A stretch of 64,000 nucleotides of DNA. It comes from Candidatus Nanoarchaeia archaeon (GTDB lineage Archaea; Nanobdellota; Nanobdellia; Woesearchaeales; JANQNE01). Position 1 is the first letter of the stretch. Each line of letters starts with the position of its first letter. This document shows positions 1 through 64,000 of this stretch, piece by piece. The notes beneath the pieces are model-generated. The model saw nothing but the letters and a program-made list of their open reading frames with translations. It did no database searches and was not told where the DNA came from. The position numbers and the translations under genes are program-made. The stretch is from contig JANQNE010000011.1 in NCBI GenBank assembly GCA_028279725.1, positions 25,872-89,871 of the forward strand, read 5' to 3'.

Positions 1-253
1 TGTAAAGGAACAGATATCCCAGAAAATTAAGGAATGCCCCGAGTAATAATACGATAACAAAGACCTTTGTAAGAGCAATATCTTGGGGATAGAAAAAAGA
101 CCAAATAACCAAAGGAATCACTCCGATAATATAACTGTAAATAAAAGCTCTAAAAGCTCCAATCTTTTCAACAAGATTTTTTGCAAGAAAATCAGAAATT
201 CCCCAGGAAAACATGGTCAAGATCCCAAAGATAATACCTGTTGAAAGTACCAT
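1..253 (-). CDS. Partial (N-terminal) membrane protein, EamA/DMT-transporter-like; gene runs off the window start
   Basis: Reverse-complement translation from ATG at 251-253 gives MVLSTGIIFGILTMFSWGISDFLAKNLVEKIGAFRAFIYSYIIGVIPLVIWSFF... with hydrophobic helices typical of EamA-like carriers. The ORF track omits it because it is truncated by the window edge. Confidence 0.45.
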   Translation of the reverse strand, partial: MVLSTGIIFGILTMFSWGISDFLAKNLVEKIGAFRAFIYSYIIGVIPLVIWSFFYPQDIALTKVFVIVLLLGAFLNFLGYLFLY

Positions 254-418
254 TATTGTTTATATTTGGATTCTATTTATATATTTAACTGAATTTTATA
301 AATCAGAAATAAGTAATTATAAAGAACCCCTTTTTAATTAAATTTGATACTGTTTCATTAAATTTGTTGTCAATACTTAAGGACAAATCTTTTAAGTAAC
401 TTACTGATCCCAAAGGAT

Positions 419-733
419 ATGCCGGAATTAGAAAAAATAGCAAAAAAAGGATGTCCCAGGAAAGGGGATTGTAATTATTTAGATACTTTATCAGAACTAC
501 TCAGCAAAGCAGACCATGAAGCTAAGTATTGCAACAATGGACATCATCCAGAATGCGAAGGGAATCTGAAGAAGACTGAAAATCAAACTCTGAATTTGGC
601 TCCTTTACCTGAAGAACAAAGTCCTTTTCCCTACGAGAGAAGAAGGGAAGGATTAAGGAATTATATCTGGAGAGGCGTTCGTAATGCAGTGGATGAGTTT
701 CAAAGGTATGGAGCTTTTTTCTTTAGTAGATAG
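419..733 (+). CDS. Small hypothetical protein, Cys/His-containing
   Basis: 104-aa ORF with no recognisable motifs; several Cys/His (GCPRKGDC, HHPEC). Confidence 0.3.
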   Translation: MPELEKIAKKGCPRKGDCNYLDTLSELLSKADHEAKYCNNGHHPECEGNLKKTENQTLNLAPLPEEQSPFPYERRREGLRNYIWRGVRNAVDEFQRYGAFFFSR

Positions 734-765
734 ATTTATATATAAATTTCTTCTATAGCCGTAAT

Positions 766-1881
766 ATGAAGAGGGTTACGCTTGATAAGAGGCTATTCAG
801 GGCAGTTATCATAATAGTTGTTATAGCTGGAATAATGCCTTTCTTTTTTAGAAGCTGGGATAACCTGTTTATCCTTGAAAATCTTACAAATGAGTCTGGA
901 TTAAAGAATATTTCTGCTGGGAACAATACGTGTGAGTTTGAATGCTGTGAAAGCGGTCCTGTTATAAAATATTGTAAGGGAAACATGAAGTGTGAAGGAA
1001 ATAAATGTGTAAAGAAGAAATGTCCTTTTGAATGCTGTCCTGGAACAGATTTTATCAGAAAAGACTGCAATAAAGGATTTGCATGCGTAAACAATGTATG
1101 CAGATATGCGAAAGAGCTTTGCGGCAATGGAGAATGTGATGAAGATCATCTTGAATGTGAGTATTGTAAAGATGAATGCATGTTTGACCATCCAGATGGG
1201 ACTTCTGCTGCATTGAACTATTATTGGAACGAGACAGGAACATGCAGGCCGTATATAAATCCTGAAAATGTAGAATGGTTTATAGACCCTGATGATAAAC
1301 TAGTTGAAGTTACTGTTGACAGCAATATATTGTCACTGCCAGGGCATATGTGGAGCTATTTTGAGCTTGCACAGCAATGGGTTATAGAGAATATCGAAGA
1401 TAATGAATCTGATGTTCCTTATCCTACTCCTACAGAAACATTGGTGAAAAGGAAAGGAGGAGATAGGGAAAGAGCATTTTTGATGACATCTATGTTTTTG
1501 GATATAGTGCAGAAGGCCGGATTATTCCAGTATGAGAACTCAACAAATACAACTTATGAGATAAAAGCGATTTCTTTTCCAACTGAGGATGGAGAGCATT
1601 ATTTTGTTGTTGTCCAGTTTGACGGATTCCAGAGCATATATGATACAAATGAAGTATTTACAAAGATGGCTTATACAAATCAAGAGGTTGTCGAAGTGTG
1701 GGATGAGCTATTTATGAAGTATGGTGTTATCTCTCCAAAAGCTGAGAAACAGATGAGCCATGATTATCTTGTCTATCAGAAGAGCTATGGCGGAAAGTAT
1801 ATGCTTCCTTTTATCTACATAGGAAATCCTGTAGATATCGAGCTTACACAGCAAAGAAATTCAACTGCTGAAGAAATTTAG
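766..1881 (+). CDS. Membrane-anchored protein with two tandem Cys-rich modules (extracellular?)
   Basis: N-terminal hydrophobic segment (AVIIIVVIAGIMPFFF). Two ~30-aa modules repeat a Cys spacing: CEFECCESGPVIKYCKGNMKCEGNKC and CPFECCPGTDFIRKDCNKGFACVNNVC. A third Cys cluster follows (CGNGECDEDHLECEYCKDEC). Confidence 0.55.
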   Translation: MKRVTLDKRLFRAVIIIVVIAGIMPFFFRSWDNLFILENLTNESGLKNISAGNNTCEFECCESGPVIKYCKGNMKCEGNKCVKKKCPFECCPGTDFIRKDCNKGFACVNNVCRYAKELCGNGECDEDHLECEYCKDECMFDHPDGTSAALNYYWNETGTCRPYINPENVEWFIDPDDKLVEVTVDSNILSLPGHMWSYFELAQQWVIENIEDNESDVPYPTPTETLVKRKGGDRERAFLMTSMFLDIVQKAGLFQYENSTNTTYEIKAISFPTEDGEHYFVVVQFDGFQSIYDTNEVFTKMAYTNQEVVEVWDELFMKYGVISPKAEKQMSHDYLVYQKSYGGKYMLPFIYIGNPVDIELTQQRNSTAEEI

Positions 1882-2432
1882 AAAATATAGTCTTTTTTTC
1901 TCTTTTTGTCCCCTTTAATCGATACATGGACATTAAGGCTTCTTTGTAGTGCGTCTTTAATGATCTTTTTTGACTCTCTGAACAGTTCTGCCCTGTGGGA
2001 TTTGCTTATATCTGAGAATTTCCTGCTTAGCTTGTCTTGCAGAGCTGCAAAATCTTTTTCAAATTCCTTTTTTACTAATTTTTGCTTTTCTGCAAAGTAT
2101 TTCTTGACTTCATCCATGATCTCTTTCTTTATCTTGGATAGGTTGGCTGTCTTTTTTATGACTTCAGCCTCTTTTTTCATTGCTCTTAGCATTATTGCAA
2201 GCTCTTTCTTTGTCTCTGAGAAATTTGTGTAGTGCTTTTCAACATCCTGGCTAACTTTTTCTGCTTTATCAAATACCTTATCAACCGTCTCTTTTGTCTT
2301 CCTTAATTTGGATTGTATGTATCCTTCCTCAGTCATTTTATGGTGTTTTAAGGCAGGATGGTATTTAAATGTTGGTTTTTGACAGCAATCTTTATAAATA
2401 GCCAGTTTTTCTGCTCTAGCTATGAAATTCAC
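1878..2432 (-). CDS. Hypothetical K/E-rich coiled-coil protein
   Basis: 184-aa ORF overlapping neighbours by 4 nt at both ends; charged heptad-like composition, no catalytic motifs. Confidence 0.4.
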   Translation of the reverse strand: MNFIARAEKLAIYKDCCQKPTFKYHPALKHHKMTEEGYIQSKLRKTKETVDKVFDKAEKVSQDVEKHYTNFSETKKELAIMLRAMKKEAEVIKKTANLSKIKKEIMDEVKKYFAEKQKLVKKEFEKDFAALQDKLSRKFSDISKSHRAELFRESKKIIKDALQRSLNVHVSIKGDKKRKKDYIF

Positions 2433-3240
2433 GAAGATGAATGCTCTGGGAAACGATATTATAGTGATAAATGGGATAGAAGAGAAGATTGAGAAGGATT
2501 ATTCTGAGCTAGCTATAGACCTCTGCAGAAGAAAATATGGGATAGGTGGAGATGGGATAGTGATAATAGAGAAAAGCGATAAGGCTGATGTCAAGATGAG
2601 AGTGTTTAATCCTGATGGTTCTGAAGGAGGGATAAGCATCAATGGAGCCAGGTGTGCTGCAAAATATGCTTTTGATCATGGGATGGCCAATAAGAAAGGC
2701 ATGACTATAGAGGCACAGAAAAGAGTTATGAATGCAGCACTGGAAGATGAGATGGTAGTTGATGTTGGAGAGCCTATATTAGATAGGAAAGAGATACCTA
2801 TGCTTGGAGAAGGAGAGAAAGTTGTTAATGAGCAGCTAGTTTTAAGTGACAGGATAGTAAGGATCACTGCATTATCCCTGGATAACCCTCATTGCGTTAT
2901 ATTTGTAGATGATCTGGCTGAATATGCTTTTGAAGAAGAGGGAAAGATCATAGAGAATCATGAGAGTTTTCCAAAGAGGACAAATGTTGAATTTGTTCAA
3001 GTGAATAATGAAGATGAGATCACTATACGAGTCTGGGAAAGAGGAGTTGGAACAACATTGAGCTGCGGAACCGGAGCTTGTGCATCAGTTGTTGCTGGTG
3101 TTTTGAATGAAAAGACAAATAGGAATGTTACAGTCCACATGGCTGGTGGGAATGTTAAGGTTGAATGGGATGAAAAGACAAACCATATAAAGATCACTGG
3201 CTCAGTTGAATATAATTTTGAAGGAGAAGTGAAAAGATAA
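2422..3240 (+). CDS. dapF: Diaminopimelate epimerase
   Basis: N-terminal MKFTKMNALGNDIIV matches the DapF signature (MxFxKMHGxGNDF). NPDGSEGGISINGARCAAKY and GTGACASVVAG correspond to the two catalytic-Cys regions. Length 272 aa. Confidence 0.8.
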   Translation: MKFTKMNALGNDIIVINGIEEKIEKDYSELAIDLCRRKYGIGGDGIVIIEKSDKADVKMRVFNPDGSEGGISINGARCAAKYAFDHGMANKKGMTIEAQKRVMNAALEDEMVVDVGEPILDRKEIPMLGEGEKVVNEQLVLSDRIVRITALSLDNPHCVIFVDDLAEYAFEEEGKIIENHESFPKRTNVEFVQVNNEDEITIRVWERGVGTTLSCGTGACASVVAGVLNEKTNRNVTVHMAGGNVKVEWDEKTNHIKITGSVEYNFEGEVKR

Positions 3241-4889
3241 TGGCAGAAGAAAATATCCATTGGGCAGACCAGATCGCTAAGGAAGTTAAGGAAAGGGTTG
3301 AGAAAGATCCTGTTCTTAAGAAGATTGTTGAAGAGAAGGGATTTATCGTATATGATGAGAAGACGCCATCTGGCACGATACATATAGGGTCTGGAAGAGG
3401 ATGGATAATACATGATGTTATCGCTAAGGCTATGAGAGATTTGGGGTTGAAAGCTAAGTTTATATTGAGTTCAGATGATATTGATCCTTATGACAAGCCG
3501 AACAAAGAACTGCCTAAGAGTTATGATAAATATCTAGGGATGCCTTTTAGGAATATTCCTTCACCTTTTGAAGGATATAAGAGCTTTGCAGACTATTATT
3601 TTATGCAGGTTGTTGAGAAGTTTGAAGAGATAGGCATAGAATGTGAGATACAGAGCACTGGTGAGCAGTATGAAAAGGGAACTTTTAATGCAGCGATAAA
3701 GAAAGTTTTGGATAATTCTGATACAATAAAGGAGATTTTTGAGGAAACTTATAGTAAAGAGTATAATAAGATCCCTTTTAATGTGATATGTGAGAAATGC
3801 GGAAAGATAGCAACTACAAAAGCGACAAAATGGGATAAAGAGAATGAGCTTTTGACATATAAGTGTGAGAAGAATCTTGTTGACTGGGCTGAAGGATGCG
3901 GTCATGAAGGACAGATAAGCCCTTATGATGGAAACGGGAAGCTTCCCTGGAAAGTTGAGTGGGCTGCTAAATGGCCTTCAGTCGGTGTTGTATGTGAGTT
4001 TGCCGGCAAAGATCATTTTACTGCTGGAGGTTCAAGAACTATTTCTATAGCAATAGCTGATCAGGTGTTAGATTTTCCACCACCTTATCCATCTACAAGA
4101 GAGGAGACAGGAAAAGGTTATGAGTTCTTTAATGTTGGCGGAAAGAAGATGAGCACTTCTAAAGGAAAGGGTTTTGGATTTGCTGAGATGTTCAATTATA
4201 TTCCTGCGCAGATTATTAGATATTTGTTGGTTAAGACTAGGCCGCATGCTGTGCTTGATTTTGATCCTGAAGGAAGAAATGATATGATACTTCTTTATGA
4301 AAGGTTTGATAGGGCAGAGAGGATGTATTTTGGAGAAGAGACTGATGATAACAAGAATGAAGTTGCAAACCAGAAGAGAATATATGAGTTAGCGCATGTT
4401 GGGGATATTCCTGACAGGATGCCTAAGCAGATACCATTTACTTTAGCTGCAACAGTTATACAAGTTGGATTAAGTGAGGAGAAAGCCATAGAGATATTGA
4501 AGAAAACAGGACATGTTGATGAAAATATTGAAGGGATGGATCTTCATTATGTACTGCAGAGATTAAGGGATGCAAAGAGATGGATAGAAAGGTTTGCTCC
4601 AGAGCAATATAAGTTTCAGGTGCAGGATAAATTAGCTGAAGGTATTGAGATTGATGATAAAGAGAAAGAAGTTCTTAAGAAGGTTATTGCTGAGCTTGAT
4701 AATGAGCTGGGTGAGGAAGAATTGCATAATAAATTCTGGGAATTATGCCAGGAAAATGATGTTAAACCAAAGGATTTTTTTAAAGCAGCGTATCAAGTGC
4801 TTATCAATAAAGATAGGGGACCAAAGTTAGCAGGTTTTATGCTTTCTATTGACAAAGATAAGGTTAAGAAACTTATTGAGAGTTTGTAA
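3240..4889 (+). CDS. lysK: Lysyl-tRNA synthetase, class I (archaeal type)
   Basis: N-terminus ENIHWADQIAKEV...PSGTIHIGSGRGW resembles class I LysRS (xHWAD...PSGxxHxGN). KMSKS-type motif KMSTSKGKG is present. Start ATG overlaps the dapF stop (ATAATGG). Confidence 0.85.
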   Translation: MAEENIHWADQIAKEVKERVEKDPVLKKIVEEKGFIVYDEKTPSGTIHIGSGRGWIIHDVIAKAMRDLGLKAKFILSSDDIDPYDKPNKELPKSYDKYLGMPFRNIPSPFEGYKSFADYYFMQVVEKFEEIGIECEIQSTGEQYEKGTFNAAIKKVLDNSDTIKEIFEETYSKEYNKIPFNVICEKCGKIATTKATKWDKENELLTYKCEKNLVDWAEGCGHEGQISPYDGNGKLPWKVEWAAKWPSVGVVCEFAGKDHFTAGGSRTISIAIADQVLDFPPPYPSTREETGKGYEFFNVGGKKMSTSKGKGFGFAEMFNYIPAQIIRYLLVKTRPHAVLDFDPEGRNDMILLYERFDRAERMYFGEETDDNKNEVANQKRIYELAHVGDIPDRMPKQIPFTLAATVIQVGLSEEKAIEILKKTGHVDENIEGMDLHYVLQRLRDAKRWIERFAPEQYKFQVQDKLAEGIEIDDKEKEVLKKVIAELDNELGEEELHNKFWELCQENDVKPKDFFKAAYQVLINKDRGPKLAGFMLSIDKDKVKKLIESL

Positions 4890-5294
4890 ATGACTTCTGA
4901 ATTTAGTGCTTTAGGAAAGAAGGTTGATTATAAGTATGATAAGCCAGATGCTTCTTTATTGGAAAGTTTTGATAATAAGCATCCTGAGAATAATTATGTG
5001 GTTAAGTTAGAATGCAATGAATTTACAGCAATATGTCCTGTAACTGGACAGCCTGATTTTGCTAAGATCGATATTGAATATATTCCTGATTCTAAGTTAG
5101 TTGAGAGTAAGTCACTAAAATTGTATCTTTTTTCTTTCAGAAATCATGGAGAGTTCCATGAAGACTGTGTGAACAGGATCGCTAATGATATTTGGAGTTT
5201 ATTAGAGCCAAAATGGATAAAAGTTACAGGAAATTTCAATTCTAGAGGAGGAATCGCTATAGTTCCTGTTGTAGAAAAAGGAAAAAAAGATTAA
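4890..5294 (+). CDS. queF: NADPH-dependent 7-cyano-7-deazaguanine (preQ0) reductase QueF, unimodular type
   Basis: Catalytic-Cys motif CPVTGQPDF and QueF motif [15 protein letters not shown] (E(S/L)K(S/A)hK(L/Y)(Y/F/W)) are both present; C-terminal [11 protein letters not shown] sits directly after the lysK stop. Confidence 0.8.
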
Positions 5295-5647
5295 GGCCTG
5301 TCAAATCCGAAAGAATAATATTCTCCATCTTTGGTCCTTAATTTAACTCCACCTGAATTTATCTTATATCCTTCAAGATGTTTTTCAAGAGTTCCCTGGA
5401 TCACTATCTCTTTTCCTTTTGATTCTGATTCTTTCATATAACTCAGAGCAGATGTATCTCCAAACCAAAAATCTCTCTGGACTCTTATAGGTATCTGGTT
5501 TCCATTGTCATGTAAAACAGCATTATACCAGAAGAACTTATGCGGTGTTATGTCTTTAACAACTCCTGGAACTTCAACCCTGATATCTTTCCTTATCAGG
5601 TGATCTCCTAATTCATCTATTCTGCACTCATGATACTGTTTTTTCAT
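5291..5647 (-). CDS. Hypothetical protein
   Basis: 118-aa ORF packed between queF and serA; no recognisable motifs. Confidence 0.4.
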
Positions 5648-5659
5648 TTGTATTCCCCC

Positions 5660-7354
5660 TTATCTGAAGCTTACATGTTTCTGTAAATATACCTGAATAC
5701 CTTTATGGTTTAGATCTTGTTTCATCTCTTTCATCGCTTCTTCCGACAGTGGTTTGTCTGTTGAGAATGTTGCAAGAGATATTGATTTATCTTGTCTTTC
5801 TGTAATGTTCATGAACCCTATATTTACACCATATTTTTCTATTATTTTACCAACTGTAGCAACCATTCCTGGTTTGTTATCATATTCTATCAAGAATTTG
5901 TCTCCTTCGGGGATAATGTTGACCCTACTATACCCATCTATCCTCTGTATTAATGAACCTTCGTCCCCAATTGTTCCTCTGACGCTGTGTTTTTTTCTTT
6001 GACCGCCTTCTTCTTCAGTTATTATGTCAACAGTTATTGCGTTGTAATCTTTTGATTCGTATGGTTTTCTTCCTTTTACATCAATTCCTTGTTCGTCAGC
6101 AATTTCCATTGCGTTGACAGTGCTTGTCTGAGGTACTCTTGTCCTTAGGACTCCTTTTGTTATAAAGTTTCCAAATAATTCTGTGTGTTTGTTAAGTTCA
6201 TTATAGCATGTATATTCAATCGCTACAACATGCTTGTTTCCTTCTTCAACCTGCGCTATATTTGCACACAAGTAACCGATCCTATCTGCAAGATCTAAAT
6301 ATCTCGCATCTATATCATCGGGAATCCTTGCAAAGTTAACAGCGTTTTTTAATCTTCCATTTACTAATAGTTCTGCGATATTAGATGCTGTCTCTTTTGC
6401 AACTCTTTCAGAAGCTCCAGGTGTTGATGCTCCTAGATGCGGAGATAATTTTAATCTATTTAAATATTTTTTCTGTAAAAATTTATATTTTCCTTCTTCA
6501 TAGTTCTCTTCAAACTTTTTCTCCCCTTTGAATACATCTAAACAAACCCTGCTTTTTGATTTATTATCTAAGAGATACCCTATAGCTCCTTCTTCAATTA
6601 TGTCTCCTCTTGAAGTATTTATCAATGTAAGATTATCTTTTGCTCTGGAAAGCACTTCTTTGTTTATGCTGTCTTTAGTCTTGTCTGTCAAAGGAGCGTG
6701 TATAGTCATATAATCTGATTTTTCTACTAATTCATTCAAAGAAACTAGCTTGACACCCATCTTTTCTGCCATCTCTTTGCTTGCAAATGGATCATATGCA
6801 AGTATTTCCATGCCAAATGCTTTTGCTCTTGTTGCAACACCTTTTCCGATATTGCCTAAACCATATATTCCCATTGTTTTTCCATAGACTTCCGTTGGCT
6901 TTGGCTTTTCCCCAATATCTTTGTCAGTCTTTTTAGCCCAAATTCCTAATTTTGATGTATTATCATAGAAATCTAGTTCAGCAGCTGAATTTAATGTGAA
7001 AGCCATAACTCTTTCAGCAACTGATATTATATTTGCTTCTGGTGTATTACATACTGCAACCCCATGTTTCTTTGCAGCTTCTAAATCTATATTATCAACA
7101 CCAACACCACCTCTGACTATAATTTCAAGATTTTTAGATGGAGCAGCTGCTTCTATTATATCAGCAGTCACTTTTGGATTAGAACGAACTGCAAGAGCGT
7201 TAGCTCCTTTTAATTTTGATATAAGATCTTCTTTGTCGATCTTTGGGTCAACTCTTTCTACAGAGTCTCTAGAAATTCCAAGAGCTTCAAGCTCCGATTC
7301 AAATGATTTGTTGAAATCGCTTGAGATGACAACTTTATAGTTTGTTTCCATCAA
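5660..7354 (-). CDS. serA: D-3-phosphoglycerate dehydrogenase (long form with ASB/ACT C-terminus)
   Basis: 2-hydroxyacid dehydrogenase NAD-binding motif GIYGLGNIGKGVATRAKAFGM and catalytic region HLGASTPGASE; a C-terminal ~200 aa is consistent with ASB+ACT regulatory domains. Confidence 0.8.
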   Translation of the reverse strand: MMETNYKVVISSDFNKSFESELEALGISRDSVERVDPKIDKEDLISKLKGANALAVRSNPKVTADIIEAAAPSKNLEIIVRGGVGVDNIDLEAAKKHGVAVCNTPEANIISVAERVMAFTLNSAAELDFYDNTSKLGIWAKKTDKDIGEKPKPTEVYGKTMGIYGLGNIGKGVATRAKAFGMEILAYDPFASKEMAEKMGVKLVSLNELVEKSDYMTIHAPLTDKTKDSINKEVLSRAKDNLTLINTSRGDIIEEGAIGYLLDNKSKSRVCLDVFKGEKKFEENYEEGKYKFLQKKYLNRLKLSPHLGASTPGASERVAKETASNIAELLVNGRLKNAVNFARIPDDIDARYLDLADRIGYLCANIAQVEEGNKHVVAIEYTCYNELNKHTELFGNFITKGVLRTRVPQTSTVNAMEIADEQGIDVKGRKPYESKDYNAITVDIITEEEGGQRKKHSVRGTIGDEGSLIQRIDGYSRVNIIPEGDKFLIEYDNKPGMVATVGKIIEKYGVNIGFMNITERQDKSISLATFSTDKPLSEEAMKEMKQDLNHKGIQVYLQKHVSFR

Positions 7355-7446
7355 AATCCCCCTTTATTCTCTGAGAAAGCCCAGAGGTGTGTCTTATCAC
7401 CTCTTTGTCTGGATATTTGATGAGGTATTATATAAACCTTACCAAT

Positions 7447-7722
7447 TTACTTAGAAAGCTTTGCTTTTATGCTGTCTCTTTCTGCTTCAATCTTTTTTAG
7501 TTCTGCTTTTTTCCCTTCCAGGTATTTTATCATCTCTTCTCTTCCTTCTCTTAGCTCCTGTATCTTTAATTGAGCCTGTTCAGCAGCATCTCTTGCATCA
7601 ATAAGGAGTTCAAGCTCACTTTTTGGAGCTTTTGTAGTATCAGCTTTTATCTGAGTGGAGTCTCCACCGTAAGTCATGGAGTAAATAAAATAAGGTATGA
7701 TCAATAGATATTTTCCGTACAT
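7447..7722 (-). CDS. Small membrane-anchored coiled-coil protein (hypothetical)
   Basis: N-terminal hydrophobic stretch YLLIIPYFIYSM followed by a charged coiled-coil region. Confidence 0.35.
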   Translation of the reverse strand: MYGKYLLIIPYFIYSMTYGGDSTQIKADTTKAPKSELELLIDARDAAEQAQLKIQELREGREEMIKYLEGKKAELKKIEAERDSIKAKLSK

Positions 7723-7747
7723 GAAAGGTAGAAAGCAAGTAAAATAT

Positions 7748-8314
7748 TTAAATCTTTTTGAGGCTTTTTAAAACCTCGGAAGGAGATTTTTCCTCGAATT
7801 CTTTTGAATATTCTTTATATTCATCTGTCTCTTTTAGGAATTGGTTTATGAGATGGAGTGCCTGTGCACTTGTATAGTTAAGACAGTTTAGGATGTGTTT
7901 CATGCAGTTCTTTTCTGTGAATTTGCAGTATTTATCTTCTGGCTCTATGAAGATCTTCAGTTCTCCGTCAATCCTTCTGAAACCAATAGGAAAGATCTTG
8001 CATATCAGTGGTCTGACTGGATAGACAATGCATTTTTTGTCTTCTAAGAAGATGCATTCTTTGTTTTCTTTGCTTTTTAGCTGGAGGACTTTTCCATTGT
8101 CACAGTATTCAAAATAAGAATGGTCGCGGTCTTCCATAACTTCTTTCTGCTCTTCTGGATCCTGGCATATCGGGCCATAGAAACAGAATTCTTCTATCTT
8201 TTTTCCAGTATGCTTTGATATCCTGTCTGCATCTCTTAGTGTAAGAAATGTCCCGTAATCTCCAATACAGCAATGTTCTTTGCATGTCTCACAAGGATGC
8301 TTATTCTGGCTCAA
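7748..8314 (-). CDS. Cys-cluster protein, YkgJ/UPF0153-like (putative Fe-S or Zn binding)
   Basis: N-terminal CETCKEHCC (CxxCxxxCC) plus further Cys pairs, as in YkgJ-family proteins. Confidence 0.45.
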   Translation of the reverse strand: MSQNKHPCETCKEHCCIGDYGTFLTLRDADRISKHTGKKIEEFCFYGPICQDPEEQKEVMEDRDHSYFEYCDNGKVLQLKSKENKECIFLEDKKCIVYPVRPLICKIFPIGFRRIDGELKIFIEPEDKYCKFTEKNCMKHILNCLNYTSAQALHLINQFLKETDEYKEYSKEFEEKSPSEVLKSLKKI

Positions 8315-9194
8315 AGTTGATCCACTCCCATTGTTTTGTCTCTTCTAAATTCCAAAGTTTCTTCCAGCCTGAATCACCCGACATAAAATCAATCTTTTTT
8401 GCTTTTAATTTTATTGCATTCTTTATATGTTCTGCTATAAGAAGCTTTCCTAAGTTCTTGATATCTGTGTTTGTTCCTCCGTCAAGGACATAGTAGACGT
8501 TATTGTAGAATATGGCTATTTCAGCAGCTTCTGTCTTGTTGCTGATCTTTATCGATAACATGTGAAGCATATCTTTTTCTTTTGCTGTTTCAACAAGTTT
8601 TTTCATGCTTTCTTCAAATCCATCCTGAAGATAGTTTGAATCTTCCCTAAATCTTTGTTTGTTAAGCTCTACAAGTGTCTTAAAGTCGTCTATGTTGTTC
8701 CATACTGTGCTGTAGTTCAGCTCTTCAAGATGCCTTAGGTCATATTTTATGTTTTTTCTGTGTTTTTTGCTGAAAGATGCAAAATAAGAGTCTATATCTG
8801 GAAAGTCCTCTATATTTAGTGAGAAGGATACATCGCATTCTTTTGGATCAGGAAAATATTCTTTCTCAGAATCATCTATGTATTCTATATTCATGTCTTC
8901 TGGGAATGAGTTAAGGAAATCTTTGATATGTTCTTTGTTTTTTATGAAGAATCTCCTTCTTTCAGGATAGTTTCCACCAAAGAATGCATGGAAATCATTA
9001 TCTCCTTCGTACTGTAATGGGAGCAGACCTATCTCTTTTCCTTCCTGGTAACCTACTACGAAAAAGAACTGATTAATCTTTGGATTGAAGAAGCAATGGT
9101 TGAACTCCCAAAGATCCCATAGTATCTCTTTTGGGCTGTATTTATCCCAAAGCTTCTTACAGTCTTCAAGTTTTGTGAAGGATTTAAATTCCAT
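8301..9194 (-). CDS. FemAB/CelD-like GNAT-fold protein (putative aminoacyl/acyl transferase), paralog A
   Basis: C-terminal region YYVLDGGTNTDIKNLGKLLIAEHIKNAIKLKAKKIDFMSGDSGWKKLW aligns with the C-termini of the two downstream paralogs (YY..G...LG......K..F.GS) and has the FemAB/CelD/BioF2-like (Acetyltransf_6-type) pattern. Function is inferred. Confidence 0.5.
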   Translation of the reverse strand: MEFKSFTKLEDCKKLWDKYSPKEILWDLWEFNHCFFNPKINQFFFVVGYQEGKEIGLLPLQYEGDNDFHAFFGGNYPERRRFFIKNKEHIKDFLNSFPEDMNIEYIDDSEKEYFPDPKECDVSFSLNIEDFPDIDSYFASFSKKHRKNIKYDLRHLEELNYSTVWNNIDDFKTLVELNKQRFREDSNYLQDGFEESMKKLVETAKEKDMLHMLSIKISNKTEAAEIAIFYNNVYYVLDGGTNTDIKNLGKLLIAEHIKNAIKLKAKKIDFMSGDSGWKKLWNLEETKQWEWINFEPE

Positions 9195-10107
9195 CCTTGT
9201 TTTTCCTCATTATCGAGAAAGTATATGTGTTGTATGTGCTTACTGGTTTAAATTTGTTCTTAAATTCAAGCAGGTCATCATCTGAACCGCCGAAATTGGC
9301 TTTATCGAAGCCCATCTTCTTTATCTCTATGAGGTCATATAGGTTTGTTATCTCTCCGAGTCCTTCAAATTTGTAGTTAAGCACACCTATGCCTGAATAA
9401 TATGTATTTGTGTTTGGAACTCTCCATCCTGCTGTTATCGAGCATGGAATTCCATCAACTATCAGTGTTTTTGCCATGTCACAGCCTGCGAAATCTGAAT
9501 CAACCATCCTAAAATAGCATTCTTTATAGGCAAAATCTTCTGCTCCTCTTTTATCTATCCAGTCTGTGATGATTTTCTTTAGTTCTTCTTTTGGAAGATC
9601 CAATGAATCTATTAGTTCAACTTTATGTTCTTCAAGGAATCTGTTCTTTATATTTCTTATCTTCTTCCATTTCTTTCCTTCAAGCTTATCTCCATCCCAT
9701 GTTTTCATATCATACATCGGCCATTCAAGCCTAAAGTTAAGCTGTCCTGATCTGAAGTCTGTGTTTTCAAGTTTTTCTTTCAGTTCTTTCCTGAATTTCT
9801 TGTCAACTTCTATCTGAAGCCTGTTAGCTTCGTCTTTGTTGAAAACATGATCTACAAACTTCATGAATGTTTCAAATTTCTCTTCTTTTGGAGCAAGGAC
9901 TTCAGATATCATATACCAAAGCTTGCCTGTCTTTGATTTTTGTGCAAGAACACCTTTGCTGTTATCAAAGCCTACAAATATAGGCATCTTTGCGCTTGTT
10001 GTCTGGTTCATATAGTGATGATAGTTATGTTCAGCATCATGGCCATGTATTTCAACAGCTTTTATTGCTTTTTCTTCAAATTCTTTCTTATCTGTCAATA
10101 CTTCCAA
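9184..10107 (-). CDS. FemAB-like GNAT-fold protein, paralog B
   Basis: Shares long identical motifs with paralog C: VLAPKE, GKKWKKIRNIKNRF, GCDM, ITAGWRVPNTNTYYSGIG, FGGSDDD. 307 aa. Confidence 0.5.
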   Translation of the reverse strand: MEVLTDKKEFEEKAIKAVEIHGHDAEHNYHHYMNQTTSAKMPIFVGFDNSKGVLAQKSKTGKLWYMISEVLAPKEEKFETFMKFVDHVFNKDEANRLQIEVDKKFRKELKEKLENTDFRSGQLNFRLEWPMYDMKTWDGDKLEGKKWKKIRNIKNRFLEEHKVELIDSLDLPKEELKKIITDWIDKRGAEDFAYKECYFRMVDSDFAGCDMAKTLIVDGIPCSITAGWRVPNTNTYYSGIGVLNYKFEGLGEITNLYDLIEIKKMGFDKANFGGSDDDLLEFKNKFKPVSTYNTYTFSIMRKNKDGI

Positions 10108-10119
10108 ACAAAAACACCC

Positions 10120-11034
10120 CTATTTCTTTGAGATTTTGAAAAAATAATACTTTTCCATACTATGTGGATTAAATTTCAGCTTGAAATTTAATAAGTTTTT
10201 CTTTTCAGAGCCTCCAAAATCGACAAAATCATATTTTTTTTCTTTTAACTGCTTTAGATCATCCACGTAAGCAACTTCTCCAAGTCCTTTGTGTTTGTAA
10301 TTGTGGATTCCTATGGATGAATAGTATGTGTTTGTATTGGGAATTCTCCATCCTGCTGTTATTGCACATGGTTCATCATTAACATAGATTATTCTTGTCA
10401 TATCACATCCTTTGAAGTCGTTCTCTACAAAGTTGAGGAATGTAGGGGCCCATGCTTTTGCTACAGTGCTTTTTCTTGTCTTTTCCCAGTCTTCGATTAC
10501 TTTTTTTATCAGTTCTTTGTCTTCTTTTTTGTATTCTTTTATCTCTATTCTGTTTTCATTGAAGAATGTGTTTTTGATGTTTCTTATCTTCTTCCAGTCT
10601 TTTCCTGGCAAAGAAGAGTCAAAATCATTCATATTGAATACTGGAGAGTCAAAGATCCTTGAAGGTTTATGGATGTTGTACTTTTCCTGGCTGATCTTGT
10701 TAAGAAATTTTCTTCTGAACTCTTTTTCTAATGTTAGGAATATCTTGTCTGATGATCTTAATGAATGTTCTATGAAGTTCAGCAGAAGGTCTAATTGTTT
10801 TTCTTTTGGAGCTAAAACATCTGAGATGATCTCATATTCATTATCATCTTCATAGTAAAGGGCGAAGACTCCATATTTTTCTTCAAAGATGAAGAAAGTC
10901 GGTATAACTCCTTCTTCTTTCATGTTATAATAATACCAGAAATTGTGTTCAGACATATTACCATAGCTGGAGATAAGCTGTTCAATAAGTTCCTTGCTTT
11001 CTAATATATTATTTATGACCCTCACGTTGATCAA
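10120..11034 (-). CDS. FemAB-like GNAT-fold protein, paralog C
   Basis: Tandem paralog of 9184-10107 (VLAPKE, GKDWKKIRNIKNTF, GCDM, ITAGWRIPNTNTYYSSIG, FGGSEKK). 304 aa. Confidence 0.5.
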   Translation of the reverse strand: MINVRVINNILESKELIEQLISSYGNMSEHNFWYYYNMKEEGVIPTFFIFEEKYGVFALYYEDDNEYEIISDVLAPKEKQLDLLLNFIEHSLRSSDKIFLTLEKEFRRKFLNKISQEKYNIHKPSRIFDSPVFNMNDFDSSLPGKDWKKIRNIKNTFFNENRIEIKEYKKEDKELIKKVIEDWEKTRKSTVAKAWAPTFLNFVENDFKGCDMTRIIYVNDEPCAITAGWRIPNTNTYYSSIGIHNYKHKGLGEVAYVDDLKQLKEKKYDFVDFGGSEKKNLLNFKLKFNPHSMEKYYFFKISKK

Positions 11035-11070
11035 GAAGAAGTTGTTATATTTAAATTATTAGATTCTCAA

Positions 11071-11163
11071 TGTATAACACGCTACGTTCTATTCTGGAAT
11101 GGATCTGTTTCAGATTCTAGTATTTTTATAACTCTGTCCGAGAACTTCGCTTGGTGTTATGCA
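11071..11163 (+). repeat. Copy 1 of a ~94-nt structured hairpin element (candidate ncRNA family)
   Basis: Terminal inverted repeat tgtataacac/gtgttatgca (10 bp, one G-U). Conserved internal GCTACGT..., CAGATTCTAG and ...ACTTCGCTTG shared with the copies at 48763-48857 and 59005-59097; inner 4-bp helix GTTC/GAAC. Confidence 0.55.
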
Positions 11164-11171
11164 CTTTAGGA

Positions 11172-12215
11172 TTAAGAATAACTGGTTTCTTCAGCTTTCT
11201 GCTGAGCTTCTATCAAAGGACCAAGTTTTTCTCTTAGGTTATGTCTTTCTATTGCACAATCAAGGATCTTCTGTATCATCTCATGATATTCTAATCCTAT
11301 TGACTGGGCTGCCATCGGTGTTGAGCAATCACAAGAGATTCCTGGATTTGGATTCATCTCTAAAACATAAGGGATGTTGTTTTCGCTTAATCTTATGTCA
11401 ACTCTTCCGTAATCCCTTACATCTAATAACCTGTATAGTTCTGCTGCAACTCTTTTGATCTTTGATTCTACATATTTAGGGATATCATCTGGCTGCCTGT
11501 AGTCTGCATTCTTGTATAATTCACTTTTTTCATCCCATTTAGCTTCATAAGAGAAGATTCTCATAGGGTCTGGAGTTAAGTTCTTGAAAGAAACTTCCAT
11601 AATTGGCAAGCTTATGAGGTTGCTTCCATTTCCAAGGACTCCAACATCAAGATCTCTTCCTCTGATATATTCTTCAACCAATGCAGGCTGATTGTATACT
11701 CTGTTTATGAATCCAACTCTTGACTGCAGCTCTTTTTCATTTCTTACTATTGCATCTGAGCTGATACCTATGCTGTTGTCCATCCTTGATGGCTTTACTA
11801 TCAAAGGAAAATGCAGATCAGGATCAAGTTTCTTGTTTCTTGAGTAAAATATCTGCCATTTTGGTGTTGGAATGCCATGATGCATCATTATCTCTTTTAC
11901 CCTAGCCTTATTCATACAAAGAGCCAGGCTTAAAGGACCAGAACCAGTATATGGTATATCTAACAGTTCAAGCATAGCTGCAACATGAGGCTCATGGAAC
12001 GAGTTTCCGTTGAATCTTTCGCAAACATTGAAAGCTATGTCAACATTTGCTCTTGACAGCTTACCAAATGTCTGTTCATTGACATCAAAGAACTCAACAT
12101 CATGGTTATTCTTCTTCAATGCTTCATGAACAAGGTTTCCAACCTTGAAAAGATCATTCTCAACTTCCTTATTTGAATATTCTTTAAAGATGTTAGAAAG
12201 AACAGCTACTTTCAT
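11172..12215 (-). CDS. ATP-grasp ligase of the D-alanine--D-alanine ligase family
   Basis: Ddl-like blocks: EPHVAAMLELLDIPYTGSG (cf. EDGxxQGxLExxxxPYVG), PLIVKPSRMDNSIGIS, ALVEEYIRGRDLDVGVLGN, RVDIRL...IPYVLEMNPNPGI. 347 aa. Confidence 0.7.
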   Translation of the reverse strand: MKVAVLSNIFKEYSNKEVENDLFKVGNLVHEALKKNNHDVEFFDVNEQTFGKLSRANVDIAFNVCERFNGNSFHEPHVAAMLELLDIPYTGSGPLSLALCMNKARVKEIMMHHGIPTPKWQIFYSRNKKLDPDLHFPLIVKPSRMDNSIGISSDAIVRNEKELQSRVGFINRVYNQPALVEEYIRGRDLDVGVLGNGSNLISLPIMEVSFKNLTPDPMRIFSYEAKWDEKSELYKNADYRQPDDIPKYVESKIKRVAAELYRLLDVRDYGRVDIRLSENNIPYVLEMNPNPGISCDCSTPMAAQSIGLEYHEMIQKILDCAIERHNLREKLGPLIEAQQKAEETSYS

Positions 12216-12866
12216 TTAGCACTGCACCCCTGTAGAAAACAACAACACACCATCTTTTTTTTGTTTTAGGTAAAAAAACATTCGGTTTATCACCAGTTTT
12301 TTATTTTTTTTATTTGTTAATGCAATTATATACTTTTTTATTTATAAATGTTATGTTTTTTGTTATTTTTTTAGAAATTTTTCTATAAAAAAGTTTTTTT
12401 AGTCTTATTCTTTTGTTTTTTATTTTGTTTTTTATCGTCGAGAAAATAACTTTTTTATGTTTTTGCTTTATTTTTTTACTTAATCTTGTTTTTTTGTTAG
12501 TTTTTGTAAAAAATTGCAAAAAAAGAAATTTTTAGTTTACTTTTTTTGGTAAAAATTTTTGTTTTATTTTTATCGTCGATAAAAAGTTTAGGAATTTTTT
12601 AGAAAAAATTTATTTTTTTAATTTTTGTTTAATTTTTTAGATTTTGTGATTATTTTTTCATCTTTTATTTTCTTTTTATTTTTTTCAAAGAATAGTTTGA
12701 TTTTACTTATTGGATGTTGTTTTTTTGTTTGATTTCTGATGATTAGAAAACATTGGGTTTTCTAGCGTTTATTTGCTAAACTTTCAGAAAAAATTATACA
12801 TTATCAGAAAAGTTTATAAAGAGATTTAGGATATATTTCGCTATAAAACCAAAAAGGGGTATTACT
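12216..12866. other. 650-bp T-rich low-complexity divergent intergenic region with repeated TTTTATCGTCGA(G/T)AAAA motif
   Basis: Non-coding (the only ORF is a K-rich artefact). tatcgtcgagaaaa at 12433-12446 and tatcgtcgataaaaa at 12571-12585. Separates the minus-strand Ddl/Fem operon from the plus-strand retropepsin/RimK/AsnB operon. Confidence 0.5.
12813..12820 (+). promoter_or_regulatory. Putative archaeal TATA box for the 12867-16424 operon
   Basis: tttataaa lies ~50 bp upstream of the ATG at 12867, with an aaaggggt RBS at -14 to -7; positional inference only. Confidence 0.25.
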
Positions 12867-13211
12867 ATGGCTGCAAAACAAAAAATAATAGGGCTTACTG
12901 AAAAAGTACTGGTCTATGGCCAGAATAAAAAGAAAAATGTTGTCGCTAGGATAGATACTGGAGCGACAAAGTCTTCTATCGATGTAAAATTAGCTGCTGA
13001 GCTGCAGTTAGGTCCTATATACAGGACTAAATTAGTCAAGTCTACCCATGGTAATACATTAAGGCCTGTTGTTGAGATGAACATAAGACTTTCTGGGGTG
13101 GAATTAAGGTCAGATTTTACGATAGCTGACAGAACTGATATGAAATATCAGATATTGGTCGGCCAGAATATATTGAAAGAGGGAAATTTTTTGGTTAATC
13201 CTAAAAAATGA
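12867..13211 (+). CDS. RimK-associated retropepsin-like aspartic-protease-fold protein ('putative ATP-dependent zinc protease' family)
   Basis: DTGATKSSID (D-T/S-G-A) motif in a ~115-aa protein; its stop overlaps the start of the downstream RimK-like gene (ATGA), as in the conserved bacterial pair. Confidence 0.6.
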   Translation: MAAKQKIIGLTEKVLVYGQNKKKNVVARIDTGATKSSIDVKLAAELQLGPIYRTKLVKSTHGNTLRPVVEMNIRLSGVELRSDFTIADRTDMKYQILVGQNILKEGNFLVNPKK

Positions 13212-14311
13212 AAGCTGCATTAATCAGTCTAGGAAGCAAGAGCTCTCAATTTACAGCTGAAGCTATGAAGAATTACTTTGATGAAGTTGATGATCTTGAT
13301 ATAAAGAATATAGAAGTTAATTTTGGTGTTAAGGAGCTTGAACTATTATATAATGGAGAGCCTTTGAAGGATTATGACTGTGTCTATGCAAAAGGATCTT
13401 TCAGATATTCACCTTTGCTTGCGTCAATAACATCTGTATTGGCTAAGAAAGATATATATCTGCCGATAAGCGCAGATTCTTTTACTATAAGCCATGATAA
13501 GCTGCTTACACAGATAGAGCTTCAGAAGAACAAGATACCTATGCCTAAAACATATCTTTCTTCTACACCTGAAGCTGCAAGGGAGCTGTTAGAGAAGGTC
13601 AATTATCCTATAATCATGAAGTTTCCGCAGGGAACACAAGGGAAAGGGGTGATGGTCGCTGATTCTTTTGCTTCAGCATCTTCAATGCTTGATGCTTTGT
13701 CAGCTTTGAGACAGCCTTTTTTGATACAGGAATATATAGAGACAGGCGGAATCGATATAAGAGCGATAGTTGTGGGAAAGAAAGTTGTTGCAGCGATGAA
13801 AAGAAAGGCAGAAGGGGAAGAGAAGAGAGCAAATATACATGCAGGCGGTAAAGCAGAGCCTTGCCAGCTGGATGCTCACACTAAAAAGATCGCTATAGAT
13901 ACTGCAAAGGCAGTTGGTGCAGAGATATGCGGTGTTGATATATTAGAAAGTGCTAAGGGTCCTGTTGTCATTGAGGTGAATATATCTCCTGGGCTGCAGG
14001 GAATAATGGCTGCAACTAAGGTTAATGTTGCTGACAAGATAGCAAAATATCTTTATGAAGTTTCCAAGAAGAGATCTGAAGGGGATAAAAAAGAGTCAGC
14101 ATCAAAGATACTGAGCGATCTTGGTGTTGAAGAGGCAACAAAGACATCAAAAGATATAATGACGACCCTTGATTTCAGAGGAAAGAGGGTGTTGCTGCCT
14201 GAAGTTGTAACCAATCTTACTAAGTTTGATGATACGCAGGATGTTGTGATAAGTGCTGACAAAGGAAAGCTTGAGATAAAGAAGCTTATCATCGGCGCTA
14301 AGAAGAAATAA
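13208..14311 (+). CDS. RimK-family ATP-grasp ligase (alpha-L-glutamate ligase-like; LysX/ArgX/CofF/MptN relatives)
   Basis: ATP-grasp blocks PIIMKFPQGTQGKGV, LIQEYIETGGIDIRAIVVG, ICGVDILESAKGPVVIEVNISPG; a ~75-aa charged C-terminal tail lies beyond the grasp fold. Confidence 0.7.
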   Translation: MKAALISLGSKSSQFTAEAMKNYFDEVDDLDIKNIEVNFGVKELELLYNGEPLKDYDCVYAKGSFRYSPLLASITSVLAKKDIYLPISADSFTISHDKLLTQIELQKNKIPMPKTYLSSTPEAARELLEKVNYPIIMKFPQGTQGKGVMVADSFASASSMLDALSALRQPFLIQEYIETGGIDIRAIVVGKKVVAAMKRKAEGEEKRANIHAGGKAEPCQLDAHTKKIAIDTAKAVGAEICGVDILESAKGPVVIEVNISPGLQGIMAATKVNVADKIAKYLYEVSKKRSEGDKKESASKILSDLGVEEATKTSKDIMTTLDFRGKRVLLPEVVTNLTKFDDTQDVVISADKGKLEIKKLIIGAKKK

Positions 14312-14342
14312 CTTTTTAAATAGAGAGTTCTTGTTTTGTCCT

Positions 14343-16424
14343 ATGTGTGGGATTATAGGGATATTTAACCATAAGGATGCTAAGAAGCTAGCTAAGAAGG
14401 GGCTGTCTAAGATATTATACAGGGGAAAGGACAGTAATGGCCTCTTTAGTTCTGAGAATTGCTGTATCGGACATTGCCTGCATTCTGTAGTTAATTTTGT
14501 TGAACAGCCTTTCAAAGGAAAAGGTGTGCTGATCGTAAATTGCGAGCTGTATAATTGGGAAGAGCTTAACGATAAATATAAGTTTAAGGCAAGGAATGAT
14601 TCTGAATTACTTTTTATGTTGTTGGAGAAGAAAGGAGTTTCAAAGATCAAAGAGATATTAGATGAGCTGGATGGTGTTTATTCTTTCTGCTATTGGATTG
14701 ATGATAAAGTTTATGTTGCGAGAGATATAATCGGTGTAAAGCCATTATGGTTCTCTAAGTATGAGCATCTTGGTTTTGCTTCTGAGAAAAAGGCATTGAA
14801 AGAGATAGGAATGTTTGATGCTGAGGAACTAAATCCCAGGAAGATATTAGTTTATGATGTGAAGAAGAATAAGGTTGAATTTATCGAGAGGGATTTTTTA
14901 AAGATAACACCTGAATTGAAGTGTAAATATGAAAAGATAAAGAAAGAGCTGACTGGGCTTGTTGTTAATTCTATCTCTAAAAGGATACCTGATCAGAAGT
15001 TTGGGATATTGTTTTCCGGAGGGATTGACTCTGGTCTGATCGCACATGCATGTAAAGAATTAGGTGTTGATTTTACATGCTATACTGCTGCTTTGAAAGA
15101 AAAAGGGATGGGAGAAGCAGAAGATATGGTCTATGCTAAGAAAGTTGCTGATAAATTAGGATTCAGGCTAAAGACAAAGACAATTTCTCTTAAAGAAACT
15201 GAAAAGTATCTGAAAAAAGTAGTTCCTTTGATAGAAGATTCCAATGTTGTTAAAGTTGGAGTGGGATTGACTTTCTATGTTGCATGTGAGATGGCTAAGA
15301 AAGATGGGATCAAAGTTATATTTTCCGGACTTGGATCTGAGGAGCTGTTTGCCGGCTATGAAAGGCATAGGAAAAGTGATCTGATAAACAAAGAATGCCT
15401 TTCTGGAGTCATTAAGATATATGAAAGGGATCTTTATAGGGATGATGTTATTGCGATGGCAAACAATCTTGAGCTTAGGCTTCCTTTTCTGGATAAGAAG
15501 CTTACTAGTTATGCACTGAAGATTCCTGCTAAATACAAGATAAAAGATGGGTTGACTAAAGTTGTTCTCCGTGATGTTGCTGTTGGTCTTGGTTATGATA
15601 AAGAATTTGCATCTAGAAGGAAGAAAGCTGCGCAGTATGGAAGCAAGTTTGACAGAGCGATAGCTAAACTTGCTAAGAGAAAAGGATTTAACCTTAAATC
15701 AGAATATTTGAGGACCTTTTATCCGGAAGTTAATCTTAAGCTAGGTGTGTTGTTCAGTTCTGGGAAAGACAGCTGCTATGCGATGCATGTTATGAAAAGA
15801 CAGAATTATGAGATAAGCTGCCTGATAACATTAAAGAGCAAAAATAAAGATTCTTATATGTTTCATACGCCTGCTATCGAGCTTGCTGAAGTGCAGGCGA
15901 AGGCGATGGAATTACCTATAATAGAACAGGAGACTGCAGGTGTTAAGGAAAAAGAGCTTGCTGATCTGAAGAAGGCATTAGCTGCTGCAAAGAAAGAGCA
16001 TAAGATAGAAGGTGTTGTGACCGGAGCATTATTTTCTAAATATCAGCGTGAAAGGATAGAGAAGGTTGCTGATAGTCTTGGGTTAAAGATATTTTCTCCT
16101 TTGTGGCATATGGATCAGGAGACTGAGCTTAAAAGTTTGGTGAGAGAAGGATTTGATGTTATTATCAGCTCTATAGCTGGTTATGGCATGGAAACAAAAG
16201 ATATAGGAAAGAGGATTGATGATAAGATGATCTCGAAATTGAGAAGGTTAAAAGATAAGATCGGGTTTAATGTAGCTGGAGAAGGCGGAGAGTTTGAGAG
16301 CTTTGTCCTTGATGGGCCTATGTTTAAGAAGAGATTGGAGATTGTTGATAGCCAGAGAGCTATAGAGAATGAATGTACTGGCAGGATGCTGATCAAGAAG
16401 ATTAAATTAGTCGACAAGAAATAG
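14343..16424 (+). CDS. Fusion: glutamine-dependent asparagine-synthetase-like amidotransferase (Ntn-GATase + PP-loop) + Dph6/MJ0570-like ATP pyrophosphatase domain
   Basis: MCGIIGI (Cys1 nucleophile), LYRGKD, NCELYNW, NDSELLF and RDIIGVKPLWF match AsnB N-domain motifs. SGGIDSG is the AsnB PP-loop. A second PP-loop FSSGKDSCYAMHVM and EGGEFESF (cf. EGGEYET) match the diphthine-ammonia-ligase family. The ORF-track start at 14331 is a TTG; the ATG at 14343 puts Cys at position 2. Confidence 0.7.
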   Translation: MCGIIGIFNHKDAKKLAKKGLSKILYRGKDSNGLFSSENCCIGHCLHSVVNFVEQPFKGKGVLIVNCELYNWEELNDKYKFKARNDSELLFMLLEKKGVSKIKEILDELDGVYSFCYWIDDKVYVARDIIGVKPLWFSKYEHLGFASEKKALKEIGMFDAEELNPRKILVYDVKKNKVEFIERDFLKITPELKCKYEKIKKELTGLVVNSISKRIPDQKFGILFSGGIDSGLIAHACKELGVDFTCYTAALKEKGMGEAEDMVYAKKVADKLGFRLKTKTISLKETEKYLKKVVPLIEDSNVVKVGVGLTFYVACEMAKKDGIKVIFSGLGSEELFAGYERHRKSDLINKECLSGVIKIYERDLYRDDVIAMANNLELRLPFLDKKLTSYALKIPAKYKIKDGLTKVVLRDVAVGLGYDKEFASRRKKAAQYGSKFDRAIAKLAKRKGFNLKSEYLRTFYPEVNLKLGVLFSSGKDSCYAMHVMKRQNYEISCLITLKSKNKDSYMFHTPAIELAEVQAKAMELPIIEQETAGVKEKELADLKKALAAAKKEHKIEGVVTGALFSKYQRERIEKVADSLGLKIFSPLWHMDQETELKSLVREGFDVIISSIAGYGMETKDIGKRIDDKMISKLRRLKDKIGFNVAGEGGEFESFVLDGPMFKKRLEIVDSQRAIENECTGRMLIKKIKLVDKK

Positions 16425-16478
16425 TTACCAACTCGAGACGAAGTATACATTTCCTAGATATTATACAACAGAAACATA

Positions 16479-16486
16479 TTTAAATA
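16479..16486 (+). promoter_or_regulatory. Putative TATA box upstream of guaB
   Basis: tttaaata lies ~54 bp upstream of the guaB ATG (16540); a strong RBS gaggggg sits 4-10 nt before the ATG. Confidence 0.25.
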
Positions 16487-16539
16487 ACTTGCAATTTTGT
16501 TTTTTATGGTATACATGCTAAATTTTGAGGGGGTTTTGA

Positions 16540-18120
16540 ATGGCAAAAGAGATAATCAATGATCCTTCTAGGACTTTTATGGAGTATAGATTCCTGCCAG
16601 GAGAGACTCCTCGGGATTGTACACCTGATAAGATCTCTTTAAGAACTCCACTGACAAAGTTTACTAAAGAGAGCGGTATGGAGAGTGCTAAAATCATACT
16701 TAATCTTCCTTTTATGTCTGCTGCTATGCAGTCTGTGACAGGGTCTGGACTTGCGATCGCTTTGGCCCAGAACGGTGGCATTGGTGTGCATTATTGCTCA
16801 CAGCCTGTTGAAGATGAAGCAAGAAAGGTTGCTGAAGTTAAGGGTGCTAAGGCTGGATTTGTAAAGCCAAAGACATTGTCTCCTAATGATACTGTTGAAG
16901 ATGCTTTTGAAAAAGCTGTCAAGGAAGGGTATTCGATATATCCTGTAATAGATGAGAATGGAGTATTGTTGGGTTCTGTAAATGTTAATTATCTTAAGAA
17001 CAGGATGGGAGATGAAAAGATATCTGATGTTATGAGGAAATTTATCCCGAAGGGCCTTGATGAGATAACATCTGAGATGAAAGCTAATAATGCGACAGAT
17101 GAAGAGATAATAAAGACAATAAGAGAATATATCACATTTGCTAAAGTGGGTATTGATTTAGAGGAAGCAAACAGGATCGTGGAGGAGAATAACTCTAAGT
17201 TTATCGCTATTGTCGGAGAGGATAATAAATTACATTCTTTAGTATTCAGAAAAGATATCTATAAGCATATAAGCCATCCTAAGGAGCTTATTGATGCTAA
17301 TAAGAGATATATCTGTGCAGCTGCTATCAATACACATGATTACAAAGAAAGAGTTCCTGCTTTAGTGAAAGCTGGAGTTGATATGATAGTTGTAGATTCG
17401 TCAGACGGCTATACTGAGTGGCAGAAAGAGGCTGTCCAGTTCTGCAAAGGAGAGTATCCGACAATACCTGTTATGGGAGGCAATATAATAACTGCTGAAG
17501 GATTCAGATATCTTGCAGATGCAGGTGTTGATGCTGTAAAGGTTGGAATGGGTGGCGGTTCTATATGTATAACTCAAGAACAAAAGGGGACTGGAAGAGG
17601 ACAGGCTGATGTTGTTGAAGAAGTCTGTGCTGAGAGAGATAAATATTATGAAGAAACAGGTGTTTATATTCCAATTATTTCTGATGGAGGCCATAGTTTT
17701 GCGAAAGATATGACTATGGCTTTGGCTTTTGGTGCTGATGCAATAATGTGCGGAAGGATGTTTGTTGGATGTGAGGAAAGCAATGCTCCGTTCCATCCAG
17801 AAGACAGGAAGTTCAAGCAGTATTGGGGAGAAGGACATTCAAGAGCTAAGGCCTGGAGACAGCAAAGATATGGCCAGGTAAGTTTTGATGAAGGGGTTGA
17901 TGGATTTGTTCCTTTTGTCGGAAAACTTAAGGAAAATGTTCTCGATGATATCACAAAGAAGATGATATCAACGATGGTTACGTGCGGATGCAAGAATCTG
18001 GATGAGCTTCATAAGAAAGCAAGAGTTAAGCTTATCTCTGAGCTTTCTATGAGAGAAGGCAAGCCGCATGATATCATATTACCAGAGAACATGACATATA
18101 AAGCCAGAAGGTGGGGTTGA
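16540..18120 (+). CDS. guaB: IMP dehydrogenase (with CBS pair)
   Basis: LPFMSAAMQSVTGSGLAIALAQNGGIGV (cf. IPLVSAAMDTVTE...GGIGV), catalytic loop GGGSICITQE, and an internal CBS-domain insert. Confidence 0.85.
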   Translation: MAKEIINDPSRTFMEYRFLPGETPRDCTPDKISLRTPLTKFTKESGMESAKIILNLPFMSAAMQSVTGSGLAIALAQNGGIGVHYCSQPVEDEARKVAEVKGAKAGFVKPKTLSPNDTVEDAFEKAVKEGYSIYPVIDENGVLLGSVNVNYLKNRMGDEKISDVMRKFIPKGLDEITSEMKANNATDEEIIKTIREYITFAKVGIDLEEANRIVEENNSKFIAIVGEDNKLHSLVFRKDIYKHISHPKELIDANKRYICAAAINTHDYKERVPALVKAGVDMIVVDSSDGYTEWQKEAVQFCKGEYPTIPVMGGNIITAEGFRYLADAGVDAVKVGMGGGSICITQEQKGTGRGQADVVEEVCAERDKYYEETGVYIPIISDGGHSFAKDMTMALAFGADAIMCGRMFVGCEESNAPFHPEDRKFKQYWGEGHSRAKAWRQQRYGQVSFDEGVDGFVPFVGKLKENVLDDITKKMISTMVTCGCKNLDELHKKARVKLISELSMREGKPHDIILPENMTYKARRWG

Positions 18121-18124
18121 TCTT

Positions 18125-19855
18125 ATGATAACCAAAGAAGCACACCAACATATGAAGGATATCGGTGTTATTGAAGGATTAAATCGTGATATTTCTCAAG
18201 AATATGAGGTAACTTCTTTTGATGAGGCCTTGCTTCCTCTGATAGACAAGAATGATGTTTTGGTTGTAGCAGGCGGTTTTTTTGGTGATGAAGGGAAGGG
18301 AAAGATAACAGATGCTGTTGCTAATCACTCAAAGATCAAACTGATAATGAGATCAAATTCAGGAGAAAATGCAGGCCATACAGTCTATCATGATGGAGTA
18401 AAATATGTTTTCCATGTAGTTCCTTCAGGAATATTAGTTCCAGGCAAGTTAAATCTTATCGGTTCTGAGTGTGTTGTGGATCCTGTAAATCTTATGGGGG
18501 AGCTTTCCCAGCTTACTGAAAGAAATATAGATTACTCTGAAAAACTTTTTATAGCAAATCCACATATTGTCGCTCCATATCATAAGCTGATGGATCTTAT
18601 CCAGACTGCTTCAAATTCCTCCACATTAAGAGGCATATCTCCTATACATGCTTCAAAGGCGAAGAAAAGAGGGTTGAGGCTTGATGACATATACATGCCG
18701 GAAGAACATCAGAAGAAGATCATTGAGAAAGATATGGGAGATTATATCGGATTGATGGAAGTATTGGGAAAAAATCAAGAACAACTGCTGAAGTTTTGTG
18801 AAGAAGTGAATTCTGATGATAATGTTGTCATTCCGGAGCATGTAGTTGGTTTTCTTAAAGCAGATGATAAAGTAAGATATATTGTTGATCTTTTCAGAAA
18901 GACTGTTGTAGAAAATAAGCTCTTTCCTGAAAGGACGAAGAATATGGATCTAGTTGACGATACTTTGGAGAAGGGAGATAAGATGCTTGTTGAAGCAGCA
19001 CAAAGTTTTTTTCTTTCAAATAAGATAAAGACTCATTTCAGATCTGCTACTTCAGCTGATACAAGCGCAAGCGGGACTATCTCTGCAGCTAATTATAATA
19101 TTGCCAAATACAATACAGCAGTCATAAATGTAATCAAATTTGTATCTTCAAGAGTTGGCAGAGGAGAGAATCCTGTCGGTTTTGTGCCGCAGACCTTCTT
19201 TTCAGATCAGGGGATAACCACGTTAAATGAACTGAAAGGTGTGTGTGAAGATTTTGATGAGATACAAAAGCAGTTTATGGATTCTGTTGGAGAGAACGGA
19301 ATCTTGGATCCTACAACCTACAAAGATAAGGATGGAAAAGAGTATCCTATAGTTGTTGCTATGGCTATCGCTTCTTCAAAACACTATGGGGAAAGAGGAG
19401 CTACTACTAAAAAACCAAGGATTACTGGATTTATAGATTGTGTTGCTCATCACCTTGTCAATAAGAAGCAAGGTCCATATCTTTCTATATCTGCTATGGA
19501 TAGAGGAGATGACCTTGATAAAGTGGGATTGGTTATCGCTTATGTTATCTATGTTCCAGAAGGGAAGAGTAATCCTGAGTCTGAAGGAAAAGAATATAAG
19601 ACAGGAGATTTGATAAAAACAGGAGATCCTATGCCTAATGAACAGGTCTTGAAGTATGCTATCCCTATAATAAAAGTTATGAATGGGTGGAAGGACAGCC
19701 CTATTGCTGTTGATAAAAGAAGTGTGGATGACCCATTACCTAAATCAGTCCAGGATTATATTGCTGCATTAGAGCATTTTACTGGAGCTGAAGTTATATC
19801 TATTGGGAATGGAGCTGACACAAAGAACCTGATATACTTGAAAAAGAAAGCTTAA
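18125..19855 (+). CDS. purA: Adenylosuccinate synthetase (unusually long, 576 aa)
   Basis: GDEGKGKITD P-loop-like PurA signature near the N-terminus; the remainder aligns loosely and suggests large insertions relative to ~430-aa (bacterial) or ~340-aa (archaeal) PurA. Confidence 0.7.
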   Translation: MITKEAHQHMKDIGVIEGLNRDISQEYEVTSFDEALLPLIDKNDVLVVAGGFFGDEGKGKITDAVANHSKIKLIMRSNSGENAGHTVYHDGVKYVFHVVPSGILVPGKLNLIGSECVVDPVNLMGELSQLTERNIDYSEKLFIANPHIVAPYHKLMDLIQTASNSSTLRGISPIHASKAKKRGLRLDDIYMPEEHQKKIIEKDMGDYIGLMEVLGKNQEQLLKFCEEVNSDDNVVIPEHVVGFLKADDKVRYIVDLFRKTVVENKLFPERTKNMDLVDDTLEKGDKMLVEAAQSFFLSNKIKTHFRSATSADTSASGTISAANYNIAKYNTAVINVIKFVSSRVGRGENPVGFVPQTFFSDQGITTLNELKGVCEDFDEIQKQFMDSVGENGILDPTTYKDKDGKEYPIVVAMAIASSKHYGERGATTKKPRITGFIDCVAHHLVNKKQGPYLSISAMDRGDDLDKVGLVIAYVIYVPEGKSNPESEGKEYKTGDLIKTGDPMPNEQVLKYAIPIIKVMNGWKDSPIAVDKRSVDDPLPKSVQDYIAALEHFTGAEVISIGNGADTKNLIYLKKKA

Positions 19856-19865
19856 TGGTGAAAAG

Positions 19866-21701
19866 ATGAGTGCTGAAAAGATCCTTGTTTTAGATTTTGG
19901 AGGACAGTACACTCAGCTTATTGCCAAGATTGTGAGGCAGTGCAATGTTTTTTCTGAGATAAAGCCTCATGATTATCATTCTGAAGATATTGTAGGAGAT
20001 AATCCTAAAGGAATTATCTTATCTGGTGGGCCTGACAGTGTTTATGGTGATGGAGCTCCACAAATTGATAGGGAAATTCTTGAGTTAGGTATTCCTGTGC
20101 TAGGAATATGCTATGGCATGCAATTGATCAACTATACTCTGGGTGGTGGGATGATAAGAGGTGGAGATTCTATCAAAGAGTATGGGGAAAGTAGTGTGAT
20201 GGTGGAGAATGAGCATGATCTTTATTCTGGACTTAAAGAAAAGATAACTACCTGGATGAGCCATGGAGACAGTGTTGACGGAGGAGATCTTGCAAAAGGT
20301 TTTAGAGTTATAGGAAGGACTGACAATCATGTAGCTTCTATAGCGAATGATGATAAGAAGATTTATGGTGTACAGTTCCATCCTGAAGTTACTCATACTG
20401 TAAATGGAAAGGATATTGTCTCTAATTTTGTTCATAATATCTGCGGCTGTGGTGATGACTGGAATATGGGGAACTATATCGAGCAGTGCAAGAAATATGT
20501 CCAGAAAACAGTGGGGAAGAATGATGTAATCAATTTTGTAAGTGGTGGAGTTGATTCTACTTTTGTTGCTGCTGTTCTTTCTAAGACTGAGAACATCGGG
20601 AATGTGTATAATGTTTATATCGGAGCTTTGATGAGAAAGAATGAGAATAAAGAAGTTGTTAAAAGTATGGAGAAGGCTGGTGTGAAGAATCTTATTTTTA
20701 AAGAGTGTGAAGACAGGTTTATAGAAGCTGTCAGTAAGATGAGCGATCCTGAAGAGAAAAGGAAAGCTATAGGTGATCTTTTTGGGAAGATAATGCAGGA
20801 AGTGTGTGAAGAACTGAAATTAGATGCTGATAAGACTTTCTTAGGACAGGGGACATTGTATACAGATCAGATAGAAAGTGGCAAAGGTGTTGGTGATAAG
20901 GCTGATAATATCAAGTCTCATCATAATGTGGGATGTCCTTTTATAGAAGATATGAAGAAAAAGGGAAGGCTAGTTGAGCCGAATAATATGATATTCAAGG
21001 ATGAAGTTAGGAAGGCAGCAAAAGAGATAGGATTGCCTGAGTCGATATATGCAAGACAGCCATTTCCTGGTCCTGGAATAGGAATAAGGATTGTTGATGG
21101 TGTTGAGAATGTTGATCTGAGTGAAGTTAATGATAAAGTTAATGAAATTGCTAAGCAAGAGGGGTTGATCGGAGGAGTTGTTCCTGTGAAGACTGTTGGT
21201 GTACAGGGAGATGGAAGAACCTATACTTATCTTGCTGTCTTGAGGGGGGAGAGAAACTGGGATAAGATAAGGAAAGCTGCTAAAAGAATACCTCAGGAAG
21301 TAAGAGAAGTTAACAGGATTGTCTATGACCTGGGTAAGGAAGGAGATATTGATTTCAAAAGTACAGTTTCTACTAAAGTTAGCAGAGAGACTGTCGATCT
21401 GCTTAAGGATGTTGATCTTGAAGGAAGAAAGATAATTGATGAAAATGGTTTTAAGGATATAAGCCAGACAATATTTGTGTTGTTTGGATCTGACATGAAT
21501 AGTAAAGGGAAAAGAAGTGTTGCGTTGAGGGCTGTATCAACAGATGATTTTATGACAGTCAGACCAGTAAAAGTGGGTGATGGGTTCTTATCATGGGAAT
21601 GTCTTCAGCAGATCCATGATGTTCTATTGGATAAGTATAATGTCGGAGCGTTTGTCTATGATGTTACAGACAAGCCTCCTGCAACAACATGCTGGGAGTG
21701 A
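19866..21701 (+). CDS. guaA: GMP synthase (glutamine-hydrolysing), fused GATase + ATP-PPase, bacterial-type
   Basis: ILVLDFGGQYTQLIAKIVRQ (GATase start), catalytic GICYGMQL, PP-loop SGGVDST and a C-terminal dimerisation domain; 611 aa. Confidence 0.85.
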   Translation: MSAEKILVLDFGGQYTQLIAKIVRQCNVFSEIKPHDYHSEDIVGDNPKGIILSGGPDSVYGDGAPQIDREILELGIPVLGICYGMQLINYTLGGGMIRGGDSIKEYGESSVMVENEHDLYSGLKEKITTWMSHGDSVDGGDLAKGFRVIGRTDNHVASIANDDKKIYGVQFHPEVTHTVNGKDIVSNFVHNICGCGDDWNMGNYIEQCKKYVQKTVGKNDVINFVSGGVDSTFVAAVLSKTENIGNVYNVYIGALMRKNENKEVVKSMEKAGVKNLIFKECEDRFIEAVSKMSDPEEKRKAIGDLFGKIMQEVCEELKLDADKTFLGQGTLYTDQIESGKGVGDKADNIKSHHNVGCPFIEDMKKKGRLVEPNNMIFKDEVRKAAKEIGLPESIYARQPFPGPGIGIRIVDGVENVDLSEVNDKVNEIAKQEGLIGGVVPVKTVGVQGDGRTYTYLAVLRGERNWDKIRKAAKRIPQEVREVNRIVYDLGKEGDIDFKSTVSTKVSRETVDLLKDVDLEGRKIIDENGFKDISQTIFVLFGSDMNSKGKRSVALRAVSTDDFMTVRPVKVGDGFLSWECLQQIHDVLLDKYNVGAFVYDVTDKPPATTCWE

Positions 21702-22183
21702 AAATGGGAAAGAAAAAACTAGAATCTATGGTTAAGAGTAGTGTTAAGTATCTGATAGAAGGGGCAGTCTTGGCTGCGAAAGAAAGATATGACGGTGCGT
21801 TAGAACATAGGGCAGCTGAATATGCTGTTGAGAGAGAAGGAAAGCTGACAAAGGACCAATATGAATTCTTATTTCATTGCATACATTGGTTTCTATATTC
21901 AAGCCCTGGAGAATATGGACAAAAGAAGAGGCTTGATCGTACAGATGCAAGGAGAAGTGGTGATAAGCAGTATTGGAAATTGTTGAATCCACGTGAGTTC
22001 TTCAATAATGGCGATGGTCCTAGGAAGGATTTTGATAGGACAATGAACAGATTAGCTGAATGTGCGTATAGGCAGGAGAAAGACTGGTTTGACGGAAGAT
22101 ATGCCAGTTATATGGATAAAGGCGGAGAAATCAACAGAACAGAAAGAGTTAAATTGTTAAAATCACTCGATATCAAAGAGTAG
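21689..22183 (+). CDS. Hypothetical protein
   Basis: 164-aa ORF overlapping the guaA stop by 13 nt and convergently overlapping purM by 21 nt; no recognised motifs. Confidence 0.35.
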   Translation: MLGVKMGKKKLESMVKSSVKYLIEGAVLAAKERYDGALEHRAAEYAVEREGKLTKDQYEFLFHCIHWFLYSSPGEYGQKKRLDRTDARRSGDKQYWKLLNPREFFNNGDGPRKDFDRTMNRLAECAYRQEKDWFDGRYASYMDKGGEINRTERVKLLKSLDIKE

Positions 22184-23281
22184 ATCTTCTTTATCTTTTC
22201 CTTTACTTTTTATTTTTATTTTGTTTTCTTCGATGACTTTGCCTGCAATCTGGGCTTTTATGTTGAACTTTGCTGCTTCCTGGATAACTTTTTCTGGCTC
22301 TGGTGTTATTATTGCTAAGCCTTGGCCCATGTTCCATGTCCTGTATGCTTCTTTGTCTGCTATGTTTCCTAGTTCCTGGCAATATTGCATAGCTTTGCAT
22401 GGTTCGAAAAGATTGTCTAGTTCAGCTCCATAACCTGATGGTTTTAGGACTCTGCCAAGTTTTCCTGGCAATCCGCCTCCTGTGATATGAGAGACACCAT
22501 GGATCTTACAGCATCCTTCTGTCTTGAAACCACCATGCATATGAATAACAGCTTTTGAATATATTGTTGAAGGTATGAGGACTAAATTTCCTAATTTTTC
22601 TCCTTCAAATTCAAAATTGTGCCATTCTGGACCATGTTTTTGTTCAAAAACCTTTCTTGTAAGAGATAATCCGTTTGATCTGAAGCCTTTTTCTTCAAGA
22701 ACAACAACAGAATCTCCTAGCTGAACTTCTTTTCCTGTGAAAAGCTTGTTTTTGTTTGCAAACCATGCTATGCTGGAGCACCAATTGTACTTGAACTTTC
22801 CATAACCACCAACACCATCTCCAAGTTCAGCTAATTCTCCGTTGATTACTGCAACATTTGCTGCATCAGCAGCTTTTACATAGCCTTCTGCAAGTTGTTT
22901 TAGCTGTTCTATGTGTGATTCGTTTTCTTTTCCTAAAGAATTAACGTCAAGAACACTTCCGATAAGGACTGGTTCTGCTCCTCTTACTATTGCATCATCA
23001 CAGACCATTGCAAAAAGATCAAAGGCTATTGTCTTATGGTTGTTCATCCTCTGTGCAATCTCTACTTTTGTTCCGACTCCGTCAAAACCTATGCACATAA
23101 GGCTTCCTTCAGGAAGATTTCCGATGTTAATGGCTCTGACTCCTGAGAAATCATCAAATGGAACGATGATCTCTCCGATATTGCCTTTTCTGTTATCAAA
23201 GGTAAGCTTTGCAGCTTTGTACAATATCTTTGATGCATCATCTCCAAGTTCGATGTTAACTCCTGAGTCTTTATAGTCCAT
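22163..23281 (-). CDS. purM: Phosphoribosylformylglycinamidine cyclo-ligase (AIR synthetase)
   Basis: IGFDGVGTKVEIAQ (DGVGTK) and the PurM-N/PurM-C layout; 372 aa. Confidence 0.85.
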   Translation of the reverse strand: MDYKDSGVNIELGDDASKILYKAAKLTFDNRKGNIGEIIVPFDDFSGVRAINIGNLPEGSLMCIGFDGVGTKVEIAQRMNNHKTIAFDLFAMVCDDAIVRGAEPVLIGSVLDVNSLGKENESHIEQLKQLAEGYVKAADAANVAVINGELAELGDGVGGYGKFKYNWCSSIAWFANKNKLFTGKEVQLGDSVVVLEEKGFRSNGLSLTRKVFEQKHGPEWHNFEFEGEKLGNLVLIPSTIYSKAVIHMHGGFKTEGCCKIHGVSHITGGGLPGKLGRVLKPSGYGAELDNLFEPCKAMQYCQELGNIADKEAYRTWNMGQGLAIITPEPEKVIQEAAKFNIKAQIAGKVIEENKIKIKSKGKDKEDLLFDIE

Positions 23282-23282
23282 A

Positions 23283-24782
23283 TTAACCTCTGTCAGCTTT
23301 CTCCAGCTTTTCTATCTTTTCTTTGTTTTTCTTTTTTATCGCTTTCTGGATCTTCTCATTTGAGAGTCCTAAGATCTGTGCTGCATGTCTTGCTGCATTA
23401 GCAGGTCTTAAGATCAATGAGTTAGAGCTTCCTGGTGGATTCTCTAAGCAAGAAAAGCAATCATCTGCATCAGGAGGACAGCTGATCACTGGGTGAACGC
23501 TGTGGAATGATACAACTCCTGAAAGAGCATCTGTTCCTCCTGCAACAGAGATAAATACAACTGGTTCTTCAGACTGGTTGTATTTGTTTATGATCTCTTC
23601 ACATCTTCTTGGTTGTTTGTGTGCTGAGCAGATTCTTATGACTGATGCCAGTCCGTATTTGTTCAACTCTTCCTGGATCTTTTTCAGATGAGGCATGTCA
23701 CTGTCTGATCCTGCTATGATAACTACTAAGCCACCTTTGATGTATCCTTCTTTTCTTAGCTTTTGGATCATATCTGTGCTTACATCTGACTGAGGGAAAT
23801 TGAACTTATTTCCTGTCAGGCTTTCATATAAACTGATATATCTGTAAGCAACTTCTATTACATCTTTGTCTTCAAGTTCTGGCGGCTTTTCTGTTGATCC
23901 GTAAGCACCATATCCTTTTTCAACAAGAACATCTCTAACGAACTGTTTTGACAGCTCTTTTATCTTTAGCTGTGGTTTTTTCTTAAGAAGTTCTGTTACA
24001 TCTTTGTATCTTCCTGTATCCATCTCTTTCTTTATTCCTGTGTATTTGTTGTATTCTTCTATTGTACAGTATCTTGATGAATCTGGTGTGTTTGCTTCGT
24101 CAATCAGGTTGATCTTTCCTTTTTCGTCGATACCAAACTCATACTTTGTGTCAATGAAGATAAATCCTTTCTGTTCTGCCAGTTTTGATGCACGCTTAAA
24201 TAGTCTTATTGAGATATCTCTGAGCTGTGTTGCCAGTTTTTTTCCAAGCTTATCTGCCATGTATTCAAAGCTTACATTAACATCATGATCTCCATCTTCT
24301 GCTTTTGTAGCTGGAGTAAATAATGGTTCTCTAAGCTTTTGGTATCTTAGCAATGAATCTGAAAGCTTTATTCCGCAGAACTCTCTTTTTCCATCTTCGT
24401 AGTCTGCAGCCATGCTTCCCCAAACATATCCTCTTACAACGAATTCGAATGCAATCTTATTCATCTTTTTCTGGACAATAACATTTCCATGAGGGCTTCT
24501 TATGACAGCGTTTGGAACAATATCTGTTGTGTTGTCAAATGCCCATTGTGCGAAGAGGTTTAATGTTAATCCTTTGAAAGGGATCTGCCTGCTAAGTACA
24601 TGGTCAAAGCAAGATATCCTATCTGATGCCACCATCACTATAGGTTTTCCAACTTTTGGTGATGTAAAATGTACTTCTCTTACTTTTCCTGATTTATGTG
24701 TTCCAAGTTCTGGGATGTATCCTGAGAACAGGGTATTGTCTAAGTTTTCTTTGATTATTTTTTTGTATTTTTGTTCTTCCAT
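23283..24782 (-). CDS. Bifunctional SAICAR synthetase (PurC, long/ADE1-type) + PurE class II (AIR carboxylase) fusion, PAICS-like
   Basis: N-terminal half has SGKVREVH, TKAEDGDHDVNVS and FIDTKYEFG (PurC). C-terminal half has VVIIAGSDSDMPH and CSAHKQP (PurE; SAHK indicates class II). Confidence 0.8.
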   Translation of the reverse strand: MEEQKYKKIIKENLDNTLFSGYIPELGTHKSGKVREVHFTSPKVGKPIVMVASDRISCFDHVLSRQIPFKGLTLNLFAQWAFDNTTDIVPNAVIRSPHGNVIVQKKMNKIAFEFVVRGYVWGSMAADYEDGKREFCGIKLSDSLLRYQKLREPLFTPATKAEDGDHDVNVSFEYMADKLGKKLATQLRDISIRLFKRASKLAEQKGFIFIDTKYEFGIDEKGKINLIDEANTPDSSRYCTIEEYNKYTGIKKEMDTGRYKDVTELLKKKPQLKIKELSKQFVRDVLVEKGYGAYGSTEKPPELEDKDVIEVAYRYISLYESLTGNKFNFPQSDVSTDMIQKLRKEGYIKGGLVVIIAGSDSDMPHLKKIQEELNKYGLASVIRICSAHKQPRRCEEIINKYNQSEEPVVFISVAGGTDALSGVVSFHSVHPVISCPPDADDCFSCLENPPGSSNSLILRPANAARHAAQILGLSNEKIQKAIKKKNKEKIEKLEKADRG

Positions 24783-24806
24783 TTTTTCCTCCCCTATCCC
24801 TCTTTT

Positions 24807-25421
24807 TTATTTTTTGACTATAACTTTTCTTCCTTCAACCTTTATCTTTCCTTCTCCAAAAAGCTGTATAGCTTTAGGGTAAAGCTCTTTTTCTAATGTC
24901 TGGACCTTTTCTTTCAATGAATCTACTGTCTCGTCGTTCTCTATGTCTACTGTTCCCTGCATTATTATAGGTCCTGTGTCCATTCCTTCGTCAACAAAGT
25001 GGATTGTGCATCCGCTGACCTTACATCCATAGTTAAGGATGTCTTCATGTACTGACCTGTCCATTCCTGGGAATGAAGGCAGTAGTGAAGGATGAATGTT
25101 CATTATCCTGTCTTTATATTTGTTTGCAAACCATGGGCTAAAAAGACGCATATAGCCTACAAGGACTAAAAGTTCTACTTCTTCCTGGTCTAAGATCTCT
25201 GCAACTCTTTTGTCGTAGCTTTCTCTTGTGTCTTCATCTTTTTTGTACAATTCTATTCTTGTCTTGAATCCCTGGTTTTGTGCTCTTTCGATAGCATAGC
25301 ATTCTTTGTTTGCTAGGACAATCTTTAATTCTGCATCAAGCTCTTTGTTCTTTATAGCATCCATTATAGCCTGAAGATCTGTTCCGTTTGTTGATGCCAT
25401 TACAGCTATTTTTATCGTCAT
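24807..25421 (-). CDS. purN: Phosphoribosylglycinamide formyltransferase
   Basis: [13 protein letters not shown] and [13 protein letters not shown] (NxHPSLLPxF) motifs; 204 aa. Confidence 0.85.
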
Positions 25422-26287
25422 TTTAGATTATTTTGCATCTTGTATGCAGTTAATGTGTTTTCTAGTAATGATGCTATTGTCATAGGGCCAACTCCACCTG
25501 GAACAGGTGTTATGTGTGAGCATTTGCCTTTTACGTTTTCAAAGTCAACATCGCCTTCAAGATGATATCCTTTTTCTGAGTCATCATCAACTCTGTTAAC
25601 TCCTACATCAATTACTACTGCTCCTTCTTTTACCATATCTGCTGTTACTAGTTTTGGTCTTCCTACTGCTGCAACTAATATATCTGCTGTCTTGCAGATC
25701 TCTGCCATATTTTGTGTTCTTGAATGGCAGATGGTTACTGTTGCGTTTTTTTGGAGTAGTAATGTCGATACTGGTTTTCCTACGATATTGCTTCTTCCTA
25801 TCACAACAGCATGTTTTCCGCTTATGTCTGTTCCAGTTGATTCTATAAGTGTTATTATCCCTTTTGGTGTGCATGAGACAAGGCTATTGTTTCCTGTGAA
25901 TAGATTTCCCATATTTACAGGATGAAATCCATCAACATCTTTCTCTGGGATTATTGTGTTTATGACTTTAGTGTCTGAGATCTGTTTTGGAACAGGCATC
26001 TGGACTAAAATTCCATTGACTGTTTCGTCGTTGTTAAGCTTTTCTATGAGTTTTAGCAGCTCTTCTTCTGGAATGTCTTTATCTAATTCATATTTGAATG
26101 ACTGAATGCCTACTTCTCTGCATTTCACTTCTTTCATGTTGACATATACTTTTGAAGCTGGATTTTCCCCTACTAAAACAACTGCTAATCCTGGCTTTTT
26201 TTCCAGTTGTGAAACTTCTTCTTTGATCTTTTCTCTTATCTCAGCTGAGATCTTGTTTCCGTCTATCAATTCCATTTTATCTATCAC
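25418..26287 (-). CDS. folD: Bifunctional methylene-THF dehydrogenase / methenyl-THF cyclohydrolase
   Basis: [29 protein letters not shown] and [10 protein letters not shown] blocks typical of FolD; overlaps purN by 4 nt. Confidence 0.85.
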
Positions 26288-27445
26288 CTAAAAATGTGCA
26301 AAGCATCTTTCTGTAGTATAGACCATTGCCATATCATGATCATTTGCTGCTTCAACAACCTCTAGGTCTTTTACAGAACCTCCTGGCTGTATTATTGCAG
26401 TTATACCTTGATTTGCTATAAGGTCAACTGAATCTCTGAAAGGAAAGAATCCATCTGATGAGATGACTGCTCCTTTTAGGGGATTTTCTGACAGTTTTTC
26501 TTTTGATGCTATGACATTTAATGAATCATATTCAATATTTTCCCTATCCATTGCTTTTTGGTATGCTTTTAGGATAGCCTGCTCAACAGCTCCAACTCTT
26601 TCTTGCTGTCCTGAGCCTATTGATAGGGAAACACCATTCTTAACAATAACAACACCATTACTTCTTACACCTAGGTTGATGTACCATGATGTTAGCAGGT
26701 CTTGGAGTTCCTGTATTGAAGGCTCTCTTTTTACTGAAACTTCTTTTTCATCTGTGTTTATTGTCGGATGTGTTATAAGATCTGATGGATCTTTTATCTT
26801 GCATAAGTAAGGTTTTTGGATGATTAATCTTCCTGCACCCATTATTTTGACGTCGAAGAGTCCTGTTGTGTCATCTCCAGCAAATTTTGGAACTTTGTCT
26901 AGGTTTTCGAATGTGAGCAGTCTCATGTTTTTCTTTTCGCTCAGGATATCTTCTGCTTCTTTCTGGAATCCAGGAGCTGCAACAGCTTCAACATAGCTTG
27001 TCATTATCTCTTCTGCTGTTTCTTTGTCAACTTCTCTGTTGAAAACTACTACTGAGCCGAATGCACTTCTTGCATCAGCATCTCTTGCATTTTTGTAGAT
27101 GTCTTTCAATGAGTTGTCCTGATATTGAGTTGCAAACCCCGAAGGTATTATGTGTTTCATAACGCAAACTGAAGGATGATTGAAGAACTTCAGTATTTCC
27201 ATAGCTCTTATTACATCCATTACATTTGTTGCTGATAATCCACCTTTTCCTGATTTTAGAAGCTGAATATTTGTAAGGTCAGCTATTGTTGATCCTTTGA
27301 ACTTGTATTCTGCTCCTGGCTGATTTGGATTTTCTCCATATCTTAGATCCATCTCTTTGACTAATTCTAACGGCAGTTCATCCGGATAGTCTCCAGCATT
27401 TACTGTCTTGTACATATTTTTTAGGTCGCTTAAGTTTTCTCCCAT
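26288..27445 (-). CDS. purH: AICAR transformylase domain of PurH, encoded as a separate gene
   Basis: LRYGENPNQ and downstream AICARFT blocks; begins 1 nt after the stop of the IMPCH gene, with its own RBS (GAGGGA). Confidence 0.8.
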   Translation of the reverse strand: MGENLSDLKNMYKTVNAGDYPDELPLELVKEMDLRYGENPNQPGAEYKFKGSTIADLTNIQLLKSGKGGLSATNVMDVIRAMEILKFFNHPSVCVMKHIIPSGFATQYQDNSLKDIYKNARDADARSAFGSVVVFNREVDKETAEEIMTSYVEAVAAPGFQKEAEDILSEKKNMRLLTFENLDKVPKFAGDDTTGLFDVKIMGAGRLIIQKPYLCKIKDPSDLITHPTINTDEKEVSVKREPSIQELQDLLTSWYINLGVRSNGVVIVKNGVSLSIGSGQQERVGAVEQAILKAYQKAMDRENIEYDSLNVIASKEKLSENPLKGAVISSDGFFPFRDSVDLIANQGITAIIQPGGSVKDLEVVEAANDHDMAMVYTTERCFAHF

Positions 27446-27446
27446 T

Positions 27447-28169
27447 CTAATCCCTCTTTATTTCATAGCATTTCTCAAGATCTGCTATCTCTGTTTTTTG
27501 TATCAGCTTATTGACTGATGCCATATAATCTGTTATCATGCTTGATGCTTTTTTTGCCAAGTTAAGGCGAGTTGCAAGTGAGATCGCTCCGTTGTTTGTG
27601 TCTAGTTCTTCAATTAGTGTTTTGTATTCTGACGGATCTGTTATCAATGCAGTGCTTACTAATGCTTTTCTTGCATTATGACTCATGCTTGGCCCTCCTA
27701 CGTCTATATTTTGCCTTAGGATCTCAAAAGTTGAGTCAGGCTTTGCCATCATCTCATCCAATGGATAAAAGTTGACTATTAATGCATTGATGTAGTTGAT
27801 GTTATGTTCTTTCATGAATTCATCGTCTGATTCTGTATGATTGTGTGCTAAAAGTCCTGCATGTATAACTGGATGTAGTGATTTAACTAATCCTGTCTTC
27901 ATCTCAGGGTATTTTGTAACTTCTGAGACTTCTACAACATTAAGCCCTGCTTCTTTTACTATCTTGTATGTTCCTCCTGTTGATATGAACTGGACATCTG
28001 GGTTTTTTTCTGCTATAAAACCTAAAAGTCCGTTTTCTGGAATTCCTTCTATTATTGGTCCATCTTTTCTTTTGTTGGAAACTAATCCTTCTTTGTTTGT
28101 ACAGCTGACCAATACATGCTTTAGCTGTATAAGGTCATCAACTTTTTTTACAAATTCAATTTCAGCCAT
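27447..28169 (-). CDS. purH: IMP cyclohydrolase (MGS-like) domain of PurH, encoded as a separate gene
   Basis: ISTGGT, VSEVTKYPEMKTGLVKSLHPVIHAG and VNFYPL match the PurH N-domain; 240 aa. Confidence 0.8.
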   Translation of the reverse strand: MAEIEFVKKVDDLIQLKHVLVSCTNKEGLVSNKRKDGPIIEGIPENGLLGFIAEKNPDVQFISTGGTYKIVKEAGLNVVEVSEVTKYPEMKTGLVKSLHPVIHAGLLAHNHTESDDEFMKEHNINYINALIVNFYPLDEMMAKPDSTFEILRQNIDVGGPSMSHNARKALVSTALITDPSEYKTLIEELDTNNGAISLATRLNLAKKASSMITDYMASVNKLIQKTEIADLEKCYEIKRD

Positions 28170-28738
28170 TATTTACACCTTATCACTCTTTTTTCGGTAA
28201 TTATCATATCCATCGGGATGTCATAATCTTCTGTTGGTATATTTTTTGTTATCTGTTCTTCAAATGCAAGCCCTATTTTTAGGGAGTTTCTGTCTTTCAG
28301 GAATCTGTCGTAAAAACCTTTTCCGAATCCTATCCTTGCTCCGCTTTGGTCAAAAGCGATGCCTGGGACGAGGACGATGTCCAGGTTTTCTTTGTATTCC
28401 TCTTTTTTGATTGGTTCGAGTACTCCGAAGTTCCCTTCTTTTAGGTCATTGAAGTCAGATAATTTTGATATCTTTATGTTGTTTTCTTCGACAAATGGGA
28501 TGATTACTGTCTTTTGCTGCAGTTGTTCTTTGATTAATTCTATTGTGTTTACCTCACTTTTTAGTGAAAGGTAAGACATCACTATGTTTGCTTTTTTGAA
28601 CTCATCCAGATCTTTTAGATGTTGGATGATTGTCTTGCTTTTTTCTGAGATCTGTTCTTCCGGTATGTTATCTCTTATGGACCTTATGGTGTTTCTGATC
28701 TCTTGTTTGTTTATTCTGTTCATAGTGCGATTCTTCAC
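28169..28738 (-). CDS. 5-formyltetrahydrofolate cyclo-ligase (MTHFS)
   Basis: GARIGFGKGFYDRF (GxGxGyYDR) family signature; 189 aa; overlaps neighbours on both sides. Confidence 0.75.
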   Translation of the reverse strand: MKNRTMNRINKQEIRNTIRSIRDNIPEEQISEKSKTIIQHLKDLDEFKKANIVMSYLSLKSEVNTIELIKEQLQQKTVIIPFVEENNIKISKLSDFNDLKEGNFGVLEPIKKEEYKENLDIVLVPGIAFDQSGARIGFGKGFYDRFLKDRNSLKIGLAFEEQITKNIPTEDYDIPMDMIITEKRVIRCK

Positions 28739-31404
28739 TTTTGCCTATCAAGCTCTTTTTTTGCAATATCTTTTCTAAAAAACATGCCGTCGAAGTTTAT
28801 GTCATTTATTTTTGTGTATGCTGTATCGACGGCATCTTTAAGGGTTGATCCTAATGTGATTACATTTAATACTCTTCCTCCATTTGTGAGGATCTTTCCG
28901 TTATCTTTCTTTGTTCCAGCGTGAATCACCTGTGCTCCACTTATGTTATCTAAACCTTTTATCTCTTTTCCCTTTTCATATGAACCAGGATAACCTCCTG
29001 ATGCTAGTACTATGCTTACGCAGTGTTTTTCAGACCAGTCTAGTTTCATAGCTCCTAGTTTCTTGTCTATTACTGCGTTCATTACGTCAAGTATATCATT
29101 GTTTAATCTTGGAAGGATAACCTGTGTTTCCGGATCTCCAAATCTGCAGTTGAATTCTAAGATCTTTAGGCCGTCTTTTGTTTTCATAAGTCCGACGTAG
29201 AGGACTCCTTTGTATTCTATGCCTTCTGCTTTTGTTCCAGCTATGAATGGCTTAATTATCTTTTCTTCCATCTCTTTTTCAAGTCCGTCTAATATTGGTG
29301 CTGGTGAGTAAGCTCCCATCCCTCCTGTATTAGGGCCTTTGTCTCCTTCATAGATTGGTTTGTGATCCTGTGAATATACCATTGGCTTGAATGTTTCTGA
29401 GTCTACGAAGACTAAGTAGGACCCTTCTTCACCTACAAGACATTCTTCTACAACTATTGATGAAGATGCATCTCCGAATTTGTTTGCTTTTAGGCATTCT
29501 TCTGCAAACTTTACTGCTTCTTCTACTGTGTTTGCGACAAGAACTCCTTTTCCAGCAGCTAGTCCGTCTGCTTTTACGACAATTGGTGCTCCCTGCTTTT
29601 CGATGTATGCTTTTGCTTTTTCAAAATCAGTGAATTCATCAAATTCAACTGTTGGAAGATTATATTTTTTCATGAATCTTCTTGCAAATGCTTTTGATCC
29701 TTCAAACTGTGATGCTTTTTTGTTAGGGCCGAAGACTCTTATCCCTGCTTTTTCAAGTTCGTCAGCTGCTCCGTTAACTAGCGGAGCTTCTGGACCTATG
29801 ATTGCAAGATCTATCTTCTTTTCTTTTGCAAACTTGACTAAAGCTTCATTATCATTTTGGTCGATATCATGACAGCAAGCTACCTGGCCAATACCTGGAT
29901 TTCCCGGGACTGCGTATAGTTTGTTTAATCTGTCAGATTCTGTGACTTTTAATGCAATAGCATGCTCTCTTCCGCCTGAACCAACTATCATTACGTTAAG
30001 TTTGGTGTCTAATGTTGTCTGCTCTTCTGTTCTCTGGCAACCAAGGCATTGCTGCTGTGATTCTGATACTGGTTCTGGGTATTCTCCTGTTAAACATGCC
30101 ATACATACATCCCTCCTTGTAGCATTCTTGATATTATCAACTGTTGCATATACTAAATTATCTGCTTCAAGATATTCTCTTATCTGTTCTATTGATTTAT
30201 CTGAAGCTATAAGCTCTTTTTTTGTCGCCATGTCTATCCCATAGAAGCATGGGAATTTTATAGGAGGACAAGCAGAAACAAATGTAACTTTTCTAACTCC
30301 TCCATCTTTTAATGTTCTTACTATCCTTTTTGATGTTGTTCCCCTTACAATGCTGTCATCAACTACAGCAACACTCTTGTTTTCAAGTATACTTATTACA
30401 GGCCTTAGTTTTCTTCTTACTGAGTCATGCCTTGTCTTTTGTGATGACATTATGAATGTTCTTTGTATATATTTATCTTTGATCAGACCTTCCCTATATT
30501 TTACAGCAAGATCTTCACTTAATTTTATAGCAGCTGTCCTTCCTGAATCTGGAACTGGGACTACAACATCGATGTCTTTTTGGTCCATCTGCTCGCTCAT
30601 CAGTTTTCCAAGAGCTAATCTTGTCTTGTATACTGATCTGTTCTCTATCATGCTGTTCGGGCTTGCAAAATATATCCATTCAAACATACAATGAGCTTTT
30701 TTCTCCTGTTTTAGGATCTTGCTTTCTATAACCAAGTCTTTTGAGATAAAAACAGCTTCTCCTGGCTCTATATCTCTGACATAATCATGATCAATAACCT
30801 GAAATGCTACAGTTTCTGAAGCAAATATGTATGAATCTCCTCTCTTTCCGAGAACTAAAGGCCTTATGCCTCTTGGATCTCTTATCGCGAATATACCTTT
30901 GTCTGCTATCATTCCAACAATTGAGTAAGCTCCTCTTACCTTATCCATGAAGTGCTTTGCAGCTGCAAAGAAATCTCCATGCTGTTCGTAATGCTCTGCG
31001 AATATTCTTAGAAGAACTTCACCGTCAACAGAGGTTTCAAGATGTTTTCCTTTTTTTTGGAATTCTTCTTTTAGGTCGAAGTAGTTTATTGTGTTTCCGT
31101 TCTGAGCCATAGCAACTTTTGGGTTGATCTTTGTTGTAAGAGGTTGTGCGTCGCACAACATTCCTTTTCCCTGTGTTGCATATCTTGTGTGGCCGATGCC
31201 CATCTTCCCTTGTAATAGGTTTGCGTCTCTTGCCTTGAATACTCTGTGAACAGCATCCATCTCTTTTTTTGTGAAGAATTCGTCTTTTACGTTTGTTACT
31301 ATGCCGCATGCATCCTGGCCTCTATGCTGCAATGACATCAAGCTAGTTACTGCATCCTCAAAAACTTCATCATCTTTTGAAACAATACCAATAATTCCGC
31401 ACAT
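28735..31404 (-). CDS. Fusion of amidophosphoribosyltransferase (PurF, Fe-S type) and phosphoribosylamine--glycine ligase (PurD)
   Basis: N-terminus MCGIIGIV (Ntn Cys1), PRTase VVDDSIVRGTTS, Fe-S ligand regions CMFEWIYFASP and CMACLTGEYP. After a short linker comes LNVMIVGSGGREHAIALKV (PurD start) and the ATP-grasp C-terminal half. 889 aa. Confidence 0.85.
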   Translation of the reverse strand: MCGIIGIVSKDDEVFEDAVTSLMSLQHRGQDACGIVTNVKDEFFTKKEMDAVHRVFKARDANLLQGKMGIGHTRYATQGKGMLCDAQPLTTKINPKVAMAQNGNTINYFDLKEEFQKKGKHLETSVDGEVLLRIFAEHYEQHGDFFAAAKHFMDKVRGAYSIVGMIADKGIFAIRDPRGIRPLVLGKRGDSYIFASETVAFQVIDHDYVRDIEPGEAVFISKDLVIESKILKQEKKAHCMFEWIYFASPNSMIENRSVYKTRLALGKLMSEQMDQKDIDVVVPVPDSGRTAAIKLSEDLAVKYREGLIKDKYIQRTFIMSSQKTRHDSVRRKLRPVISILENKSVAVVDDSIVRGTTSKRIVRTLKDGGVRKVTFVSACPPIKFPCFYGIDMATKKELIASDKSIEQIREYLEADNLVYATVDNIKNATRRDVCMACLTGEYPEPVSESQQQCLGCQRTEEQTTLDTKLNVMIVGSGGREHAIALKVTESDRLNKLYAVPGNPGIGQVACCHDIDQNDNEALVKFAKEKKIDLAIIGPEAPLVNGAADELEKAGIRVFGPNKKASQFEGSKAFARRFMKKYNLPTVEFDEFTDFEKAKAYIEKQGAPIVVKADGLAAGKGVLVANTVEEAVKFAEECLKANKFGDASSSIVVEECLVGEEGSYLVFVDSETFKPMVYSQDHKPIYEGDKGPNTGGMGAYSPAPILDGLEKEMEEKIIKPFIAGTKAEGIEYKGVLYVGLMKTKDGLKILEFNCRFGDPETQVILPRLNNDILDVMNAVIDKKLGAMKLDWSEKHCVSIVLASGGYPGSYEKGKEIKGLDNISGAQVIHAGTKKDNGKILTNGGRVLNVITLGSTLKDAVDTAYTKINDINFDGMFFRKDIAKKELDRQK

Positions 31405-31406
31405 TT

Positions 31407-32231
31407 TTATCTATCCTTAAAATAGTCAACAGCATTCTGGAAAATCCTGAAGTTTGAGCTAATTAAATCAGGGATCTCTTTGTTTTCTCTTTTAGCGATC
31501 TCTTTTTTCAGATGGAATTCCGGCTCGCTGATTGAGTATATTGCTCTTTCTGGATGAGGCATCATTCCCATTAGCCTTCCAGTCTTGTCGCAGATAGCTG
31601 CTATATCATTTAAAGCTCCATTAGGGTTGATAGGGTAAACATTTTCTGCATCATCTCCTGCTTCATTGCAGTACGTGAAAACTATCTGGTTGTTCTTTTT
31701 TAATTCTTCAAGTGTGTTTTTATCGCATGTGAATCTTCCTTCTCCATGAGCTATAGGGAGATGTGTCTGTTCTATTCCTTTTGTGAATATACAATTAGAA
31801 TTGTTGTTTTTTATGTTTACCCATAAGCATTCATATCTGTTGCTTGTGTTTGATTCTAATGAGCTGATTCTTTTTCCGTAGTCTCCATCTGTAGCGAATA
31901 ATCCTAAATGGGTCATGACCTGGAATCCGTTGCAGACTCCGAGTATCAATTTTCCTGAGTTTATGAACTCTAAAAGATCTTCCCAAAGGTTGTTTTTTAT
32001 CTTGTTTGCAAAAGCATTTCCTGAACCTGTGTCATCTCCATACGAGAATCCTCCTGGAAACATAATTATATTGTAGTCAGACATCTTTTTCTTTTTTGAG
32101 ATAAGGTCGTTTATGTGGACAATTTCGCATTCAGCTCCTGCTTTTTCAAAAGCATGAGCACTTTCTTTCTCGCAGTTGATCCCATATCCTGACATAATCA
32201 ATACTTTTGGTATCATATTAATAGTCCTCAA
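31407..32231 (-). CDS. purQ: FGAM synthase glutaminase subunit
   Basis: Class I GATase catalytic GVCNGFQ and HGEGRF; 274 aa; overlaps the purL stop. Confidence 0.85.
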   Translation of the reverse strand: MRTINMIPKVLIMSGYGINCEKESAHAFEKAGAECEIVHINDLISKKKKMSDYNIIMFPGGFSYGDDTGSGNAFANKIKNNLWEDLLEFINSGKLILGVCNGFQVMTHLGLFATDGDYGKRISSLESNTSNRYECLWVNIKNNNSNCIFTKGIEQTHLPIAHGEGRFTCDKNTLEELKKNNQIVFTYCNEAGDDAENVYPINPNGALNDIAAICDKTGRLMGMMPHPERAIYSISEPEFHLKKEIAKRENKEIPDLISSNFRIFQNAVDYFKDR

Positions 32232-35214
32232 ACCTTTTTTTGTATATTTTTTCTAATTTTTCAATGTCTGTCTTGATTACTTGTTCTTCTTTGTTGTTTA
32301 TTATGAACTCATTGTCTTCTTTTACTGTTCCTATCTTTGCTATGTCGAAGTCGCTCATTGCTTTTACAAATTCATCCTGGTCTTTAGGGTTGATCGTTAC
32401 GATGAATCTGGACTGTGATTCTGAATAGAATATCTTTTCTATTGGCAGGTTATCGTTTGGTGCTTTGCTTAAGTCTGTTTCCGCTCCAAGCTGTCCTGCG
32501 ATTGCCATCTTTGCTAATGTGATCAGTAGTCCGCCTTGATTGACTGGAGCACATGCACTGAACATTCCTTTTTTGTTTAACTGGAACATTGTTTCGTAAA
32601 GTTTTCTTGCTTTTTGTGCATCTACTTTTGGTGACTTTGCTCCGAACTTATCGAATGCTCTATAGAACTCGCTTCCACCACATTCGTCTTTCGTCATTCC
32701 TATGGTGTATATCAGATCTCCCGGAAGCTTGAAGTCCATCGTTATTGTATCTTTTGCATTGTCGATTATGCTTATGCTTGAGATCATCAATGTTGGAAGT
32801 ACTGAAATCTTTATTGAGTTATCTTTTTCGTCAAATCCTTTGAAATCGTTGAACATGCTGTCTTTTCCTGAGATAAATGGTGTTTTGTAGATGGTTGCAT
32901 AATCATAGCATGCTTGTGCTGCGTCTTTTAGCTGGCCCATACGTTCTGGCTCGTTTGAACTGCACCAGCAGAAGTTGTCCATGAGTGCAAGATGGTCTAT
33001 GTTTCCGCCGACAGCAACACAGTTTCTTATTGAAGTGTCTATAGCACATGCTGCCATATCATAGCAGTTTATCTCGCTTAGTCTTGGATAAAGGCATTGT
33101 GACATAACAGCTGCTTTATTGCTGCTGAACAAAGGCTTTACAACTGAAGCTGCTCCGTTGACTCTGCCTTTTCCCTGTAATGGTTTTATGACTGAGTTAT
33201 TCTGAACTTCATGATCATACTGTTTTGATATAAATTCAAAGCTGCAGTTGTTGTGATTTCCCAGGATCTTTTCGAACAGTGCTTTTTGGTTGTCTATTGT
33301 TATTTTTGGCTCTTCTGTCCTGTAAGGATAAGGTTTTGTGATAAGTTTTCTTTTTGGAAGTCCGTCATGTAAGAATTCCATGTCTAAGTTGAATATTTCT
33401 TTTCCGTTGAAATTCACTATAGCTTTTTTTGTGTCGTTGAAATTTCCAATTACTGTTGATTCAACTCCTCTGCTTTCCATAAGGTCCATGAATTCTTTTA
33501 GCTTGTTGTCTGGAACTGATAATGTCATACGTTCCTGTGATTCTGAAATCCATGTTTCCCAAGGCGGAAGTCCTGGATATTTTAGAGGAACTTTTTCTAA
33601 GTCTACTATGAAACCACCACATTCTCTTGCCATCTCTGCAACTGAACAGGATAATCCTCCTGCTCCATTGTCTGTTATGCTATTGTAAAGTTCTTTATCT
33701 CTTGCTTCTTTTACAATTGCATCCGAGAGTTTCTTTTGAGTGATCGGATCTCCTATCTGAACAGCTGTTGCTGGTGAGCCTTCATCCATCTCTTCTGATG
33801 AGAATGTTGCTCCGTGAATACCATCTTTTCCAACTCTTCCGCCGATCATGACAATGTTGTCTCCTGGCTGAGCCTGTTTGTCCTGGCTTGGATTTCCGTT
33901 AGGAAGTTTTCTTGGTAAAAGTCCTACAGTTCCTACGAATATGAGAGGTTTTCCCTTGTAGCAATCGTCGAAGTATACAAATCCTGTTGGTGTTGGAATA
34001 CCTGAGCAGTTTCCTCCTACATTTACTCCATGTATTACTCCATCCATGATCTTTCTTGGTGTTAAAGCTGGGTTTGTCTTGTTCTTTCCTCTGTAAATGA
34101 ATGTCTTGTCTTCTGGTCTTCCTAAGCAGAAGCCGTATTTGTTAACTATTGGAAGTGCGCCCATACCGAAGCCGATAGTGTCTCTGTTAACTCCTACAAT
34201 TCCAGTTATAGCTCCTCCAAATGGATCTAATGCTGAAGGACTATTATGTGTTTCAGCTTTGTCTGTGATCATCCAGTCGTCATTGAATATTATTCCTCCT
34301 GAATTGTCTTTGAATACTGATAAGCAGAAATCTTTATCTCCTAAGTCTTCTCTTACTTTTATTGTCGCTGCTTTGATGAACTTTTTGTATATTCCTTCTT
34401 TTATGTCATCTATCTCTCCTGCAAATAAAGTGTGTTTGCAGTGTTCTGACCATGTTTGTGCGATTGATTCCAGCTCAATATCAGTTGCTTTTCTTCCTTC
34501 TTTTTTGTAATAAGCCTGTATTGCGTGTAAGTAGTCTAAGTCTAAAGCTAAAGGGCCTCTTCTTGTGTTTGTTACAGGATCAGGAATTCCTTTTTTTCCA
34601 AGTTCTGTAAGAATTTCATCACTGACATTCAGATCAATTGCAATTACGTTTTGTTCTTCTTTTATGTTTACTTTTGGAACAATATAATCCATGCCGTTGT
34701 CTTCAGTGTATTGTTCTGCTGATTTGATGTGGAAACGTTCTATTAAAGTGTTGATTAGTTCTTTTGCAATTATTTCTATGTCTTCTTTCTTTAGGTTGTC
34801 TGATTTTATTAAGATCAGTTTAGAAGTGAATACTTTGTTTCTTCCAATGTTGATCTTGAATAGGTCGTTTATGATTTCTGTAGTTGTGTTTGCTACATTG
34901 TCTGTAACTCCTGGCAAGAATCCCAGTTCTAATGCCCAGCTAAACTCTTTTTTTGATGGTGAGTTGATCCTTGGAGTTTCTACGATAGGATTGTGTAATG
35001 CGTTAGCTATTGCTGTTATTTGTTCTGCTGAGAAATCATACTGGATAGTGTATACTTTGCTTACTTCAATAGAGGTTTCGAAGCCCAGCGAGAACAGCTT
35101 TTTCTCTAATATTTTGGCTTCAGAGCCCTTCTCCTTGGAATCTATAGAAATCCTAAATATCTGTCCATTTTCTTGCATGATCAACCCCCTATAGTTAGCT
35201 GAAAAATGACTCAT
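32218..35214 (-). CDS. purL: FGAM synthase II (PurL) with ~215-aa N-terminal PurS-like extension
   Basis: SEHCKH motif at ~aa 250 marks the canonical smPurL start, followed by PurM-like repeats. The upstream segment LGFLPGVTDNVANTTTEIINDL resembles the PurS core; no separate purS in the operon. 998 aa. Confidence 0.8.
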   Translation of the reverse strand: MSHFSANYRGLIMQENGQIFRISIDSKEKGSEAKILEKKLFSLGFETSIEVSKVYTIQYDFSAEQITAIANALHNPIVETPRINSPSKKEFSWALELGFLPGVTDNVANTTTEIINDLFKINIGRNKVFTSKLILIKSDNLKKEDIEIIAKELINTLIERFHIKSAEQYTEDNGMDYIVPKVNIKEEQNVIAIDLNVSDEILTELGKKGIPDPVTNTRRGPLALDLDYLHAIQAYYKKEGRKATDIELESIAQTWSEHCKHTLFAGEIDDIKEGIYKKFIKAATIKVREDLGDKDFCLSVFKDNSGGIIFNDDWMITDKAETHNSPSALDPFGGAITGIVGVNRDTIGFGMGALPIVNKYGFCLGRPEDKTFIYRGKNKTNPALTPRKIMDGVIHGVNVGGNCSGIPTPTGFVYFDDCYKGKPLIFVGTVGLLPRKLPNGNPSQDKQAQPGDNIVMIGGRVGKDGIHGATFSSEEMDEGSPATAVQIGDPITQKKLSDAIVKEARDKELYNSITDNGAGGLSCSVAEMARECGGFIVDLEKVPLKYPGLPPWETWISESQERMTLSVPDNKLKEFMDLMESRGVESTVIGNFNDTKKAIVNFNGKEIFNLDMEFLHDGLPKRKLITKPYPYRTEEPKITIDNQKALFEKILGNHNNCSFEFISKQYDHEVQNNSVIKPLQGKGRVNGAASVVKPLFSSNKAAVMSQCLYPRLSEINCYDMAACAIDTSIRNCVAVGGNIDHLALMDNFCWCSSNEPERMGQLKDAAQACYDYATIYKTPFISGKDSMFNDFKGFDEKDNSIKISVLPTLMISSISIIDNAKDTITMDFKLPGDLIYTIGMTKDECGGSEFYRAFDKFGAKSPKVDAQKARKLYETMFQLNKKGMFSACAPVNQGGLLITLAKMAIAGQLGAETDLSKAPNDNLPIEKIFYSESQSRFIVTINPKDQDEFVKAMSDFDIAKIGTVKEDNEFIINNKEEQVIKTDIEKLEKIYKKRFEDY

Positions 35215-35269
35215 ATATAAATATTATGGCTACCAGCCAGTACTAAAGATATACTCAAGAATATAGTTT

Positions 35270-35704
35270 TTACCCTCTAAGTGAAGGATGTAATGGGTAA
35301 GAAGGTGTTATGTATGTGTCTCCTCTTGATTCTACTTTTATCAATGTGTTATCAGCTACCCTAAAATCTAACGGGTCTTTGATTGCATTATCCCTGGCTT
35401 CGAATTTTCCAAGATAACATTCTTGAACTGCTTGTTTTAAGTGCGGTTCACAAGCAAAGATTTCAGCATAAGGTGTTGCTTCCATGATTGCCTTTGCAAC
35501 ATCAAGACTTGAGCTTCCTTCTTTTACAATGTTTGCCAGATCAACCATATCATAGAGCTTAATTGTTCCTGCTGGTTCTTTTTCACACTTCTTACATTCT
35601 CCATAAGGAAGATGCATAGTCTCGGTCAACCTATTTCTATCCATCGCTTTTCTAAGTGGAATGGATTTTTCCAAACCTTTTATGAATTCTCCTAAATCTG
35701 ACAT
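35270..35704 (-). CDS. Hypothetical protein within the purine operon
   Basis: 144-aa ORF between purB and purL; CKKCEKE pair; no family assigned. Confidence 0.4.
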   Translation of the reverse strand: MSDLGEFIKGLEKSIPLRKAMDRNRLTETMHLPYGECKKCEKEPAGTIKLYDMVDLANIVKEGSSSLDVAKAIMEATPYAEIFACEPHLKQAVQECYLGKFEARDNAIKDPLDFRVADNTLIKVESRGDTYITPSYPLHPSLRG

Positions 35705-35787
35705 AGAACAAAAGGATTACTAAGTTGTATATAAATATTATTGTTTTTGAGTATTCTAGAATGGTAACGTTACGTTAATCGTAAGAA

Positions 35788-37227
35788 CTAAACATTAATT
35801 GATGTGTTTGATTTTCCGACCAATTCTTTGTATTTTTCCAGAACTGGTTTGACTTCTTTCTGGATGAATTCTTCTGTCTGTTCTTTTGCTGCTCCTGTGA
35901 ACCTTACTGGGTTGTCTAATAGTGAGTTTAGGTAGTTTTCATCTACTGGTATTGACTGGTCTTCTGCTAATCTTTTGAATAAGTCATTCGGTTTTCCTTC
36001 TAGTTTTACTGATTTTGCTGCATCTACTGAATGTTTCTTTATTATTTCGTGCATCTCTTGTCTGTCATGTCCTTGTTTTGCCAATTCCATCAGTATAACT
36101 TCTGTTGACATGAACGGCAGTTCTGCATCAAGATGTTTTTTGATCTGAGCTGGATAGACAACCATGCCGTCTGTTATGTTTTGATATAGTTTTAAGATTG
36201 CGTTTGCTAGAAGGAAAGACTGAGGTATACTGATCCTTCTTATGGATGAATCATCTAGTGTTCTTTCAAACCACTGGTTAGCGTGAATATGTGAGAAATC
36301 TATTTGAAGATTGATGAGTTTTCTTGCCAATGCAGTCATACGTTCAGAACGCATTGGGTTCCTTTTGTATGCCATAGCTGAAGATCCTGTCTGTGATTTT
36401 GCAAATGGCTCTTCCATTATCTTAAGATTTGACATAAGTCTCATGTCAACTGCGAATTTATGCGCTGATTCTGCGATTCCTGACAGAATTTTTGCAACTA
36501 TAGTGTCGAATTTTCTTGTGTAAGTCTGTCCTGTAGTTGGATATGATTCTTCAAAACCTAATTTTTTGCTTACTAAGCTGTCTAATTGCTTAACTTTTTC
36601 ATAATTGTCGTTGAAAAGTTCTGTGTATGATGCCTGAGTTCCTACTGTTCCTTTTGCTCCTCTTGCTTTTAATTCTATCTGTTCTAATTGTTTTAGGTCT
36701 AGTAAAAGATCTTGAATGTAAAGTGTGATTCTTTTTCCTATGGTTGTCGGCTGTGCTGGCTGGTAATGTGTGTATCCTAGTGTTGCTAATGATTTGTTTT
36801 CTTCAGCAAATTTGGATAAGTTGTTTATTGTGTTTATTAATCCTGCTTTTATGATCTTCAGTGCTTCTCTTATTTGGATTAGATCTGTGTTGCAGCAGAC
36901 GAACTGAGAAGTTGCTCCTAAATGGATTATTCCTTTTGCTTTTGGGCAGTGTGTTCCGTATTCAAACACATGAGCCATGACGTCGTGTCTGATTTCTTTT
37001 TCTTTTTCTTTTGCGATGTCATAGTTGATTGTGTTCTGAGCAGCTTTTAGCTCTTCGATCATCTCTGGAGTGATCTGGGAGAGTCCTAGTTCCATCTGAG
37101 ATTCAGCTAAAGCTATCCAGCACTTTCTCCATGTTGAGAACTTGAAATTATCTGAGAATATCTGCTGCATCTCTTTGTCAGTATATCTTCCTACTAACGG
37201 ATCCTGGTAAACTTCGTGATTGCTCAT
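35788..37227 (-). CDS. purB: Adenylosuccinate lyase
   Basis: Fumarate-lyase signature GSSAMAYKRNPMRSE and the PurB-specific C-terminal domain; 479 aa. Confidence 0.85.
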   Translation of the reverse strand: MSNHEVYQDPLVGRYTDKEMQQIFSDNFKFSTWRKCWIALAESQMELGLSQITPEMIEELKAAQNTINYDIAKEKEKEIRHDVMAHVFEYGTHCPKAKGIIHLGATSQFVCCNTDLIQIREALKIIKAGLINTINNLSKFAEENKSLATLGYTHYQPAQPTTIGKRITLYIQDLLLDLKQLEQIELKARGAKGTVGTQASYTELFNDNYEKVKQLDSLVSKKLGFEESYPTTGQTYTRKFDTIVAKILSGIAESAHKFAVDMRLMSNLKIMEEPFAKSQTGSSAMAYKRNPMRSERMTALARKLINLQIDFSHIHANQWFERTLDDSSIRRISIPQSFLLANAILKLYQNITDGMVVYPAQIKKHLDAELPFMSTEVILMELAKQGHDRQEMHEIIKKHSVDAAKSVKLEGKPNDLFKRLAEDQSIPVDENYLNSLLDNPVRFTGAAKEQTEEFIQKEVKPVLEKYKELVGKSNTSINV

Positions 37228-37287
37228 TTTACCCCCTATGTCTGAAGAGTAGATGGTTGATATTTAAATGTTTTGAGAAAAATAAGG

Positions 37288-38244
37288 CTATGACACCTTA
37301 AATCTATTCTTAGTAATAGAAGTTATGTCTTCTCCAACTGCCTTATTTACAATATCTCTTAGAAAGTTTATTGACTCATCTTCCCCAATATCTTTTAATT
37401 CATTTAATATGACTCTAATCTTATTTTTTCCATATGTTTCTTCAATATATTTCCAAAAACAATATCCTGTGTAATACCAGTAAATACGTGGATTTTCAGG
37501 AGCTTTTGATAAATCTGAATAATCATGTACTCTTTTTATTTGAGGATCCCCAAAGTCTGATCCATACCACCCATCACTTCTACACTCAATTCCTATGGCT
37601 CTTCTTTCCTGCTCATCTATATAAGTTGCTATCCCTTCGTTCGCCCACCCAGGAATAATGGTATCTGAAACAAATACATGGGTCATTTCATGTAAGTTTA
37701 AACAAACTTGTTCTTCATAGATTTTCTCTTTAAAATAACCCTCATTATCAACTCGTCTTTTATAAGCTTCCATATTAAGAAAAGTCGTTACCCCACTAGA
37801 TGTAGCTCCTGAGAATGTGTTCTCATCATCTCCGACCAAAACTAGATAATAAATAAATTCAGACTTTGTAGAATTGGGCAAATCAATTCCTAATTCTTTC
37901 TTCAGGAATTTGATACAAGTTAAAGAATCTTGCAAATAATCTTCAGCTAACCACTTACCAAATTCCTTGTTGTAAACTATAGTTACATTCTCTCTAGAGA
38001 TTATATCTTCATCTTCACCAGGAACCCCTTCGCAATCTATATAACATCTTTGCCAAGTCTCTTTACCATTGCATATTCCATCACCACAAAAAGGAGGTCT
38101 TTCTTCTTTGACTTTCTCATACTCATTAATAACAGCTGGTGCTTCTTCCTCAATAATTATGATGGGGGTGTCTTTCTCCTTAGTTTCCTGATAAGCACAA
38201 CCAGTAATCAATAAAACAAAAACTATGAAAACGACTTTTATCAT
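37288..38244 (-). CDS. Putative lipoprotein, gluzincin-like zinc metalloprotease
   Basis: Signal/lipobox-like N-terminus MIKVVFIVFVLLITGCAY; HEMTH zinc motif with a downstream Glu (NEGIATY) at gluzincin spacing. Confidence 0.45.
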   Translation of the reverse strand: MIKVVFIVFVLLITGCAYQETKEKDTPIIIIEEEAPAVINEYEKVKEERPPFCGDGICNGKETWQRCYIDCEGVPGEDEDIISRENVTIVYNKEFGKWLAEDYLQDSLTCIKFLKKELGIDLPNSTKSEFIYYLVLVGDDENTFSGATSSGVTTFLNMEAYKRRVDNEGYFKEKIYEEQVCLNLHEMTHVFVSDTIIPGWANEGIATYIDEQERRAIGIECRSDGWYGSDFGDPQIKRVHDYSDLSKAPENPRIYWYYTGYCFWKYIEETYGKNKIRVILNELKDIGEDESINFLRDIVNKAVGEDITSITKNRFKVS

Positions 38245-38317
38245 AGAGGTGGTAAAACAACTACATTATTTATATTTTTTGATAAAAAAATGAAAAAATA
38301 AAAATAAAGAACTAAGC

Positions 38318-38755
38318 TTATTCCTGTTTTGGCTCTTCCTCTGCAGGTTCTTCTGCAACTTGCTCTTCAGCTGGAGCTTCTTCTTCACCGAAGTCTTCTG
38401 TGTCTTCTGGTGCAGGTTCGTCTGCAACTGGTTCTGGCTGAACCTCAGGTTCTGCTTGTGGAGCAGGAGCTGGTGAGTCTTCGATTGGTCCTTGTGCATC
38501 GCCGATCTTGTCTGCGAATCCAACTTTCTTAAGGACTCTAGTTACTTTTACTCTGCATTCTTCTCCTTCCTTTACGCCAGGAACAAAAAGAACAAATCCT
38601 TTTACCTTTGCTATACCGTCGCCTTTTTCTCCGACAGCCTCTATCCTTACATCTATCTCTTCATCTACTTTAACTGGAGCAAAACTTCTTCTTCCGCCGA
38701 AGCCTCCTCCGCCAAATCCGCCACGGCCTCTGCCGCCGCCTTCGCCATATGTCAT
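38318..38755 (-). CDS. TRAM-domain RNA-binding protein with N-terminal RGG box and acidic P/E/A-rich tail
   Basis: GGGRGRGGFGGGGFGGRR, then a TRAM-like beta barrel IDVRIEAVGEKGDGIAKVKGFVLFVPGVKEGEECRVKVTRV, then ~50 aa of acidic low complexity. Confidence 0.6.
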   Translation of the reverse strand: MTYGEGGGRGRGGFGGGGFGGRRSFAPVKVDEEIDVRIEAVGEKGDGIAKVKGFVLFVPGVKEGEECRVKVTRVLKKVGFADKIGDAQGPIEDSPAPAPQAEPEVQPEPVADEPAPEDTEDFGEEEAPAEEQVAEEPAEEEPKQE

Positions 38756-38882
38756 ATTTATTTCACCTATGTACTTTATCTAAATCTTGCAGCGAGCTGC
38801 AATAACCTGCTATTTAAGAAGTTAGTATTTAAATATTGCGGAAAAAGTGCGTAGATTTATATAGGGAGCGCTTTTCTGGGAT

Positions 38883-40670
38883 TTGATGGCAAAATCTAAA
38901 AATATACTGTTTGTTTATCCAAAAACTCCTGAAACTACATACTGGAGCTATGAATATGCTATGCCATTCATAGATAAGAAAGCCACTATTTCTCCTTTAG
39001 GACCAATAACTGTTGCAGCTATGCTTCCAAAAGAGTATTCTGTCAAGCTTATCGATATGAATATTGAGGACCTTAAGGATGAAGATATAAAGAAGGCAGA
39101 TGCTGTCTTCACTTCAACTATGGTTGTTCAGAAGGATTCACTGGAAGAAGTTGTCAATCAGGTAAGAAGATTTGAAAAACCGATTGTTGCAGGAGGGCCT
39201 TTTCCCACACAATTCTATGATAAGATAGAAGGTATTGACCATTTTGTATTAGGGGAAGCGGAATCAGGAGCACTTGATGCTTTTATAAGAGATTTTGAGA
39301 ACGGCAATGCCAAGAAAGCGTATGCCAGGTTTGCTTTTAGAAAAAAAGGTGATGAAAAGGAGGCAGATGAAAGAGAATTTGAAGCACTGAAGAAATTTTT
39401 TGGAGAGAATTCAGATATACAAAAAGTAAGTTCAAGACCAGATATATCAAACAATCCTGTTCCCAGATTTGATCTTCTTAAAATGGATGAGTATGTCTCT
39501 ATTGCGATACAGTATTCCAGAGGATGTCCACATAGCTGTGATTTTTGCAGCGAATCTACATTATATGGTCATAAGATGAGATTAAAAGGATCAAAGAAGA
39601 TAATAAGTGAACTGAAAAAGATATATGATCTGGGATTTAGGGGATCTATATTTGTTGTAGATGATGATTTTATAGGCAATAAAAAACAGGTCAAGGAAGA
39701 TCTTGTAGATATAAAAAAGTTTCAGGAAGACAGAAGATATCCTTTTCCACTTTATACTGAAGCGACCATACTGCTTGCCAAAGATAAAGAACTGATGAGA
39801 AGGATGAGAGATGCTGGCTTCAATATGGTGTTTGTGGGTATAGAAACTCCGGATAAGGAAGTGTTGAAAGACATGGGCAAATCCCAGAATGTTAAGTCTG
39901 ATCTTCTGGAAGATGTTAAGGCTATCCAAAGATATGGTATGGAGGTCAGCGGAGGTTTTATCGTAGGAAATGATAATGATCCTCCTGACATATGTGATAA
40001 GGTCTTTGAGTTCTGTCAGGAAGCAGGGATCCCTACTGCAATGGTCGGATTATTAACTGCATTTAAGGGTTCTCCCCTATTGGACAGGCTGAAAGCAGAA
40101 GGAAGATTACGGAAGGATTCTGAAGGTGATAATACTCATTCTTTTGAACTTAATTTTAAGCCAGTTGAAGGAAAAAATGAAGCAAAGATAATCGGTGATT
40201 ACAAGACTCTTCTGAATAAACTTTATGACAGAACCGGGAAGAACTATTATGCAAGATGTTCTACATTATTAAATAACCTGGGATATAATCCAAAAGGTGC
40301 AAGAGATGTTAATGCCAATGAATTAAGGGCCCTTTTTAGATCAGCCAGAAGAAGTATGTTCAACCCAAACTATTCTAAGTTCATGGCTCATGCTCTTGTA
40401 AGGCATACAAGTGTTTTTCCTGAAGCTGTCAGGATGGCAATAATGGGATATCATCTAAGAAAGATCACTAAACTTTCCTTAAAGGCTGATGAGATAAGCG
40501 GAGTTCTAAAGATGTATGATAATATTGTTCATGAAGGCGGAGAGGTTATAGATTCTATAGGTAAAGTTTTATCTAAGATGAAAAGGAAGATTCAAAGGCT
40601 CCCTGAAGCTTACAGATCAAAGCCTAATGAAATTTACGGAAGAATAATGGAAAAAAATTCAAAAAGATAG
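38883..40670 (+). CDS. B12-binding radical SAM protein (class B rSAM, DUF4070-type C-terminus)
   Basis: N-terminal Rossmann-like B12-binding region; radical SAM cluster motif CPHSCDFC (CxxxCxxC); long helical C-terminal domain. 595 aa. Confidence 0.75.
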   Translation: MMAKSKNILFVYPKTPETTYWSYEYAMPFIDKKATISPLGPITVAAMLPKEYSVKLIDMNIEDLKDEDIKKADAVFTSTMVVQKDSLEEVVNQVRRFEKPIVAGGPFPTQFYDKIEGIDHFVLGEAESGALDAFIRDFENGNAKKAYARFAFRKKGDEKEADEREFEALKKFFGENSDIQKVSSRPDISNNPVPRFDLLKMDEYVSIAIQYSRGCPHSCDFCSESTLYGHKMRLKGSKKIISELKKIYDLGFRGSIFVVDDDFIGNKKQVKEDLVDIKKFQEDRRYPFPLYTEATILLAKDKELMRRMRDAGFNMVFVGIETPDKEVLKDMGKSQNVKSDLLEDVKAIQRYGMEVSGGFIVGNDNDPPDICDKVFEFCQEAGIPTAMVGLLTAFKGSPLLDRLKAEGRLRKDSEGDNTHSFELNFKPVEGKNEAKIIGDYKTLLNKLYDRTGKNYYARCSTLLNNLGYNPKGARDVNANELRALFRSARRSMFNPNYSKFMAHALVRHTSVFPEAVRMAIMGYHLRKITKLSLKADEISGVLKMYDNIVHEGGEVIDSIGKVLSKMKRKIQRLPEAYRSKPNEIYGRIMEKNSKR

Positions 40671-40702
40671 TTTTATATACAACCTGCTTACTAATTTTTG
40701 TC

Positions 40703-41737
40703 ATGGAAAAGAGGGATAAGCTGAGGAAATTAGTCGAGGGGAAGAAGGTTTTTCTTGCAACACACTGGGATGCTGATGGTGTTACATCTGGAGCGTTAGT
40801 GTATCATCTGATAAAGCCATTTGCAAAAGAGATCGAAACTGTCTCTAAAGGAGAGACTTTTTTGGTGAACAAAGAAGATGTTAAAGGAGATCCTGATGTT
40901 ATAATCTGTACAGATATAAAGCCTGGAGATATAGACCATAAGAAGACGATATATATCGATCATCACCCATGGGATAAAGATGGAGTTGAGGAGAACGAAT
41001 ATCTTTATTGCATCTTTGACAAAGATATGCAGTCATGCTCTTTGCTGATATGGCATGAGCTATTGCAGGACACTACAAATCCATATTACATTTTTCTGAC
41101 ATTAGTCGGTTATTTTGGAGATGGAGGAAACAGAGAAGAGATCCCTGTTGAGCTGCAGATGCTGGCTGATAAATATCTTAAGCATCAGACAAGTGTAGGT
41201 GTTCATGATCTAATGGAGAAGAAAAATTCAAGATTCAGTGAAGGCTATTATTATGAGATAGAAAGATATGTATCTGCACTAAATACAGGAAAGAGGATGC
41301 ACTGGAGCGGAGATATTCCGTTTGAGCTTCTGAAAAATATCAGCAGCTATAAGCCATATATCTATAAGATGCATCCGATAGCTCAGCAGCTTAATGATTA
41401 CAGATATCAATTAAGAAATCATTATGATATGCAGATAAAACTCTTTGATAAGAAGAAGATACAGTATGCGATGATAGAGTCTGATAAAAATATACAAGGA
41501 GTTCTTTGTGCAAGATATCTCAAAGATAAGCCGATAATTGTCCTGAACAAAAGGAATGGAAGTATCATAGCTAGCATGAGAGTTCCTGATGATGTTGAAT
41601 TTGATGCTGGAGAATTTCTTGGACAGCTTAACGGAAAGATACCTTCTTTAGTTGGAGGAGGTCATGAGAAGGCTGCTGGTGTCACATTAAAAGAAGAAGA
41701 TCTGGATAAATTCTTGGATTTTTTAGATAATAGCTGA
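40703..41737 (+). CDS. DHH-family phosphoesterase (DHH + DHHA1; NrnA/RecJ-like)
   Basis: DHH motif YIDHHPWD, upstream Asp-rich motifs (HWDADGV) and DHHA1 GGGHEKAAG near the C-terminus; 344 aa. Confidence 0.6.
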   Translation: MEKRDKLRKLVEGKKVFLATHWDADGVTSGALVYHLIKPFAKEIETVSKGETFLVNKEDVKGDPDVIICTDIKPGDIDHKKTIYIDHHPWDKDGVEENEYLYCIFDKDMQSCSLLIWHELLQDTTNPYYIFLTLVGYFGDGGNREEIPVELQMLADKYLKHQTSVGVHDLMEKKNSRFSEGYYYEIERYVSALNTGKRMHWSGDIPFELLKNISSYKPYIYKMHPIAQQLNDYRYQLRNHYDMQIKLFDKKKIQYAMIESDKNIQGVLCARYLKDKPIIVLNKRNGSIIASMRVPDDVEFDAGEFLGQLNGKIPSLVGGGHEKAAGVTLKEEDLDKFLDFLDNS

Positions 41738-41909
41738 TCAAGATATTGGGTTAATCATTTCTAAGTATACAACATATTGTATTATGCAATTCTGGATTTT
41801 ATATAAATTATATATAAACTACTCAGGAGTAGCAATAAAAACGAAACTTTTATAAATGGTTGGAGCCTTATAGAGCTTGATTTAGCTAGTTTGGGGTATA
41901 AACTGAAAA

Positions 41910-44900
41910 ATGAAGGATTTAAGCAGATATCTAGATAAATTTAGAGGCGATTCTGTTAGGTTAGATAGACCTAGCCTTGATGATGATATCCGGACTATAG
42001 TATTCAATTATGAGCCTTTTGTTCTTGATTGGAAAAATTTTAGGAAACTGGAAAGAGATACTGAAAGAGAAGCAGAAGAAGTCTATAAGCAAAGAGCTCT
42101 GAATGGAGACACCTATACTGATATTGAAAAACAGTTTAAAGATGACCCAAAAGGAAGATATGATGCTACGAAAGATAGAGACTGGGTTGAAGGAAAGGTA
42201 AAAGCGTTCAGGCCGGAGATAAAAAGAGCTCTTGAGAGCAAATCAATAATAGGTATTAGACCTGACCAGGAAGATCTTGAGTCTATCTGTATGGATAGGA
42301 ACATCACTTTAGTTGGAAAAGAAGTTGTAGGTATTAATTCTGAATTTATGGTGGGAAATGACATCATACTTTTGGAGACCGAAGTATATGAAAAGGTCTG
42401 TGAGAGGCTAAAAGAAAGCGATGATAAATCAAAAGAGAATGCAGTAGCTACAATCAAGGAAGTTATTGAAGAAGAACTTACTAAAGAGAAACCAAAACTG
42501 CTGATAGTTGATAATGAAATGGGAGAAAGATTGAGGATGACTGAAATAGCTCTAAAATGCGGGTTTAGCACTCGAATAGCTGAAAATCCAGAACAGGCAT
42601 TTCAGATGCTTGAAAAAGAAAAAGACATTGGTACGATAATAACAGGTGATATATTTCCTGGAACTAATGGGCTTGATTTCATAATGGAGCTTAGAAAGAG
42701 AGGAGGAGAACAGCATGCAATACTTGTATCAGATGAGCAGTTCATAGAAAAGGAATATGAAGGAAAAAACCATAAAGAACTGCTTCAGGCAAATGTGAGA
42801 GTTATTGAGAAAGGAGGAAATACAGATCCAGAGATAAGAAGTGAATTTCTTAATGCTAAAGGTAAGATGGATCTTATGGCTGAGAAGACAGATGTACGTA
42901 TAGAGGAGAAAGATTCAAAGATACCAACCTTTGCAGATTTTGAGAATAAGATAAGAGATTACAACAGCAATTCTGGAAAGCTTATAATGCTTGATTCGAA
43001 TGATATCAATGAAGTTATTACATCATTCAAGAGCAAGTTTAAAACACCCGAAGATTATATCACACTTTCAACTTTGAATAATGAAGATATGAAATACATA
43101 TTGACTGTTCCACGTATACTTAAGATTGAAGAGAATGGTGTGGAAGATAAAGCTATCGACCATATGATGGATGTTTTGGATCCTGAGGAAAGAAATCTAG
43201 GAAATGTTCTTGGAAAATTCTATGAAAAGATAAAAGAAGGATGGACTGGAGAAGATGTACAGGAGCTGCTTCGTTCAATCCTACGAAAAGAAGATGTAGG
43301 AGAATCTATCAAGAGTATTTACAGAAATAGAAAGGGTATGGATGATGAAGTAGTCATTGAAAGGAATATGAGAGAAGGTTCTGATTTTAGAACTTCTATA
43401 TTTTTCAGCTATAAGAATGCAGGAAGAGTGGCTGAAAGATACAATCATTATAGTGAGGATAAAAGGATAAAGTATAATCTTGGAATTACAACAGAAAGAG
43501 TAAGCTGGGTTGCAAAGAACAATGCACTGCTTGCCAGGTATCTTGAGATGTTTGGTGCTGCAAAAGGGAAAGTTGAACATGACAGTCTTGTCAATATAAT
43601 AAATCAGGACAGAAAGGATGATGTTGTGAGCATCAAGGAATCAAAGATTACAGTAGATTCAAAATATCATGTTTACGAAGTTACATCAACTTATGGAGAA
43701 AATGAAAAAAGACACAGCATAGTAAAATTCATAACTAATCCAGATTCATTTGAAAGGGAAGTCTATAACTATAATTATTTCAAGAGATTTGACGGAATAA
43801 ATGATGCGAATAGTCTGGTAACTACAACAGTGGAGGATGAAGAAGGAAACAAGAATTATGTTGTTGTACTTAATTTTAAGGAAGGAGTGGAGCCTAGACA
43901 GAATCTTATGACTACTTTTGAAAATATAAGAGAGAGTATCAAGACAGGAGGAGATGATGTTAAGAAAGAGCTTAATGATAAGGCAAATAAAGTAGGGATA
44001 CAGGCTATGTCTGATGTAGGAAGAGTACATGGTGTTGCTCCTGAACTAAAAGGAGATACATACACTTCATTCTATGGTGATTTTAAAAAATACCTTCATT
44101 TCAGGATAGGAGAGTTCCAAGATAATCTTACTGACCTTGTAAAACAGCTTGCTACTGAATTTAAAGATCATATACAAAAGAACTCATCAAGAGTTAAATC
44201 AAACTCTTATTCACTTGTTGAATATCTAGCAAGCATGGATACAACTTTCTATAAGGATACTGTAACAAAGAACATGACTCCTATGGGGGAGGAAGGAGGG
44301 AAGAACTCAGGCAGGTTTGCATCAGTTGATTATGGAGAAGTCAGAAAACTTCCACTGACTTTTGATGTTGCAAATGCAGTACATACTATGTACATACCTG
44401 ATATCAGGGTTGCTGAGGAAGATGGAACAATAGATCAGATGCTGATATCCTATCTTAGTGGATATTGTGAAGGAAGAACATCGTACAATAATGAAGTTAT
44501 GAAGAAGAAAAATGTAAAAAAATATCTTGTAGATAATCTTGAAAGGATGAGAAAAGGGACAGGAAATGAAAGTGTAAGGGAGAATCTATCTGATCTTCTT
44601 AAGATAATAAAGAAGGAAGAGCCAAAACATAAGAGCAGGAAAAAGAAGATGGCATTTTATAAGGATATCATGTCTGGATTTGCTGAGTCAAGCGGATCAG
44701 ATGAGTTAAAAAGAGTTGTAGCGAATGAGATCAAATATTTTGATGAAATAGAAGATAAACCTGACCCATATTTTGGGAAGCTTAAGATCAGGACAAGCAC
44801 TGCGAAAGGAAGAAGAAACAAAAGATATGAGATCATAAGCGATAAATTAAAAGGACCAAGAGATAGGTGGTCAACTAAATTGAATGATGCGTTCGAAAGA

Positions 44901-45212
44901 TTCAAAGCAGATTTCTATGTAAGTATGGCATACAGAGGACAGGTTATAGCAAATACTGTTCCAGTCTATATATTATCAGATCATAATATCAACAAGCAGA
45001 GGAGGGATTATTTTTCATCTGTTATGGGAAATACTACTCAAGCATTAGAGATACTTAGTGAGAAATATATCGGAAAAGAAAAAGGAATGTACTTAAGGAG
45101 AGAGCTAGATGGCGATAAGCTTAATGAAGTTAAGAATGCACTTTCAGATATCAGGAATATATTTGAAAAGATAGATCCGGGGGCTGTTAAGAATGCCGAA
45201 TACAAAGCTTGA
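41910..45212 (+). CDS. Large (1100-aa) multidomain protein with an embedded CheY-like receiver domain; remainder of unknown function
   Basis: Receiver-like segment KLLIVDNE...TGDIFPGTNGLDFIMELRK...HAILVSD...IEKG fits the REC pattern (acidic pocket, DxxxPxxNGxxF, S/T, K). The flanking ~400-aa N-terminal and ~600-aa C-terminal regions have no assignable motifs. Confidence 0.55.
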   Translation: MKDLSRYLDKFRGDSVRLDRPSLDDDIRTIVFNYEPFVLDWKNFRKLERDTEREAEEVYKQRALNGDTYTDIEKQFKDDPKGRYDATKDRDWVEGKVKAFRPEIKRALESKSIIGIRPDQEDLESICMDRNITLVGKEVVGINSEFMVGNDIILLETEVYEKVCERLKESDDKSKENAVATIKEVIEEELTKEKPKLLIVDNEMGERLRMTEIALKCGFSTRIAENPEQAFQMLEKEKDIGTIITGDIFPGTNGLDFIMELRKRGGEQHAILVSDEQFIEKEYEGKNHKELLQANVRVIEKGGNTDPEIRSEFLNAKGKMDLMAEKTDVRIEEKDSKIPTFADFENKIRDYNSNSGKLIMLDSNDINEVITSFKSKFKTPEDYITLSTLNNEDMKYILTVPRILKIEENGVEDKAIDHMMDVLDPEERNLGNVLGKFYEKIKEGWTGEDVQELLRSILRKEDVGESIKSIYRNRKGMDDEVVIERNMREGSDFRTSIFFSYKNAGRVAERYNHYSEDKRIKYNLGITTERVSWVAKNNALLARYLEMFGAAKGKVEHDSLVNIINQDRKDDVVSIKESKITVDSKYHVYEVTSTYGENEKRHSIVKFITNPDSFEREVYNYNYFKRFDGINDANSLVTTTVEDEEGNKNYVVVLNFKEGVEPRQNLMTTFENIRESIKTGGDDVKKELNDKANKVGIQAMSDVGRVHGVAPELKGDTYTSFYGDFKKYLHFRIGEFQDNLTDLVKQLATEFKDHIQKNSSRVKSNSYSLVEYLASMDTTFYKDTVTKNMTPMGEEGGKNSGRFASVDYGEVRKLPLTFDVANAVHTMYIPDIRVAEEDGTIDQMLISYLSGYCEGRTSYNNEVMKKKNVKKYLVDNLERMRKGTGNESVRENLSDLLKIIKKEEPKHKSRKKKMAFYKDIMSGFAESSGSDELKRVVANEIKYFDEIEDKPDPYFGKLKIRTSTAKGRRNKRYEIISDKLKGPRDRWSTKLNDAFERFKADFYVSMAYRGQVIANTVPVYILSDHNINKQRRDYFSSVMGNTTQALEILSEKYIGKEKGMYLRRELDGDKLNEVKNALSDIRNIFEKIDPGAVKNAEYKA

Positions 45213-46617
45213 TAGTCCCAGTATAGATCTTCACCTGCACAGCGGTTTTTCTGTCGATAATGAAAATATCTCTCCTGAGGAATGGGCTGAATTTATCTAT
45301 AAAGTAAAGGAGAGCAGGCTTCCTGGACTGAAAGGGATAGCCTTGACTGACCATAACAACATGGTAGGAGTTGAGCCTAATCTTGATGCACTTAGAAAGC
45401 TAGAGAGAAGGAAAGGAGTTGAGCCTTTAGAGTTTATCCCCGGTGTTGAATGCGCTCTTGAGCATGAGAATGTTTCTGCACATATAATTGCTTATTTTGT
45501 ACCTGGCGAAAATGAGAAGATAGAAGATGCACTGCACAGGGCAACGCAGATAAATCCGCTTCTTGAGATAATCAATACTGAATTTACGAGAAGAAAATAC
45601 GGAGTTCTTGCTCTGGAGACAGCTAATGCACATATGAGAAATAAGCTAGGAGATGCTTTTGAACACCCTATCACTATAAAAGAGATGGATGCTGTGATGA
45701 GAGAAGAGCTTCCTGTTTATGAGCTTGACAACTGGATATTCAAGCCAACCTATGAAGATGGAAGTATGACAAAGAACAGGATAACTGAGCTTAACCACAG
45801 GCAGCTTGAGAAGCTTCTTTGCGGGAATCATGAATCAGGAGATATAAAAAGGAATTGGGTAGATCCAAAAGAGGCTGAGATATTGGTAAAAAGAGGAGGA
45901 GTACTCTATCCTGAAAATTTTCCAGGCTACAGTGTACTCAAAGGGATAGAGCAGATACATGAAGCAGGAGCTTTTGCAAGCTTTGCGCATCCTCAGCTTA
46001 CAATAAGGAGCCTTTGTGAAAAAAAATTAGGAAATAAGATAAAAGATGAAGGAGTTAAAGGTGGTTTGAAGCTTGATAGGGTAAAAGATATACAGATTAA
46101 GTATTCAGCTCTGGATGAGACTCTTGTAGAGTTCCAGGATTTTTTAGAGAAAGAGATGATACCAAGAGGGCTGAATGCTATCGAGCTGACAAACCATTAT
46201 TCATATCTTATGGCTGAGTTTGCATATATGACTATAAGTCTTTTGATGTTTGTTGATAATTATAACAGAAGAAATCCTAACAACAGGCTGTATGTAACTG
46301 GAGGATCTGATTTTCATAAGCCGGTAGGAAACAGAAACATAGGAACAGTAAACACAATGTGTGAGAAAGGTGTCCAGCAGCTTATCGAGATATACAGCAA
46401 GATGGACAGCGGCAGCAGGCCAAGATTTGATGAAGGGACAATAAAACAGCTTCATGAGATAATCATGACAGGAACAAGAGATATCTATACAACAGATAAC
46501 AGTGCAAATGAGTTCACCAGAGTCATACCTTACTATCAGCTAACAAGGATGAAAGAGGCAGAAAAAGATCCAAAATCAGGACTTTATCTGCTTCCAGGTT
46601 CAGTCAAGAGTGAGTGA
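45193..46617 (+). CDS. PHP-family metal-dependent phosphoesterase
   Basis: PHP motifs IDLHLHSGFSVD, ALTDHNNM, ECALEH, SFAHPQ, GGSDFHKP; start overlaps the upstream giant gene by 20 nt; 474 aa with a C-terminal extension. Confidence 0.7.
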   Translation: MPNTKLDSPSIDLHLHSGFSVDNENISPEEWAEFIYKVKESRLPGLKGIALTDHNNMVGVEPNLDALRKLERRKGVEPLEFIPGVECALEHENVSAHIIAYFVPGENEKIEDALHRATQINPLLEIINTEFTRRKYGVLALETANAHMRNKLGDAFEHPITIKEMDAVMREELPVYELDNWIFKPTYEDGSMTKNRITELNHRQLEKLLCGNHESGDIKRNWVDPKEAEILVKRGGVLYPENFPGYSVLKGIEQIHEAGAFASFAHPQLTIRSLCEKKLGNKIKDEGVKGGLKLDRVKDIQIKYSALDETLVEFQDFLEKEMIPRGLNAIELTNHYSYLMAEFAYMTISLLMFVDNYNRRNPNNRLYVTGGSDFHKPVGNRNIGTVNTMCEKGVQQLIEIYSKMDSGSRPRFDEGTIKQLHEIIMTGTRDIYTTDNSANEFTRVIPYYQLTRMKEAEKDPKSGLYLLPGSVKSE

Positions 46618-47523
46618 GATCGTCGATCCCAGCACATCATTTATCCTTTGGGCGATATTTCCAAGATATTCAAGAAGGACTATCTCTTTATCGTTCTTGT
46701 TCTTGTACAGGTCTCTTATCTTTTTTTCTACTTTCTGCCTTACTTCATTTATAGCGACTAACTTATCTTTGTCTCCGCTGTAGAATGCTTTGTAGAATTC
46801 AGAGAACATTCCGTTAACATCATTGTATAGAGTAACTGCTTCTTTGCTTATCTTTGTCTTTGCATCTGCATTTTTTGACAAGAATTCTGCAAGATGGTAG
46901 TATTCATCTCCTATACTTTCGATAGACCAGACGATCACATACATGAATGTTGTCTTCTTATAATCTTTGAAGCCTTTTGTGTTAAGGATCCTTTCACAGA
47001 AGTTTGTAAGCTTGTTAACTGTTACCTCTAAAACTTTTATATCTTTTAGTTTTTCAAAATTATTATTTTTTATAGCTTCAAAGCTGCTTTCAGCCATAGA
47101 CTGTATGACCAAAAATACTCTTCTTAATGTAGGGTCAAATTCGCTTTCAAGATCCTGTGATAAGTTTCTGACTAGGCATCTGTTTCCAGACTGCTCTATG
47201 ATCGCATAGCCCATAAGACCTTCCTGGATAGTTGACTGGATTATCTCCAATATCTTAGGATCTGTGAATTTTATCTCAACTTCGTCGTAGCCGCTTTTAT
47301 GGACAGCGAACAATGACCATCTTACTAAGTGAGGATTTAGGTTAGAAACATCTAATGAGATCTTTTTCATCTCGATCCCTTTTGGAGTTGTGATAGTAAG
47401 ATTACTTCCTTCTTCCTTTATATCTAGCTCATCTCCTTTCTTTATGTTGTGTTTTTGAGCCCATTTTCTAGGCAAGGATACTAGCTGTGTACTGTCTGCG
47501 ATCTGTATAACTTTTCTTTTCAT
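46600..47523 (-). CDS. PhoU-like regulator with N-terminal AbrB/SpoVT swapped-hairpin domain (archaeal type)
   Basis: N-terminus VIQIADSTQLVSLPRKWAQKHNIKKGDELDI is AbrB-like; two helical PhoU-like repeats follow; 307 aa. Confidence 0.5.
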   Translation of the reverse strand: MKRKVIQIADSTQLVSLPRKWAQKHNIKKGDELDIKEEGSNLTITTPKGIEMKKISLDVSNLNPHLVRWSLFAVHKSGYDEVEIKFTDPKILEIIQSTIQEGLMGYAIIEQSGNRCLVRNLSQDLESEFDPTLRRVFLVIQSMAESSFEAIKNNNFEKLKDIKVLEVTVNKLTNFCERILNTKGFKDYKKTTFMYVIVWSIESIGDEYYHLAEFLSKNADAKTKISKEAVTLYNDVNGMFSEFYKAFYSGDKDKLVAINEVRQKVEKKIRDLYKNKNDKEIVLLEYLGNIAQRINDVLGSTISLTLD

Positions 47524-47676
47524 TTTAAAGCACCCCTCTGTTTTTGATAATTTATATGGAGGTTTTGCTACATTTATAAGTCTTTCGGTTTTATATAAAT
47601 TTTATATATTATAAGAATTAATTATAAATAGCACGGAATAACTCCAACGTTTATAAAACCTTTAAGGAGGGATAAA

Positions 47677-47826
47677 ATGGAGATACCTGATGACTGGAAT
47701 GAAGAAAATGAAGATACCATCTATTCAGAGGATGGAAGAGAAAGTTTAGTAGATAGTGAAGCTATGACACCAGAAGAAGCTGCATTTATGCAGGGTTATA
47801 GTGAAGCTGAAGAAGAGCTTGAATAA
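47677..47826 (+). CDS. Small acidic protein (49 aa), member of a 4-gene tandem paralog family (not in ORF track)
   Basis: MEIPDDWNEENEDTIYSEDGRESLVDSEAMTPEEAAFMQGYSEAEEELE; RBS aaggaggg 6 nt upstream; shares YSEDGRE..D...M..EEA.FMQGY with the next ORF. Confidence 0.5.
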   Translation: MEIPDDWNEENEDTIYSEDGRESLVDSEAMTPEEAAFMQGYSEAEEELE

Positions 47827-47942
47827 GTGTTTTTTTATATAATTCTTATACGTTTTATAAAATTTAATGGGTAATTATATATATTTGCTTCTATTACTAC
47901 CTCTTATCCAAGGTTAAAATACTATAAATGGGGTGGGGTTGA

Positions 47943-48092
47943 ATGAAAATAATAAAATCAAATTGGATAGATGAGTTAGAGGGTGAGAACTTAAGCGTTT
48001 ATTCTGAAGACGGCAGAGATATGCTTGTAGACGATGATGAGATGACATTAGAGGAAGCTGGCTTTATGCAAGGCTGGGATGAAGCAGGTTAA
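47943..48092 (+). CDS. Small acidic protein (49 aa), paralog 2
   Basis: MKIIKSNWIDELEGENLSVYSEDGRDMLVDDDEMTLEEAGFMQGWDEAG; RBS ggggtgggg upstream. Confidence 0.5.
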   Translation: MKIIKSNWIDELEGENLSVYSEDGRDMLVDDDEMTLEEAGFMQGWDEAG

Positions 48093-48105
48093 GGGGGTGA
48101 GTGAG

Positions 48106-48225
48106 ATGAGAATAATAGATGATTGGGATGAAGAGCTTAAGGGAGCATTTTTCAAGGAGAAAGGGCTTCATGTAGATGATGAAGATGTGTGGTTTGAGGA
48201 TCTTTTTCCAGAAAAAGCTAGCTGA
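48106..48225 (+). CDS. Small acidic protein (39 aa), divergent paralog 3
   Basis: MRIIDDWDEELKGAFFKEKGLHVDDEDVWFEDLFPEKAS; shares the N-terminal (I/P)DDW(N/D)EE motif with ORF 1; RBS gggggtgagtgag upstream. Confidence 0.35.
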   Translation: MRIIDDWDEELKGAFFKEKGLHVDDEDVWFEDLFPEKAS

Positions 48226-48270
48226 CAGCGCTTAACAAATTTTTTATAGTTTAAAATTTACTAGTTCTAG

Positions 48271-48510
48271 ATGGATAAAGAGGAAAATATGGATATTTCT
48301 GAGCATAAGAGGGTAAAGAGGTATTTTGAGGAAGAGCTGAAGAGAAGGGATAAGATAATCGATAGATTAAAGGAAGAAAAACGTGTTATTCTAGATTCTT
48401 CGTTCAAAAAAGAAGAGGAAAGGGCTAAACTTAGAGAACAGCTGGATAAACTGCATAAAAGCCATCAAAACCTCTTGAATAGGGTAAAGAAGGATAAAGA
48501 AAGGAGATAG
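48271..48510 (+). CDS. Hypothetical K/E/R-rich coiled-coil protein (79 aa)
   Basis: In the ORF track; highly charged helical composition; embedded among the small acidic ORFs. Confidence 0.35.
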   Translation: MDKEENMDISEHKRVKRYFEEELKRRDKIIDRLKEEKRVILDSSFKKEEERAKLREQLDKLHKSHQNLLNRVKKDKERR

Positions 48511-48585
48511 AATTCTATTTTGTTTTTGGTAAAAAGAAAGACTTAAAAATAATATAATCTTTATCGGTGCTCAGAGGGTGAAATA

Positions 48586-48759
48586 ATGAGAGATGATTAT
48601 AAGGAAGAGATTGAGGAAGAGAATGTATATAGTGAAGGCGGTAGAGAGAGCAATCTAGATGATGATGAGATATCGGGCAGTGAAGAAGCATTTATGCGTG
48701 GATATGATGATGCTGAAGAGTATGATGACGGAGATTACTCTGAAAGCGAAGAAGAATAA
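48586..48759 (+). CDS. Small acidic protein (57 aa), paralog 4
   Basis: MRDDYKEEIEEENVYSEGGRESNLDDDEISGSEEAFMRGYDDAEEYDDGDYSESEEE; same YSE(D/G)GRE...EEAFM(Q/R)GY core as ORFs 1 and 2; RBS cagagggtg upstream. Confidence 0.5.
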   Translation: MRDDYKEEIEEENVYSEGGRESNLDDDEISGSEEAFMRGYDDAEEYDDGDYSESEEE

Positions 48760-48762
48760 GAG

Positions 48763-48857
48763 TGCATATTGCGCTACGTACTAATTCTGTTTTTTGACTG
48801 ATTTCAGATTCCAGTGTCATAGATATTTACCTGAGTACTTCGCTTGCCAATATGCAC
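48763..48857 (+). repeat. Copy 2 of the ~94-nt structured hairpin element
   Basis: Perfect 10-bp terminal inverted repeat GTGCATATTG/CAATATGCAC enclosing CGCTACGTAC...TTTCAGATTCCAG...GAGTACTTCGCTTG; inner helix GTAC/GTAC. Confidence 0.55.
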
Positions 48858-48904
48858 CAGAATAAACAAAAGATTTATTAAATAAATAACTAATTCTTTT
48901 AAAT

Positions 48905-49603
48905 ATGAAAATTAATATTCAAAAAGAGGTATTTGATAAGTTAGATGGATTTAGTGTAGGTGTTGTTGTTTCTAAAGGTGTTGACAATAAGGTTGAAGAG
49001 AAAAGGATCGCTAAGCTTGTTTCTGAAGTTGAGAATATGATCAGGATGGATTTTATACCTGAGGAAGTTGCTAAGCATCAGCTGATATCCCCATGGAAAG
49101 CAGCATATTTTGATTTTGATGAAAGACCGAAAGGAATGCATAGCTCTGTTGAGAAGCTTATGAAAGCTGTTCTTGATGGAAAGAATATATTAGTTGTGAA
49201 TAAGCTTAAGGATATTGCAAATTATCTTTCTCTTAAACATATCATACCTGTAAGTATCCATGATTCAAGGATGTTCAACGGAGATATTGCTATTAAGAAA
49301 GCTGCTGCAAGAGAGCATTTCAAAGTTATAGGAAAGGATGTGAAGCATCCTGCTAAAGGAGAGATTATCATCAAAGATAAACTAGAAGTCTTGTGCAGGA
49401 AGTTCGGGCTTGAGAAAGCAGAGAAGACCAGATTGAGAAAAGATACAAAAGATGTTGTTGTATTTGTGTTTGGACTTAAGCCAATATCTGGAAAGAAATT
49501 AGTTGAAGTGTGCAAGGATATGTCTGGAATGCTTGATTCATTTTGTGGTGGAGAGAGCAAGTATTACATATTGAACAAAAATAATTCTGAAGTTGATGTT
49601 TAA
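48905..49603 (+). CDS. Stand-alone B3/4-domain protein (tRNA-binding-like, PheT B3/B4 homolog)
   Basis: 232-aa protein; N-terminal VFDKLDGFSVGVVVSKGVDN and overall size fit solo B3_4 proteins; moderate-confidence family call. Confidence 0.45.
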   Translation: MKINIQKEVFDKLDGFSVGVVVSKGVDNKVEEKRIAKLVSEVENMIRMDFIPEEVAKHQLISPWKAAYFDFDERPKGMHSSVEKLMKAVLDGKNILVVNKLKDIANYLSLKHIIPVSIHDSRMFNGDIAIKKAAAREHFKVIGKDVKHPAKGEIIIKDKLEVLCRKFGLEKAEKTRLRKDTKDVVVFVFGLKPISGKKLVEVCKDMSGMLDSFCGGESKYYILNKNNSEVDV

Positions 49604-51299
49604 AATGGACAAATATGAGAAAGAAGTGCTGGATCTTCTTAAGAAAGAGCTGAAAAAGGAGGTTAGTCTATCTAGACCGCCTGACAGCGCTATGGGAGAT
49701 TATGCTTTTCCGTGCTTTGTTCTTGCTAAAGACATGAAGAAAGCTCCTAATGTAATTGCTGAAGAGCTTGCTGGAAAGCTTAAAGTTTCTGGGAATATAG
49801 AGAGGATAGAATCTAAAGGGCCTTATCTGAATTTTTTTATGAAGAAAGGAAGTGTTGCTTCTGATGCATTGAAGAAGATCTTTAAAGATGGAGCAGAGTT
49901 TGGAAGAGTTTCTGGAAAGAAAAAGGTTGTTATAGAATATCCCGGACCTAATACAAATAAGCCATTGCACTTAGGGCATGTAAGGAATATGGCTTTGGGT
50001 TATTCTATGAGCAGGATACTTTCTGCTGCAGGAAATAATGTTATTACTGTGAATATCAATAATGACAGAGGGATACATATATGTAAATCTATGCTTGCTT
50101 ACAAAAAATGGGGAAAGAATGATTCTCCTGAAAAATCAAAGATGAAGAGTGATTTTTTTGTTGGAAAGTATTATGTCAAGTTTGCTGAAGAGCTTAAGAA
50201 GAATCCTGATCTTGAGAATGAAGCTTTAGAGATGCTGGAGAAGTGGGAGCAAGGTGATAAAGAAGTTGTTGCTCTCTGGAAAAAGATGAACAAATGGGCT
50301 TTTGATGGATTCAAAAAGACGTATAAAACATTTGATGTTAAGTTTGAGAAAGAATATTTTGAAAGCGAGACATATAAGAAAGGAAAAGATATTGTCATGG
50401 ATGGATTGAAGAAAGGAATCTTTGAGAAAGATGAGGATGGAGCTGTTGTAGCTGATCTTGAGAAAGAAGGGTTTGGAAAGAAAGTTTTGTTAAGGGCTAA
50501 TGGAACAACTGTTTATGTTACGCAAGATCTTTTTTTAGCTAAGCAGAAATTTGATGATTTTAAGTATGATAAGTCTATATATGTTGTTGCAACAGAGCAG
50601 AACTATCATTTTAAAGTTCTGTTTACTTTATTGAAGAAGCTTAATTTTCCTTTTGCTGATAAATGCCATCATTTTGCTTATGGAATGGTCAATCTGACTA
50701 CAGGAAAGATGAAGTCCAGAGAGGGAACAGTTGTTGATGCTGATAATCTTGTCGATGAGATGGTTGCAATTGCAAAAGAAGAGACTAAGAAAAGGCATAA
50801 GGATATTTCTGAGAAGGAGTTAGATAAGAGAGCTAAGCAGATCGCTATGGCAGCTATAAGATTTTATTTGCTTAAGAGTGATTCTATCAAAGATATACTG
50901 TTTGACCCTAAGGAATCTATATCTTTTGAAGGAGAGACTGGGCCTTATGTTCAGTATGTTCATGCAAGATGTTGTAGTGTTTTGAAGAAAGCTAAACTGG
51001 AAGTTGATGCTAAGGTTGATTTTGAGCTGTTGAAAGAAAAGCAGGAGCAAGAACTGGTCAGTATGCTGAATGAATTTCCATCAGTTGTTGCAAACAGTGC
51101 AAAGAATTATAAACCTTCATTGATTACAAGATATTTATTGGATCTTTGCCAGTCATTCAACAATTTTTATCATTGTTTTCCTGTGATACAGGATGATAAG
51201 AAATTAGAGAAAGCAAGATTACTGCTTGTTGATTGCGTAAGGTCTGTTGTTGAGAACGGCTTGGATCTTCTGGGGATAGAAGCTCCGAGAACTATGTAA
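49593..51299 (+). CDS. argS: Arginyl-tRNA synthetase
   Basis: Class I HIGH-like PLHLGHVRN, the anticodon-binding C-terminal domain and overall ArgRS layout. The true start is probably the ATG at 49605, right after the upstream stop. Confidence 0.85.
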   Translation: MMFKMDKYEKEVLDLLKKELKKEVSLSRPPDSAMGDYAFPCFVLAKDMKKAPNVIAEELAGKLKVSGNIERIESKGPYLNFFMKKGSVASDALKKIFKDGAEFGRVSGKKKVVIEYPGPNTNKPLHLGHVRNMALGYSMSRILSAAGNNVITVNINNDRGIHICKSMLAYKKWGKNDSPEKSKMKSDFFVGKYYVKFAEELKKNPDLENEALEMLEKWEQGDKEVVALWKKMNKWAFDGFKKTYKTFDVKFEKEYFESETYKKGKDIVMDGLKKGIFEKDEDGAVVADLEKEGFGKKVLLRANGTTVYVTQDLFLAKQKFDDFKYDKSIYVVATEQNYHFKVLFTLLKKLNFPFADKCHHFAYGMVNLTTGKMKSREGTVVDADNLVDEMVAIAKEETKKRHKDISEKELDKRAKQIAMAAIRFYLLKSDSIKDILFDPKESISFEGETGPYVQYVHARCCSVLKKAKLEVDAKVDFELLKEKQEQELVSMLNEFPSVVANSAKNYKPSLITRYLLDLCQSFNNFYHCFPVIQDDKKLEKARLLLVDCVRSVVENGLDLLGIEAPRTM

Positions 51300-51312
51300 A
51301 AAGAGGTGTAAG

Positions 51313-52539
51313 ATGTTTGATCAGATAATAGTATTGGTTATATTGATCTTACTTTCTGGATTCTTTTCTGGAGTAGAGATAGCCCTGTTTTCATTGAGTA
51401 AACTGAAGCTTAGGCATATGGTAGAGAAGAAAGTTATGAATGCGCATATCATCCAGAAGCTTAAAGATAACCCTCAGAGGTTGTTGATCACTATACTTAT
51501 AGGGAATAATGTTGTGAATATATTAGCAAGCGTTTATGCGACAACTGTTGCTATCAGCATGTCTGAAAGCAATGTAGTCGGTATTGTTACTGGAGTTATG
51601 ACTTTCCTGATATTGGTGTTTGGAGAGATAATACCAAAGAGTGTTGCAACAACACACTCACAGATAATATCGCAGATTGTTGCAAAGCCTATTTTATGGA
51701 TGCAATATCTTTTGTTTCCTCTGATAATCGTGTTTGAAGTGATCGCTAAGCTTGGAACTTTGGTTTTTGGGAAGAAGGATATCCCAATTGTTACTGAAGA
51801 AGAGGTTAAGAGCATAATTGCAGCTGGTGAAGAGGAAGGAGAGATCAAGGAAGCAGAGAAAGAGATGATAGAGAGGGTTTTTAAGTTTGATGATGTCAGT
51901 GCAGATGAGATAATGACTCCAAGGAATGATATGATTGTTGTCAGCAGGAAGGCAAGCTTAAGTGAAGCTGTGAAGAAGATGATGAGGAGCGGATTTTCAA
52001 GGCTGCCAGTATATGAAAAGACAAGAGATAAAATCGTAGGAATCGTCCATCTTAAGGATGTTGTTGATGTTATGAAGAACAAGAAGAAAAAGGTTGAGAC
52101 TATAATGAAAGAACCTGATTTTGTCCCTGAATCAAAGAAGACGGATAATCTTTTGAAGCATTTTCAGAGGAAAAAATCACATATGTCGCTTGTTGTTGAT
52201 GAGCATGGTATTGTCCAGGGGTTAGTCACTCTTGAAGATGTTTTGGAAGAGATTGTCGGTGAGATACTGGATGAAAGAGATAAGGTTGAGCCTGATCTTA
52301 CCAAGATAAAAAGGAATGAATGGCTTGTTATGGGGAAGATGGATGTTGATGATTTCTTCAAGAAGTTCAAGATAAGGAAAGTTAAAGAGCCGGATTATGA
52401 GACAGCAGGCGGTTATGTTATAAGCAGGCTTGGATTTATACCTGAGAAAGGGGATGTTTTAGACCTTAAGAATTTCAGGATAACTGTAGAAGAGATGAAG
52501 GCTCAGAGGCTGTGCAGCTTTAAGATTGTGAAGAAGTAG
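51313..52539 (+). CDS. CNNM/HlyC-CorC family transporter (DUF21 + CBS pair + CorC_HlyC)
   Basis: Four N-terminal TM helices, a CBS pair (IMTPRNDMIVV..., HMSLVVDEHGIVQGLVTLEDVLEEIVGEI) and a C-terminal transporter-associated domain. Confidence 0.8.
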   Translation: MFDQIIVLVILILLSGFFSGVEIALFSLSKLKLRHMVEKKVMNAHIIQKLKDNPQRLLITILIGNNVVNILASVYATTVAISMSESNVVGIVTGVMTFLILVFGEIIPKSVATTHSQIISQIVAKPILWMQYLLFPLIIVFEVIAKLGTLVFGKKDIPIVTEEEVKSIIAAGEEEGEIKEAEKEMIERVFKFDDVSADEIMTPRNDMIVVSRKASLSEAVKKMMRSGFSRLPVYEKTRDKIVGIVHLKDVVDVMKNKKKKVETIMKEPDFVPESKKTDNLLKHFQRKKSHMSLVVDEHGIVQGLVTLEDVLEEIVGEILDERDKVEPDLTKIKRNEWLVMGKMDVDDFFKKFKIRKVKEPDYETAGGYVISRLGFIPEKGDVLDLKNFRITVEEMKAQRLCSFKIVKK

Positions 52540-53023
52540 CAAAACAAAGCAAAGCATAGAACCCTTCCTTGTTCTGCAATAATATATTCTCAGTTGATTG
52601 TCTTGTTGATTTTTCTCTTTTTATCTCTCTGAAATGTTTTTCCGCTATCTTTGATAGATCGTTAAATGTCTTTAGGCTTCCACTCCTTTTCTTAAAGAGC
52701 AATGCATTGGTAAGATCGTCAGGGCTGTTAAAGTCCTTTATAGTTGGACTGTTGTATTCTTCAGAGTGTATGAATTTCATATAAGGATATTCTGGGTTGG
52801 AGATGTTCGGGGTTATTCTGTTGCCTATCTTTGTAGTATGGACAAAATGCCCGTCCTTCCTGGATAAAGTCCTTATGCAGAGGTTGTTTCCTGAATCAAC
52901 CATATAAGCACAGGAGATCATACCTTCACATAATGCAGTTGCATGCGATTCAGAAGAAGAATATATGTGGAAGTGATCTGTCCTTCTATCCCTCGCCGGA
53001 AGCTTAAGTAATCTGTATCTCAT
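52520..53023 (-). CDS. Hypothetical protein
   Basis: 167-aa ORF convergent with the transporter gene; no confident motifs. Confidence 0.3.
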   Translation of the reverse strand: MRYRLLKLPARDRRTDHFHIYSSSESHATALCEGMISCAYMVDSGNNLCIRTLSRKDGHFVHTTKIGNRITPNISNPEYPYMKFIHSEEYNSPTIKDFNSPDDLTNALLFKKRSGSLKTFNDLSKIAEKHFREIKREKSTRQSTENILLQNKEGFYALLCFATSSQS

Positions 53024-53075
53024 CTTTGCTTTTAGTGTGTTTTTCTTTAAAAAAGTAACTATTTTAAAATGCTAA

Positions 53076-54496
<1,421 letters not shown>

Positions 54497-54503
54497 TTCT
54501 TGT

Positions 54504-55877
54504 TTATATAATATTTAATTGTAATCTTCTTTCTATCTCTTTACCAATCAACCTGTAATATTCTTTTAATGTAATTTCTCCATAATCTTTTCTTGCAGCC
54601 CTGTCGATGTAATAACACAGAGTGGTATTTAAGTAGTGATCATACATTCCTGTTGTTCCTAACAGGCTATCAAGTTTTCTAACACCTATATCAATCACTT
54701 CGATATAACGCGGAATTGGCATCTTATTATGCCTTACTAAGATGCTAGGGTCCTTACCATAGATATATTTCTTCATTTTCTTTGCATAAAAATCAAGCAG
54801 TTCTCTTCTGTCAACCGGAACTTTAACATTCAGATGGTGGGATTTAACACATATGCATCTTTCTTCTAATCTTTGCCCAGTCCTGTAATCATAAACATGT
54901 TTTAATGCGATAACTTCATAGTTTTTTTCTCTTTTTCTGATTGCAGCAAGTTCATCATCTGTTAGTTTTATAGCAACAGCATTAAATTTATGACCTATGG
55001 AAGCAGAAATGTTCAGTACAGCAACTCTATTTGCCTTAATATCTTCATCTGTTTCCCATTTCTTTCTGGTGGCGATCTTGTTAAATACTCTTTTATAACC
55101 TACCACCCACACAGGTGTTAATCTGGCTTTGAATTCTGCAGCTAAATCCTTTATAGGAGTTCCTGCTTTTTCTAAAGTTGATCTTAGTTCATCTATAGTT
55201 TCATCTGCATTCATCAGGCTGCCATAGCCAACCAAAGAATATGTGAAATTTCTTGGGTATTCTTCTTCAATATTTTTGGTCTCTTCTTTAGCAATCTCTG
55301 CTAATTCCTTTTCTTTTCCCAGGATTATCCCTTCTTGTCTGATGAGGGTCTCAAATTCATGAAAGTTCTTGATGAAAGAAGGGGGATTATCTAGGTGTTT
55401 TTTTAACCACCCCATCTGTTTTTGTAATACTGAAACCAGATTCCTTAGACTTTCGTGAAGGATATTAAGATCTGAATATTCCCGAAGAGTTAATTTAAAC
55501 AACTTCCTATTAGTTTTCCATCTAACCAGCAGGTCCTTTAAGATGTTTAATGCCTTACTTGAATATTTTTCCTCTGTTTTCTCATAATTTTCTTCAAGCC
55601 CAATAACCCGTAGAAGTTTCCTTGTTTCATTAAAGATGGCCTTTCCACCAAATGCAGTGATTTTACCTTTTTTCTGCTCGTCTCTACATCTTTTGATAAA
55701 AGCCAGTTTTCTCCTGTACCTGTCTTCCAAAGAATAAAATACCTTTAGCATGTCCTTTAAATTATCATCCAGTTTGTTTAACATATTAGAACTTTTTTTT
55801 GAGATGAATATGTCAAATATCATATAGGTGGGAAATATGTGGGTGAGGTATATAAAATTTTCTACTCGTCTGATCAA
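54504..55877 (-). CDS. Protein with gamma-glutamylcyclotransferase (AIG2/GGCT-like) domain plus N-terminal helical region
   Basis: YSLVGYGSLMN (cf. YFAYGSNM) and VVGYKRVF (GYRL/F) with downstream ...ELAAIRKREKNYEV (EG..Y.R-like), in residues ~205-330 of a 457-aa protein. Confidence 0.45.
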   Translation of the reverse strand: MIRRVENFIYLTHIFPTYMIFDIFISKKSSNMLNKLDDNLKDMLKVFYSLEDRYRRKLAFIKRCRDEQKKGKITAFGGKAIFNETRKLLRVIGLEENYEKTEEKYSSKALNILKDLLVRWKTNRKLFKLTLREYSDLNILHESLRNLVSVLQKQMGWLKKHLDNPPSFIKNFHEFETLIRQEGIILGKEKELAEIAKEETKNIEEEYPRNFTYSLVGYGSLMNADETIDELRSTLEKAGTPIKDLAAEFKARLTPVWVVGYKRVFNKIATRKKWETDEDIKANRVAVLNISASIGHKFNAVAIKLTDDELAAIRKREKNYEVIALKHVYDYRTGQRLEERCICVKSHHLNVKVPVDRRELLDFYAKKMKKYIYGKDPSILVRHNKMPIPRYIEVIDIGVRKLDSLLGTTGMYDHYLNTTLCYYIDRAARKDYGEITLKEYYRLIGKEIERRLQLNII

Positions 55878-55917
55878 AAGAAAAAATATTTAAACCCCTG
55901 TTACTTTAGCCTTATAA

Positions 55918-56928
55918 ATGGAAAAACGAAAAAGAGGAAGGAAAGACAAAAAGCTAGTTCTGTTCAGGAAGTTGAAAAAGATAGAGAGTGAGGTATTTAA
56001 TGACGGGTTTACATACCTGGTAAGCTTATTGAGATATCCAAATCACAGGAGTTTCCAGTACGGGACTTTAGAGCATATATACAAGAAAAGGAATGAGGGT
56101 TCTTTCAAGAATTTCTTTTTTGATAAGAAGTTGTATCAGCTTGTTAAGAAGGAGATTGAAATTCTTTATCCAAAATATAAAAGGATAAGGATAATCATAA
56201 CAAGGTATGGTATAATGGTGTGTGATAATTATAGGCCTAATAACTTTAATGTGTTGCTTCTGACTATCCATGCCGGAAGGTGGGCTCCTGAGAATATCGA
56301 AAAGAAGATGAGATTGACCAGGACAGGAAGGTTTAGGGAGGAAGATATCGACTCTGACAGGATATATTCTAATATTGTTCTTGAGAGAGGAGGTATATGG
56401 ATCAACTCTAAACTTTCAAGATATGTCTGTGACCTTAACAGGCCACAGAACAGGTGCATATATTTCAAGAAAGATGAGAAATGGATAGATAACGATATCT
56501 GGGATGATGATCTTACAAATAAAGAGATAACACAGATAAACAGGTGGCATCAGGATTTTTATGTTACACTACATAAAGTGTTGGAGACGTATAAGTTCAA
56601 TATAATATTTGACGGGCATACTATGAAAGACAGGCCTGGAAGACCAACGATAAGTTTTGGTACAAAGCATATATCTCCATTCTATATGCCTGTTGTGAGA
56701 GCGATGAAAAACAGGCTTAAGAAAGTGGGGTATAAAGATACTTTTTTCAACAGGCCTTATGGCGGTGGTTTCATTTTGAAATGGCTGAAGACCAAATTCC
56801 AGGATAAGTTTATATTCTCTATGGAGATAAACAAGAAAGAATATATGAATAAAGACAGGACTAAGACAAAGAAGGATAAGGTTGAAAGGTTAAGCCATGA
56901 GATAACACAGATATTTGATATAAAATGA
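55918..56928 (+). CDS. N-formylglutamate amidohydrolase (FGase/HutG-like) family protein
   Basis: LLTIHAGRWAPE (HxGxxxP), CDLNRPQN (DxNR) and a later FDGHTM His motif, typical of the FGase fold. Confidence 0.45.
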   Translation: MEKRKRGRKDKKLVLFRKLKKIESEVFNDGFTYLVSLLRYPNHRSFQYGTLEHIYKKRNEGSFKNFFFDKKLYQLVKKEIEILYPKYKRIRIIITRYGIMVCDNYRPNNFNVLLLTIHAGRWAPENIEKKMRLTRTGRFREEDIDSDRIYSNIVLERGGIWINSKLSRYVCDLNRPQNRCIYFKKDEKWIDNDIWDDDLTNKEITQINRWHQDFYVTLHKVLETYKFNIIFDGHTMKDRPGRPTISFGTKHISPFYMPVVRAMKNRLKKVGYKDTFFNRPYGGGFILKWLKTKFQDKFIFSMEINKKEYMNKDRTKTKKDKVERLSHEITQIFDIK

Positions 56929-58325
56929 AGATAATAAACACGACAAAGAAGCAGAGCAATAAAAGGCCTTTGAAAAAGGCAAAGACCGGGCTGGAAGTAG
57001 AGATGTTTGTCATAGATAAAAAAGGAGATATGACACAGAAAGGATATTCTCTTGTGAAAAATGTCAAGAAAATAGAGGGAGAAGTTGAGATTGTAAAAGA
57101 AGTCGGAATGAATATGATCGAGTTCGGGTGTTATCCTAGTGTTAATACATACAACCCCGCGTTGGAACTGATCGAGTCTATAGAGAAGACAATAAAGATT
57201 GCAAAGAAAGATGGATTATTGCTATATCCTTTTGGAACTTATCCTGGAACCTCTGAATCAAAGCTTACTCCAGACACAAGAGGGCACTATAAGATCAAGA
57301 AGAAGATATTTGGAGATAAGAAATTTCCATTAGCAACAAAAGCGATAGGATTTCATCATCACTATGCTCTTCCTAAAGGGGTGTTTAATTACGAGAAGAA
57401 GGAATTAAAATTATTGATTGACAGTAAGTTGAAGAGAAGTTTGTTGAATTGCTATAATTTTGAGATCGCTATAGATCCTATATTGACGTTATTGACGCAA
57501 TCATCTCCATTTTTTGAAGGAGAACAGCTTGCTAAGGATTCGAGGATGCTGATATATAGGGGAGGAAAGAAACTAAAGTATAAGAAAGGGCTGTATCATA
57601 AGTTCCAGATATTAGGTGGGCTTCCTCCATATAAGCAGACTGAGACTGACCTGATAAGAAGTATCAAGAGGAGACAGCAGAAATGGAAGAGGCTTATAAG
57701 AAAGGCTGACAAGACTGTGAAGTTCAGGAAGATGTATCCGTTCAAGATGGATATAGGATGGAATCCTATAAAGATCAACAAGCATGGAACTTTGGAGGAA
57801 AGAGGGATGGACATGAACTACATGTCTATACTTCTTGGAGTCTCTGCTTTGATCAAGTTCTGTCTTAAGAAGATACAGAGAGATTTTATCGAGGTCATAC
57901 CTTCTGATATCGGGATAAAGGAGCCTTTCAAGATAAGGAAAGGTGTGATGTTTATCCCGCCGCATACACATATCAGGGAAAACTTACAGAAAGCCAGCGC
58001 TTATGAAGGATTTGATAATGATGAGCTTTACGAATATACAAAAGCATTCTATAAGCTTGCAAAGAGCTTGTCAAGAAAGATCTATTATCCTTTGTTTGAA
58101 AGGATCGAAGGGATGATAGAGAAAAGAAAGTCTGTCTCTGATGAGATCATCGATTATGCTAAGAGGAAGAAATTAATCAATGGTGATGGAAAGATATCAA
58201 ACAAGAATGCAAAAGTTCTTGCATTGTATCTGTCTAAGAAGTTTGAGAGGGACCTTAAGGAGACAAAGAAGATAGTAAAGGAGATAATGACGAAGCATAA
58301 AAGACAGATCAAGACTAAAAGATGA
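56925..58325 (+). CDS. Carboxylate-amine ligase, glutamate-cysteine-ligase family 2 (GCS2/YbdK-like)
   Basis: N-terminal TGLEVEMFVIDKKGD (cf. TxGxEEEFxLVD) and size (466 aa) consistent with the GCS2 family; start overlaps the upstream stop. Confidence 0.5.
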   Translation: MKIINTTKKQSNKRPLKKAKTGLEVEMFVIDKKGDMTQKGYSLVKNVKKIEGEVEIVKEVGMNMIEFGCYPSVNTYNPALELIESIEKTIKIAKKDGLLLYPFGTYPGTSESKLTPDTRGHYKIKKKIFGDKKFPLATKAIGFHHHYALPKGVFNYEKKELKLLIDSKLKRSLLNCYNFEIAIDPILTLLTQSSPFFEGEQLAKDSRMLIYRGGKKLKYKKGLYHKFQILGGLPPYKQTETDLIRSIKRRQQKWKRLIRKADKTVKFRKMYPFKMDIGWNPIKINKHGTLEERGMDMNYMSILLGVSALIKFCLKKIQRDFIEVIPSDIGIKEPFKIRKGVMFIPPHTHIRENLQKASAYEGFDNDELYEYTKAFYKLAKSLSRKIYYPLFERIEGMIEKRKSVSDEIIDYAKRKKLINGDGKISNKNAKVLALYLSKKFERDLKETKKIVKEIMTKHKRQIKTKR

Positions 58326-58969
58326 TAAAGGCTATCGTATTTGATATGGACGGAGTAATAGTTGATTCTGAGAAGTTGCACTTTCAGGCCTGGAAAATTC
58401 TTTTTAAGCAGGAGAAAGGTATTGAGATCGATGAAAAATATTTTAAGAAGATGGTCGGAACTACAGATCTTTTTACAGTCAGACATTTTTTCAGGAAATA
58501 TAAGATAAGGGGAAATATCCAGGAATGGAGGATGAAGAAGAAAAGAATCATACTCAAGATGTTTAGGGAGAAAGGGAAGATCTTTCCAGGGGTTAAACAT
58601 ATTATCAGGAAGCTGAGCGCTAAGTATAAGATGGGATTAGCTACAGGAGCCTGGAGAGCATCAGCTAATGTTGTGATGAAGAAGTTTGATCTTAAGCAGT
58701 ATATCTCTAAGATGGTCACGAAAGAAGATGTCAGGAATCATAAGCCGCATCCTCAGGCTTATCAGAAGATGGCAAATCTTTTAGGGGTTGATGAGAAAGA
58801 GTGTGTTGTATTTGAGGATTCTGTGCCTGGAATATTGGCTGCAAAAAGAGCTAAATGCAAATGTATCGCTGTTACAAACAGCCATCCTGCAGCAAAGCTG
58901 AAGAAAGCTGACCTGGTTGTGAAGGATCTTAGGGATAAGAGGATAGGAAAGTTTATTAGTTCTTTATAG
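58322..58969 (+). CDS. HAD-superfamily hydrolase, subfamily IA (beta-phosphoglucomutase/phosphatase-like)
   Basis: Motif I AIVFDMDGVIVDSE (DxDGV), motif II in LATGAW, motif IV VVFEDSVPGILAAKRA; 215 aa. Confidence 0.8.
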   Translation: MIKAIVFDMDGVIVDSEKLHFQAWKILFKQEKGIEIDEKYFKKMVGTTDLFTVRHFFRKYKIRGNIQEWRMKKKRIILKMFREKGKIFPGVKHIIRKLSAKYKMGLATGAWRASANVVMKKFDLKQYISKMVTKEDVRNHKPHPQAYQKMANLLGVDEKECVVFEDSVPGILAAKRAKCKCIAVTNSHPAAKLKKADLVVKDLRDKRIGKFISSL

Positions 58970-59004
58970 TATACTGGTATACGTTTTTGTATATTATGTT
59001 GATG

Positions 59005-59097
59005 GTATAGCACGCTTTGTCTGCTTCTGAAATGGCTGGAGAAGCAGATTTTAGTCAATACAGAAGCTGTATCTGAAGACTGCGCTTGGTGCTATAC
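59005..59097 (+). repeat. Copy 3 of the ~94-nt structured hairpin element
   Basis: 9-bp terminal inverted repeat GTATAGCAC/GTGCTATAC enclosing GCTTTGTCT...AGCAGATTTTAG...GAAGACTGCGCTTG; inner helix GTCT/AGAC. Confidence 0.5.
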
Positions 59098-59163
59098 TTT
59101 ATATCCGAAATATTTAAATAAAGAATCGAGATTTCTATCGCTACAAATAACAAGAGTGATAAC

Positions 59164-59355
59164 ATGGGAAGAATAAAAACAAAACTGGTAAAAAGAATAA
59201 CAAACGAACTGATAAAACAGTACGGAGAAAACTTCAAGAAGGAGTTTGAAGAGAACAAGAAATTAGTAGAGAAATATTCCAGTGTTCCATCTGTAAAGAT
59301 GAGGAACATTATAGCTGGATATGTAACAAGACAGATGAAGAATAACGAAGAGTGA
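59164..59355 (+). CDS. rps17e: Ribosomal protein eS17
   Basis: MGRIKTKLVKRITNELIKQYGENF... is the conserved eS17 N-terminus; 63 aa. Confidence 0.8.
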   Translation: MGRIKTKLVKRITNELIKQYGENFKKEFEENKKLVEKYSSVPSVKMRNIIAGYVTRQMKNNEE

Positions 59356-59367
59356 GGTTGAGAGAAA

Positions 59368-59649
59368 ATGGCAGAAGACAATTCAATATTTGTGGGCGGA
59401 AAGCCGTTCATGAACTATGTGACAGCAGTGGTTATGCAGTTTACGACAAAGAATGCAGACGAAGTTTTGATAAAAGCAAGAGGAAAGTTTATTTCAAGAG
59501 CTGTAGATGTAGCGGAAGTCGCTGCAAAGAGATTCTTAGACGGGCAGATCGAGCCTAAAGAGATCAGAGTAGACAGTGAAGAGTTCCAGAATAAGGAAGG
59601 AAAACAGGTCAGAGTCTCTACAATCGAAATAATACTAGGAAGGAAGTGA
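59368..59649 (+). CDS. albA: Alba (Sso10b) DNA/RNA-binding protein
   Basis: NSIFVGGKPFMNYVTAVVMQF...EVLIKARGKFISRAVDVAEVAAKRF...IEIILGRK matches the Alba fold; 93 aa. Confidence 0.85.
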   Translation: MAEDNSIFVGGKPFMNYVTAVVMQFTTKNADEVLIKARGKFISRAVDVAEVAAKRFLDGQIEPKEIRVDSEEFQNKEGKQVRVSTIEIILGRK

Positions 59650-59834
59650 TCTAATTGATAGGGATAATTTTTATTTTATTACTTTTGGCAGTCTGTACAG
59701 CTGCACCGATATATTACTATAAGAAGAAAAATGAAAAGCCGGCTGTATATGTCTGGGTTGGCGAAGGAAAGAATCCTTTGGATGAGATTTCTGAATAAGT
59801 AGTTTTTTATATGATTAATTTAATTCTTGTAGTT

Positions 59835-59936
59835 GGGCCTATAGTCTAATGGATAGAACAACCGGCTTCGGTAAGTGGGGTCAAAAGCTTCGCTTGTGGG
59901 TACCGGTTAGTGGGGGTTCGAATCCTCCTAGGCCCA
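59835..59936 (+). tRNA. tRNA-Arg (anticodon TCG) with a 30-nt intron at the canonical 37/38 position
   Basis: Acceptor GGGCCTA/TAGGCCC, T-arm GGGGG-TTCGAAT-CCTCC, anticodon stem ACCGG/CCGGT, loop C-T-TCG-G with U33 and G37. A 30-nt insert TAAGTGGGGTCAAAAGCTTCGCTTGTGGGT lies between G37 and A38. CCA is not encoded. Confidence 0.8.
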
Positions 59937-60014
59937 TATTTTCTTCATTCTCCTTGTTGGGTGGATAAACCGTAAACTTTATATACTACACTTATAAAGA
60001 TTAGGTTAAAAGAG

Positions 60015-60275
60015 GTGATTTCAGTGGCTAAGAAAGCTATCAAAAAGATCAAAGAAATCTCTGAGGAAAGTTTCTTCAAAAAACACATCAGAAGATTTGG
60101 TATGGGTATTCTTGTTCTTTGTCAAGCTCTTGCATTCGGTATTGTAGGAGGAATAATATATTATGCGCTTGTATTTTACAGACTCATATTTCCAGCAGTC
60201 ATATTTGTACTGATCCTGATATATTTCGCAGGAGCATATGAGGAACTGAAGAGAGAAAAGTTGTATAAGAAATGA
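60015..60275 (+). CDS. Small membrane protein (2 TM helices), hypothetical
   Basis: Hydrophobic stretches GMGILVLCQALAFGIVGGIIYYALVF and PAVIFVLILIYFAGAY. The ORF-track start is GTG; the GTG at 60024 with RBS gaggtga is an alternative. Confidence 0.4.
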   Translation: MISVAKKAIKKIKEISEESFFKKHIRRFGMGILVLCQALAFGIVGGIIYYALVFYRLIFPAVIFVLILIYFAGAYEELKREKLYKK

Positions 60276-60505
60276 TCGAAGAGATAACAACAACAATCGG
60301 CTTTCAGGAGCTGAGTAAGGAAATTTTTGTTTACCAGCAAGCAACTTTGTTATTTTGCTTGCTAATCTCTGTTTCTATCTACCTGTTATTGCCTAAAAGA
60401 GTTGAGAACAGCAGAAGGATCGCTGCATCAGCATTGATCTTTATGGGCTTGTTCGGATTGTTCTCTATATTATTGAAAACATTAGTGAGAATCTTCACAA
60501 GATAA
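60272..60505 (+). CDS. Small membrane protein, hypothetical
   Basis: 77 aa with two hydrophobic segments (LLFCLLISVSIYLLL; ALIFMGLFGLFSILL); overlaps the upstream ORF by 4 nt. Confidence 0.4.
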   Translation: MIEEITTTIGFQELSKEIFVYQQATLLFCLLISVSIYLLLPKRVENSRRIAASALIFMGLFGLFSILLKTLVRIFTR

Positions 60506-60507
60506 GA

Positions 60508-61404
60508 TCATATCTTCTTCAATAATTCCTTGAATTGCTGATCAGATCCTGATAGGTTTCTTGGATCATTTAAAATCTCATGTAGCTGTATCTGAGCGTC
60601 AGTCCAGTCTTTAATCACCTGTCTGTCTTTTAACAGGGTTTTAGGCTCAGATTTTTTCAATCTCTCCATGCCATTCATGCTGACCACTCCTAATCCATCT
60701 ACTTTGATACTGTATCTTATCCCATTCCCATCTAATACTCTGGAGAAATAATTTATGGCACTTCCTGCAGAACCATCAGGGATAGAGAATAATCCTCCAC
60801 TAGACTGAGCATTCTTTATCAAAAGATAAGACAATGCTGGTGCTGATGAGTTAACCTCTTCAACGATCTTCTTAGTGTCAGCTCCAGTACCAGACAGATG
60901 GTTTATCCTGTTGGCTATATTGATTATCCTTTTAGTGGAAAAGCTCTCAAAATTATAAGGACTGTATCCTTCTGGAAGATCTACACTTCCATAAACTTTT
61001 ATCAATGTGTCTAAACCTTCTTTGAATGTTTCTGCTGCTTCTTTTGCGATCCCAGCACCATATTTTCCAAATGTAAGATTTGAAGCAAGACCTATGTACT
61101 TGTGGGCGTTTTCTATATCCTGTGCCTTATCAAATTTCTCTACAAAGAAATCCATATCTTTTATCCTGTCATGCATCCCTGCCCTGTATGCATAATCCAT
61201 CCCAAGAGATATGCAGCCTTCATAAGAAGGAGACTTGTCTACCTTATGCTGATAGTGTTCTGGAATACTGAAATTGCCCAACAATGAGGTATGGACTACA
61301 GAACGTAATGCTTCGTTAAATAATAGAGCTTTAGCTGATGGATCATGCTTTGCAAAACTCTCTACTGTGCTGAAATAAAGGTTATTTATTTCTCTTTCCT
61401 TCAT
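60508..61404 (-). CDS. Hypothetical protein
   Basis: 298-aa ORF, good coding potential, no assignable motifs. Confidence 0.45.
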   Translation of the reverse strand: MKEREINNLYFSTVESFAKHDPSAKALLFNEALRSVVHTSLLGNFSIPEHYQHKVDKSPSYEGCISLGMDYAYRAGMHDRIKDMDFFVEKFDKAQDIENAHKYIGLASNLTFGKYGAGIAKEAAETFKEGLDTLIKVYGSVDLPEGYSPYNFESFSTKRIINIANRINHLSGTGADTKKIVEEVNSSAPALSYLLIKNAQSSGGLFSIPDGSAGSAINYFSRVLDGNGIRYSIKVDGLGVVSMNGMERLKKSEPKTLLKDRQVIKDWTDAQIQLHEILNDPRNLSGSDQQFKELLKKI

Positions 61405-61515
61405 AAACTACACCCTAGAAGTAGTGAGATTTACTGATATATAAATGTTTCGTTTTTTTACCACTAATAGGGAGTAACAGCAAGGTTTATATAGAACTCG
61501 AAATTTCCAGAAAAG

Positions 61516-61839
61516 ATGAATAGAAGCTATATGCAAGAATACAAACTAGAACTGTTTGGAGATGAAGGTTATCAGTTCAGGAAGAGAGCTGAAGACAGAG
61601 GGCTTCCTGATGGTAATGTTGGAGAGGATGGATTCTATCTTCAAGGTGTTAAGAAAACCTCACTCAGAAAATTGTGGAACTATCTTAAGGATCATAACAC
61701 TAAGATAAGAGTATATGTGGGAGACGGAGTTATTGAAAGAGTCGAGAAAGCGAAGAATGGAAGCACTATAGCAAAAAATCAGGTGTTAGGTTATCTTGCT
61801 ATGTATGCTGCTATAGCTCCTGACAAGGAAAAGGTTTAA
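61516..61839 (+). CDS. Hypothetical protein
   Basis: 107-aa ORF directly upstream of proS. Confidence 0.4.
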   Translation: MNRSYMQEYKLELFGDEGYQFRKRAEDRGLPDGNVGEDGFYLQGVKKTSLRKLWNYLKDHNTKIRVYVGDGVIERVEKAKNGSTIAKNQVLGYLAMYAAIAPDKEKV

Positions 61840-61852
61840 ATATAGCTGTTAA

Positions 61853-63301
61853 ATGGTGTTTTGTATGGCTGAGAAAGAGGAGAACATCGGTATAACTGTG
61901 AAAAAAGAGGATGATATGCCAGAATGGTATTCTCAAGTCTGCCAGAAAGCTGAACTGGCTGATACTTCTTCGATAAAAGGATTTATGGTCATAAGGCCAA
62001 ATGGTTATGGCATATGGGAAAATATCCAGGATTATTTTAACAAAGTGATAAGAGAGAGAAAAGTAAGGAATGCTTATTTTCCACTTCTTATTCCTGAGAG
62101 TTTTTTTAAGAAAGAGGCAGAACATGCAGAAGGGTTTGCTCCTGAGCTTGCCTGGGTTGGCGGAGCTGCTGAGGAAGGAGAAGAAAGATTAGCTATAAGG
62201 CCTACATCTGAAACTATAATGTATGATTCTTATTCAAAGTGGATCAGATCATATAGGGACCTTCCTTTGAGGATAAACCAATGGTGTAATGTTCTTAGAT
62301 GGGAAGTTAAGCAGACTAAAGTTTTTTTGAGAACAAGAGAGTTTTTGTGGCAGGAAGGGCATTGTGTATATGAAACAGAGGAAGAATGTGATAAGGAAGT
62401 TTATATGTTCTTAGATGAATATAAGAGATTAGCTGAGGAGCAGCTAGCTGTTCCTGTGCTTACTGGAAAGAAAACTGAGAAAGAGAAGTTTGCTGGTGCG
62501 AAATATACTACTACAATAGAAGCTTTTATGCCGGACGGAAAAGCATTGCAGTGTGGAACTTCACATAATCTTGGGCAAGGGTTTGCTGAAGGTTTTGGAA
62601 TCAGATATATAGGAAAGGATGAGAAAGAACACATACCTTGGCAGAACAGCTGGGGATTTTCTACAAGACTGATCGGAGCTATAATCATGACCCATGGAGA
62701 TAATAAGGGAATGGTCATGCCTCCTAGAATTGCAAAAGATAAGATCGTAATTGTTCCTATATTGTTTGATAAGACAAAGAAAGAAGTTTTGAAAAAGGCT
62801 GATGAGCTTGAGAAGAAATTATCAGAGTATGGAGTTATTGTTGATGACAGAGAAGGATACAGCCCTGGATGGAAGTATAATGAATGGGAGATGAAAGGAG
62901 TTCCTTTGAGATTAGAGGTCGGCCCTAAGGATATCGAGAAAAAGCATGTAGTTGTTGTAAGAAGAGATAATGGAAAGAAGGAATTTGTGAAAGAAGCTGA
63001 TCTTATAAAGAGGATACCTAAGATAATTGATGAGATGCATGGTGATATGTTCGCTAAAGCGAAGAAACATCTTGATGAAAGTATTGTAGAAGTTAAGAGC
63101 TGGGAAGAGTTTGAAAAAGTAGTAAAGGAAAATAAGATCGCTAAAGCACCTTTCTGCGGAGAGGGGGAATGTGAAGACTGGATAAAGGATAAGTCAGGCG
63201 GAATCACTTCAAGATGTGTTGCTGAAGGCAAGCCAAAAGATAAGTGTGTCCAGTGCGGAAAGAAAGCTGAAGAGTTTGTGTATTTCTCAAAGAGTTACTG
63301 A
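61853..63301 (+). CDS. proS: Prolyl-tRNA synthetase, archaeal/eukaryotic type (class II, C-terminal zinc-binding domain)
   Basis: MPEWYSQVCQKAEL...IKGFMVIRPNGYGIWE...FPLLIPESFF matches the archaeal ProRS N-terminus; class II motifs follow; C-terminal CVQCGKKAEEFVYFSKSY. Confidence 0.85.
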   Translation: MVFCMAEKEENIGITVKKEDDMPEWYSQVCQKAELADTSSIKGFMVIRPNGYGIWENIQDYFNKVIRERKVRNAYFPLLIPESFFKKEAEHAEGFAPELAWVGGAAEEGEERLAIRPTSETIMYDSYSKWIRSYRDLPLRINQWCNVLRWEVKQTKVFLRTREFLWQEGHCVYETEEECDKEVYMFLDEYKRLAEEQLAVPVLTGKKTEKEKFAGAKYTTTIEAFMPDGKALQCGTSHNLGQGFAEGFGIRYIGKDEKEHIPWQNSWGFSTRLIGAIIMTHGDNKGMVMPPRIAKDKIVIVPILFDKTKKEVLKKADELEKKLSEYGVIVDDREGYSPGWKYNEWEMKGVPLRLEVGPKDIEKKHVVVVRRDNGKKEFVKEADLIKRIPKIIDEMHGDMFAKAKKHLDESIVEVKSWEEFEKVVKENKIAKAPFCGEGECEDWIKDKSGGITSRCVAEGKPKDKCVQCGKKAEEFVYFSKSY

Positions 63302-63981
63302 ATCAGTTTTTTTGTTTTTTTTCTATAGTCCAGAGTGATATGGTCTCCGTTATATAAGTTCTCTTCTGAAATGTATACTTTATTATCTTTGATCTTTACG
63401 TCTGTAAATTTTTCTCTGCGACATGCATCTATCCTTTTCGCTGTAAACTCATAATTTCTTAAGTCAAAAGGAAACTCAAAAACGCCGTCATATTTATTTG
63501 TCAGTTCAATAAATTTGTGCTCAAAATAATCCTCTTTTATTGTTCCGTGATTTAAGTCACTCATACATGTAGGATGTACAGATAATATCTCAACTTTGTA
63601 TTTTTTCCCCTGTTTTAGCTTGTATTTTATGATGTACTGCACTCTCTTGTCTTCCTCTTCATGGCTTGTTATATCCCTTCCAAATTTCAATAAATAACCA
63701 TCCAGCCTAACTTCTATCTTGTAGTTGCTATTTTCTCCTGTGGGTGTTCCTCTAAAAAAATGATAATGGATATTGTCCTCTAAAGCCTTGATATAAACAG
63801 TGGTTCTTTCTACCACATACATATTGTATTGTTTATCTTTTTTATTCGAGTCATAAACCATCTTGCTTAAGGTGGTCATCCCAAGCACATGATAAGGGTG
63901 CGGCCTCTGTAGATGAATAAGCTGTGAGAGCAGAGTATTCTCTGAGTCCTCTATGCCTAATATCCTTCTGAAACCATTCAT
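63295..63981 (-). CDS. Hypothetical protein (may extend beyond window end)
   Basis: 228-aa ORF convergent with proS; no recognisable motifs. Confidence 0.4.
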   Translation of the reverse strand: MNGFRRILGIEDSENTLLSQLIHLQRPHPYHVLGMTTLSKMVYDSNKKDKQYNMYVVERTTVYIKALEDNIHYHFFRGTPTGENSNYKIEVRLDGYLLKFGRDITSHEEEDKRVQYIIKYKLKQGKKYKVEILSVHPTCMSDLNHGTIKEDYFEHKFIELTNKYDGVFEFPFDLRNYEFTAKRIDACRREKFTDVKIKDNKVYISEENLYNGDHITLDYRKKTKKLIQ

Positions 63982-64000
63982 TATCTGTTCTTTAAGCAGC

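Follow-up and report, generated by a model that had tools for sequence, protein, structure and literature searches.

The divergent gene cluster analysed here raises the question of whether its members act together. Eight genes had been interpreted in the first-pass annotation as a single acquired pathway, its product being either a stem peptide of the peptidoglycan kind or a surface polymer decorated with amino acids. In the window, by which we mean the whole 64,000-nt stretch analysed, the eight ORFs lie at the positions given, and searches with Pfam and NCBIfam HMMs bore out their family assignments. The DNA comes from a Woesearchaeota-type archaeon of the DPANN group, and the region comprises three independent units: an operon of genes D, C, B, A and a CxxCxxCC gene on the minus strand, and the gene pair E and F and the single gene G on the plus strand. 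Of the eight genes, only those of the minus-strand operon constitute a conserved, undescribed Woesearchaeota module. This module probably makes an amino-acid conjugate, the acceptor of which is possibly a polyamine.

The conserved operon starts with gene D (11172-12215, 347 aa), coding for a Ddl-fold ATP-grasp protein and putative amide ligase. It is followed by C (10120-11034, 304 aa, or 301 aa from the start three codons later set by the gene caller), a free-standing DUF2156 (MprF C-domain-like) tandem-GNAT protein and putative aminoacyl-tRNA transferase, by B (9184-10107, 307 aa), a second DUF2156 paralogue, and by A (8301-9194, 297 aa), a tandem-GNAT protein of the Acetyltransf_6 (Fem/CelD) type. 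Overlooked so far, the operon extends past A into a gene at 7748-8314 that overlaps it by 14 nt and encodes a metal-binding CxxCxxCC protein (YkgJ/PF03692; 25.5 bits, cut-off 23) as an operon accessory. Placed 25 nt further downstream, a 91-aa ORF with a hydrophobic N-terminus (7447-7722, minus strand; a gene call in the source contig) matched nothing in Pfam and lacked homologues in all of the loci fetched; it may be co-transcribed, its membership in the module being uncertain. Between the two divergent units, the spacer at 12216-12866, initially described as AT-rich, is T-rich with a GC content of ~25% and carries two copies of TTTTATCGTCGA(G/T)AAAA; the promoters of both units are predicted to lie here. 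Both Logan contigs of this genome stop near this spacer. Elsewhere in the window, a DAP_epimerase match confirmed dapF at 2422-3240.

On the plus strand, G (14343-16424, 693 aa from MCGI) is an AsnB-type glutamine amidotransferase fused to Dph6, with GATase_7, Asn_synthase and Diphthami_syn_2 domains. The Dph6 part matched the archaeal Dph6 model TIGR03679 over residues 473-690 (274.6 bits versus 197.3) and has the PP-loop SSGKDS, and the score for AsnB (TIGR01536) was 260.9 bits at a cut-off of 267.1, with MCGI (Cys2) and SGGIDS present. The same fusion is conserved in Woesearchaeota and Nanoarchaeota, where it makes up more than 120 protein clusters, and elsewhere it was found in three unrelated neighbourhoods (L123-L125). 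In the window it heads a string of purine genes including IMPDH, adenylosuccinate synthase (PurA) and GMP synthase (GuaA). Accordingly, the proposal that G is the amidotransferase of the pathway found no support: G is a lineage-wide housekeeping AsnB-Dph6 diphthamide-synthetase fusion, outside the Ddl/DUF2156 unit. Membership in an NAGGN system (Ngg and AsnO) was likewise rejected, as TIGR03103 and TIGR03104 gave 43.6 versus 569 and 128.5 versus 570 bits.

RimK and RimB are a known gene pair (PMC11957791). In the window, E (12867-13211, plus strand, 114 aa) is a retropepsin-like peptidase with an IDTGA sequence (DTG motif), matching the Zn_protease and gag-asp_proteas/retropepsin families, and F (13208-14311, plus strand, 367 aa), overlapping E by 4 nt, is a RimK-family alpha-L-glutamate ligase (TIGR00768, 202.5 bits, cut-off 143.4). 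Equivalog models gave scores below their thresholds, with 154.6 versus 331 bits for the S6-glutamate ligase PRK10446 and 39 versus 200 for RimB. bS6 is a bacterial protein and is not known from archaea; the target of E and F must therefore differ from that of the RimABK system. The two proteins would act as a RimB/RimK-type pair for trimming and polyglutamylation with an archaeal target of its own. Apart from the window, RimK and retropepsin genes accompany the Ddl module in only two cases, one close relative (L104) and, at a distance of 7 kb, L043; in L050 none lies between AsnB-Dph6 and Ddl. E and F are thus a separate two-gene module outside the Ddl/DUF2156 unit.

Genomic context in relatives set the minus-strand genes apart. 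A DUF2156 gene comes after the Ddl-like gene, in the same orientation, in 46 of 51 informative related metagenome loci, and in 40 of the 51 a C-family member is its direct successor. These loci, like the others compared here, were collected by pattern-based scanning and are not independent phylogenetically. The two genes are separated by 1-171 bp, and the genes upstream of the Ddl-like gene vary. The expectation that the context would be conserved was therefore borne out for the Ddl-like/DUF2156 operon and failed for RimK/retropepsin and AsnB-Dph6, and the idea that the Ddl-like and GNAT-fold genes form one functional unit was upheld. Among relatives with a long contig the closest is L050 (77% identity), and its order Ddl-DUF-DUF-AT6-CxxC is that of the window. 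The number of DUF2156 genes at a locus ranges from one to three in relatives, marine ones having a gene that the tree places near B. An A-type gene adjoins DUF2156 in 12 of 45 genome loci as well as in L050, mostly as the next gene. The CxxCxxCC gene has equally placed orthologues in L050, L005 and L007, and ~12 loci carry a second CxxCxxCC family (cluster 17), either between Ddl and DUF2156 or after them.

Protein D resembles D-Ala-D-Ala ligases over its full length, at 25-29% identity. It matched Pfam Dala_Dala_lig_C (E 1e-33), and in a Foldseek search of the PDB with its AF2 model (pLDDT 86), all 50 of the top 50 matches were Ddl (TM 0.69-0.86). Compared with a DdlB reference sequence, D retains the ATP, Mg and acyl-phosphate residues of the catalytic centre (K144, E180, K215, R255, D257, E270 and N272), whereas the D-Ala-binding residues E15, H63, S150, Y216 and S281/L282 are all replaced, Y216 by an invariant W and S150 by N, and E68 is replaced as well. 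D also falls below every NCBIfam Ddl cut-off (best model 187 bits, cut-off 243). We therefore rejected D as a bona fide D-Ala-D-Ala ligase. Members of its family are 50-84% identical across Woesearchaeota, and, unlike Ddl, D is partnered by a DUF2156 gene and not by murF or a dcw cluster.

These findings bear directly on the eight-gene pathway. In its favour, all the named domain families are present and adjacent, and a Ddl, Fem proteins and an amidotransferase are the bacterial toolkit for stem peptides. Against it, however, RimK/retropepsin and AsnB-Dph6 are non-conserved neighbours, the latter lineage-wide, and D has lost the residues for binding D-Ala. Moreover, neither the scanned ORFs of the window nor the recurrent neighbours in ~120 loci include a Mur ligase, MraY or glycosyltransferase, which speaks against a peptidoglycan or surface polymer product. 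As to acquisition, GC content is uniform, and close homologues all belong to Woesearchaeota, with identity falling smoothly; composition and homologue distribution thus indicate vertical descent, and there is no sign of recent horizontal transfer. A single acquired pathway of eight genes is accordingly highly improbable.

The tandem-GNAT proteins had been described as three FemAB/CelD-like transferases. The Fem/MprF tandem-GNAT fold was confirmed, but a Pfam search returned no FemAB (PF02388) match for A, B or C at E<=0.01, two of them being DUF2156 proteins and one belonging to Acetyltransf_6. C matched PF09924 (LPG_synthase_C/DUF2156) with 40.3 bits at a cut-off of 27.5. B, 37% identical to C over the full length, reached a sub-threshold 22.6 bits, in a match spanning the basic-helix region only. 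A hit PF13480 (Acetyltransf_6; E 3e-15) and is no PF09924 member by HMM. Alignment of the A and C families by hhalign gave a probability of 90% (E 1.6e-6) over 260 colinear columns, with KKHRKN of the A family aligned to WKKLRN of the C family; judged by these profiles, A is a full-length remote homologue of B and C. The AF2 model of C (pLDDT 94.6) retrieved 2hqy (TM 0.73-0.76), MprF/aaPGS C-domains (0.61-0.68) and FemX (0.62-0.64) in Foldseek. Between the two GNAT halves of C lies a basic helix (residues 145-160, GKDWKKIRNIKNTF) with invariant K148, R151, N152 and N155; in aaPGS and ErgS, a basic inter-domain helix is needed for the use of aminoacyl-tRNA (PMC8913301). Since the soluble tandem-GNAT fold covers B and C (301-307 aa) entirely and the N-terminal multi-pass flippase domain is missing, the two were rejected as MprF proper.

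Of 45 genome loci from Woesearchaeota/Nanoarchaeota, 35 have DUF2156 at most four genes from an amine-pathway gene, counting AdoMet-decarboxylase-like (AdoMet_dc, 30 loci), agmatinase-like (Arginase-fold, 28) and deoxyhypusine synthase (DHS, 14) genes. At least four arrangements occur, for example AdoMetDC>Ddl>DUF, Agm>Ddl>DUF and Agm>DHS>Ddl>DUF. In the Ddl-anchored set an amine-pathway gene is nearby in only 9 of 67 loci, and the 64 kb of the window contain none. The linkage could be inherited synteny, since part of it lies inside a larger conserved block, L21e-Rpo4-DUF655-M50-AdoMetDC. Locus L120 carries a variant operon with the order Ddl-like > PurD-like > ATP-grasp > LysA/FslC-like decarboxylase > DUF2156. 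Polyamine and hypusine genes as conserved partners of DUF2156 had escaped the first-pass annotation.

Taking the region as three units, we favour, with slightly better than even confidence, a minus-strand operon whose product would be an aminoacyl or short-peptidyl amide formed in the cytoplasm, in our preferred version a conjugate with a polyamine-type acceptor. Acting first, the Ddl-fold protein would convert a carboxylate to its acyl phosphate and couple this to an amine other than D-alanine. Amino acids, most probably supplied by aminoacyl-tRNA, would next be attached by one to three free-standing DUF2156/Fem-type tandem GNATs. For the acceptor we favour agmatine, putrescine or a precursor amino acid, because DUF2156 genes in relatives are embedded in AdoMet-decarboxylase-like/agmatinase/DHS operons and variants of the L120 type add further ATP-grasp ligases and a decarboxylase.

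The DUF2156 enzymes that have been characterised all acylate lipids rather than amines, ErgS even as a free-standing protein (PMC8913301), and the closest structures are DUF2156/MprF C-domains. The transferases may thus instead move an amino acid such as Lys or Ala from aminoacyl-tRNA to the headgroup of a membrane lipid. Like MprF and ErgS, they would tune the surface charge of the DPANN cell, the Ddl-like ligase supplying or modifying the headgroup substituent. A class-I LysRS gene, convergent with and adjoining Ddl>DUF2156 in L122, L068 and L070 and 6 kb from the operon in the window, agrees with this. Lipid aminoacylation nevertheless seems unlikely to us: the proteins have ~300 aa and no flippase or membrane domain, lipid-synthesis genes do not recur among the neighbours, and both the near-obligate ATP-grasp partner and the polyamine/decarboxylase neighbours are left unexplained. 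Alternatively, A, B and C could be tRNA-independent enzymes that use acyl-CoA to acetylate or acylate an amine, for instance a polyamine or what the Ddl-like ligase produces, in the manner of MshD, glucosamine N-acetyltransferase or polyamine acetyltransferases. N-acetylation of polyamines is a common GNAT role, Foldseek with C also retrieved CoA-using tandem GNATs (TM 0.41-0.55), among them glucosamine N-acetyltransferase and the clavulanate tandem GNAT, and GNAT II of the C family has a conserved KxxGxG-like loop, KHKGLG, as read by eye. We regard acyl-CoA dependence as quite unlikely, however, as tRNA-dependent DUF2156 and Fem enzymes rank first by TM-score and E-value, the invariant basic helix is typical of the tRNA-dependent group, and ~9 loci have separate small GNAT genes after DUF2156. 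Lastly, DPANN genomes are compact and gene-dense and conserve larger unrelated syntenic blocks too, so that the minus-strand genes might be adjacent by inheritance, with no function in common. This is very unlikely, because the Ddl>DUF2156 adjacency outlasts many changes of the flanks across 50-84% sequence divergence, and the genes in the window overlap by 11 and 14 nt or sit 12 nt apart.

Comparison with known systems places each unit. The pair E and F resembles RimK-RimB (RimABK, S6 polyglutamylation), in which a retropepsin-like gene likewise overlaps the start of a RimK-family gene (PMC11957791), and differs in scoring below the RimB and RimK-S6 equivalog cut-offs and in a C-terminal extension of ~80 aa on F. 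For the conserved module, rhizoferrin FslA/FslC and butirosin BtrJ/BtrK ligate and then decarboxylate to an amine, and L120 similarly pairs ATP-grasp ligases with a PLP decarboxylase; this is an analogy of logic only, not orthology, and the window lacks this decarboxylase. FemX/FemABX, Sbb17/Sba18 and PacB-type enzymes share the fold of C (TM 0.57-0.64) and the logic of adding amino acids to a small-molecule amine, and the window paralogues stand several in a row, as in FemX/A/B. They are distinguished by a FemAB match and a peptidoglycan or antibiotic cluster context, both missing here, where A falls into Acetyltransf_6. The tandem-GNAT fold with a basic inter-domain helix is common to the window proteins, the MprF/aaPGS C-domain, ErgS and 2HQY of B. 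thetaiotaomicron; B and C are, like ErgS and 2HQY, free-standing proteins of ~300 aa, C with a PF09924 match above the cut-off. The window proteins are only 10-16% identical to solved DUF2156/MprF members, archaeal (DPANN) and devoid of the flippase domain. In contrast to MprF and ErgS, proteins of this type probably have an acceptor other than a lipid, and, in contrast to these and 2HQY, they are almost always paired with a Ddl-fold protein or located among polyamine genes.

The first-pass annotation had read eight genes at 8301-16424 as a candidate single, horizontally acquired system for peptide ligation and amidation. Every one of these genes was reproduced at its coordinates in our ORF list, and their families were confirmed by Pfam and NCBIfam. 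The minus strand carries the Ddl-like ATP-grasp D (11172-12215; Dala_Dala_lig_C in Pfam, E 1e-33), the DUF2156 proteins C (10120-11034; LPG_synthase_C/DUF2156, exceeding the gathering score) and B (9184-10107; sub-threshold for the same family, 37% identity with C), and the Acetyltransf_6 protein A (8301-9194). Two further minus-strand genes had been missed, a 188-aa CxxCxxCC ORF (PF03692; 7748-8314), which shares 14 nt with A, and one of 91 aa (7447-7722). The operon is tightly packed, with gaps of 137 nt (D-C) and 12 nt (C-B) and an 11-nt overlap of B and A. On the plus strand lie the retropepsin/Zn_protease gene E (12867-13211), the RimK-family ligase F (13208-14311) and G (14343-16424), an AsnB-Dph6 fusion of GATase_7, Asn_synthase and Dph6 domains. 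The sequence comes from a Woesearchaeota-type DPANN archaeon (Logan SRR20820740). Every close homologue carries a Woesearchaeota or Nanoarchaeota label, and a recent horizontal acquisition was not supported.

An AlphaFold2 model of C, built with 25 homologues, adopts a tandem-GNAT fold (pLDDT 94.6) and in Foldseek resembles the free-standing Bacteroides DUF2156 protein 2hqy (TM 0.73-0.76), the C-domains of MprF, A-PGS and L-PGS (0.61-0.68), FemX (0.62-0.64) and the aminoacyl-tRNA-dependent peptide synthases Sbb17/Sba18 (0.57-0.61). Between the two GNAT halves sits a helix (residues 145-160, GKDWKKIRNIKNTF) that contains the family's invariant K148, R151, N152 and N155. In aaPGS and ErgS its counterpart, a positively charged helix, is indispensable for using aminoacyl-tRNA (PMC8913301). 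Aligning an A-type profile (15 proteins) to the C-family profile in hhalign gave a probability of 90% (E 1.6e-6) over 260 colinear columns, with KKHRKN of the former matched to WKKLRN of the latter. Together, the model, the helix and the profile alignment identify A, B and C as Fem/MprF-type tandem-GNAT proteins. Their earlier description as FemAB-like holds in this sense, although none of the three matches Pfam FemAB. PDB sequence searches with the C-family and A-family profiles returned nothing significant, and only the fold search and a diverged paralogue, DUFb (2hqy, E 4e-16), tied these families to solved structures.

The predicted model of D (pLDDT 86) found Ddl in all 50 of its top 50 PDB matches, and its sequence reached E 4e-28 against the PDB. 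D nevertheless stays under every NCBIfam Ddl cut-off (best, 187 bits vs 243). When aligned to a manually entered E. coli DdlB reference sequence, D keeps the ATP, Mg and acyl-phosphate residues K144, E180, K215, R255, D257, E270 and N272, while the D-Ala-binding positions are replaced: the GGxSxE loop with its E15 is missing, H63 is N, E68 is lost, S150 is N, Y216 is an invariant W, and the S281/L282 loop is variable. The catalytic residues of the ligase are thus intact and its substrate pocket is changed; the family call stands for the fold and the catalytic residues and fails for the D-Ala-binding ones. D is a predicted Ddl-fold amide ligase whose substrate pair would differ from that of Ddl. 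Its family is tightly conserved in Woesearchaeota, with 50-84% identity among the top 120 clusters.

We then looked at how these genes are arranged elsewhere, in loci that are phylogenetically non-independent. Searching metagenomes with a Ddl-like profile yielded 69 loci; for 51 Ddl-like genes, 600 bp or more of downstream sequence was available. The next same-strand gene was DUF2156 in 40 of these 51 and the next but one in 6, usually with a CxxCxxCC gene in between. Gaps between the pair span 1-171 bp, and the genes upstream vary. L050, which at 77% identity is the closest of the relatives that have a long contig, shares the window's order Ddl-DUF-DUF-AT6-CxxC. Conserved co-occurrence across genomes is thus borne out for the Ddl/GNAT operon, and we conclude that the module is conserved and real. 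A variant operon in L120 (470-6909), also seen in L084 and L093, runs from a Ddl-like gene through a PurD-like ATP-grasp (102 bits vs 288), a third ATP-grasp and a LysA/FslC-like PLP decarboxylase (167 bits vs 298) to DUF2156; this order suggests ligation first, followed by decarboxylation to an amine conjugate.

A DUF2156 profile run against GTDB genomes, with clustering of the neighbouring genes, returned 45 loci, 44 of them from DPANN archaea; the exception, labelled Portnoybacteria bacterium, is taken to be misbinned. Within four genes of DUF2156, 30 of the 45 loci have AdoMet_dc, 28 have an agmatinase-like gene of the Arginase fold and 14 have deoxyhypusine synthase; 35 have at least one of the three. 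A diverged DUF2156 paralogue occurred in 14 loci, Acetyltransf_6 (A of the window) in 12 and a Ddl-like gene in only 5. Amine-pathway genes also flank Ddl-anchored loci, though only in 9 of 67. The orders seen include AdoMetDC>Ddl>DUF (L024, L033, L055), Agm>Ddl>DUF (L094, L095), Agm>DHS>Ddl>DUF (L097) and AdoMetDC>Ddl>Agm>DUF>AT6 (L044), where Agm is agmatinase-like and DHS deoxyhypusine synthase. The 64-kb window itself holds no polyamine or amine-pathway gene. No aIF5A gene, recognizable by its hypusine-loop motif, was present in any fetched locus, and these loci gave one likely spermidine synthase, so a direct link to aIF5A is unsupported. That synthase (GGGDG motif) lies with DUF2156 and two AdoMet_dc-like genes in L026, a locus labelled Candidatus Portnoybacteria (a CPR bacterium) that reflects either misbinning of the contig or gene transfer between domains. 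Neither dapF nor PGDH recurs in related loci, and both were dismissed as partners. A convergent class-I lysyl-tRNA synthetase directly follows Ddl>DUF2156 only in L122 (8158-9879), L068 and L070 (12158-13879), which may represent one lineage; in the window this gene (3240-4889) lies 6 kb from the operon. This adjacency may hint that the donor is Lys-tRNA.

The plus-strand genes behave differently. Among the 45 genome loci, RimK with retropepsin appeared once (L043, 7 kb away) and Dph6 once. L050 has the AsnB-Dph6 gene divergent from Ddl, without the RimK pair between them, and in three other genomes (L123-L125) the fusion occupies three unrelated neighbourhoods. On these grounds co-occurrence is not conserved for the plus-strand genes, neither the RimK pair nor the AsnB-Dph6 fusion belongs with the Ddl/GNAT operon, and the single eight-gene system falls. 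The retropepsin/RimK pair shares the known arrangement of RimB/RimK (PMC11957791), with scores under the equivalog cut-offs. F has a C-terminal extension of ~80 residues (~290-367) without a Pfam match, which may also be kept in L043, whose RimK-family ligase, the only other full-length copy fetched, is similar in length (357 aa). The bacterial RimK target, bS6, is not known from archaea. A NAGGN-type reading was rejected, as scores lay far under the cut-offs. In Woesearchaeota/Nanoarchaeota the AsnB-Dph6 fusion is conserved in over 120 protein clusters (56-77% identity; 677-746 aa, save one of 658 aa) and is named diphthine--ammonia ligase by NCBI. G starts with MCGI at 14343, placing the nucleophile Cys at position 2; this residue and both PP-loops are intact, and the fusion may be a glutamine-dependent diphthamide synthetase. 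It adjoins a DRG-type GTPase, KTI12 and eRF1 in L123, and is followed in the window by IMPDH, adenylosuccinate synthase, GMP synthase and the purine operon. The set for de novo synthesis and interconversion of purines (16540-37227) is near-complete, which is unusual in a DPANN archaeon, and includes an 889-aa PurF-PurD fusion (28735-31404) and split or fused PurL/PurQ.

The 650-bp spacer between the two gene sets (12216-12866) is T-rich (~25% GC) and contains two copies of TTTTATCGTCGA(G/T)AAAA (12429-12446 and 12568-12585); it was considered as an RNA gene or a replication origin, but Rfam at gathering thresholds found no RNA family in it. Both Logan contigs of the source genome stop close by. 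Elsewhere, two overlapping genes (55918-58325), an N-formylglutamate-amidohydrolase-family member and a weak GCS2-like carboxylate-amine ligase, may form another amidoligase/amidohydrolase pair. A 102-nt Rfam tRNA (59835-59936; 51.6 bits), missed by ARAGORN, probably carries an intron, fitting an archaeal origin.

The module thus comprises the Ddl-fold ligase and one to three tRNA-transferase-type tandem-GNAT proteins in operon-like spacing, with conserved pairing and recurrent amine-pathway neighbours. We envisage that the ligase would form an amide from a carboxylate and an amine other than D-Ala, that the tandem-GNAT enzymes would add amino acids from aminoacyl-tRNA, and that either a polyamine-type amine or a precursor amino acid would be the acceptor. 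The CxxCxxCC protein may serve as a metal-binding or redox accessory. This overall picture we hold to be slightly more likely than not. That the products are specifically aminoacyl- or peptidyl-polyamines, or that the enzymes act in an agmatine/putrescine/deoxyhypusine route, is a speculative refinement and rather unlikely as it stands.

Characterised DUF2156/Fem transferases divert aminoacyl-tRNA to lipids, peptidoglycan and antibiotics, mostly in bacteria and fungi. Aminoacylation of lipids by the module, with C resembling the MprF C-domain and 2hqy alike, is a minor contender of low probability. CoA-dependent acylation by the GNAT folds, to be set against the tRNA-type helix of C, appears slightly less plausible. 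Mere synteny among related genomes, given the 40 of 51 adjacent pairs, we deem very improbable, and the original eight-gene wall-like system, with its plus-strand half detached, scarcely credible; the window ORFs scanned and the recurrent neighbours include no Mur ligase, MraY or glycosyltransferase that would point to a hidden peptidoglycan-like pathway.

Removing the RimK pair, the AsnB-Dph6 fusion and the peptidoglycan-like pathway clears a false lead. What is left pairs DUF2156/Fem-type enzymes with a re-targeted Ddl-fold ligase, repeatedly among polyamine/hypusine genes, and its four to five soluble proteins are testable in vitro. The physiology of DPANN archaea is almost unknown, and a conserved module would bring DUF2156/Fem aminoacyl-tRNA chemistry to this group. 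If the polyamine reading is true, Woesearchaeota would hold a pathway unrecognised until now, whose tRNA-dependent transferases would be the first in archaea to serve a non-lipid acceptor outside the making of peptidoglycan, and translation substrates would gain a new link to polyamine/hypusine metabolism. Literature searches covering DUF2156 in archaea and with ATP-grasp, D-alanine and its ligase in Woesearchaeota and DPANN, and aminoacyl-tRNA transferases with polyamines yielded no description of the module; a pseudomurein pangenomics paper concerns another ATP-grasp. The closest known systems are free-standing DUF2156/MprF C-domains, Fem transferases and Ddl, which the module resembles in combination; the varying number of tandem-GNAT paralogues recalls FemX/A/B, and by membership the module belongs neither to MprF nor to FemABX nor to Ddl proper.

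What the first reader, a model, noticed from the sequence alone, without database searches (positions are those of the whole stretch)
14331..16424. Novel fusion of an asparagine-synthetase-like glutamine amidotransferase with a Dph6 (diphthine-ammonia ligase)-type ATP pyrophosphatase
One 690-aa polypeptide carries an Ntn-glutaminase domain (Cys nucleophile MCGIIGI), an AsnB PP-loop (SGGIDSG) and then a second, unrelated PP-loop ATP-PPase with the Dph6 hallmarks SSGKDS and EGGEFES. Both halves catalyse ATP-dependent carboxylate amidation, so the fusion could amidate two carboxylates or channel glutamine-derived ammonia to the Dph6-like site. Dph6 normally finishes diphthamide on EF-2, so its recruitment into a ligase cluster is unusual. 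The ORF-track start (TTG at 14331) is likely wrong; the ATG at 14343 places the catalytic Cys right after Met.
Basis: partly seen in the sequence, partly recalled or inferred. Interest (0 to 1): 0.6.

Follow-up and report, generated by a model that had tools for sequence, protein, structure and literature searches.

The report
Known AsnB-like–Dph6 fusion (diphthamide synthetase)
The gene really does join a glutamine-splitting asparagine-synthetase-like enzyme to the enzyme that finishes the diphthamide modification of elongation factor 2, but this fusion was described in 2012 and is the usual form of the gene in DPANN archaea and some methanogens, so it is a known and still biochemically untested architecture.

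Summary
ORF 14343-16424 (+) encodes a 693-aa protein with three domains: a class-II (Ntn) glutaminase, an AsnB-type PP-loop domain and a Dph6 domain. The Dph6 domain scores above NCBI's equivalog cutoff (TIGR03679, 274.7 bits against 197.3) and keeps the Dph6 motif EGGExE.

The ATG at 14343 is the start: all 51 aligned orthologues begin with MC.

The claim of novelty fails. De Crecy-Lagard et al. 2012 (PMC3541065) described this AsnB–DUF71 fusion in Methanohalophilus, Methanosalsum and Nanosalinarum and proposed that glutamine supplies the ammonia. More than 120 full-length orthologues exist, many already named diphthine--ammonia ligase.

In all 80 genomic loci with the closest Dph6 domains, the AsnB-like module lies directly upstream. 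It is fused in 75, frameshifted in 1 and a separate adjacent gene in 4.

The "ligase cluster" context is not conserved.

What I add:
- The AsnB-like half is not a canonical asparagine synthetase. E. coli Glu348 is replaced in 67/67 fusions and in 144/144 family representatives with a residue there. Arg49, Lys376 and the TTIR motif are also replaced, while Cys1 and the ATP/PPi-binding residues are kept.
- In Methanococcoides the partner is a separate, overlapping gene that has lost the catalytic Cys.

Best reading: a glutamine-dependent diphthamide synthetase. The route of the ammonia could not be tested here.

The parts
14343..16424 (+). Complete CDS of the 693-aa AsnB-like/Dph6 fusion protein, including the stop codon at 16422-16424
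   Evidence: ORF list. A 100% identical 693-aa protein is on public contigs. M1/C2 are invariant in 51 orthologues.
14313..14322 (+). TATA-like box TTTTTAAATA about 25 nt upstream of the ATG. It suggests a leaderless or near-leaderless archaeal transcript and argues against the TTG at 14331.
   Evidence: Read directly from the sequence. The promoter role is an inference from typical archaeal TATA-to-start spacing and was not tested.
14343..14912 (+). Class-II (Ntn) glutamine amidotransferase domain, aa 1-190. The nucleophile Cys2 is the codon at 14346-14348.
   Evidence: Pfam GATase_6/7. The equivalents of Cys1, Arg30, Asn74, Glu76 and Asp98 are conserved in at least 65 of 67 fusions, but Arg49 is Leu in 66/67.
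14913..15728 (+). AsnB-type PP-loop (synthetase-like) domain, aa 191-462. The PP-loop SGGIDS is at 15015-15032. Leu330, which replaces E. coli Glu348, is at 15330-15332.
   Evidence: Pfam Asn_synthase E 1.5e-43. Foldseek TM 0.77 to 6gq3 and 0.78 to 1ct9. Residue table against E. coli AsnB.
15729..16421 (+). Dph6 (diphthine--ammonia ligase, DUF71/Diphthami_syn_2) domain, aa 463-693. The PP-loop SSGKDS is at 15756-15773 and EGGEFE at 16281-16298.
   Evidence: TIGR03679 274.7 bits, above the 197.3 cutoff. PF01902 E 1.8e-65. TM 0.94 and rmsd 1.5 A to PF0828 3rk1. The PF0828 residues S44, Y45, E78, Y103, Q104, E183, E186 and E188 are all conserved (with for the motif definition).

Best explanation
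The gene encodes the fused form of archaeal diphthamide synthetase found in DPANN archaea and Methanosarcinaceae.

The C-terminal Dph6 domain is the catalytic amidoligase. It binds ATP at its SSGKDS PP-loop, adenylates the carboxylate of diphthine on elongation factor 2, and lets ammonia displace AMP to give diphthamide. That the domain belongs to the Dph6 family is shown here. The chemistry is inferred from what is established for Dph6.

The N-terminal Ntn glutaminase (Cys2 after Met removal) hydrolyses glutamine to supply the ammonia. The central AsnB-type PP-loop domain has lost the residues that make aspartyl-AMP but keeps its ATP/PPi-binding residues. It is proposed to serve as the cognate partner of the glutaminase: a tunnel-bearing scaffold, perhaps ATP-gated, that hands ammonia on to the Dph6 site. 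Both of these steps are inferred.

The enzyme would then be a glutamine-dependent version (EC 6.3.5-type) of the ammonia-dependent EC 6.3.1.14 reaction.
For: Dph6 identity:
- HMM score above the equivalog cutoff.
- 38% identity, TM 0.94 and rmsd 1.5 A to PF0828.
- The Dph6-specific EGGE/DxE motif is present, not the ENGEF/YH motif of the B12 subfamily.
- In the complete genomes of M. mahii and M. zhilinae only one DUF71 homologue is listed. It should therefore be the fused protein reported for them, and so their only candidate Dph6.

Functional coupling of the two halves:
- All 80 loci with the closest Dph6 domains have the AsnB-like module directly upstream. It is fused in 75, frameshifted in 1 and a separate adjacent gene in 4.
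- Pairwise divergence of the three domains is correlated (r 0.63-0.74), and all three are conserved (mean identity 0.48, 0.55 and 0.62).
- The AlphaFold model has pLDDT 91 and pTM 0.87, which points to one rigid body rather than beads on a string.

Glutaminase is probably live: the Cys1, Arg30, Asn74, Glu76 and Asp98 equivalents are kept in 65-67 of 67 fusions.

The central domain is not an asparagine synthetase:
- The Glu348 equivalent is Leu, Ser, Ile or Thr in 67/67 fusions, and none of the 144 family representatives with a residue at that position has Glu.
- The Lys376 and TTIR-motif residues are replaced.
- TIGR01536 scores below its cutoff.
- In human ASNS the equivalent Glu-364 lines the synthetase end of the ammonia tunnel (PMC11615228).

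The glutamine-feeding idea itself was proposed in PMC3541065.
Against: - No experiment exists for any member of the fusion family.
- Arg49, which from my knowledge of Ntn amidotransferases anchors the glutamine carboxylate, is Leu in 66/67 fusions. Glutamine use is therefore not certain.
- The central domain keeps an invariant PP-loop and the Lys429/Lys449, Asp/Glu351 and Glu352 equivalents. That is more conservation than a passive conduit needs.
- Close stand-alone orthologues of the AsnB-like module exist without an adjacent Dph6 gene, so the module can act on its own.
- In Methanococcoides the partner has lost its catalytic Cys yet is retained, so glutamine hydrolysis cannot be its only role.
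- A tunnel reaching the Dph6 site could not be checked, because no coordinates are returned. It would also have to coexist with docking of the large EF-2 substrate.
Confidence: 0.55

Rival explanations
1. The protein is a bifunctional fusion of two independent amidoligases. The GATase plus AsnB-like PP-loop pair amidates its own small-molecule or protein carboxylate: asparagine synthesis by a non-canonical mechanism, or an unknown substrate. Dph6 separately amidates diphthine, either with free ammonia or by sharing the glutaminase.
For: - The PP-loop SGGxDS and the S346, G347, D/E351, E352, Y357, R387, K429 and K449 equivalents are (nearly) invariant in 67 fusions. This argues for ATP-dependent chemistry in the central domain.
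- Stand-alone orthologues at about 50% identity occur without a neighbouring Dph6 gene.
- More distant stand-alone relatives pass the NCBI AsnB equivalog cutoff and are named asparagine synthase.
- De Crecy-Lagard et al. suggested that ammonia goes to both sites.
Against: - The catalytic, tunnel-exit Glu348 is absent from every member examined.
- The Lys376 and TTIR residues used for aspartyl-AMP formation are replaced.
- The fusion or adjacency with Dph6 holds in 80/80 loci across distant lineages. That is hard to explain for unrelated pathways.
- No second substrate is suggested by gene context, which is not conserved.
Confidence: 0.27
2. The AsnB-like module is mainly a non-catalytic partner of Dph6: a scaffold, a stabiliser, or an EF-2 recognition or ATP-sensing subunit. 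Its enzymatic features are relics.
For: - In Methanococcoides and a related MAG the partner is a separate gene. In M. vulcani it overlaps the Dph6 gene by 4 nt.
- In all four of these loci the N-terminus reads MGRIAG (no Cys nucleophile), Asn74 is Asp and SGxG is AGAG. In 3 of the 4 the PP-loop reads SAGIDS.
- The partner nevertheless stays 40-45% identical to the window's module.
- The high pTM of 0.87 suggests tight packing against Dph6.
Against: In the window protein and in all 67 fused proteins Cys1 and the PP-loop are invariant, and Asn74 and Asp98 are kept in 66/67. This indicates selection on catalysis. The GATase domain's mean identity of 0.48 across DPANN and methanogens is high for a relic.
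Confidence: 0.13
3. The fusion is an artefact: a misassembly, or a frameshift or read-through that joins two neighbouring genes in this MAG.
For: None found. One of the 80 related loci (L065) shows a frameshift in the opposite sense, splitting the ORF.
Against: An identical 693-aa protein is on record on two public contigs. More than 120 full-length orthologues exist. 75 of 80 genome loci are fused, including cultured Methanolobus bombayensis DSM 7082 and M. psychrotolerans. The junction has pLDDT above 90.
Confidence: 0.01

Closest known systems
AsnB(COG0367)-DUF71 fusion proteins of Methanohalophilus mahii, Methanosalsum zhilinae and 'Ca. Nanosalinarum' (de Crecy-Lagard et al. 2012, Biol Direct 7:32, PMC3541065)
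   Same: Identical domain order: GAT-II, then an Asn_synthase PP-loop domain, then DUF71/Dph6. The window's Dph6 domain is about 60% identical to that of fused relatives in Methanosarcinaceae (Methanolobus, Methanomethylovorans). The same hypothesis of glutamine-derived ammonia applies.
   Different: The DPANN proteins, including this one, have Leu at the E. coli Glu348 position, where the Methanosarcinaceae proteins have Ser. The Lys376 equivalent is Gly rather than Asp. Otherwise it is an orthologue, and nothing is functionally distinct.
Stand-alone archaeal Dph6: Pyrococcus furiosus PF0828 (PDB 3rjz/3rk0/3rk1) and P. horikoshii PH1257 (2d13)
   Same: The C-terminal 230 aa align end to end (E 3e-52 and 5e-54, TM 0.94). 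The PP-loop, the EGGExE motif and the proposed EF-2 interface residues are conserved.
   Different: Those proteins have no glutaminase or second PP-loop domain and are presumed to use free ammonia.
Yeast/eukaryotic Dph6 (YLR143W): DUF71 with two C-terminal RidA/YjgF domains
   Same: The same catalytic DUF71 domain, fused to a domain proposed to supply ammonia.
   Different: The accessory domains are unrelated (RidA versus Ntn-glutaminase plus AsnB PP-loop) and sit on the opposite end of the protein.
Glutamine-dependent asparagine synthetase: E. coli AsnB (1ct9) and human ASNS (6gq3)
   Same: The same two-domain fold for aa 1-462 (TM 0.77-0.78, 25-27% identity). The N-terminal Cys, Asn74, Asp98, the PP-loop and Lys449 are conserved.
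   Different: Arg49 is Leu, Glu348 is Leu, Lys376 is Gly and the TTIR motif reads VKVG. The C-terminal ~90 residues of AsnB are missing. The score is below the TIGR01536 cutoff.
Other glutaminase plus PP-loop amidoligases with ammonia tunnels (GMP synthetase, glutamine-dependent NAD+ synthetase)
   Same: The general logic: a glutaminase domain feeds ammonia to a PP-loop adenylating site (from my own knowledge; reviews PMC10526850 and PMC3376133 were listed but not read in detail).
   Different: Those enzymes have one PP-loop site and small-molecule substrates. Here there are two PP-loop domains, and the substrate is a residue on an ~80-kDa protein.

Membership tests
Dph6 / diphthine--ammonia ligase (TIGR03679, PF01902, DUF71-Dph6 subfamily) | Full-length match to the family HMM above the curated cutoff | tested here: met
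   TIGR03679 scores 274.7 bits against a cutoff of 197.3, covering profile positions 2-217 of 218. PF01902 E 1.8e-65, profile positions 2-218 of 219.
Dph6 / diphthine--ammonia ligase (TIGR03679, PF01902, DUF71-Dph6 subfamily) | N-terminal PP-loop ATP-binding motif (SGGKDS type) | tested here: met
   SSGKDS at aa 472-477. S472, G474, K475, D476 and S477 are invariant in 51 orthologues.
Dph6 / diphthine--ammonia ligase (TIGR03679, PF01902, DUF71-Dph6 subfamily) | The EGGE/DxE188 motif, which separates Dph6 from the DUF71-B12 subfamily (ENGEF/YH) | tested here: met
   EGGEFE at aa 647-652 aligns to PF0828 E183-E188. The motif definition comes from PMC3541065.
Dph6 / diphthine--ammonia ligase (TIGR03679, PF01902, DUF71-Dph6 subfamily) | Conserved residues proposed to contact EF-2 (PF0828 S44, Y45, E78, Y103, Q104, A149) | tested here: met
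   S504, Y505, E538, Y567 and Q568 are conserved. A149 aligns to G613 here, where most orthologues have Ala.
Dph6 / diphthine--ammonia ligase (TIGR03679, PF01902, DUF71-Dph6 subfamily) | Same fold as solved Dph6 homologues | tested here: met
   Foldseek against 3rk1_B gives TM 0.94 and rmsd 1.5 A over 228 columns, using a model with pLDDT 91.
Dph6 / diphthine--ammonia ligase (TIGR03679, PF01902, DUF71-Dph6 subfamily) | It is the organism's diphthamide-forming enzyme: sole Dph6, with Dph2, Dph5 and an EF-2 His present, and ATP-dependent amidation activity | not testable with these tools
   Only 64 kb of the genome is available. There is no second DUF71 copy and no recognisable dph2, dph5 or EF-2 domain in the window. 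In the complete M. mahii and M. zhilinae genomes only one DUF71 homologue is listed.
Glutamine-hydrolysing asparagine synthetase AsnB (TIGR01536 / EC 6.3.5.4) | HMM score above the equivalog cutoff | tested here: not met
   260.9 bits against a cutoff of 267.1. NF006949 (AsnB) scores 215.8 against 499.
Glutamine-hydrolysing asparagine synthetase AsnB (TIGR01536 / EC 6.3.5.4) | N-terminal nucleophile Cys directly after Met, plus the Asn74/Asp98 glutaminase residues | tested here: met
   MCGIIG start. C1 is kept in 67/67 fusions, and N74 and D98 in 66/67 each.
Glutamine-hydrolysing asparagine synthetase AsnB (TIGR01536 / EC 6.3.5.4) | Arg49, which binds the glutamine alpha-carboxylate (role from my knowledge of the 1CT9 structure) | tested here: not met
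   Leu46 here. Leu in 66/67 fusions, and Arg in only 5 of 107 family representatives with a residue there.
Glutamine-hydrolysing asparagine synthetase AsnB (TIGR01536 / EC 6.3.5.4) | PP-loop SGGxDS and the PPi/ATP-binding lysines (K429, K449) | tested here: met
   SGGIDS at aa 225-230. The K429 equivalent is kept in 67/67 fusions. The K449 equivalent (K427 here) is Lys in 65/67 and Arg in 2.
Glutamine-hydrolysing asparagine synthetase AsnB (TIGR01536 / EC 6.3.5.4) | Glu348 at the tunnel exit, needed for beta-aspartyl-AMP formation (role from my knowledge of E. coli AsnB mutagenesis; tunnel position of human Glu-364 from PMC11615228) | tested here: not met
   Leu330 here. 0/67 fusions and 0/144 family representatives have Glu.
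Glutamine-hydrolysing asparagine synthetase AsnB (TIGR01536 / EC 6.3.5.4) | Aspartate-binding and intermediate-stabilising residues (Lys376, Thr322 and the Arg of the TTIR motif) | tested here: not met
   The Lys376 equivalent is Gly355 here. TTIR reads VKVG here, and the K and G are conserved in 66/67 and 61/67 fusions.
AsnB-DUF71 fusion architecture (de Crecy-Lagard et al. 2012) | One polypeptide with GAT-II, an Asn_synthase PP-loop domain and DUF71, in that order | tested here: met
   for the domains. for the published description. for orthology with the Methanosarcinaceae fusions.

The most novel reading that the evidence does not exclude
The AsnB-like PP-loop domain may be neither an asparagine synthetase nor a mere pipe. 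It could be an obligate second subunit of diphthamide synthetase in a large archaeal clade, retained even where its glutaminase is dead (Methanococcoides). It would either extend an ammonia tunnel across two PP-loop domains to a protein-bound substrate, or carry out a second, unknown ATP-dependent step on EF-2. That would make this the first glutamine-dependent, tunnel-coupled amidoligase acting on a protein side chain.
Probability: 0.3. Interest if true: 0.55.

Novelty: already known. Interest (0 to 1): 0.28.

Why it matters
[quoted passage not shown] This fusion family is the clearest genomic hint that some archaea use glutamine.

The protein is also the standard Dph6 of Woesearchaeota/Nanoarchaeota-type DPANN archaea, so annotating it simply as "asparagine synthase", as JGI often does, overstates the amino-acid biosynthetic capacity of these reduced genomes.

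The residue-level result (no Glu348, Arg49 or Lys376 anywhere in the family) and the split Methanococcoides form without the catalytic Cys give concrete mutants and natural variants for a biochemical test. None of this changes the fact that the architecture and the hypothesis have been in the literature since 2012.

Tried and rejected
- Ammonia tunnel in the AlphaFold model: the tool returns no coordinates or PAE and /data holds only FASTA, so the geometry could not be examined.
- The afdb50 fold search is not installed.
- Conserved gene context as a clue to a second substrate: the neighbours of orthologues differ completely (a Drg-like GTPase and KTI12 in L001; radical SAM and aminotransferase genes in L002; RimK and IMPDH here). 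I rejected this line.
- The 'ligase cluster' idea: RimK plus retropepsin is a self-contained pair, and the downstream genes are purine biosynthesis. I rejected it.
- Second Dph6, dph2, dph5 or EF-2 in the window: none found.
- Open-access papers on Glu-348 of AsnB: no hits. The role of that residue therefore rests on my own knowledge, plus the tunnel description for human Glu-364.
- Later papers on Dph6 in DPANN: Narrowe et al. 2018 (PMC6143161) does not mention the fusion.
- Misassembly or frameshift artefact: rejected.
- ARAGORN found no tRNA, although Rfam finds one. This is irrelevant to the finding.
Full report

Yes. The window has one ORF at 14331 (TTG) or 14343 (ATG) to 16424 on the + strand. 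Translated from the ATG it gives 693 aa beginning MCGIIGI.

- Pfam finds GATase_7/GATase_6 (aa 30-153), Asn_synthase (E 1.5e-43) and a complete Diphthami_syn_2 domain (aa 466-688, E 1.8e-65).
- NCBIfam places the C-terminal domain in the archaeal Dph6 equivalog TIGR03679 at 274.7 bits, above the 197.3 cutoff.
- The N-terminal two-thirds score 260.9 bits against the asparagine synthase equivalog TIGR01536, just under its 267.1 cutoff.
- Against PDB sequences the C-terminal part matches PH1257 (5e-54) and PF0828 (3e-52). The N-terminal part matches human ASNS (9e-36) and E. coli AsnB (8e-32).
- An AlphaFold model built on 51 orthologues has mean pLDDT 91.1 and pTM 0.87.
- By Foldseek, residues 1-~460 superpose on ASNS/AsnB (TM 0.77-0.78) and the last 230 on PF0828/PH1257 (TM 0.94, rmsd about 1.5 A).

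That test is passed: it is a Dph6 domain.

**2. Start codon**

M1 and C2 are invariant in 51 orthologues, and public gene calls use the 693-aa form. An Ntn glutaminase needs Cys as its first residue after Met removal.

A TATA-like TTTTTAAATA sits at 14313-14322, about 25 nt upstream of the ATG. That fits a leaderless archaeal transcript and leaves the TTG at 14331 too close to the box. This last point is my inference.

**3. Is it novel?**

No. De Crecy-Lagard et al. 2012 (PMC3541065) reported that in Methanohalophilus mahii, Methanosalsum zhilinae and 'Ca. Nanosalinarum' an AsnB module (a GAT-II domain plus an Asn_Synthase PP-loop domain) is fused to the N-terminus of DUF71/Dph6. They proposed that glutamine hydrolysis supplies ammonia to both PP-loop enzymes. 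A reviewer asked which PP-loop uses the ammonia and what the AsnB-like one does.

In the protein database the query has an identical entry drawn from NCBI and Logan data. It also has more than 120 full-length (about 100% coverage) relatives at 56-76% identity. The named ones are mostly from Woesearchaeota or Nanoarchaeota and are called 'diphthine--ammonia ligase' (NCBI) or 'asparagine synthase (glutamine-hydrolysing)' (JGI).

**4. How tight is the link between the two halves?**

I scanned one genome per species (GTDB) with an alignment of the Dph6 domain alone. The 80 closest loci come from Woesearchaeota/Nanoarchaeota MAGs and from Methanosarcinaceae (Methanolobus bombayensis DSM 7082, M. 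psychrotolerans, Methanomethylovorans, Methanococcoides). A few come from Hydrothermarchaeaceae, Methanofastidiosia and Methanophagales.

- In 72 loci the Dph6 match continues upstream in frame for more than 400 codons that contain SGGxDS and, in most, an MC(G/A/S) start.
- Three more are the same fusion cut by a contig end.
- One (L065) has a frameshift between the halves.
- Four (three Methanococcoides and a related MAG) carry the AsnB-like gene as a separate ORF immediately upstream. In M. vulcani the two genes overlap by 4 nt (2352-3986 and 3983-4690).

So 80 of 80 loci keep the pair together. Across 68 fused sequences (the 67 from these loci plus the window protein) the three domains are all conserved, with mean pairwise identity 0.48, 0.55 and 0.62. 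Their pairwise divergences are correlated (r 0.63-0.74), as expected if they evolve as one unit.

In the complete genomes of M. mahii and M. zhilinae only one DUF71 homologue is listed (Table S1 of PMC3541065). It should therefore be the fused protein reported for them, and so their only candidate Dph6.

The window itself has no second DUF71 copy, and Pfam scans of its other ORFs show no dph2, dph5 or EF-2 domains. The rest of the genome is not available to me.

**5. Gene context**

Upstream here are a retropepsin-like peptidase and a RimK ATP-grasp ligase. Downstream are IMPDH, adenylosuccinate synthetase, GMP synthase and a long purine-biosynthesis cluster.

Orthologues on long contigs have entirely different neighbours. 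One has a Drg-like GTPase and a KTI12-like kinase. Another has radical SAM and aminotransferase genes.

**6. What the Dph6 half shows**

The residues singled out for PF0828 are all present: S44, Y45, E78, Y103, Q104, E183, E186 and E188 correspond to S504, Y505, E538, Y567, Q568, E647, E650 and E652. Most are invariant in the family.

The motif is EGGEFE, the Dph6 signature EGGE/DxE. It is not the ENGEF/YH motif of the B12-salvage subfamily. I therefore file this domain as a Dph6 with high confidence.

**7. What the AsnB-like half shows**

This is the part that goes beyond the 2012 description. I aligned 67 fused proteins to E. coli AsnB, fetched from MG1655, and used mature numbering.

Kept on the glutaminase side:
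- Cys1 (67/67), Arg30 (67/67), Asn74 (66/67), Glu76 (65/67) and Asp98 (66/67).

Kept on the synthetase side, all residues of the ATP/PPi/Mg site:
- Leu232, the PP-loop S234-G-G-x-D238-S239, Ser346, Gly347, Asp/Glu351, Glu352, Tyr357, Arg387, Lys429 and Lys449.

Replaced:
- Arg49 is Leu (66/67), followed by a conserved His.
- The T322 equivalent is Lys, and the Arg of the TTIR motif is Gly.
- Glu348 is Leu in 40 fusions, which include the DPANN-labelled proteins, and Ser in 25, mostly Methanosarcinaceae; one each has Ile and Thr. No fusion has Glu (0/67).
- Lys376 is Gly or Asp.

The search of 1.84 billion cluster representatives gave 148 further relatives of the N-terminal 462 aa. None of the 144 with a residue at the Glu348 position has Glu, and Arg49 survives in only 5 of 107.

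From my knowledge of the E. coli AsnB literature, Glu348 is required for beta-aspartyl-AMP formation and Lys376 is modelled on the aspartate carboxylate. The open-access human ASNS cryo-EM paper describes the equivalent Glu-364 as a conserved residue lining the synthetase end of the ammonia tunnel (PMC11615228).

The module also lacks the last ~90 residues of AsnB. The central domain therefore looks like an ATP-binding AsnB relative that cannot make asparagine in the canonical way.

**8. Two observations that complicate a simple 'glutaminase feeds Dph6' story**

First, the same AsnB-like subfamily also occurs as stand-alone proteins of 440-510 aa at about 50% identity, with no Dph6 gene next to them (P0136 in L005, P0127 in L007). 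More distant stand-alone relatives occur in Hydrothermarchaeota and Njordarchaeales and are named asparagine synthase.

Second, the split Methanococcoides partner has lost the nucleophile. Its N-terminus reads MGRIAG, Asn74 is Asp and SGxG is AGAG. In three of the four loci the PP-loop reads SAGIDS. It is nevertheless retained next to Dph6, overlapping it by 4 nt in M. vulcani, at 40-45% identity to the window's module. So the partner has some value to Dph6 beyond glutamine hydrolysis.

**9. Best explanation and rivals**

Most likely (about 0.55) this is a glutamine-dependent diphthamide synthetase. The Dph6 domain adenylates and amidates diphthine on aEF-2. The Ntn domain makes ammonia from glutamine. 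The central AsnB-like domain, stripped of its aspartate chemistry, acts as the glutaminase's cognate tunnel or scaffold, perhaps gated by ATP.

- Shown here: domain identities, active-site inventories, obligatory linkage of the halves, and a rigid predicted packing (pTM 0.87).
- Inferred: the glutamine substrate (Arg49 is missing), the ammonia route, and the role of ATP binding in the central domain.

Rivals:
- A genuinely bifunctional enzyme whose central domain amidates another carboxylate (about 0.27). It is favoured by the invariant ATP-site residues and the stand-alone orthologues.
- A mainly structural or regulatory partner (about 0.13). It is favoured by the Methanococcoides decay.
- An assembly artefact (about 0.01). 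Rejected.

**10. Verdict**

The architecture and its interpretation are already published and widely annotated, so this is a further orthologue of a known, experimentally uncharacterised fusion family. Interest is modest. It rests on the still-open question of where the ammonia comes from, and on the new residue-level and split-gene observations that make the question testable.

Noticed in passing
L087 2352-3986 and 3983-4690; also L076, L081, L085: In Methanococcoides (M. vulcani, M. alaskense, one MAG) and a related 'Halobacteriota' MAG, the AsnB-like partner of Dph6 is a separate gene immediately upstream. In M. vulcani (L087) the two genes overlap by 4 nt. The partner has lost the catalytic Cys (N-terminus MGRIAG), and its PP-loop reads SAGIDS in 3 of 4. 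This is a natural 'dead glutaminase' variant of the fusion.
   Followed up: partly
window 28735-31404 (-): An 888-aa ORF combines a PurF-like part (GATase_6/7 plus Pribosyltran) with a complete PurD (GARS N/A/C domains). It is an apparent PurF-PurD fusion inside a large purine-biosynthesis cluster.
   Followed up: no
window 23283-24782 (-): A 498-aa ORF combines SAICAR synthetase (PurC) and AIR carboxylase (PurE) domains. It is an apparent PurC-PurE fusion.
   Followed up: no
window 16540-37227: A nearly complete set of de novo purine and GMP/AMP genes lies next to the finding: GuaB, PurA (576 aa, long), GuaA, PurM, PurN, FolD, a split PurH (26288-27445 and 27447-28169), MTHFS, PurQ, PurL and PurB. 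This is notable for an organism whose closest relatives by this protein are DPANN archaea, which are usually poor in biosynthesis.
   Followed up: no
window 8301-14311: A run of peptide-ligase-type genes: GNAT Acetyltransf_6 (8301-9194, -), two LPG_synthase_C/FemAB-like ORFs (9184-11034, -), a D-Ala-D-Ala-ligase-like ATP-grasp (11172-12215, -), then a retropepsin-like peptidase (12867-13211, +) overlapping a RimK-family ligase (13208-14311, +). It is not conserved next to orthologues of the fusion.
   Followed up: partly
window 59835-59936 (+): Rfam finds a 102-nt tRNA (51.6 bits), presumably intron-containing. ARAGORN reported no tRNA in the window.
   Followed up: no
P0246, P0248, P0250, P0254, P0258, P0260, P0262, P0265, P0266: Proteins of about 290-300 aa match only the PP-loop domain (query aa ~185-460) of the AsnB-like module, with no glutaminase domain. 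They could be split genes or N-terminally truncated gene calls.
   Followed up: no
window 38883-40670 (+): A B12-binding radical SAM protein with a DUF4070 domain lies next to a DHH/DHHA1 phosphoesterase (40703-41737). The 1100-aa ORF at 41910-45212 has no confident Pfam domain.
   Followed up: no
P0134: This database protein ends in ...CLLYTSPSPRDLSTSRMPSSA. It looks like translated sequencing-adapter sequence at a contig end, so its 'stand-alone' length is an artefact.
   Followed up: no

Follow-up and report, generated by a model that had tools for sequence, protein, structure and literature searches.

Open reading frame (ORF) analysis of the window, that is, the whole 64,000 nucleotide stretch of DNA, coupled with Pfam and NCBIfam searches established that every step from PRPP to IMP is encoded on the minus strand between positions 22163 and 37227, together with FolD and MTHFS (Table 1). 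An earlier note on this DNA had described a complete purine pathway here, and all of the genes that it named were recovered with the same coordinates and order, including guaB, purA and guaA, which lie convergently on the plus strand (16540-21701) facing purM; its list passed from purB directly to purL, omitting ORF144 (35270-35704). Chance could not plausibly bring 12 pathway genes together within 15 kb, and sequence inspection found the catalytic motifs to be intact across the pathway enzymes. The folate dependence that had been ascribed to the pathway is likewise borne out by the presence of PurN, PurH-type domains, FolD and MTHFS; no genes for PRPP synthetase, SHMT or folate biosynthesis were found within the window.

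Table 1. Features of the purine locus, by position in the window
Feature	Position	Strand	Description
TATA-like element CATTTAAATA	37261..37270	-	precedes the purB ATG by about 35 nt; read from the sequence, putative
purB	35788..37227	-	adenylosuccinate lyase, 'long ADSL' type; step 8 and AMP branch
TATA-like element ATAATATTTATATA	35728..35741	-	upstream of ORF144; putative
ORF144	35270..35704	-	144 aa, between purB and purL; no family match
TATA-like element ATAATATTTATATA, identical copy	35214..35227	-	upstream of purL; putative promoter of purL to purM
purL	32218..35214	-	FGAM synthetase, step 4 with PurQ; Pfam FGAR-AT_linker, AIRS, AIRS_C
purQ	31407..32231	-	FGAM synthetase glutaminase subunit; Pfam GATase_5, 277 bits
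purF-purD fusion	28735..31404	-	889 aa; amidophosphoribosyltransferase and GAR synthetase, steps 1 and 2
MTHFS	28169..28738	-	5-formyl-THF cyclo-ligase; Pfam 5-FTHF_cyc-lig, 159 bits
purJ	27447..28169	-	stand-alone IMP cyclohydrolase (MGS-like N-terminal PurH half), step 10
purV	26288..27445	-	stand-alone AICAR formyltransferase (C-terminal PurH half), step 9
folD	25418..26287	-	methylene-THF dehydrogenase/methenyl-THF cyclohydrolase; Pfam THF_DHG_CYH 240 bits, THF_DHG_CYH_C 144 bits
purN	24807..25421	-	folate-dependent GAR formyltransferase, step 3; Pfam Formyl_trans_N
purC-purE fusion	23283..24782	-	SAICAR synthetase and class II AIR carboxylase (predicted), steps 7 and 6; Pfam SAICAR_synt and AIRC
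purM	22163..23281	-	AIR synthetase, step 5; final gene of the operon; Pfam AIRS and AIRS_C
ORF164	21689..22183	+	164 aa, at the convergence point; no Pfam match
guaA	19866..21701	+	single-chain glutamine-hydrolysing GMP synthetase, 611 aa; Pfam GATase and GMP_synt_C
purA	18125..19855	+	adenylosuccinate synthetase, 576 aa; Pfam Adenylsucc_synt, 233 bits, full model
guaB	16540..18120	+	IMP dehydrogenase with CBS domain, GMP branch; Pfam IMPDH, 317 bits

PurB (Pfam Lyase_1 and ADSL_C; NCBIfam purB, 368 bits against a cutoff of 326) carries the SSAMAYKRNP signature and is 50.5% identical to human ADSL. The PurF-PurD fusion matches Pfam GATase_6/7, Pribosyltran and GARS_N/A/C as well as NCBIfam purF (440 bits) and purD (541 bits), each above its cutoff, and retains the N-terminal cysteine (MCG). 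Motifs were also found in PurQ (GVCNGFQ and HPE), PurM (DGVGTK), the catalytic loop of GuaB (GMGGGSICIT) and PurN (HPSLLP and Asp; NCBIfam, 195 bits against a cutoff of 150). PurL possesses an N-terminal extension of approximately 220 aa, whose weak match to PurS (E=3.8e-4, 21.0 bits, below the cutoff of 22.2) suggests that it is PurS-like ('mdPurL'). The two halves of PurH are encoded separately: PurJ matches Pfam MGS and the beginning of AICARFT_IMPCHas, covering positions 27-200 of the 510-position PurH model, and PurV matches AICARFT_IMPCHas with 189 bits, its best 120 database homologs all being stand-alone proteins (361-432 aa, at least 54% identity) labelled Woese-, Pace- or Nanoarchaeota. 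The PurC half of the PurC-PurE fusion is a SAICAR synthetase of the yeast/mycobacterial type. The PurE half carries SAHK and SCPP motifs, has class II enzymes (T. denticola PurE and PAICS) as its best PDB matches and falls in the class II clade (100%), which points to a class II enzyme, and PurK would therefore not be needed. PurA is unusually long owing to approximately 150 aa of insertions; it retains the GDEGKG P-loop and scores 195 bits in NCBIfam, below the cutoff of 402, and its homolog in L086, a related Woesearchaeota assembly, measures 598 aa. GuaA (NCBIfam, 503 bits against a cutoff of 400) finds its best PDB match in human GMPS (372 bits), as compared to 320-359 bits for bacterial enzymes.

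The arrangement had been described as one super-operon, which holds for the stretch from purL to purM, where junctions range from -14 to +24 nt, but not for its upstream part, as purB, ORF144 and purL are each preceded by a TATA-like element of their own. Because such elements occupy the 83-nt purB/ORF144 and 55-nt ORF144/purL spacers, three transcription units are more likely for purB through purM, with the 10 genes from purL to purM as the predicted tightly coupled core. purB, with its own putative promoter, appears to have no translational coupling to other genes, and a GGGGGT Shine-Dalgarno-like sequence lies between CATTTAAATA and its start. The exact 14-mer ATAATATTTATATA occurs twice in the window, and allowing up to two mismatches 11 matches were observed there as compared to 2.1 expected. 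A TATA-like ATATTTAAATA and a Shine-Dalgarno-like GAGGGGGT are located upstream of guaB. These elements resemble archaeal TATA boxes and may function as promoters; neither a purine nor a ZTP riboswitch was found at the locus. As the downstream copy of ATAATATTTATATA abuts the ATG of the longest purL ORF, Met13 (35178) is probably the true start; this codon is preceded by GGGGGT, and the relatives align from residues 18-20 onward. ORF144 has no Pfam match even at E<=1 and an AlphaFold pLDDT of 37, and between purB and purL the relatives carry other genes, unrelated to it; ORF144 would thus lie outside the conserved cluster as a lineage-specific filler or ORFan. At the other end, the 3′ end of purM and the convergent ORF164 overlap by 21 nt, and in L086 the place of ORF164 is taken by an unannotated ORF of 141 aa.

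In agreement with the earlier note, which had called the genome DPANN-like, the host appears from its genes to be an archaeon of the DPANN/Woesearchaeota type. Class I LysRS, an archaeal-type ProRS, a diphthamide-synthase domain and Alba are encoded in the window, as is a tRNA that probably contains an intron, and the nearest homologs (71-86% identity) are labelled Woesearchaeota. GC content is uniform, the cluster matching its neighbouring genes, and the third-position skew (G>C and T>A on the plus strand) is common to both; the composition of the cluster is native.

The operon was found in the same gene order in two or three related Woesearchaeota assemblies at 55-91% protein identity, namely L081 (55-79%), L086 (64-91%, with the convergent guaA-purA-guaB included) and, likewise, L089. 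All three share a purF-purD fusion of 889-891 aa and have MTHFS at the equivalent position; in L005 and L006, which are other DPANN, MTHFS adjoins purD. The order of the genes varies among more distant DPANN, the pur genes of Pacearchaeota, Nanoarchaeia and other Woesearchaeota being scattered in archaeal contexts (PolD, PCNA, PolB, PurO).

The affinities of the individual enzymes were assessed in neighbour-joining trees built from simple distances, with taxa selected for their similarity to the query and with many labels deriving from MAG binning; the deep nodes of PurV, PurD, FolD and PurQ are not resolved in these trees. PurL groups with archaeal PurL (100%), an archaeal SAG, then CPR, then Woesearchaeota branching in succession with 100% at each node, separate from the bacterial clade. 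Within the archaeal-type PurM supergroup, the PurM of the window is sister to an archaeal clade (100%). PurF groups with Woesearchaeota and then with Bathyarchaeia, Micrarchaeota and Iainarchaeota, and PurN belongs to a DPANN/archaeal clade (99%) in the labelled sample. PurV falls among clades of stand-alone DPANN proteins, apart from the clade of canonical PurH (97%). The copies found in an Elusimicrobiota SAG and a CPR bacterium are nested next to or within archaeal/DPANN groups, which implies flow from archaea to bacteria; for PurL and PurM this suggests transfer from DPANN-like archaea into CPR and Elusimicrobiota, and PurC·E was probably transferred into bacteria from the same source. The fusion of PurC to a class II PurE is common to DPANN, a CPR bacterium and protists (Vitrella, dinoflagellates). 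A bacterial affinity is real for PurB only, which is sister to a Desulfobulbales-containing clade, its nearest non-DPANN relatives being Desulfobulbales at 63% identity; for PurD, FolD, MTHFS and single-chain GuaA a bacterial link is possible.

The locus is thus likely to represent the resident purine regulon of a Woesearchaeota-type DPANN archaeon that has retained its purine autonomy or assembled it long ago, as opposed to one recent bacterial import. Since close relatives share the operon, it would be long-resident and evolutionarily mosaic, inherited within a Woesearchaeota subclade and combining archaeal-type PurL/Q/M/F/N, a DPANN-specific PurV, a PurB sister to Desulfobulbales and a PurC·PurE shared with protists. 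In such a regulon purL-purQ-purF·D-MTHFS-purJ-purV-folD-purN-purC·E-purM would form a 10-gene translationally coupled operon, probably driven from the archaeal TATA-like element at 35214-35227, and would together with the separately promoted upstream purB cover all of the ten reactions that lead from PRPP to IMP, the activities being predicted from sequence. PurF would act as a fusion with PurD, the PurS function would be built into PurL as its N-terminal extension, the class II PurE fused to PurC would carboxylate AIR directly, rendering PurK and ATP dispensable at that step, and the split PurH would act as a separate IMP cyclohydrolase and AICAR formyltransferase. Both formyl transfers (PurN and PurV) are expected to use 10-formyl-THF, which the operon-encoded FolD would make, MTHFS recycling 5-formyl-THF into the C1 pool, and IMP would be converted to GMP and AMP by the convergent guaB-purA-guaA unit with purB.

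It is possible, if doubtful, that a Woesearchaeota/Nanoarchaeota ancestor gained part of the pathway, above all PurN, PurJ/PurV, FolD, MTHFS, PurD, PurB and GuaA, piecemeal from bacteria in ancient times and joined these with archaeal PurL/Q/M/F, the cluster later being compacted and vertically inherited. The position of PurB would fit such a history, as would the next neighbours of PurD beyond DPANN (Actinomycetota, Bacilli and Alistipes, 44-47%), the 52-54% identity of FolD to Alistipes, the existence of bacterial stand-alone PurV clades (Ignavibacteriales, Deltaproteobacteria), the fused PurH of L005 and L006, which falls inside the large PurH clade, and the gains of nucleotide genes inferred, possibly from bacteria, in the relevant passages of PMC8421398. 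However, PurN sits in its DPANN/archaeal clade, the closest PurV clades consist overwhelmingly of DPANN (Nanoarchaeota, Pacearchaeota, Aenigmarchaeota), and the PurB and PurV trees show DPANN and bacteria as sisters and not DPANN nested among bacteria, so that transfer may have run in either direction. The folate-dependent half of the pathway may nonetheless include an ancient bacterial contribution, in view of the PurB affinity, the single-chain GuaA, the published distribution of purJ+purV and those inferred gains.

The wholesale acquisition from bacteria proposed in the earlier note, by which the 15-kb module, folate-supply genes included, arrived in its entirety as one unit, is very improbable. 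It would explain why folate-dependent PurN and PurH-type enzymes and a single-chain GuaA are present and not PurT/PurP/PurO or a two-subunit GuaA, and why purJ+purV, a combination earlier seen only in bacteria (PMC6486802), occurs here, and module-level transfer between domains does occur, as in the purL-purQ-purC·E-purM cluster (54-65% identity) of a CPR contig. Against this stand the same-order operon of L081, L086 and L089, the grouping of PurL, PurM, PurF and PurN with archaeal homologs, the position of PurV, the CPR and Elusimicrobiota copies pointing in the opposite direction, and the archaeal look of the promoter-like elements at a locus where no bacterial riboswitch was found; the comparison of composition gave native GC and silent-site strand skews, and no integrase, transposase or flanking tRNA was found among the window ORFs scanned. 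Relatives sharing the operon and enzymes grouping with archaeal homologs had been named beforehand as counter-evidence, and both were observed, the latter for several enzymes. A chimera in which assembly or binning attached a bacterial fragment to archaeal sequence can be dismissed as next to negligible, for, prone as MAG-derived data are to chimeras and bacterial as the bin labels of some homologs are (Aminicenantales, Bacteroidota), archaeal marker genes flank the cluster on either side in one contiguous window, composition and strand skew continue unbroken across its junctions, and independent assemblies from other samples have the same arrangement beside archaeal genes.

The classical Bacillus subtilis operon is purEKBCSQLFMNHD. 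As in that operon, nearly all IMP-pathway genes are co-directional and overlapping in one cluster, PurL and PurQ are separate, and the PurN and PurH chemistry is folate-dependent; the present locus differs in gene order, in lacking purK and a separate purS, in the fusion of a class II PurE to PurC and of PurF to PurD, in its split PurH, in harbouring folD and MTHFS inside the operon, and in having TATA-like archaeal promoter elements with no purine/ZTP riboswitch found. To call the pathway largely bacterial-type, as had been done, is an overstatement, as a PurS-extended PurL with a separate PurQ is known from methanogens and a class II PurE-PurC occurs in protists. In methanogen mdPurL approximately 200 extra N-terminal residues replace a separate PurS and the enzyme works with a separate PurQ (Brown et al. 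2011, PMC3261824); PurL is likened to it by architecture, in a different lineage and with a sub-threshold PurS match. The adjacent stand-alone purJ and purV in place of purH correspond to the pair that a 2019 survey of complete genomes found only in Bacteria (Cruz et al., PMC6486802), whereas here the pair was found in several DPANN archaea (the window, L081, L084, L086, L087 and L088), and in L085 PurV is paired with archaeal PurO instead.

The PurC-PurE fusion resembles metazoan PAICS (PDB 2h31, 4ja0) in having PurC N-terminal and PurE C-terminal and in its class II signature (SAHK and CPP), but its PurC half belongs to the yeast ADE1/mycobacterial type, with no match to the PAICS SAICAR-synthetase domain, and in the PurE tree PAICS lies outside the DPANN and protist fusion clade; the protein would thus work like PAICS while not being a member of that family. 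The protist fusions, from Vitrella brassicaformis, the dinoflagellate Kryptoperidinium and MMETSP/EukProt transcripts, are collinear with it over their full length (approximately 500 aa, 49-53% identity), share the motifs ICSAHKQP and SCPP, and are encoded by nuclear, intron-containing, eukaryotic genes. The joint DPANN and protist clade has 100% bootstrap support for the PurC half and only 54% for the PurE half, and in the PurC tree the protist and DPANN fusions are reciprocally monophyletic (96% and 94%), so that transfer may have run either way.

Most DPANN lack a purine pathway according to the relevant passages of PMC8091004 and PMC6349945, as the earlier note had also held. Dombrowski et al. 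(2019, PMC6349945) also note near-complete purine pathways in certain DPANN, and Huang et al. (2021, PMC8421398) published such pathways for Woesearchaeota subgroups D and J, inferring nucleotide-gene gains 'possibly from bacteria' in subgroup J. The present locus agrees with those passages in that it belongs to the same phylum-level group, in which a minority of Woesearchaeota make purines de novo and gene gain by transfer has been raised; the passages themselves deal with which genes are present or absent and with reconciliation counts, and do not mention the operon, the class of PurE, the fusions or the affinities of single enzymes. In contrast to the gains raised there, several enzymes of the present locus are archaeal-type, and transfers appear to have run outward to bacteria.

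Assignment by ORF list, Pfam and NCBIfam found all the purine genes where the earlier note had placed them and in the same order, except that the 144-aa ORF between purB and purL (ORF144), with the spacers of 83 nt and 55 nt that flank it, had been missed. The junctions from purL to purM lie between a 14-nt overlap and a 24-nt gap. An A/T-rich element, ATAATATTTATATA, is present as an identical copy in each of the two spacers flanking ORF144, and CATTTAAATA together with GGGGGT, resembling the ATAATATTTATATA arrangement, is located upstream of purB; guaB is preceded by such an element too. As ATAATATTTATATA-bearing spacers flank ORF144 and a similar element precedes purB, the cluster is proposed to comprise three probable transcription units, namely purB, ORF144 and a 10-gene operon running from purL to purM. 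The start of purL was probably Met13 rather than the first Met of the ORF, because the alignments of relatives begin at residues 18-20. ORF144 had no Pfam match even at E<=1, gave a single-sequence AlphaFold model with a pLDDT of 37, and was conserved in none of the relatives compared, these being four contigs of related DPANN/Woesearchaeota assemblies (L081, L086, L088 and L089) and more distant DPANN. A whole-window Rfam scan returned a tRNA as its sole match and no ZTP, purine or THF riboswitch.

Coordinates of the features discussed (window positions unless another contig is named)
Position	Strand	Feature	Remarks
2422-12215		Cell-wall-peptide-flavoured genes	Includes a CxxCxxCC protein
2422-3240		DAP epimerase	
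8301-11034		Three consecutive FemAB/LPG_synthase_C-like or GNAT (Acetyltransf_6) genes	
11172-12215		D-Ala-D-Ala ligase	
14331-16424		697-aa glutamine amidotransferase/asparagine-synthase module fused to a diphthamide synthase (Dph6-like) domain	Directly upstream of guaB
16540-21701	+	guaB, purA, guaA	Converge on the minus-strand cluster
18125-19855	+	PurA	576 aa
22163-37227	-	Purine cluster	From 37227: purB, ORF144, purL, purQ, purF-purD fusion, MTHFS, purJ, purV, folD, purN, purC-purE fusion, purM
35178	-	Probable purL start	Met13
35270-35704	-	ORF144	Without annotation
41910-45212		1100-aa protein	Next gene encodes a PHP-domain protein
47592-47849		Several TATA-like elements	
47677-48759		Three tandem paralogous small acidic ORFs	49, 49 and 57 aa, in a seemingly ORF-poor 1.4-kb stretch
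59835-59936		tRNA	102 nt
L085, 2789-4896		Stand-alone AICAR formyltransferase and PurO	Nanoarchaeia contig
L090, 1-8034		PurC-PurE(II) and large eukaryotic-type PurL genes	Vitrella brassicaformis CDMY01000259.1
L092, 6080-14309		mdPurL-PurQ-PurC·E-PurB-PurM cluster	Patescibacteria (CPR) contig, GCA_023380815.1

Several other loci were observed in the window. The genes at 2422-12215 may build murein- or pseudomurein-like peptides in a DPANN genome, and the product of the fused gene upstream of guaB may be a glutamine-dependent diphthamide synthetase; in a Pacearchaeota contig (L084) a stand-alone Dph6-like gene is followed by a GATase gene. Residues 198-276 of the 1100-aa protein give a weak match to a response-regulator receiver domain, nothing else in it being recognisable, and the three small acidic ORFs have the motif YSEDGRE.LVD.DEMT.EEA.FMQGY in common.

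All ten steps from PRPP to IMP could be assigned from Pfam and NCBIfam with intact catalytic motifs, and the pathway encoded is a complete, folate-dependent de novo IMP pathway, its activity being predicted from these domains and motifs. Step 1 would be catalysed by PurF, in which the N-terminal Cys and the PRTase motif are intact, step 2 by the PurD fused to it, step 3 by PurN (HPSLLP and Asp motifs), step 4 by PurL with PurQ (GVCNGFQ and HPE motifs in the latter), step 5 by PurM (DGVGTK motif), step 6 by a class II PurE (SAHK and SCPP motifs), step 7 by the PurC fused upstream of PurE, step 8 by PurB (SSAMAYKRNP signature), step 9 by the stand-alone AICAR formyltransferase PurV and step 10 by the stand-alone IMP cyclohydrolase PurJ. 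The 10-formyl-THF required by PurN and PurV would be produced and recycled by FolD and MTHFS of the same operon, and IMP would be converted to AMP by PurA and PurB and to GMP by GuaB and GuaA. GuaA is single-chain, and the human and bacterial enzymes are about equally close to it. PurA carries ~150 residues of insertions as compared to ~430-aa enzymes and scored 195 bits, well under the NCBIfam equivalog cutoff of 402, with its P-loop intact; its homologs measure 598 aa in the close relative L086 and a normal 455 aa in L087, another DPANN contig. PurK, PurT, PurP, PurO and a separate PurS were not found in the 64-kb window, nor were prs, folate biosynthesis or uptake genes, or SHMT among its scanned ORFs.

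The N-terminal extension of PurL (residues 1 to ~220, before the FGAR-AT linker in Pfam) probably takes the role of PurS, and it matched the PurS family at E=3.8e-4 with 21.0 bits, just under the cutoff of 22.2; the cluster has no PurS-like ORF, and purQ adjoins purL. PurL with its separate PurQ fits the PurS-extended mdPurL type, of which it would be the structural equivalent, and archaeal precedents exist both for mdPurL and for a PurK-less class II PurE (PMC3261824). The purJ and purV genes cover positions 27-200 and 194-510, respectively, of the NCBIfam PurH model and are set apart by a stop codon and a 1-nt gap, a split that is kept in relatives; the two constitute a split PurH, jointly spanning the IMPCH (MGS-like) and AICARFT domains. 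The stand-alone AICAR formyltransferase of Nanoarchaeia contig L085, 54% identical to the window PurV, is translationally coupled to an archaeal-type PurO, not to PurJ, and therefore both solutions to the last step, PurO and PurJ, exist within the DPANN group.

The assignment of the host to DPANN made in the earlier note was borne out, as archaeal genes, including those for class I LysRS, archaeal/eukaryotic-type ProRS, a diphthamide-synthase domain, PyrB/PyrI, a TRAM protein and Alba, are located on both sides of the cluster, and the closest database homologs of PurV, the PurC-PurE fusion (PurC·E) and PurB share 71-86% identity with them and carry Candidatus Woesearchaeota or Nanoarchaeota labels. 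The same note proposed that the pathway had been imported wholesale from bacteria, and suggested a comparison of GC content and codon usage as a check, but in GC, GC3 and silent-site skews the purine genes match their neighbours. GC is flat at 0.35-0.39 over the whole window, the cluster with 0.36-0.39 being no exception, GC3 of the purine genes (0.27-0.41) falls inside the range of the other window genes (0.23-0.45), and at silent sites the plus strand is rich in G and T irrespective of gene orientation, a pattern to which the purine genes conform like those around them. The RSCU correlation of the purine genes was r = 0.864 as compared to 0.972 ± 0.011 for controls, and r = 0.905, still slightly low, when strand-matched. 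Deviant codon usage was rejected as a sign of HGT because silent sites in the window show a strong replication-strand bias and, with the operon on the minus strand, the gap is largely a strand effect; the residual may be due to expression level, or to spurious small ORFs among the controls. Other minus-strand genes show a somewhat weaker T>A silent-site skew than the purine operon. Cumulative GC skew increases monotonically over the whole window, which is probably part of a single replichore with the plus strand leading. As regards signatures of mobility, integrase and transposase domains were absent among the scanned window ORFs (most ORFs of at least 80 aa) and the sole tRNA of the window is located 22 kb from the cluster; overall, neither composition nor the scanned ORFs held anything marking the cluster as a recent arrival. 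This tRNA was matched by Rfam with 51.6 bits over the full 71-position model, ARAGORN reported no tRNA anywhere in the window, and the gene probably contains an intron of ~30 nt; tRNA introns are typical of archaea.

A recent import should be missing from relatives, yet the same operon was found in L081, L086 and L089. In L081, a Woesearchaeota MAG (GCA_019322535.1), the order purL-purQ-purF·D-MTHFS-purJ-purV-folD-purN-purC·E-purM is identical, with 55-79% identity and an SHMT gene directly after purM, and L086 has the same order at 64-91% identity and also retains the convergent guaA-purA-guaB. In L089 purB is followed by three unrelated genes and then purL-purQ-purF·D-MTHFS, and in L088 purJ-purV is divergent from purB, followed by PurT, a HAD gene and purL-purQ-purF·D. 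A stand-alone purV is also encoded by less closely related Woesearchaeota, Pacearchaeota and Nanoarchaeia; purJ often accompanies it, archaeal PurO does so once, and among its neighbours in these DPANN are PolD, PCNA, family-B polymerase and diphthamide-synthase genes. PurV, PurC·E and PurB each have more than 100 DPANN homologs. These arrangements indicate inheritance of the purL-to-purM core inside a Woesearchaeota subclade and a fluid gene order in more distant DPANN.

Neighbour-joining trees (100-200 bootstraps), in which sampling was biased toward similarity to the query and labels were GTDB record titles or NCBI names from MAG bins, did not nest the enzymes that they resolved in a bacterial donor clade: PurL, PurM, PurF and PurN group with archaea, PurV falls outside PurH, and PurB is sister to a bacterial clade. 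PurF groups with Woesearchaeota (100%), then Bathyarchaeia (74%) and Micrarchaeota/Iainarchaeota/an archaeal SAG (72%), with bacteria only beyond, and PurN lies in a DPANN/archaeal clade (99%). In the PurL tree an archaeal SAG branches first, then a CPR bacterium and then Woesearchaeota, each node at 100%, the group being sister to Bathyarchaeia and the bacterial clade standing apart at 100%. In the PurM tree the order is Elusimicrobiota, then CPR, then Woesearchaeota; the archaeal PurM clade is the sister of this group (100%), and mainstream bacterial PurM stands apart. The clade that contains PurV consists of stand-alone PurVs with Woese-, Pace- or Nanoarchaeota labels; DPANN (Nanoarchaeota, Aenigmarchaeota) again predominate in the next such clades, beside a small number of bacteria (Ignavibacteriales, a Deltaproteobacterium), and all lie outside the 97%-supported clade of canonical full-length PurH, the deep branching being without resolution. 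PurB belongs to the 'long ADSL' subfamily, with 50.5% identity to human ADSL and 24-30% to ordinary PurB, and its nearest non-DPANN relatives, Desulfobulbaceae and Desulfolithobacter at 63% identity, form a sister clade in which DPANN are not nested. A closest affinity of PurB to eukaryotes (482 bits to human ADSL) was rejected, as Desulfobulbales were nearer in the database search (63% vs 50%). PurD, FolD and PurQ were not resolved in these trees.

A single wholesale import from bacteria is thus not supported, in view of the archaeal tree affinities of several enzymes, the operon in relatives and native composition, the first two being findings which the earlier note had itself named as speaking against it. 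The description that fits the cluster best is that of a resident purine regulon, compacted and passed on vertically, whose deep ancestry is mosaic; a bacterial link is clear for PurB only and possible for PurD, FolD, MTHFS and GuaA. The use of PurN and PurH in preference to PurT, PurP and PurO is poor evidence of recent transfer, the versions here being old within DPANN and several of them archaeal-type.

In PurC·E, which joins SAICAR synthetase to AIR carboxylase, the PurE half carries SAHK instead of SAHR (residue 386) and a CPP motif (435), scored 89 bits to T. denticola PurE, 81 to human PAICS and at most 58 to class I, and is by sequence of the class II type of AIR carboxylase, the class II PurE clade having 100% support; purK is absent from the cluster as well as from the 64-kb window. 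Full-length PurC-PurE(II) homologs with 49-53% identity were found in eukaryotes, namely Vitrella brassicaformis, the dinoflagellate Kryptoperidinium triquetrum, and MMETSP and EukProt transcripts, and many transcript-sized metagenomic contigs also encode them. The Vitrella gene has at least 4 introns and lies in 59%-GC DNA between eukaryotic large PurL and clathrin-adaptor genes. It is arranged head-to-head with the PurL gene, and two purine genes are therefore neighbours in this eukaryotic genome. For the PurC half, DPANN and protist fusions form one clade against stand-alone homologs (100%), each group being reciprocally monophyletic (96% and 94%, respectively); for the PurE half they fall together at 54% inside the 100% class II clade, apart from T. 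denticola PurE and a Bathyarchaeial class II PurE, and the motif ICSAHKQP…SCPP is common to both. Nesting of the protists in DPANN in the PurE tree (53%) was dropped as a sign of direction, as the longer PurC domain gives reciprocal monophyly. Higher-order fusions were observed in the DPANN/CPR clade (P0370, P0378, P0380, P0392), comprising PurC-PurN-PurE of 711 aa and PurC-PurE-PurQ of 754-828 aa, and purine genes appear to fuse repeatedly in these lineages.

The CPR contig L092 is genuinely Patescibacteria, encoding RF-1, EF-Ts, RRF, MreB/C, LytR and ribosomal proteins S2 and L31, and its purine cluster shows 56% (PurL), 54% (PurQ), 65% (PurC·E) and 65% (PurM) identity to the window proteins, as compared to only 26-34% for other bacteria. 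Its PurL and PurM branch beside Woesearchaeota sequences, inside or beside archaeal groups, and the simplest reading would be transfer of a multi-gene module from archaea to CPR. The L092 PurB is unlike its other proteins, being of the E. coli type (ASL_C domain). An Elusimicrobiota SAG contig (L024) with bacterial gene context encodes a PurM 55% identical to that of the window; a PurF-PurD fusion on this contig was rejected, purD and purF being adjacent separate genes. It is plausible, if somewhat short of probable, that PurC·E of Woesearchaeota-type archaea and the ~500-aa fusion of alveolates and other protists derive from one fusion event, the archaea-eukaryote boundary having been crossed once, and that the DPANN-type mdPurL-PurQ-PurC·E-PurM module was also exported to CPR. 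If so, DPANN archaea would be donors of core anabolic genes besides being recipients. In the literature searched nothing relevant was found on a PurC-PurE fusion in DPANN or protists, and neither the protist link nor the CPR export was found described.

DPANN archaea are usually viewed as auxotrophic symbionts that take nucleotides from their hosts, and other DPANN are without a purine pathway (PMC8091004). Purine pathways in some Woesearchaeota are already known: one study reports near-complete pathways in subgroups D and J, with gains 'possibly from bacteria' (PMC8421398), and a review counts Woesearchaeota and Nanoarchaeota among the DPANN possibly making purines (PMC6349945). One Woesearchaeota lineage encodes the full pathway and its predicted one-carbon supply in a contiguous, compact and conserved operon, which bears on the question of which DPANN may be free-living. 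Most worth pursuing are the fusion that DPANN share with protists and what looks like the export of a module to CPR; this PAICS-like fusion, together with the DPANN-type genes in CPR and Elusimicrobiota, offers possible case studies of gene flow out of DPANN. The paired purJ and purV genes were confined to bacteria among the complete genomes available in 2019 (PMC6486802), whereas the pair is common in the DPANN compared here. PurC·E is likewise a candidate prokaryotic model of a PurK-independent, PAICS-like enzyme: it is predicted to work like metazoan PAICS and yet falls outside that family, because only its PurE half matches PAICS, its PurC half matching yeast ADE1/mycobacterial PurC, and because in the PurE tree PAICS lies outside the clade formed by the DPANN and protist fusions.
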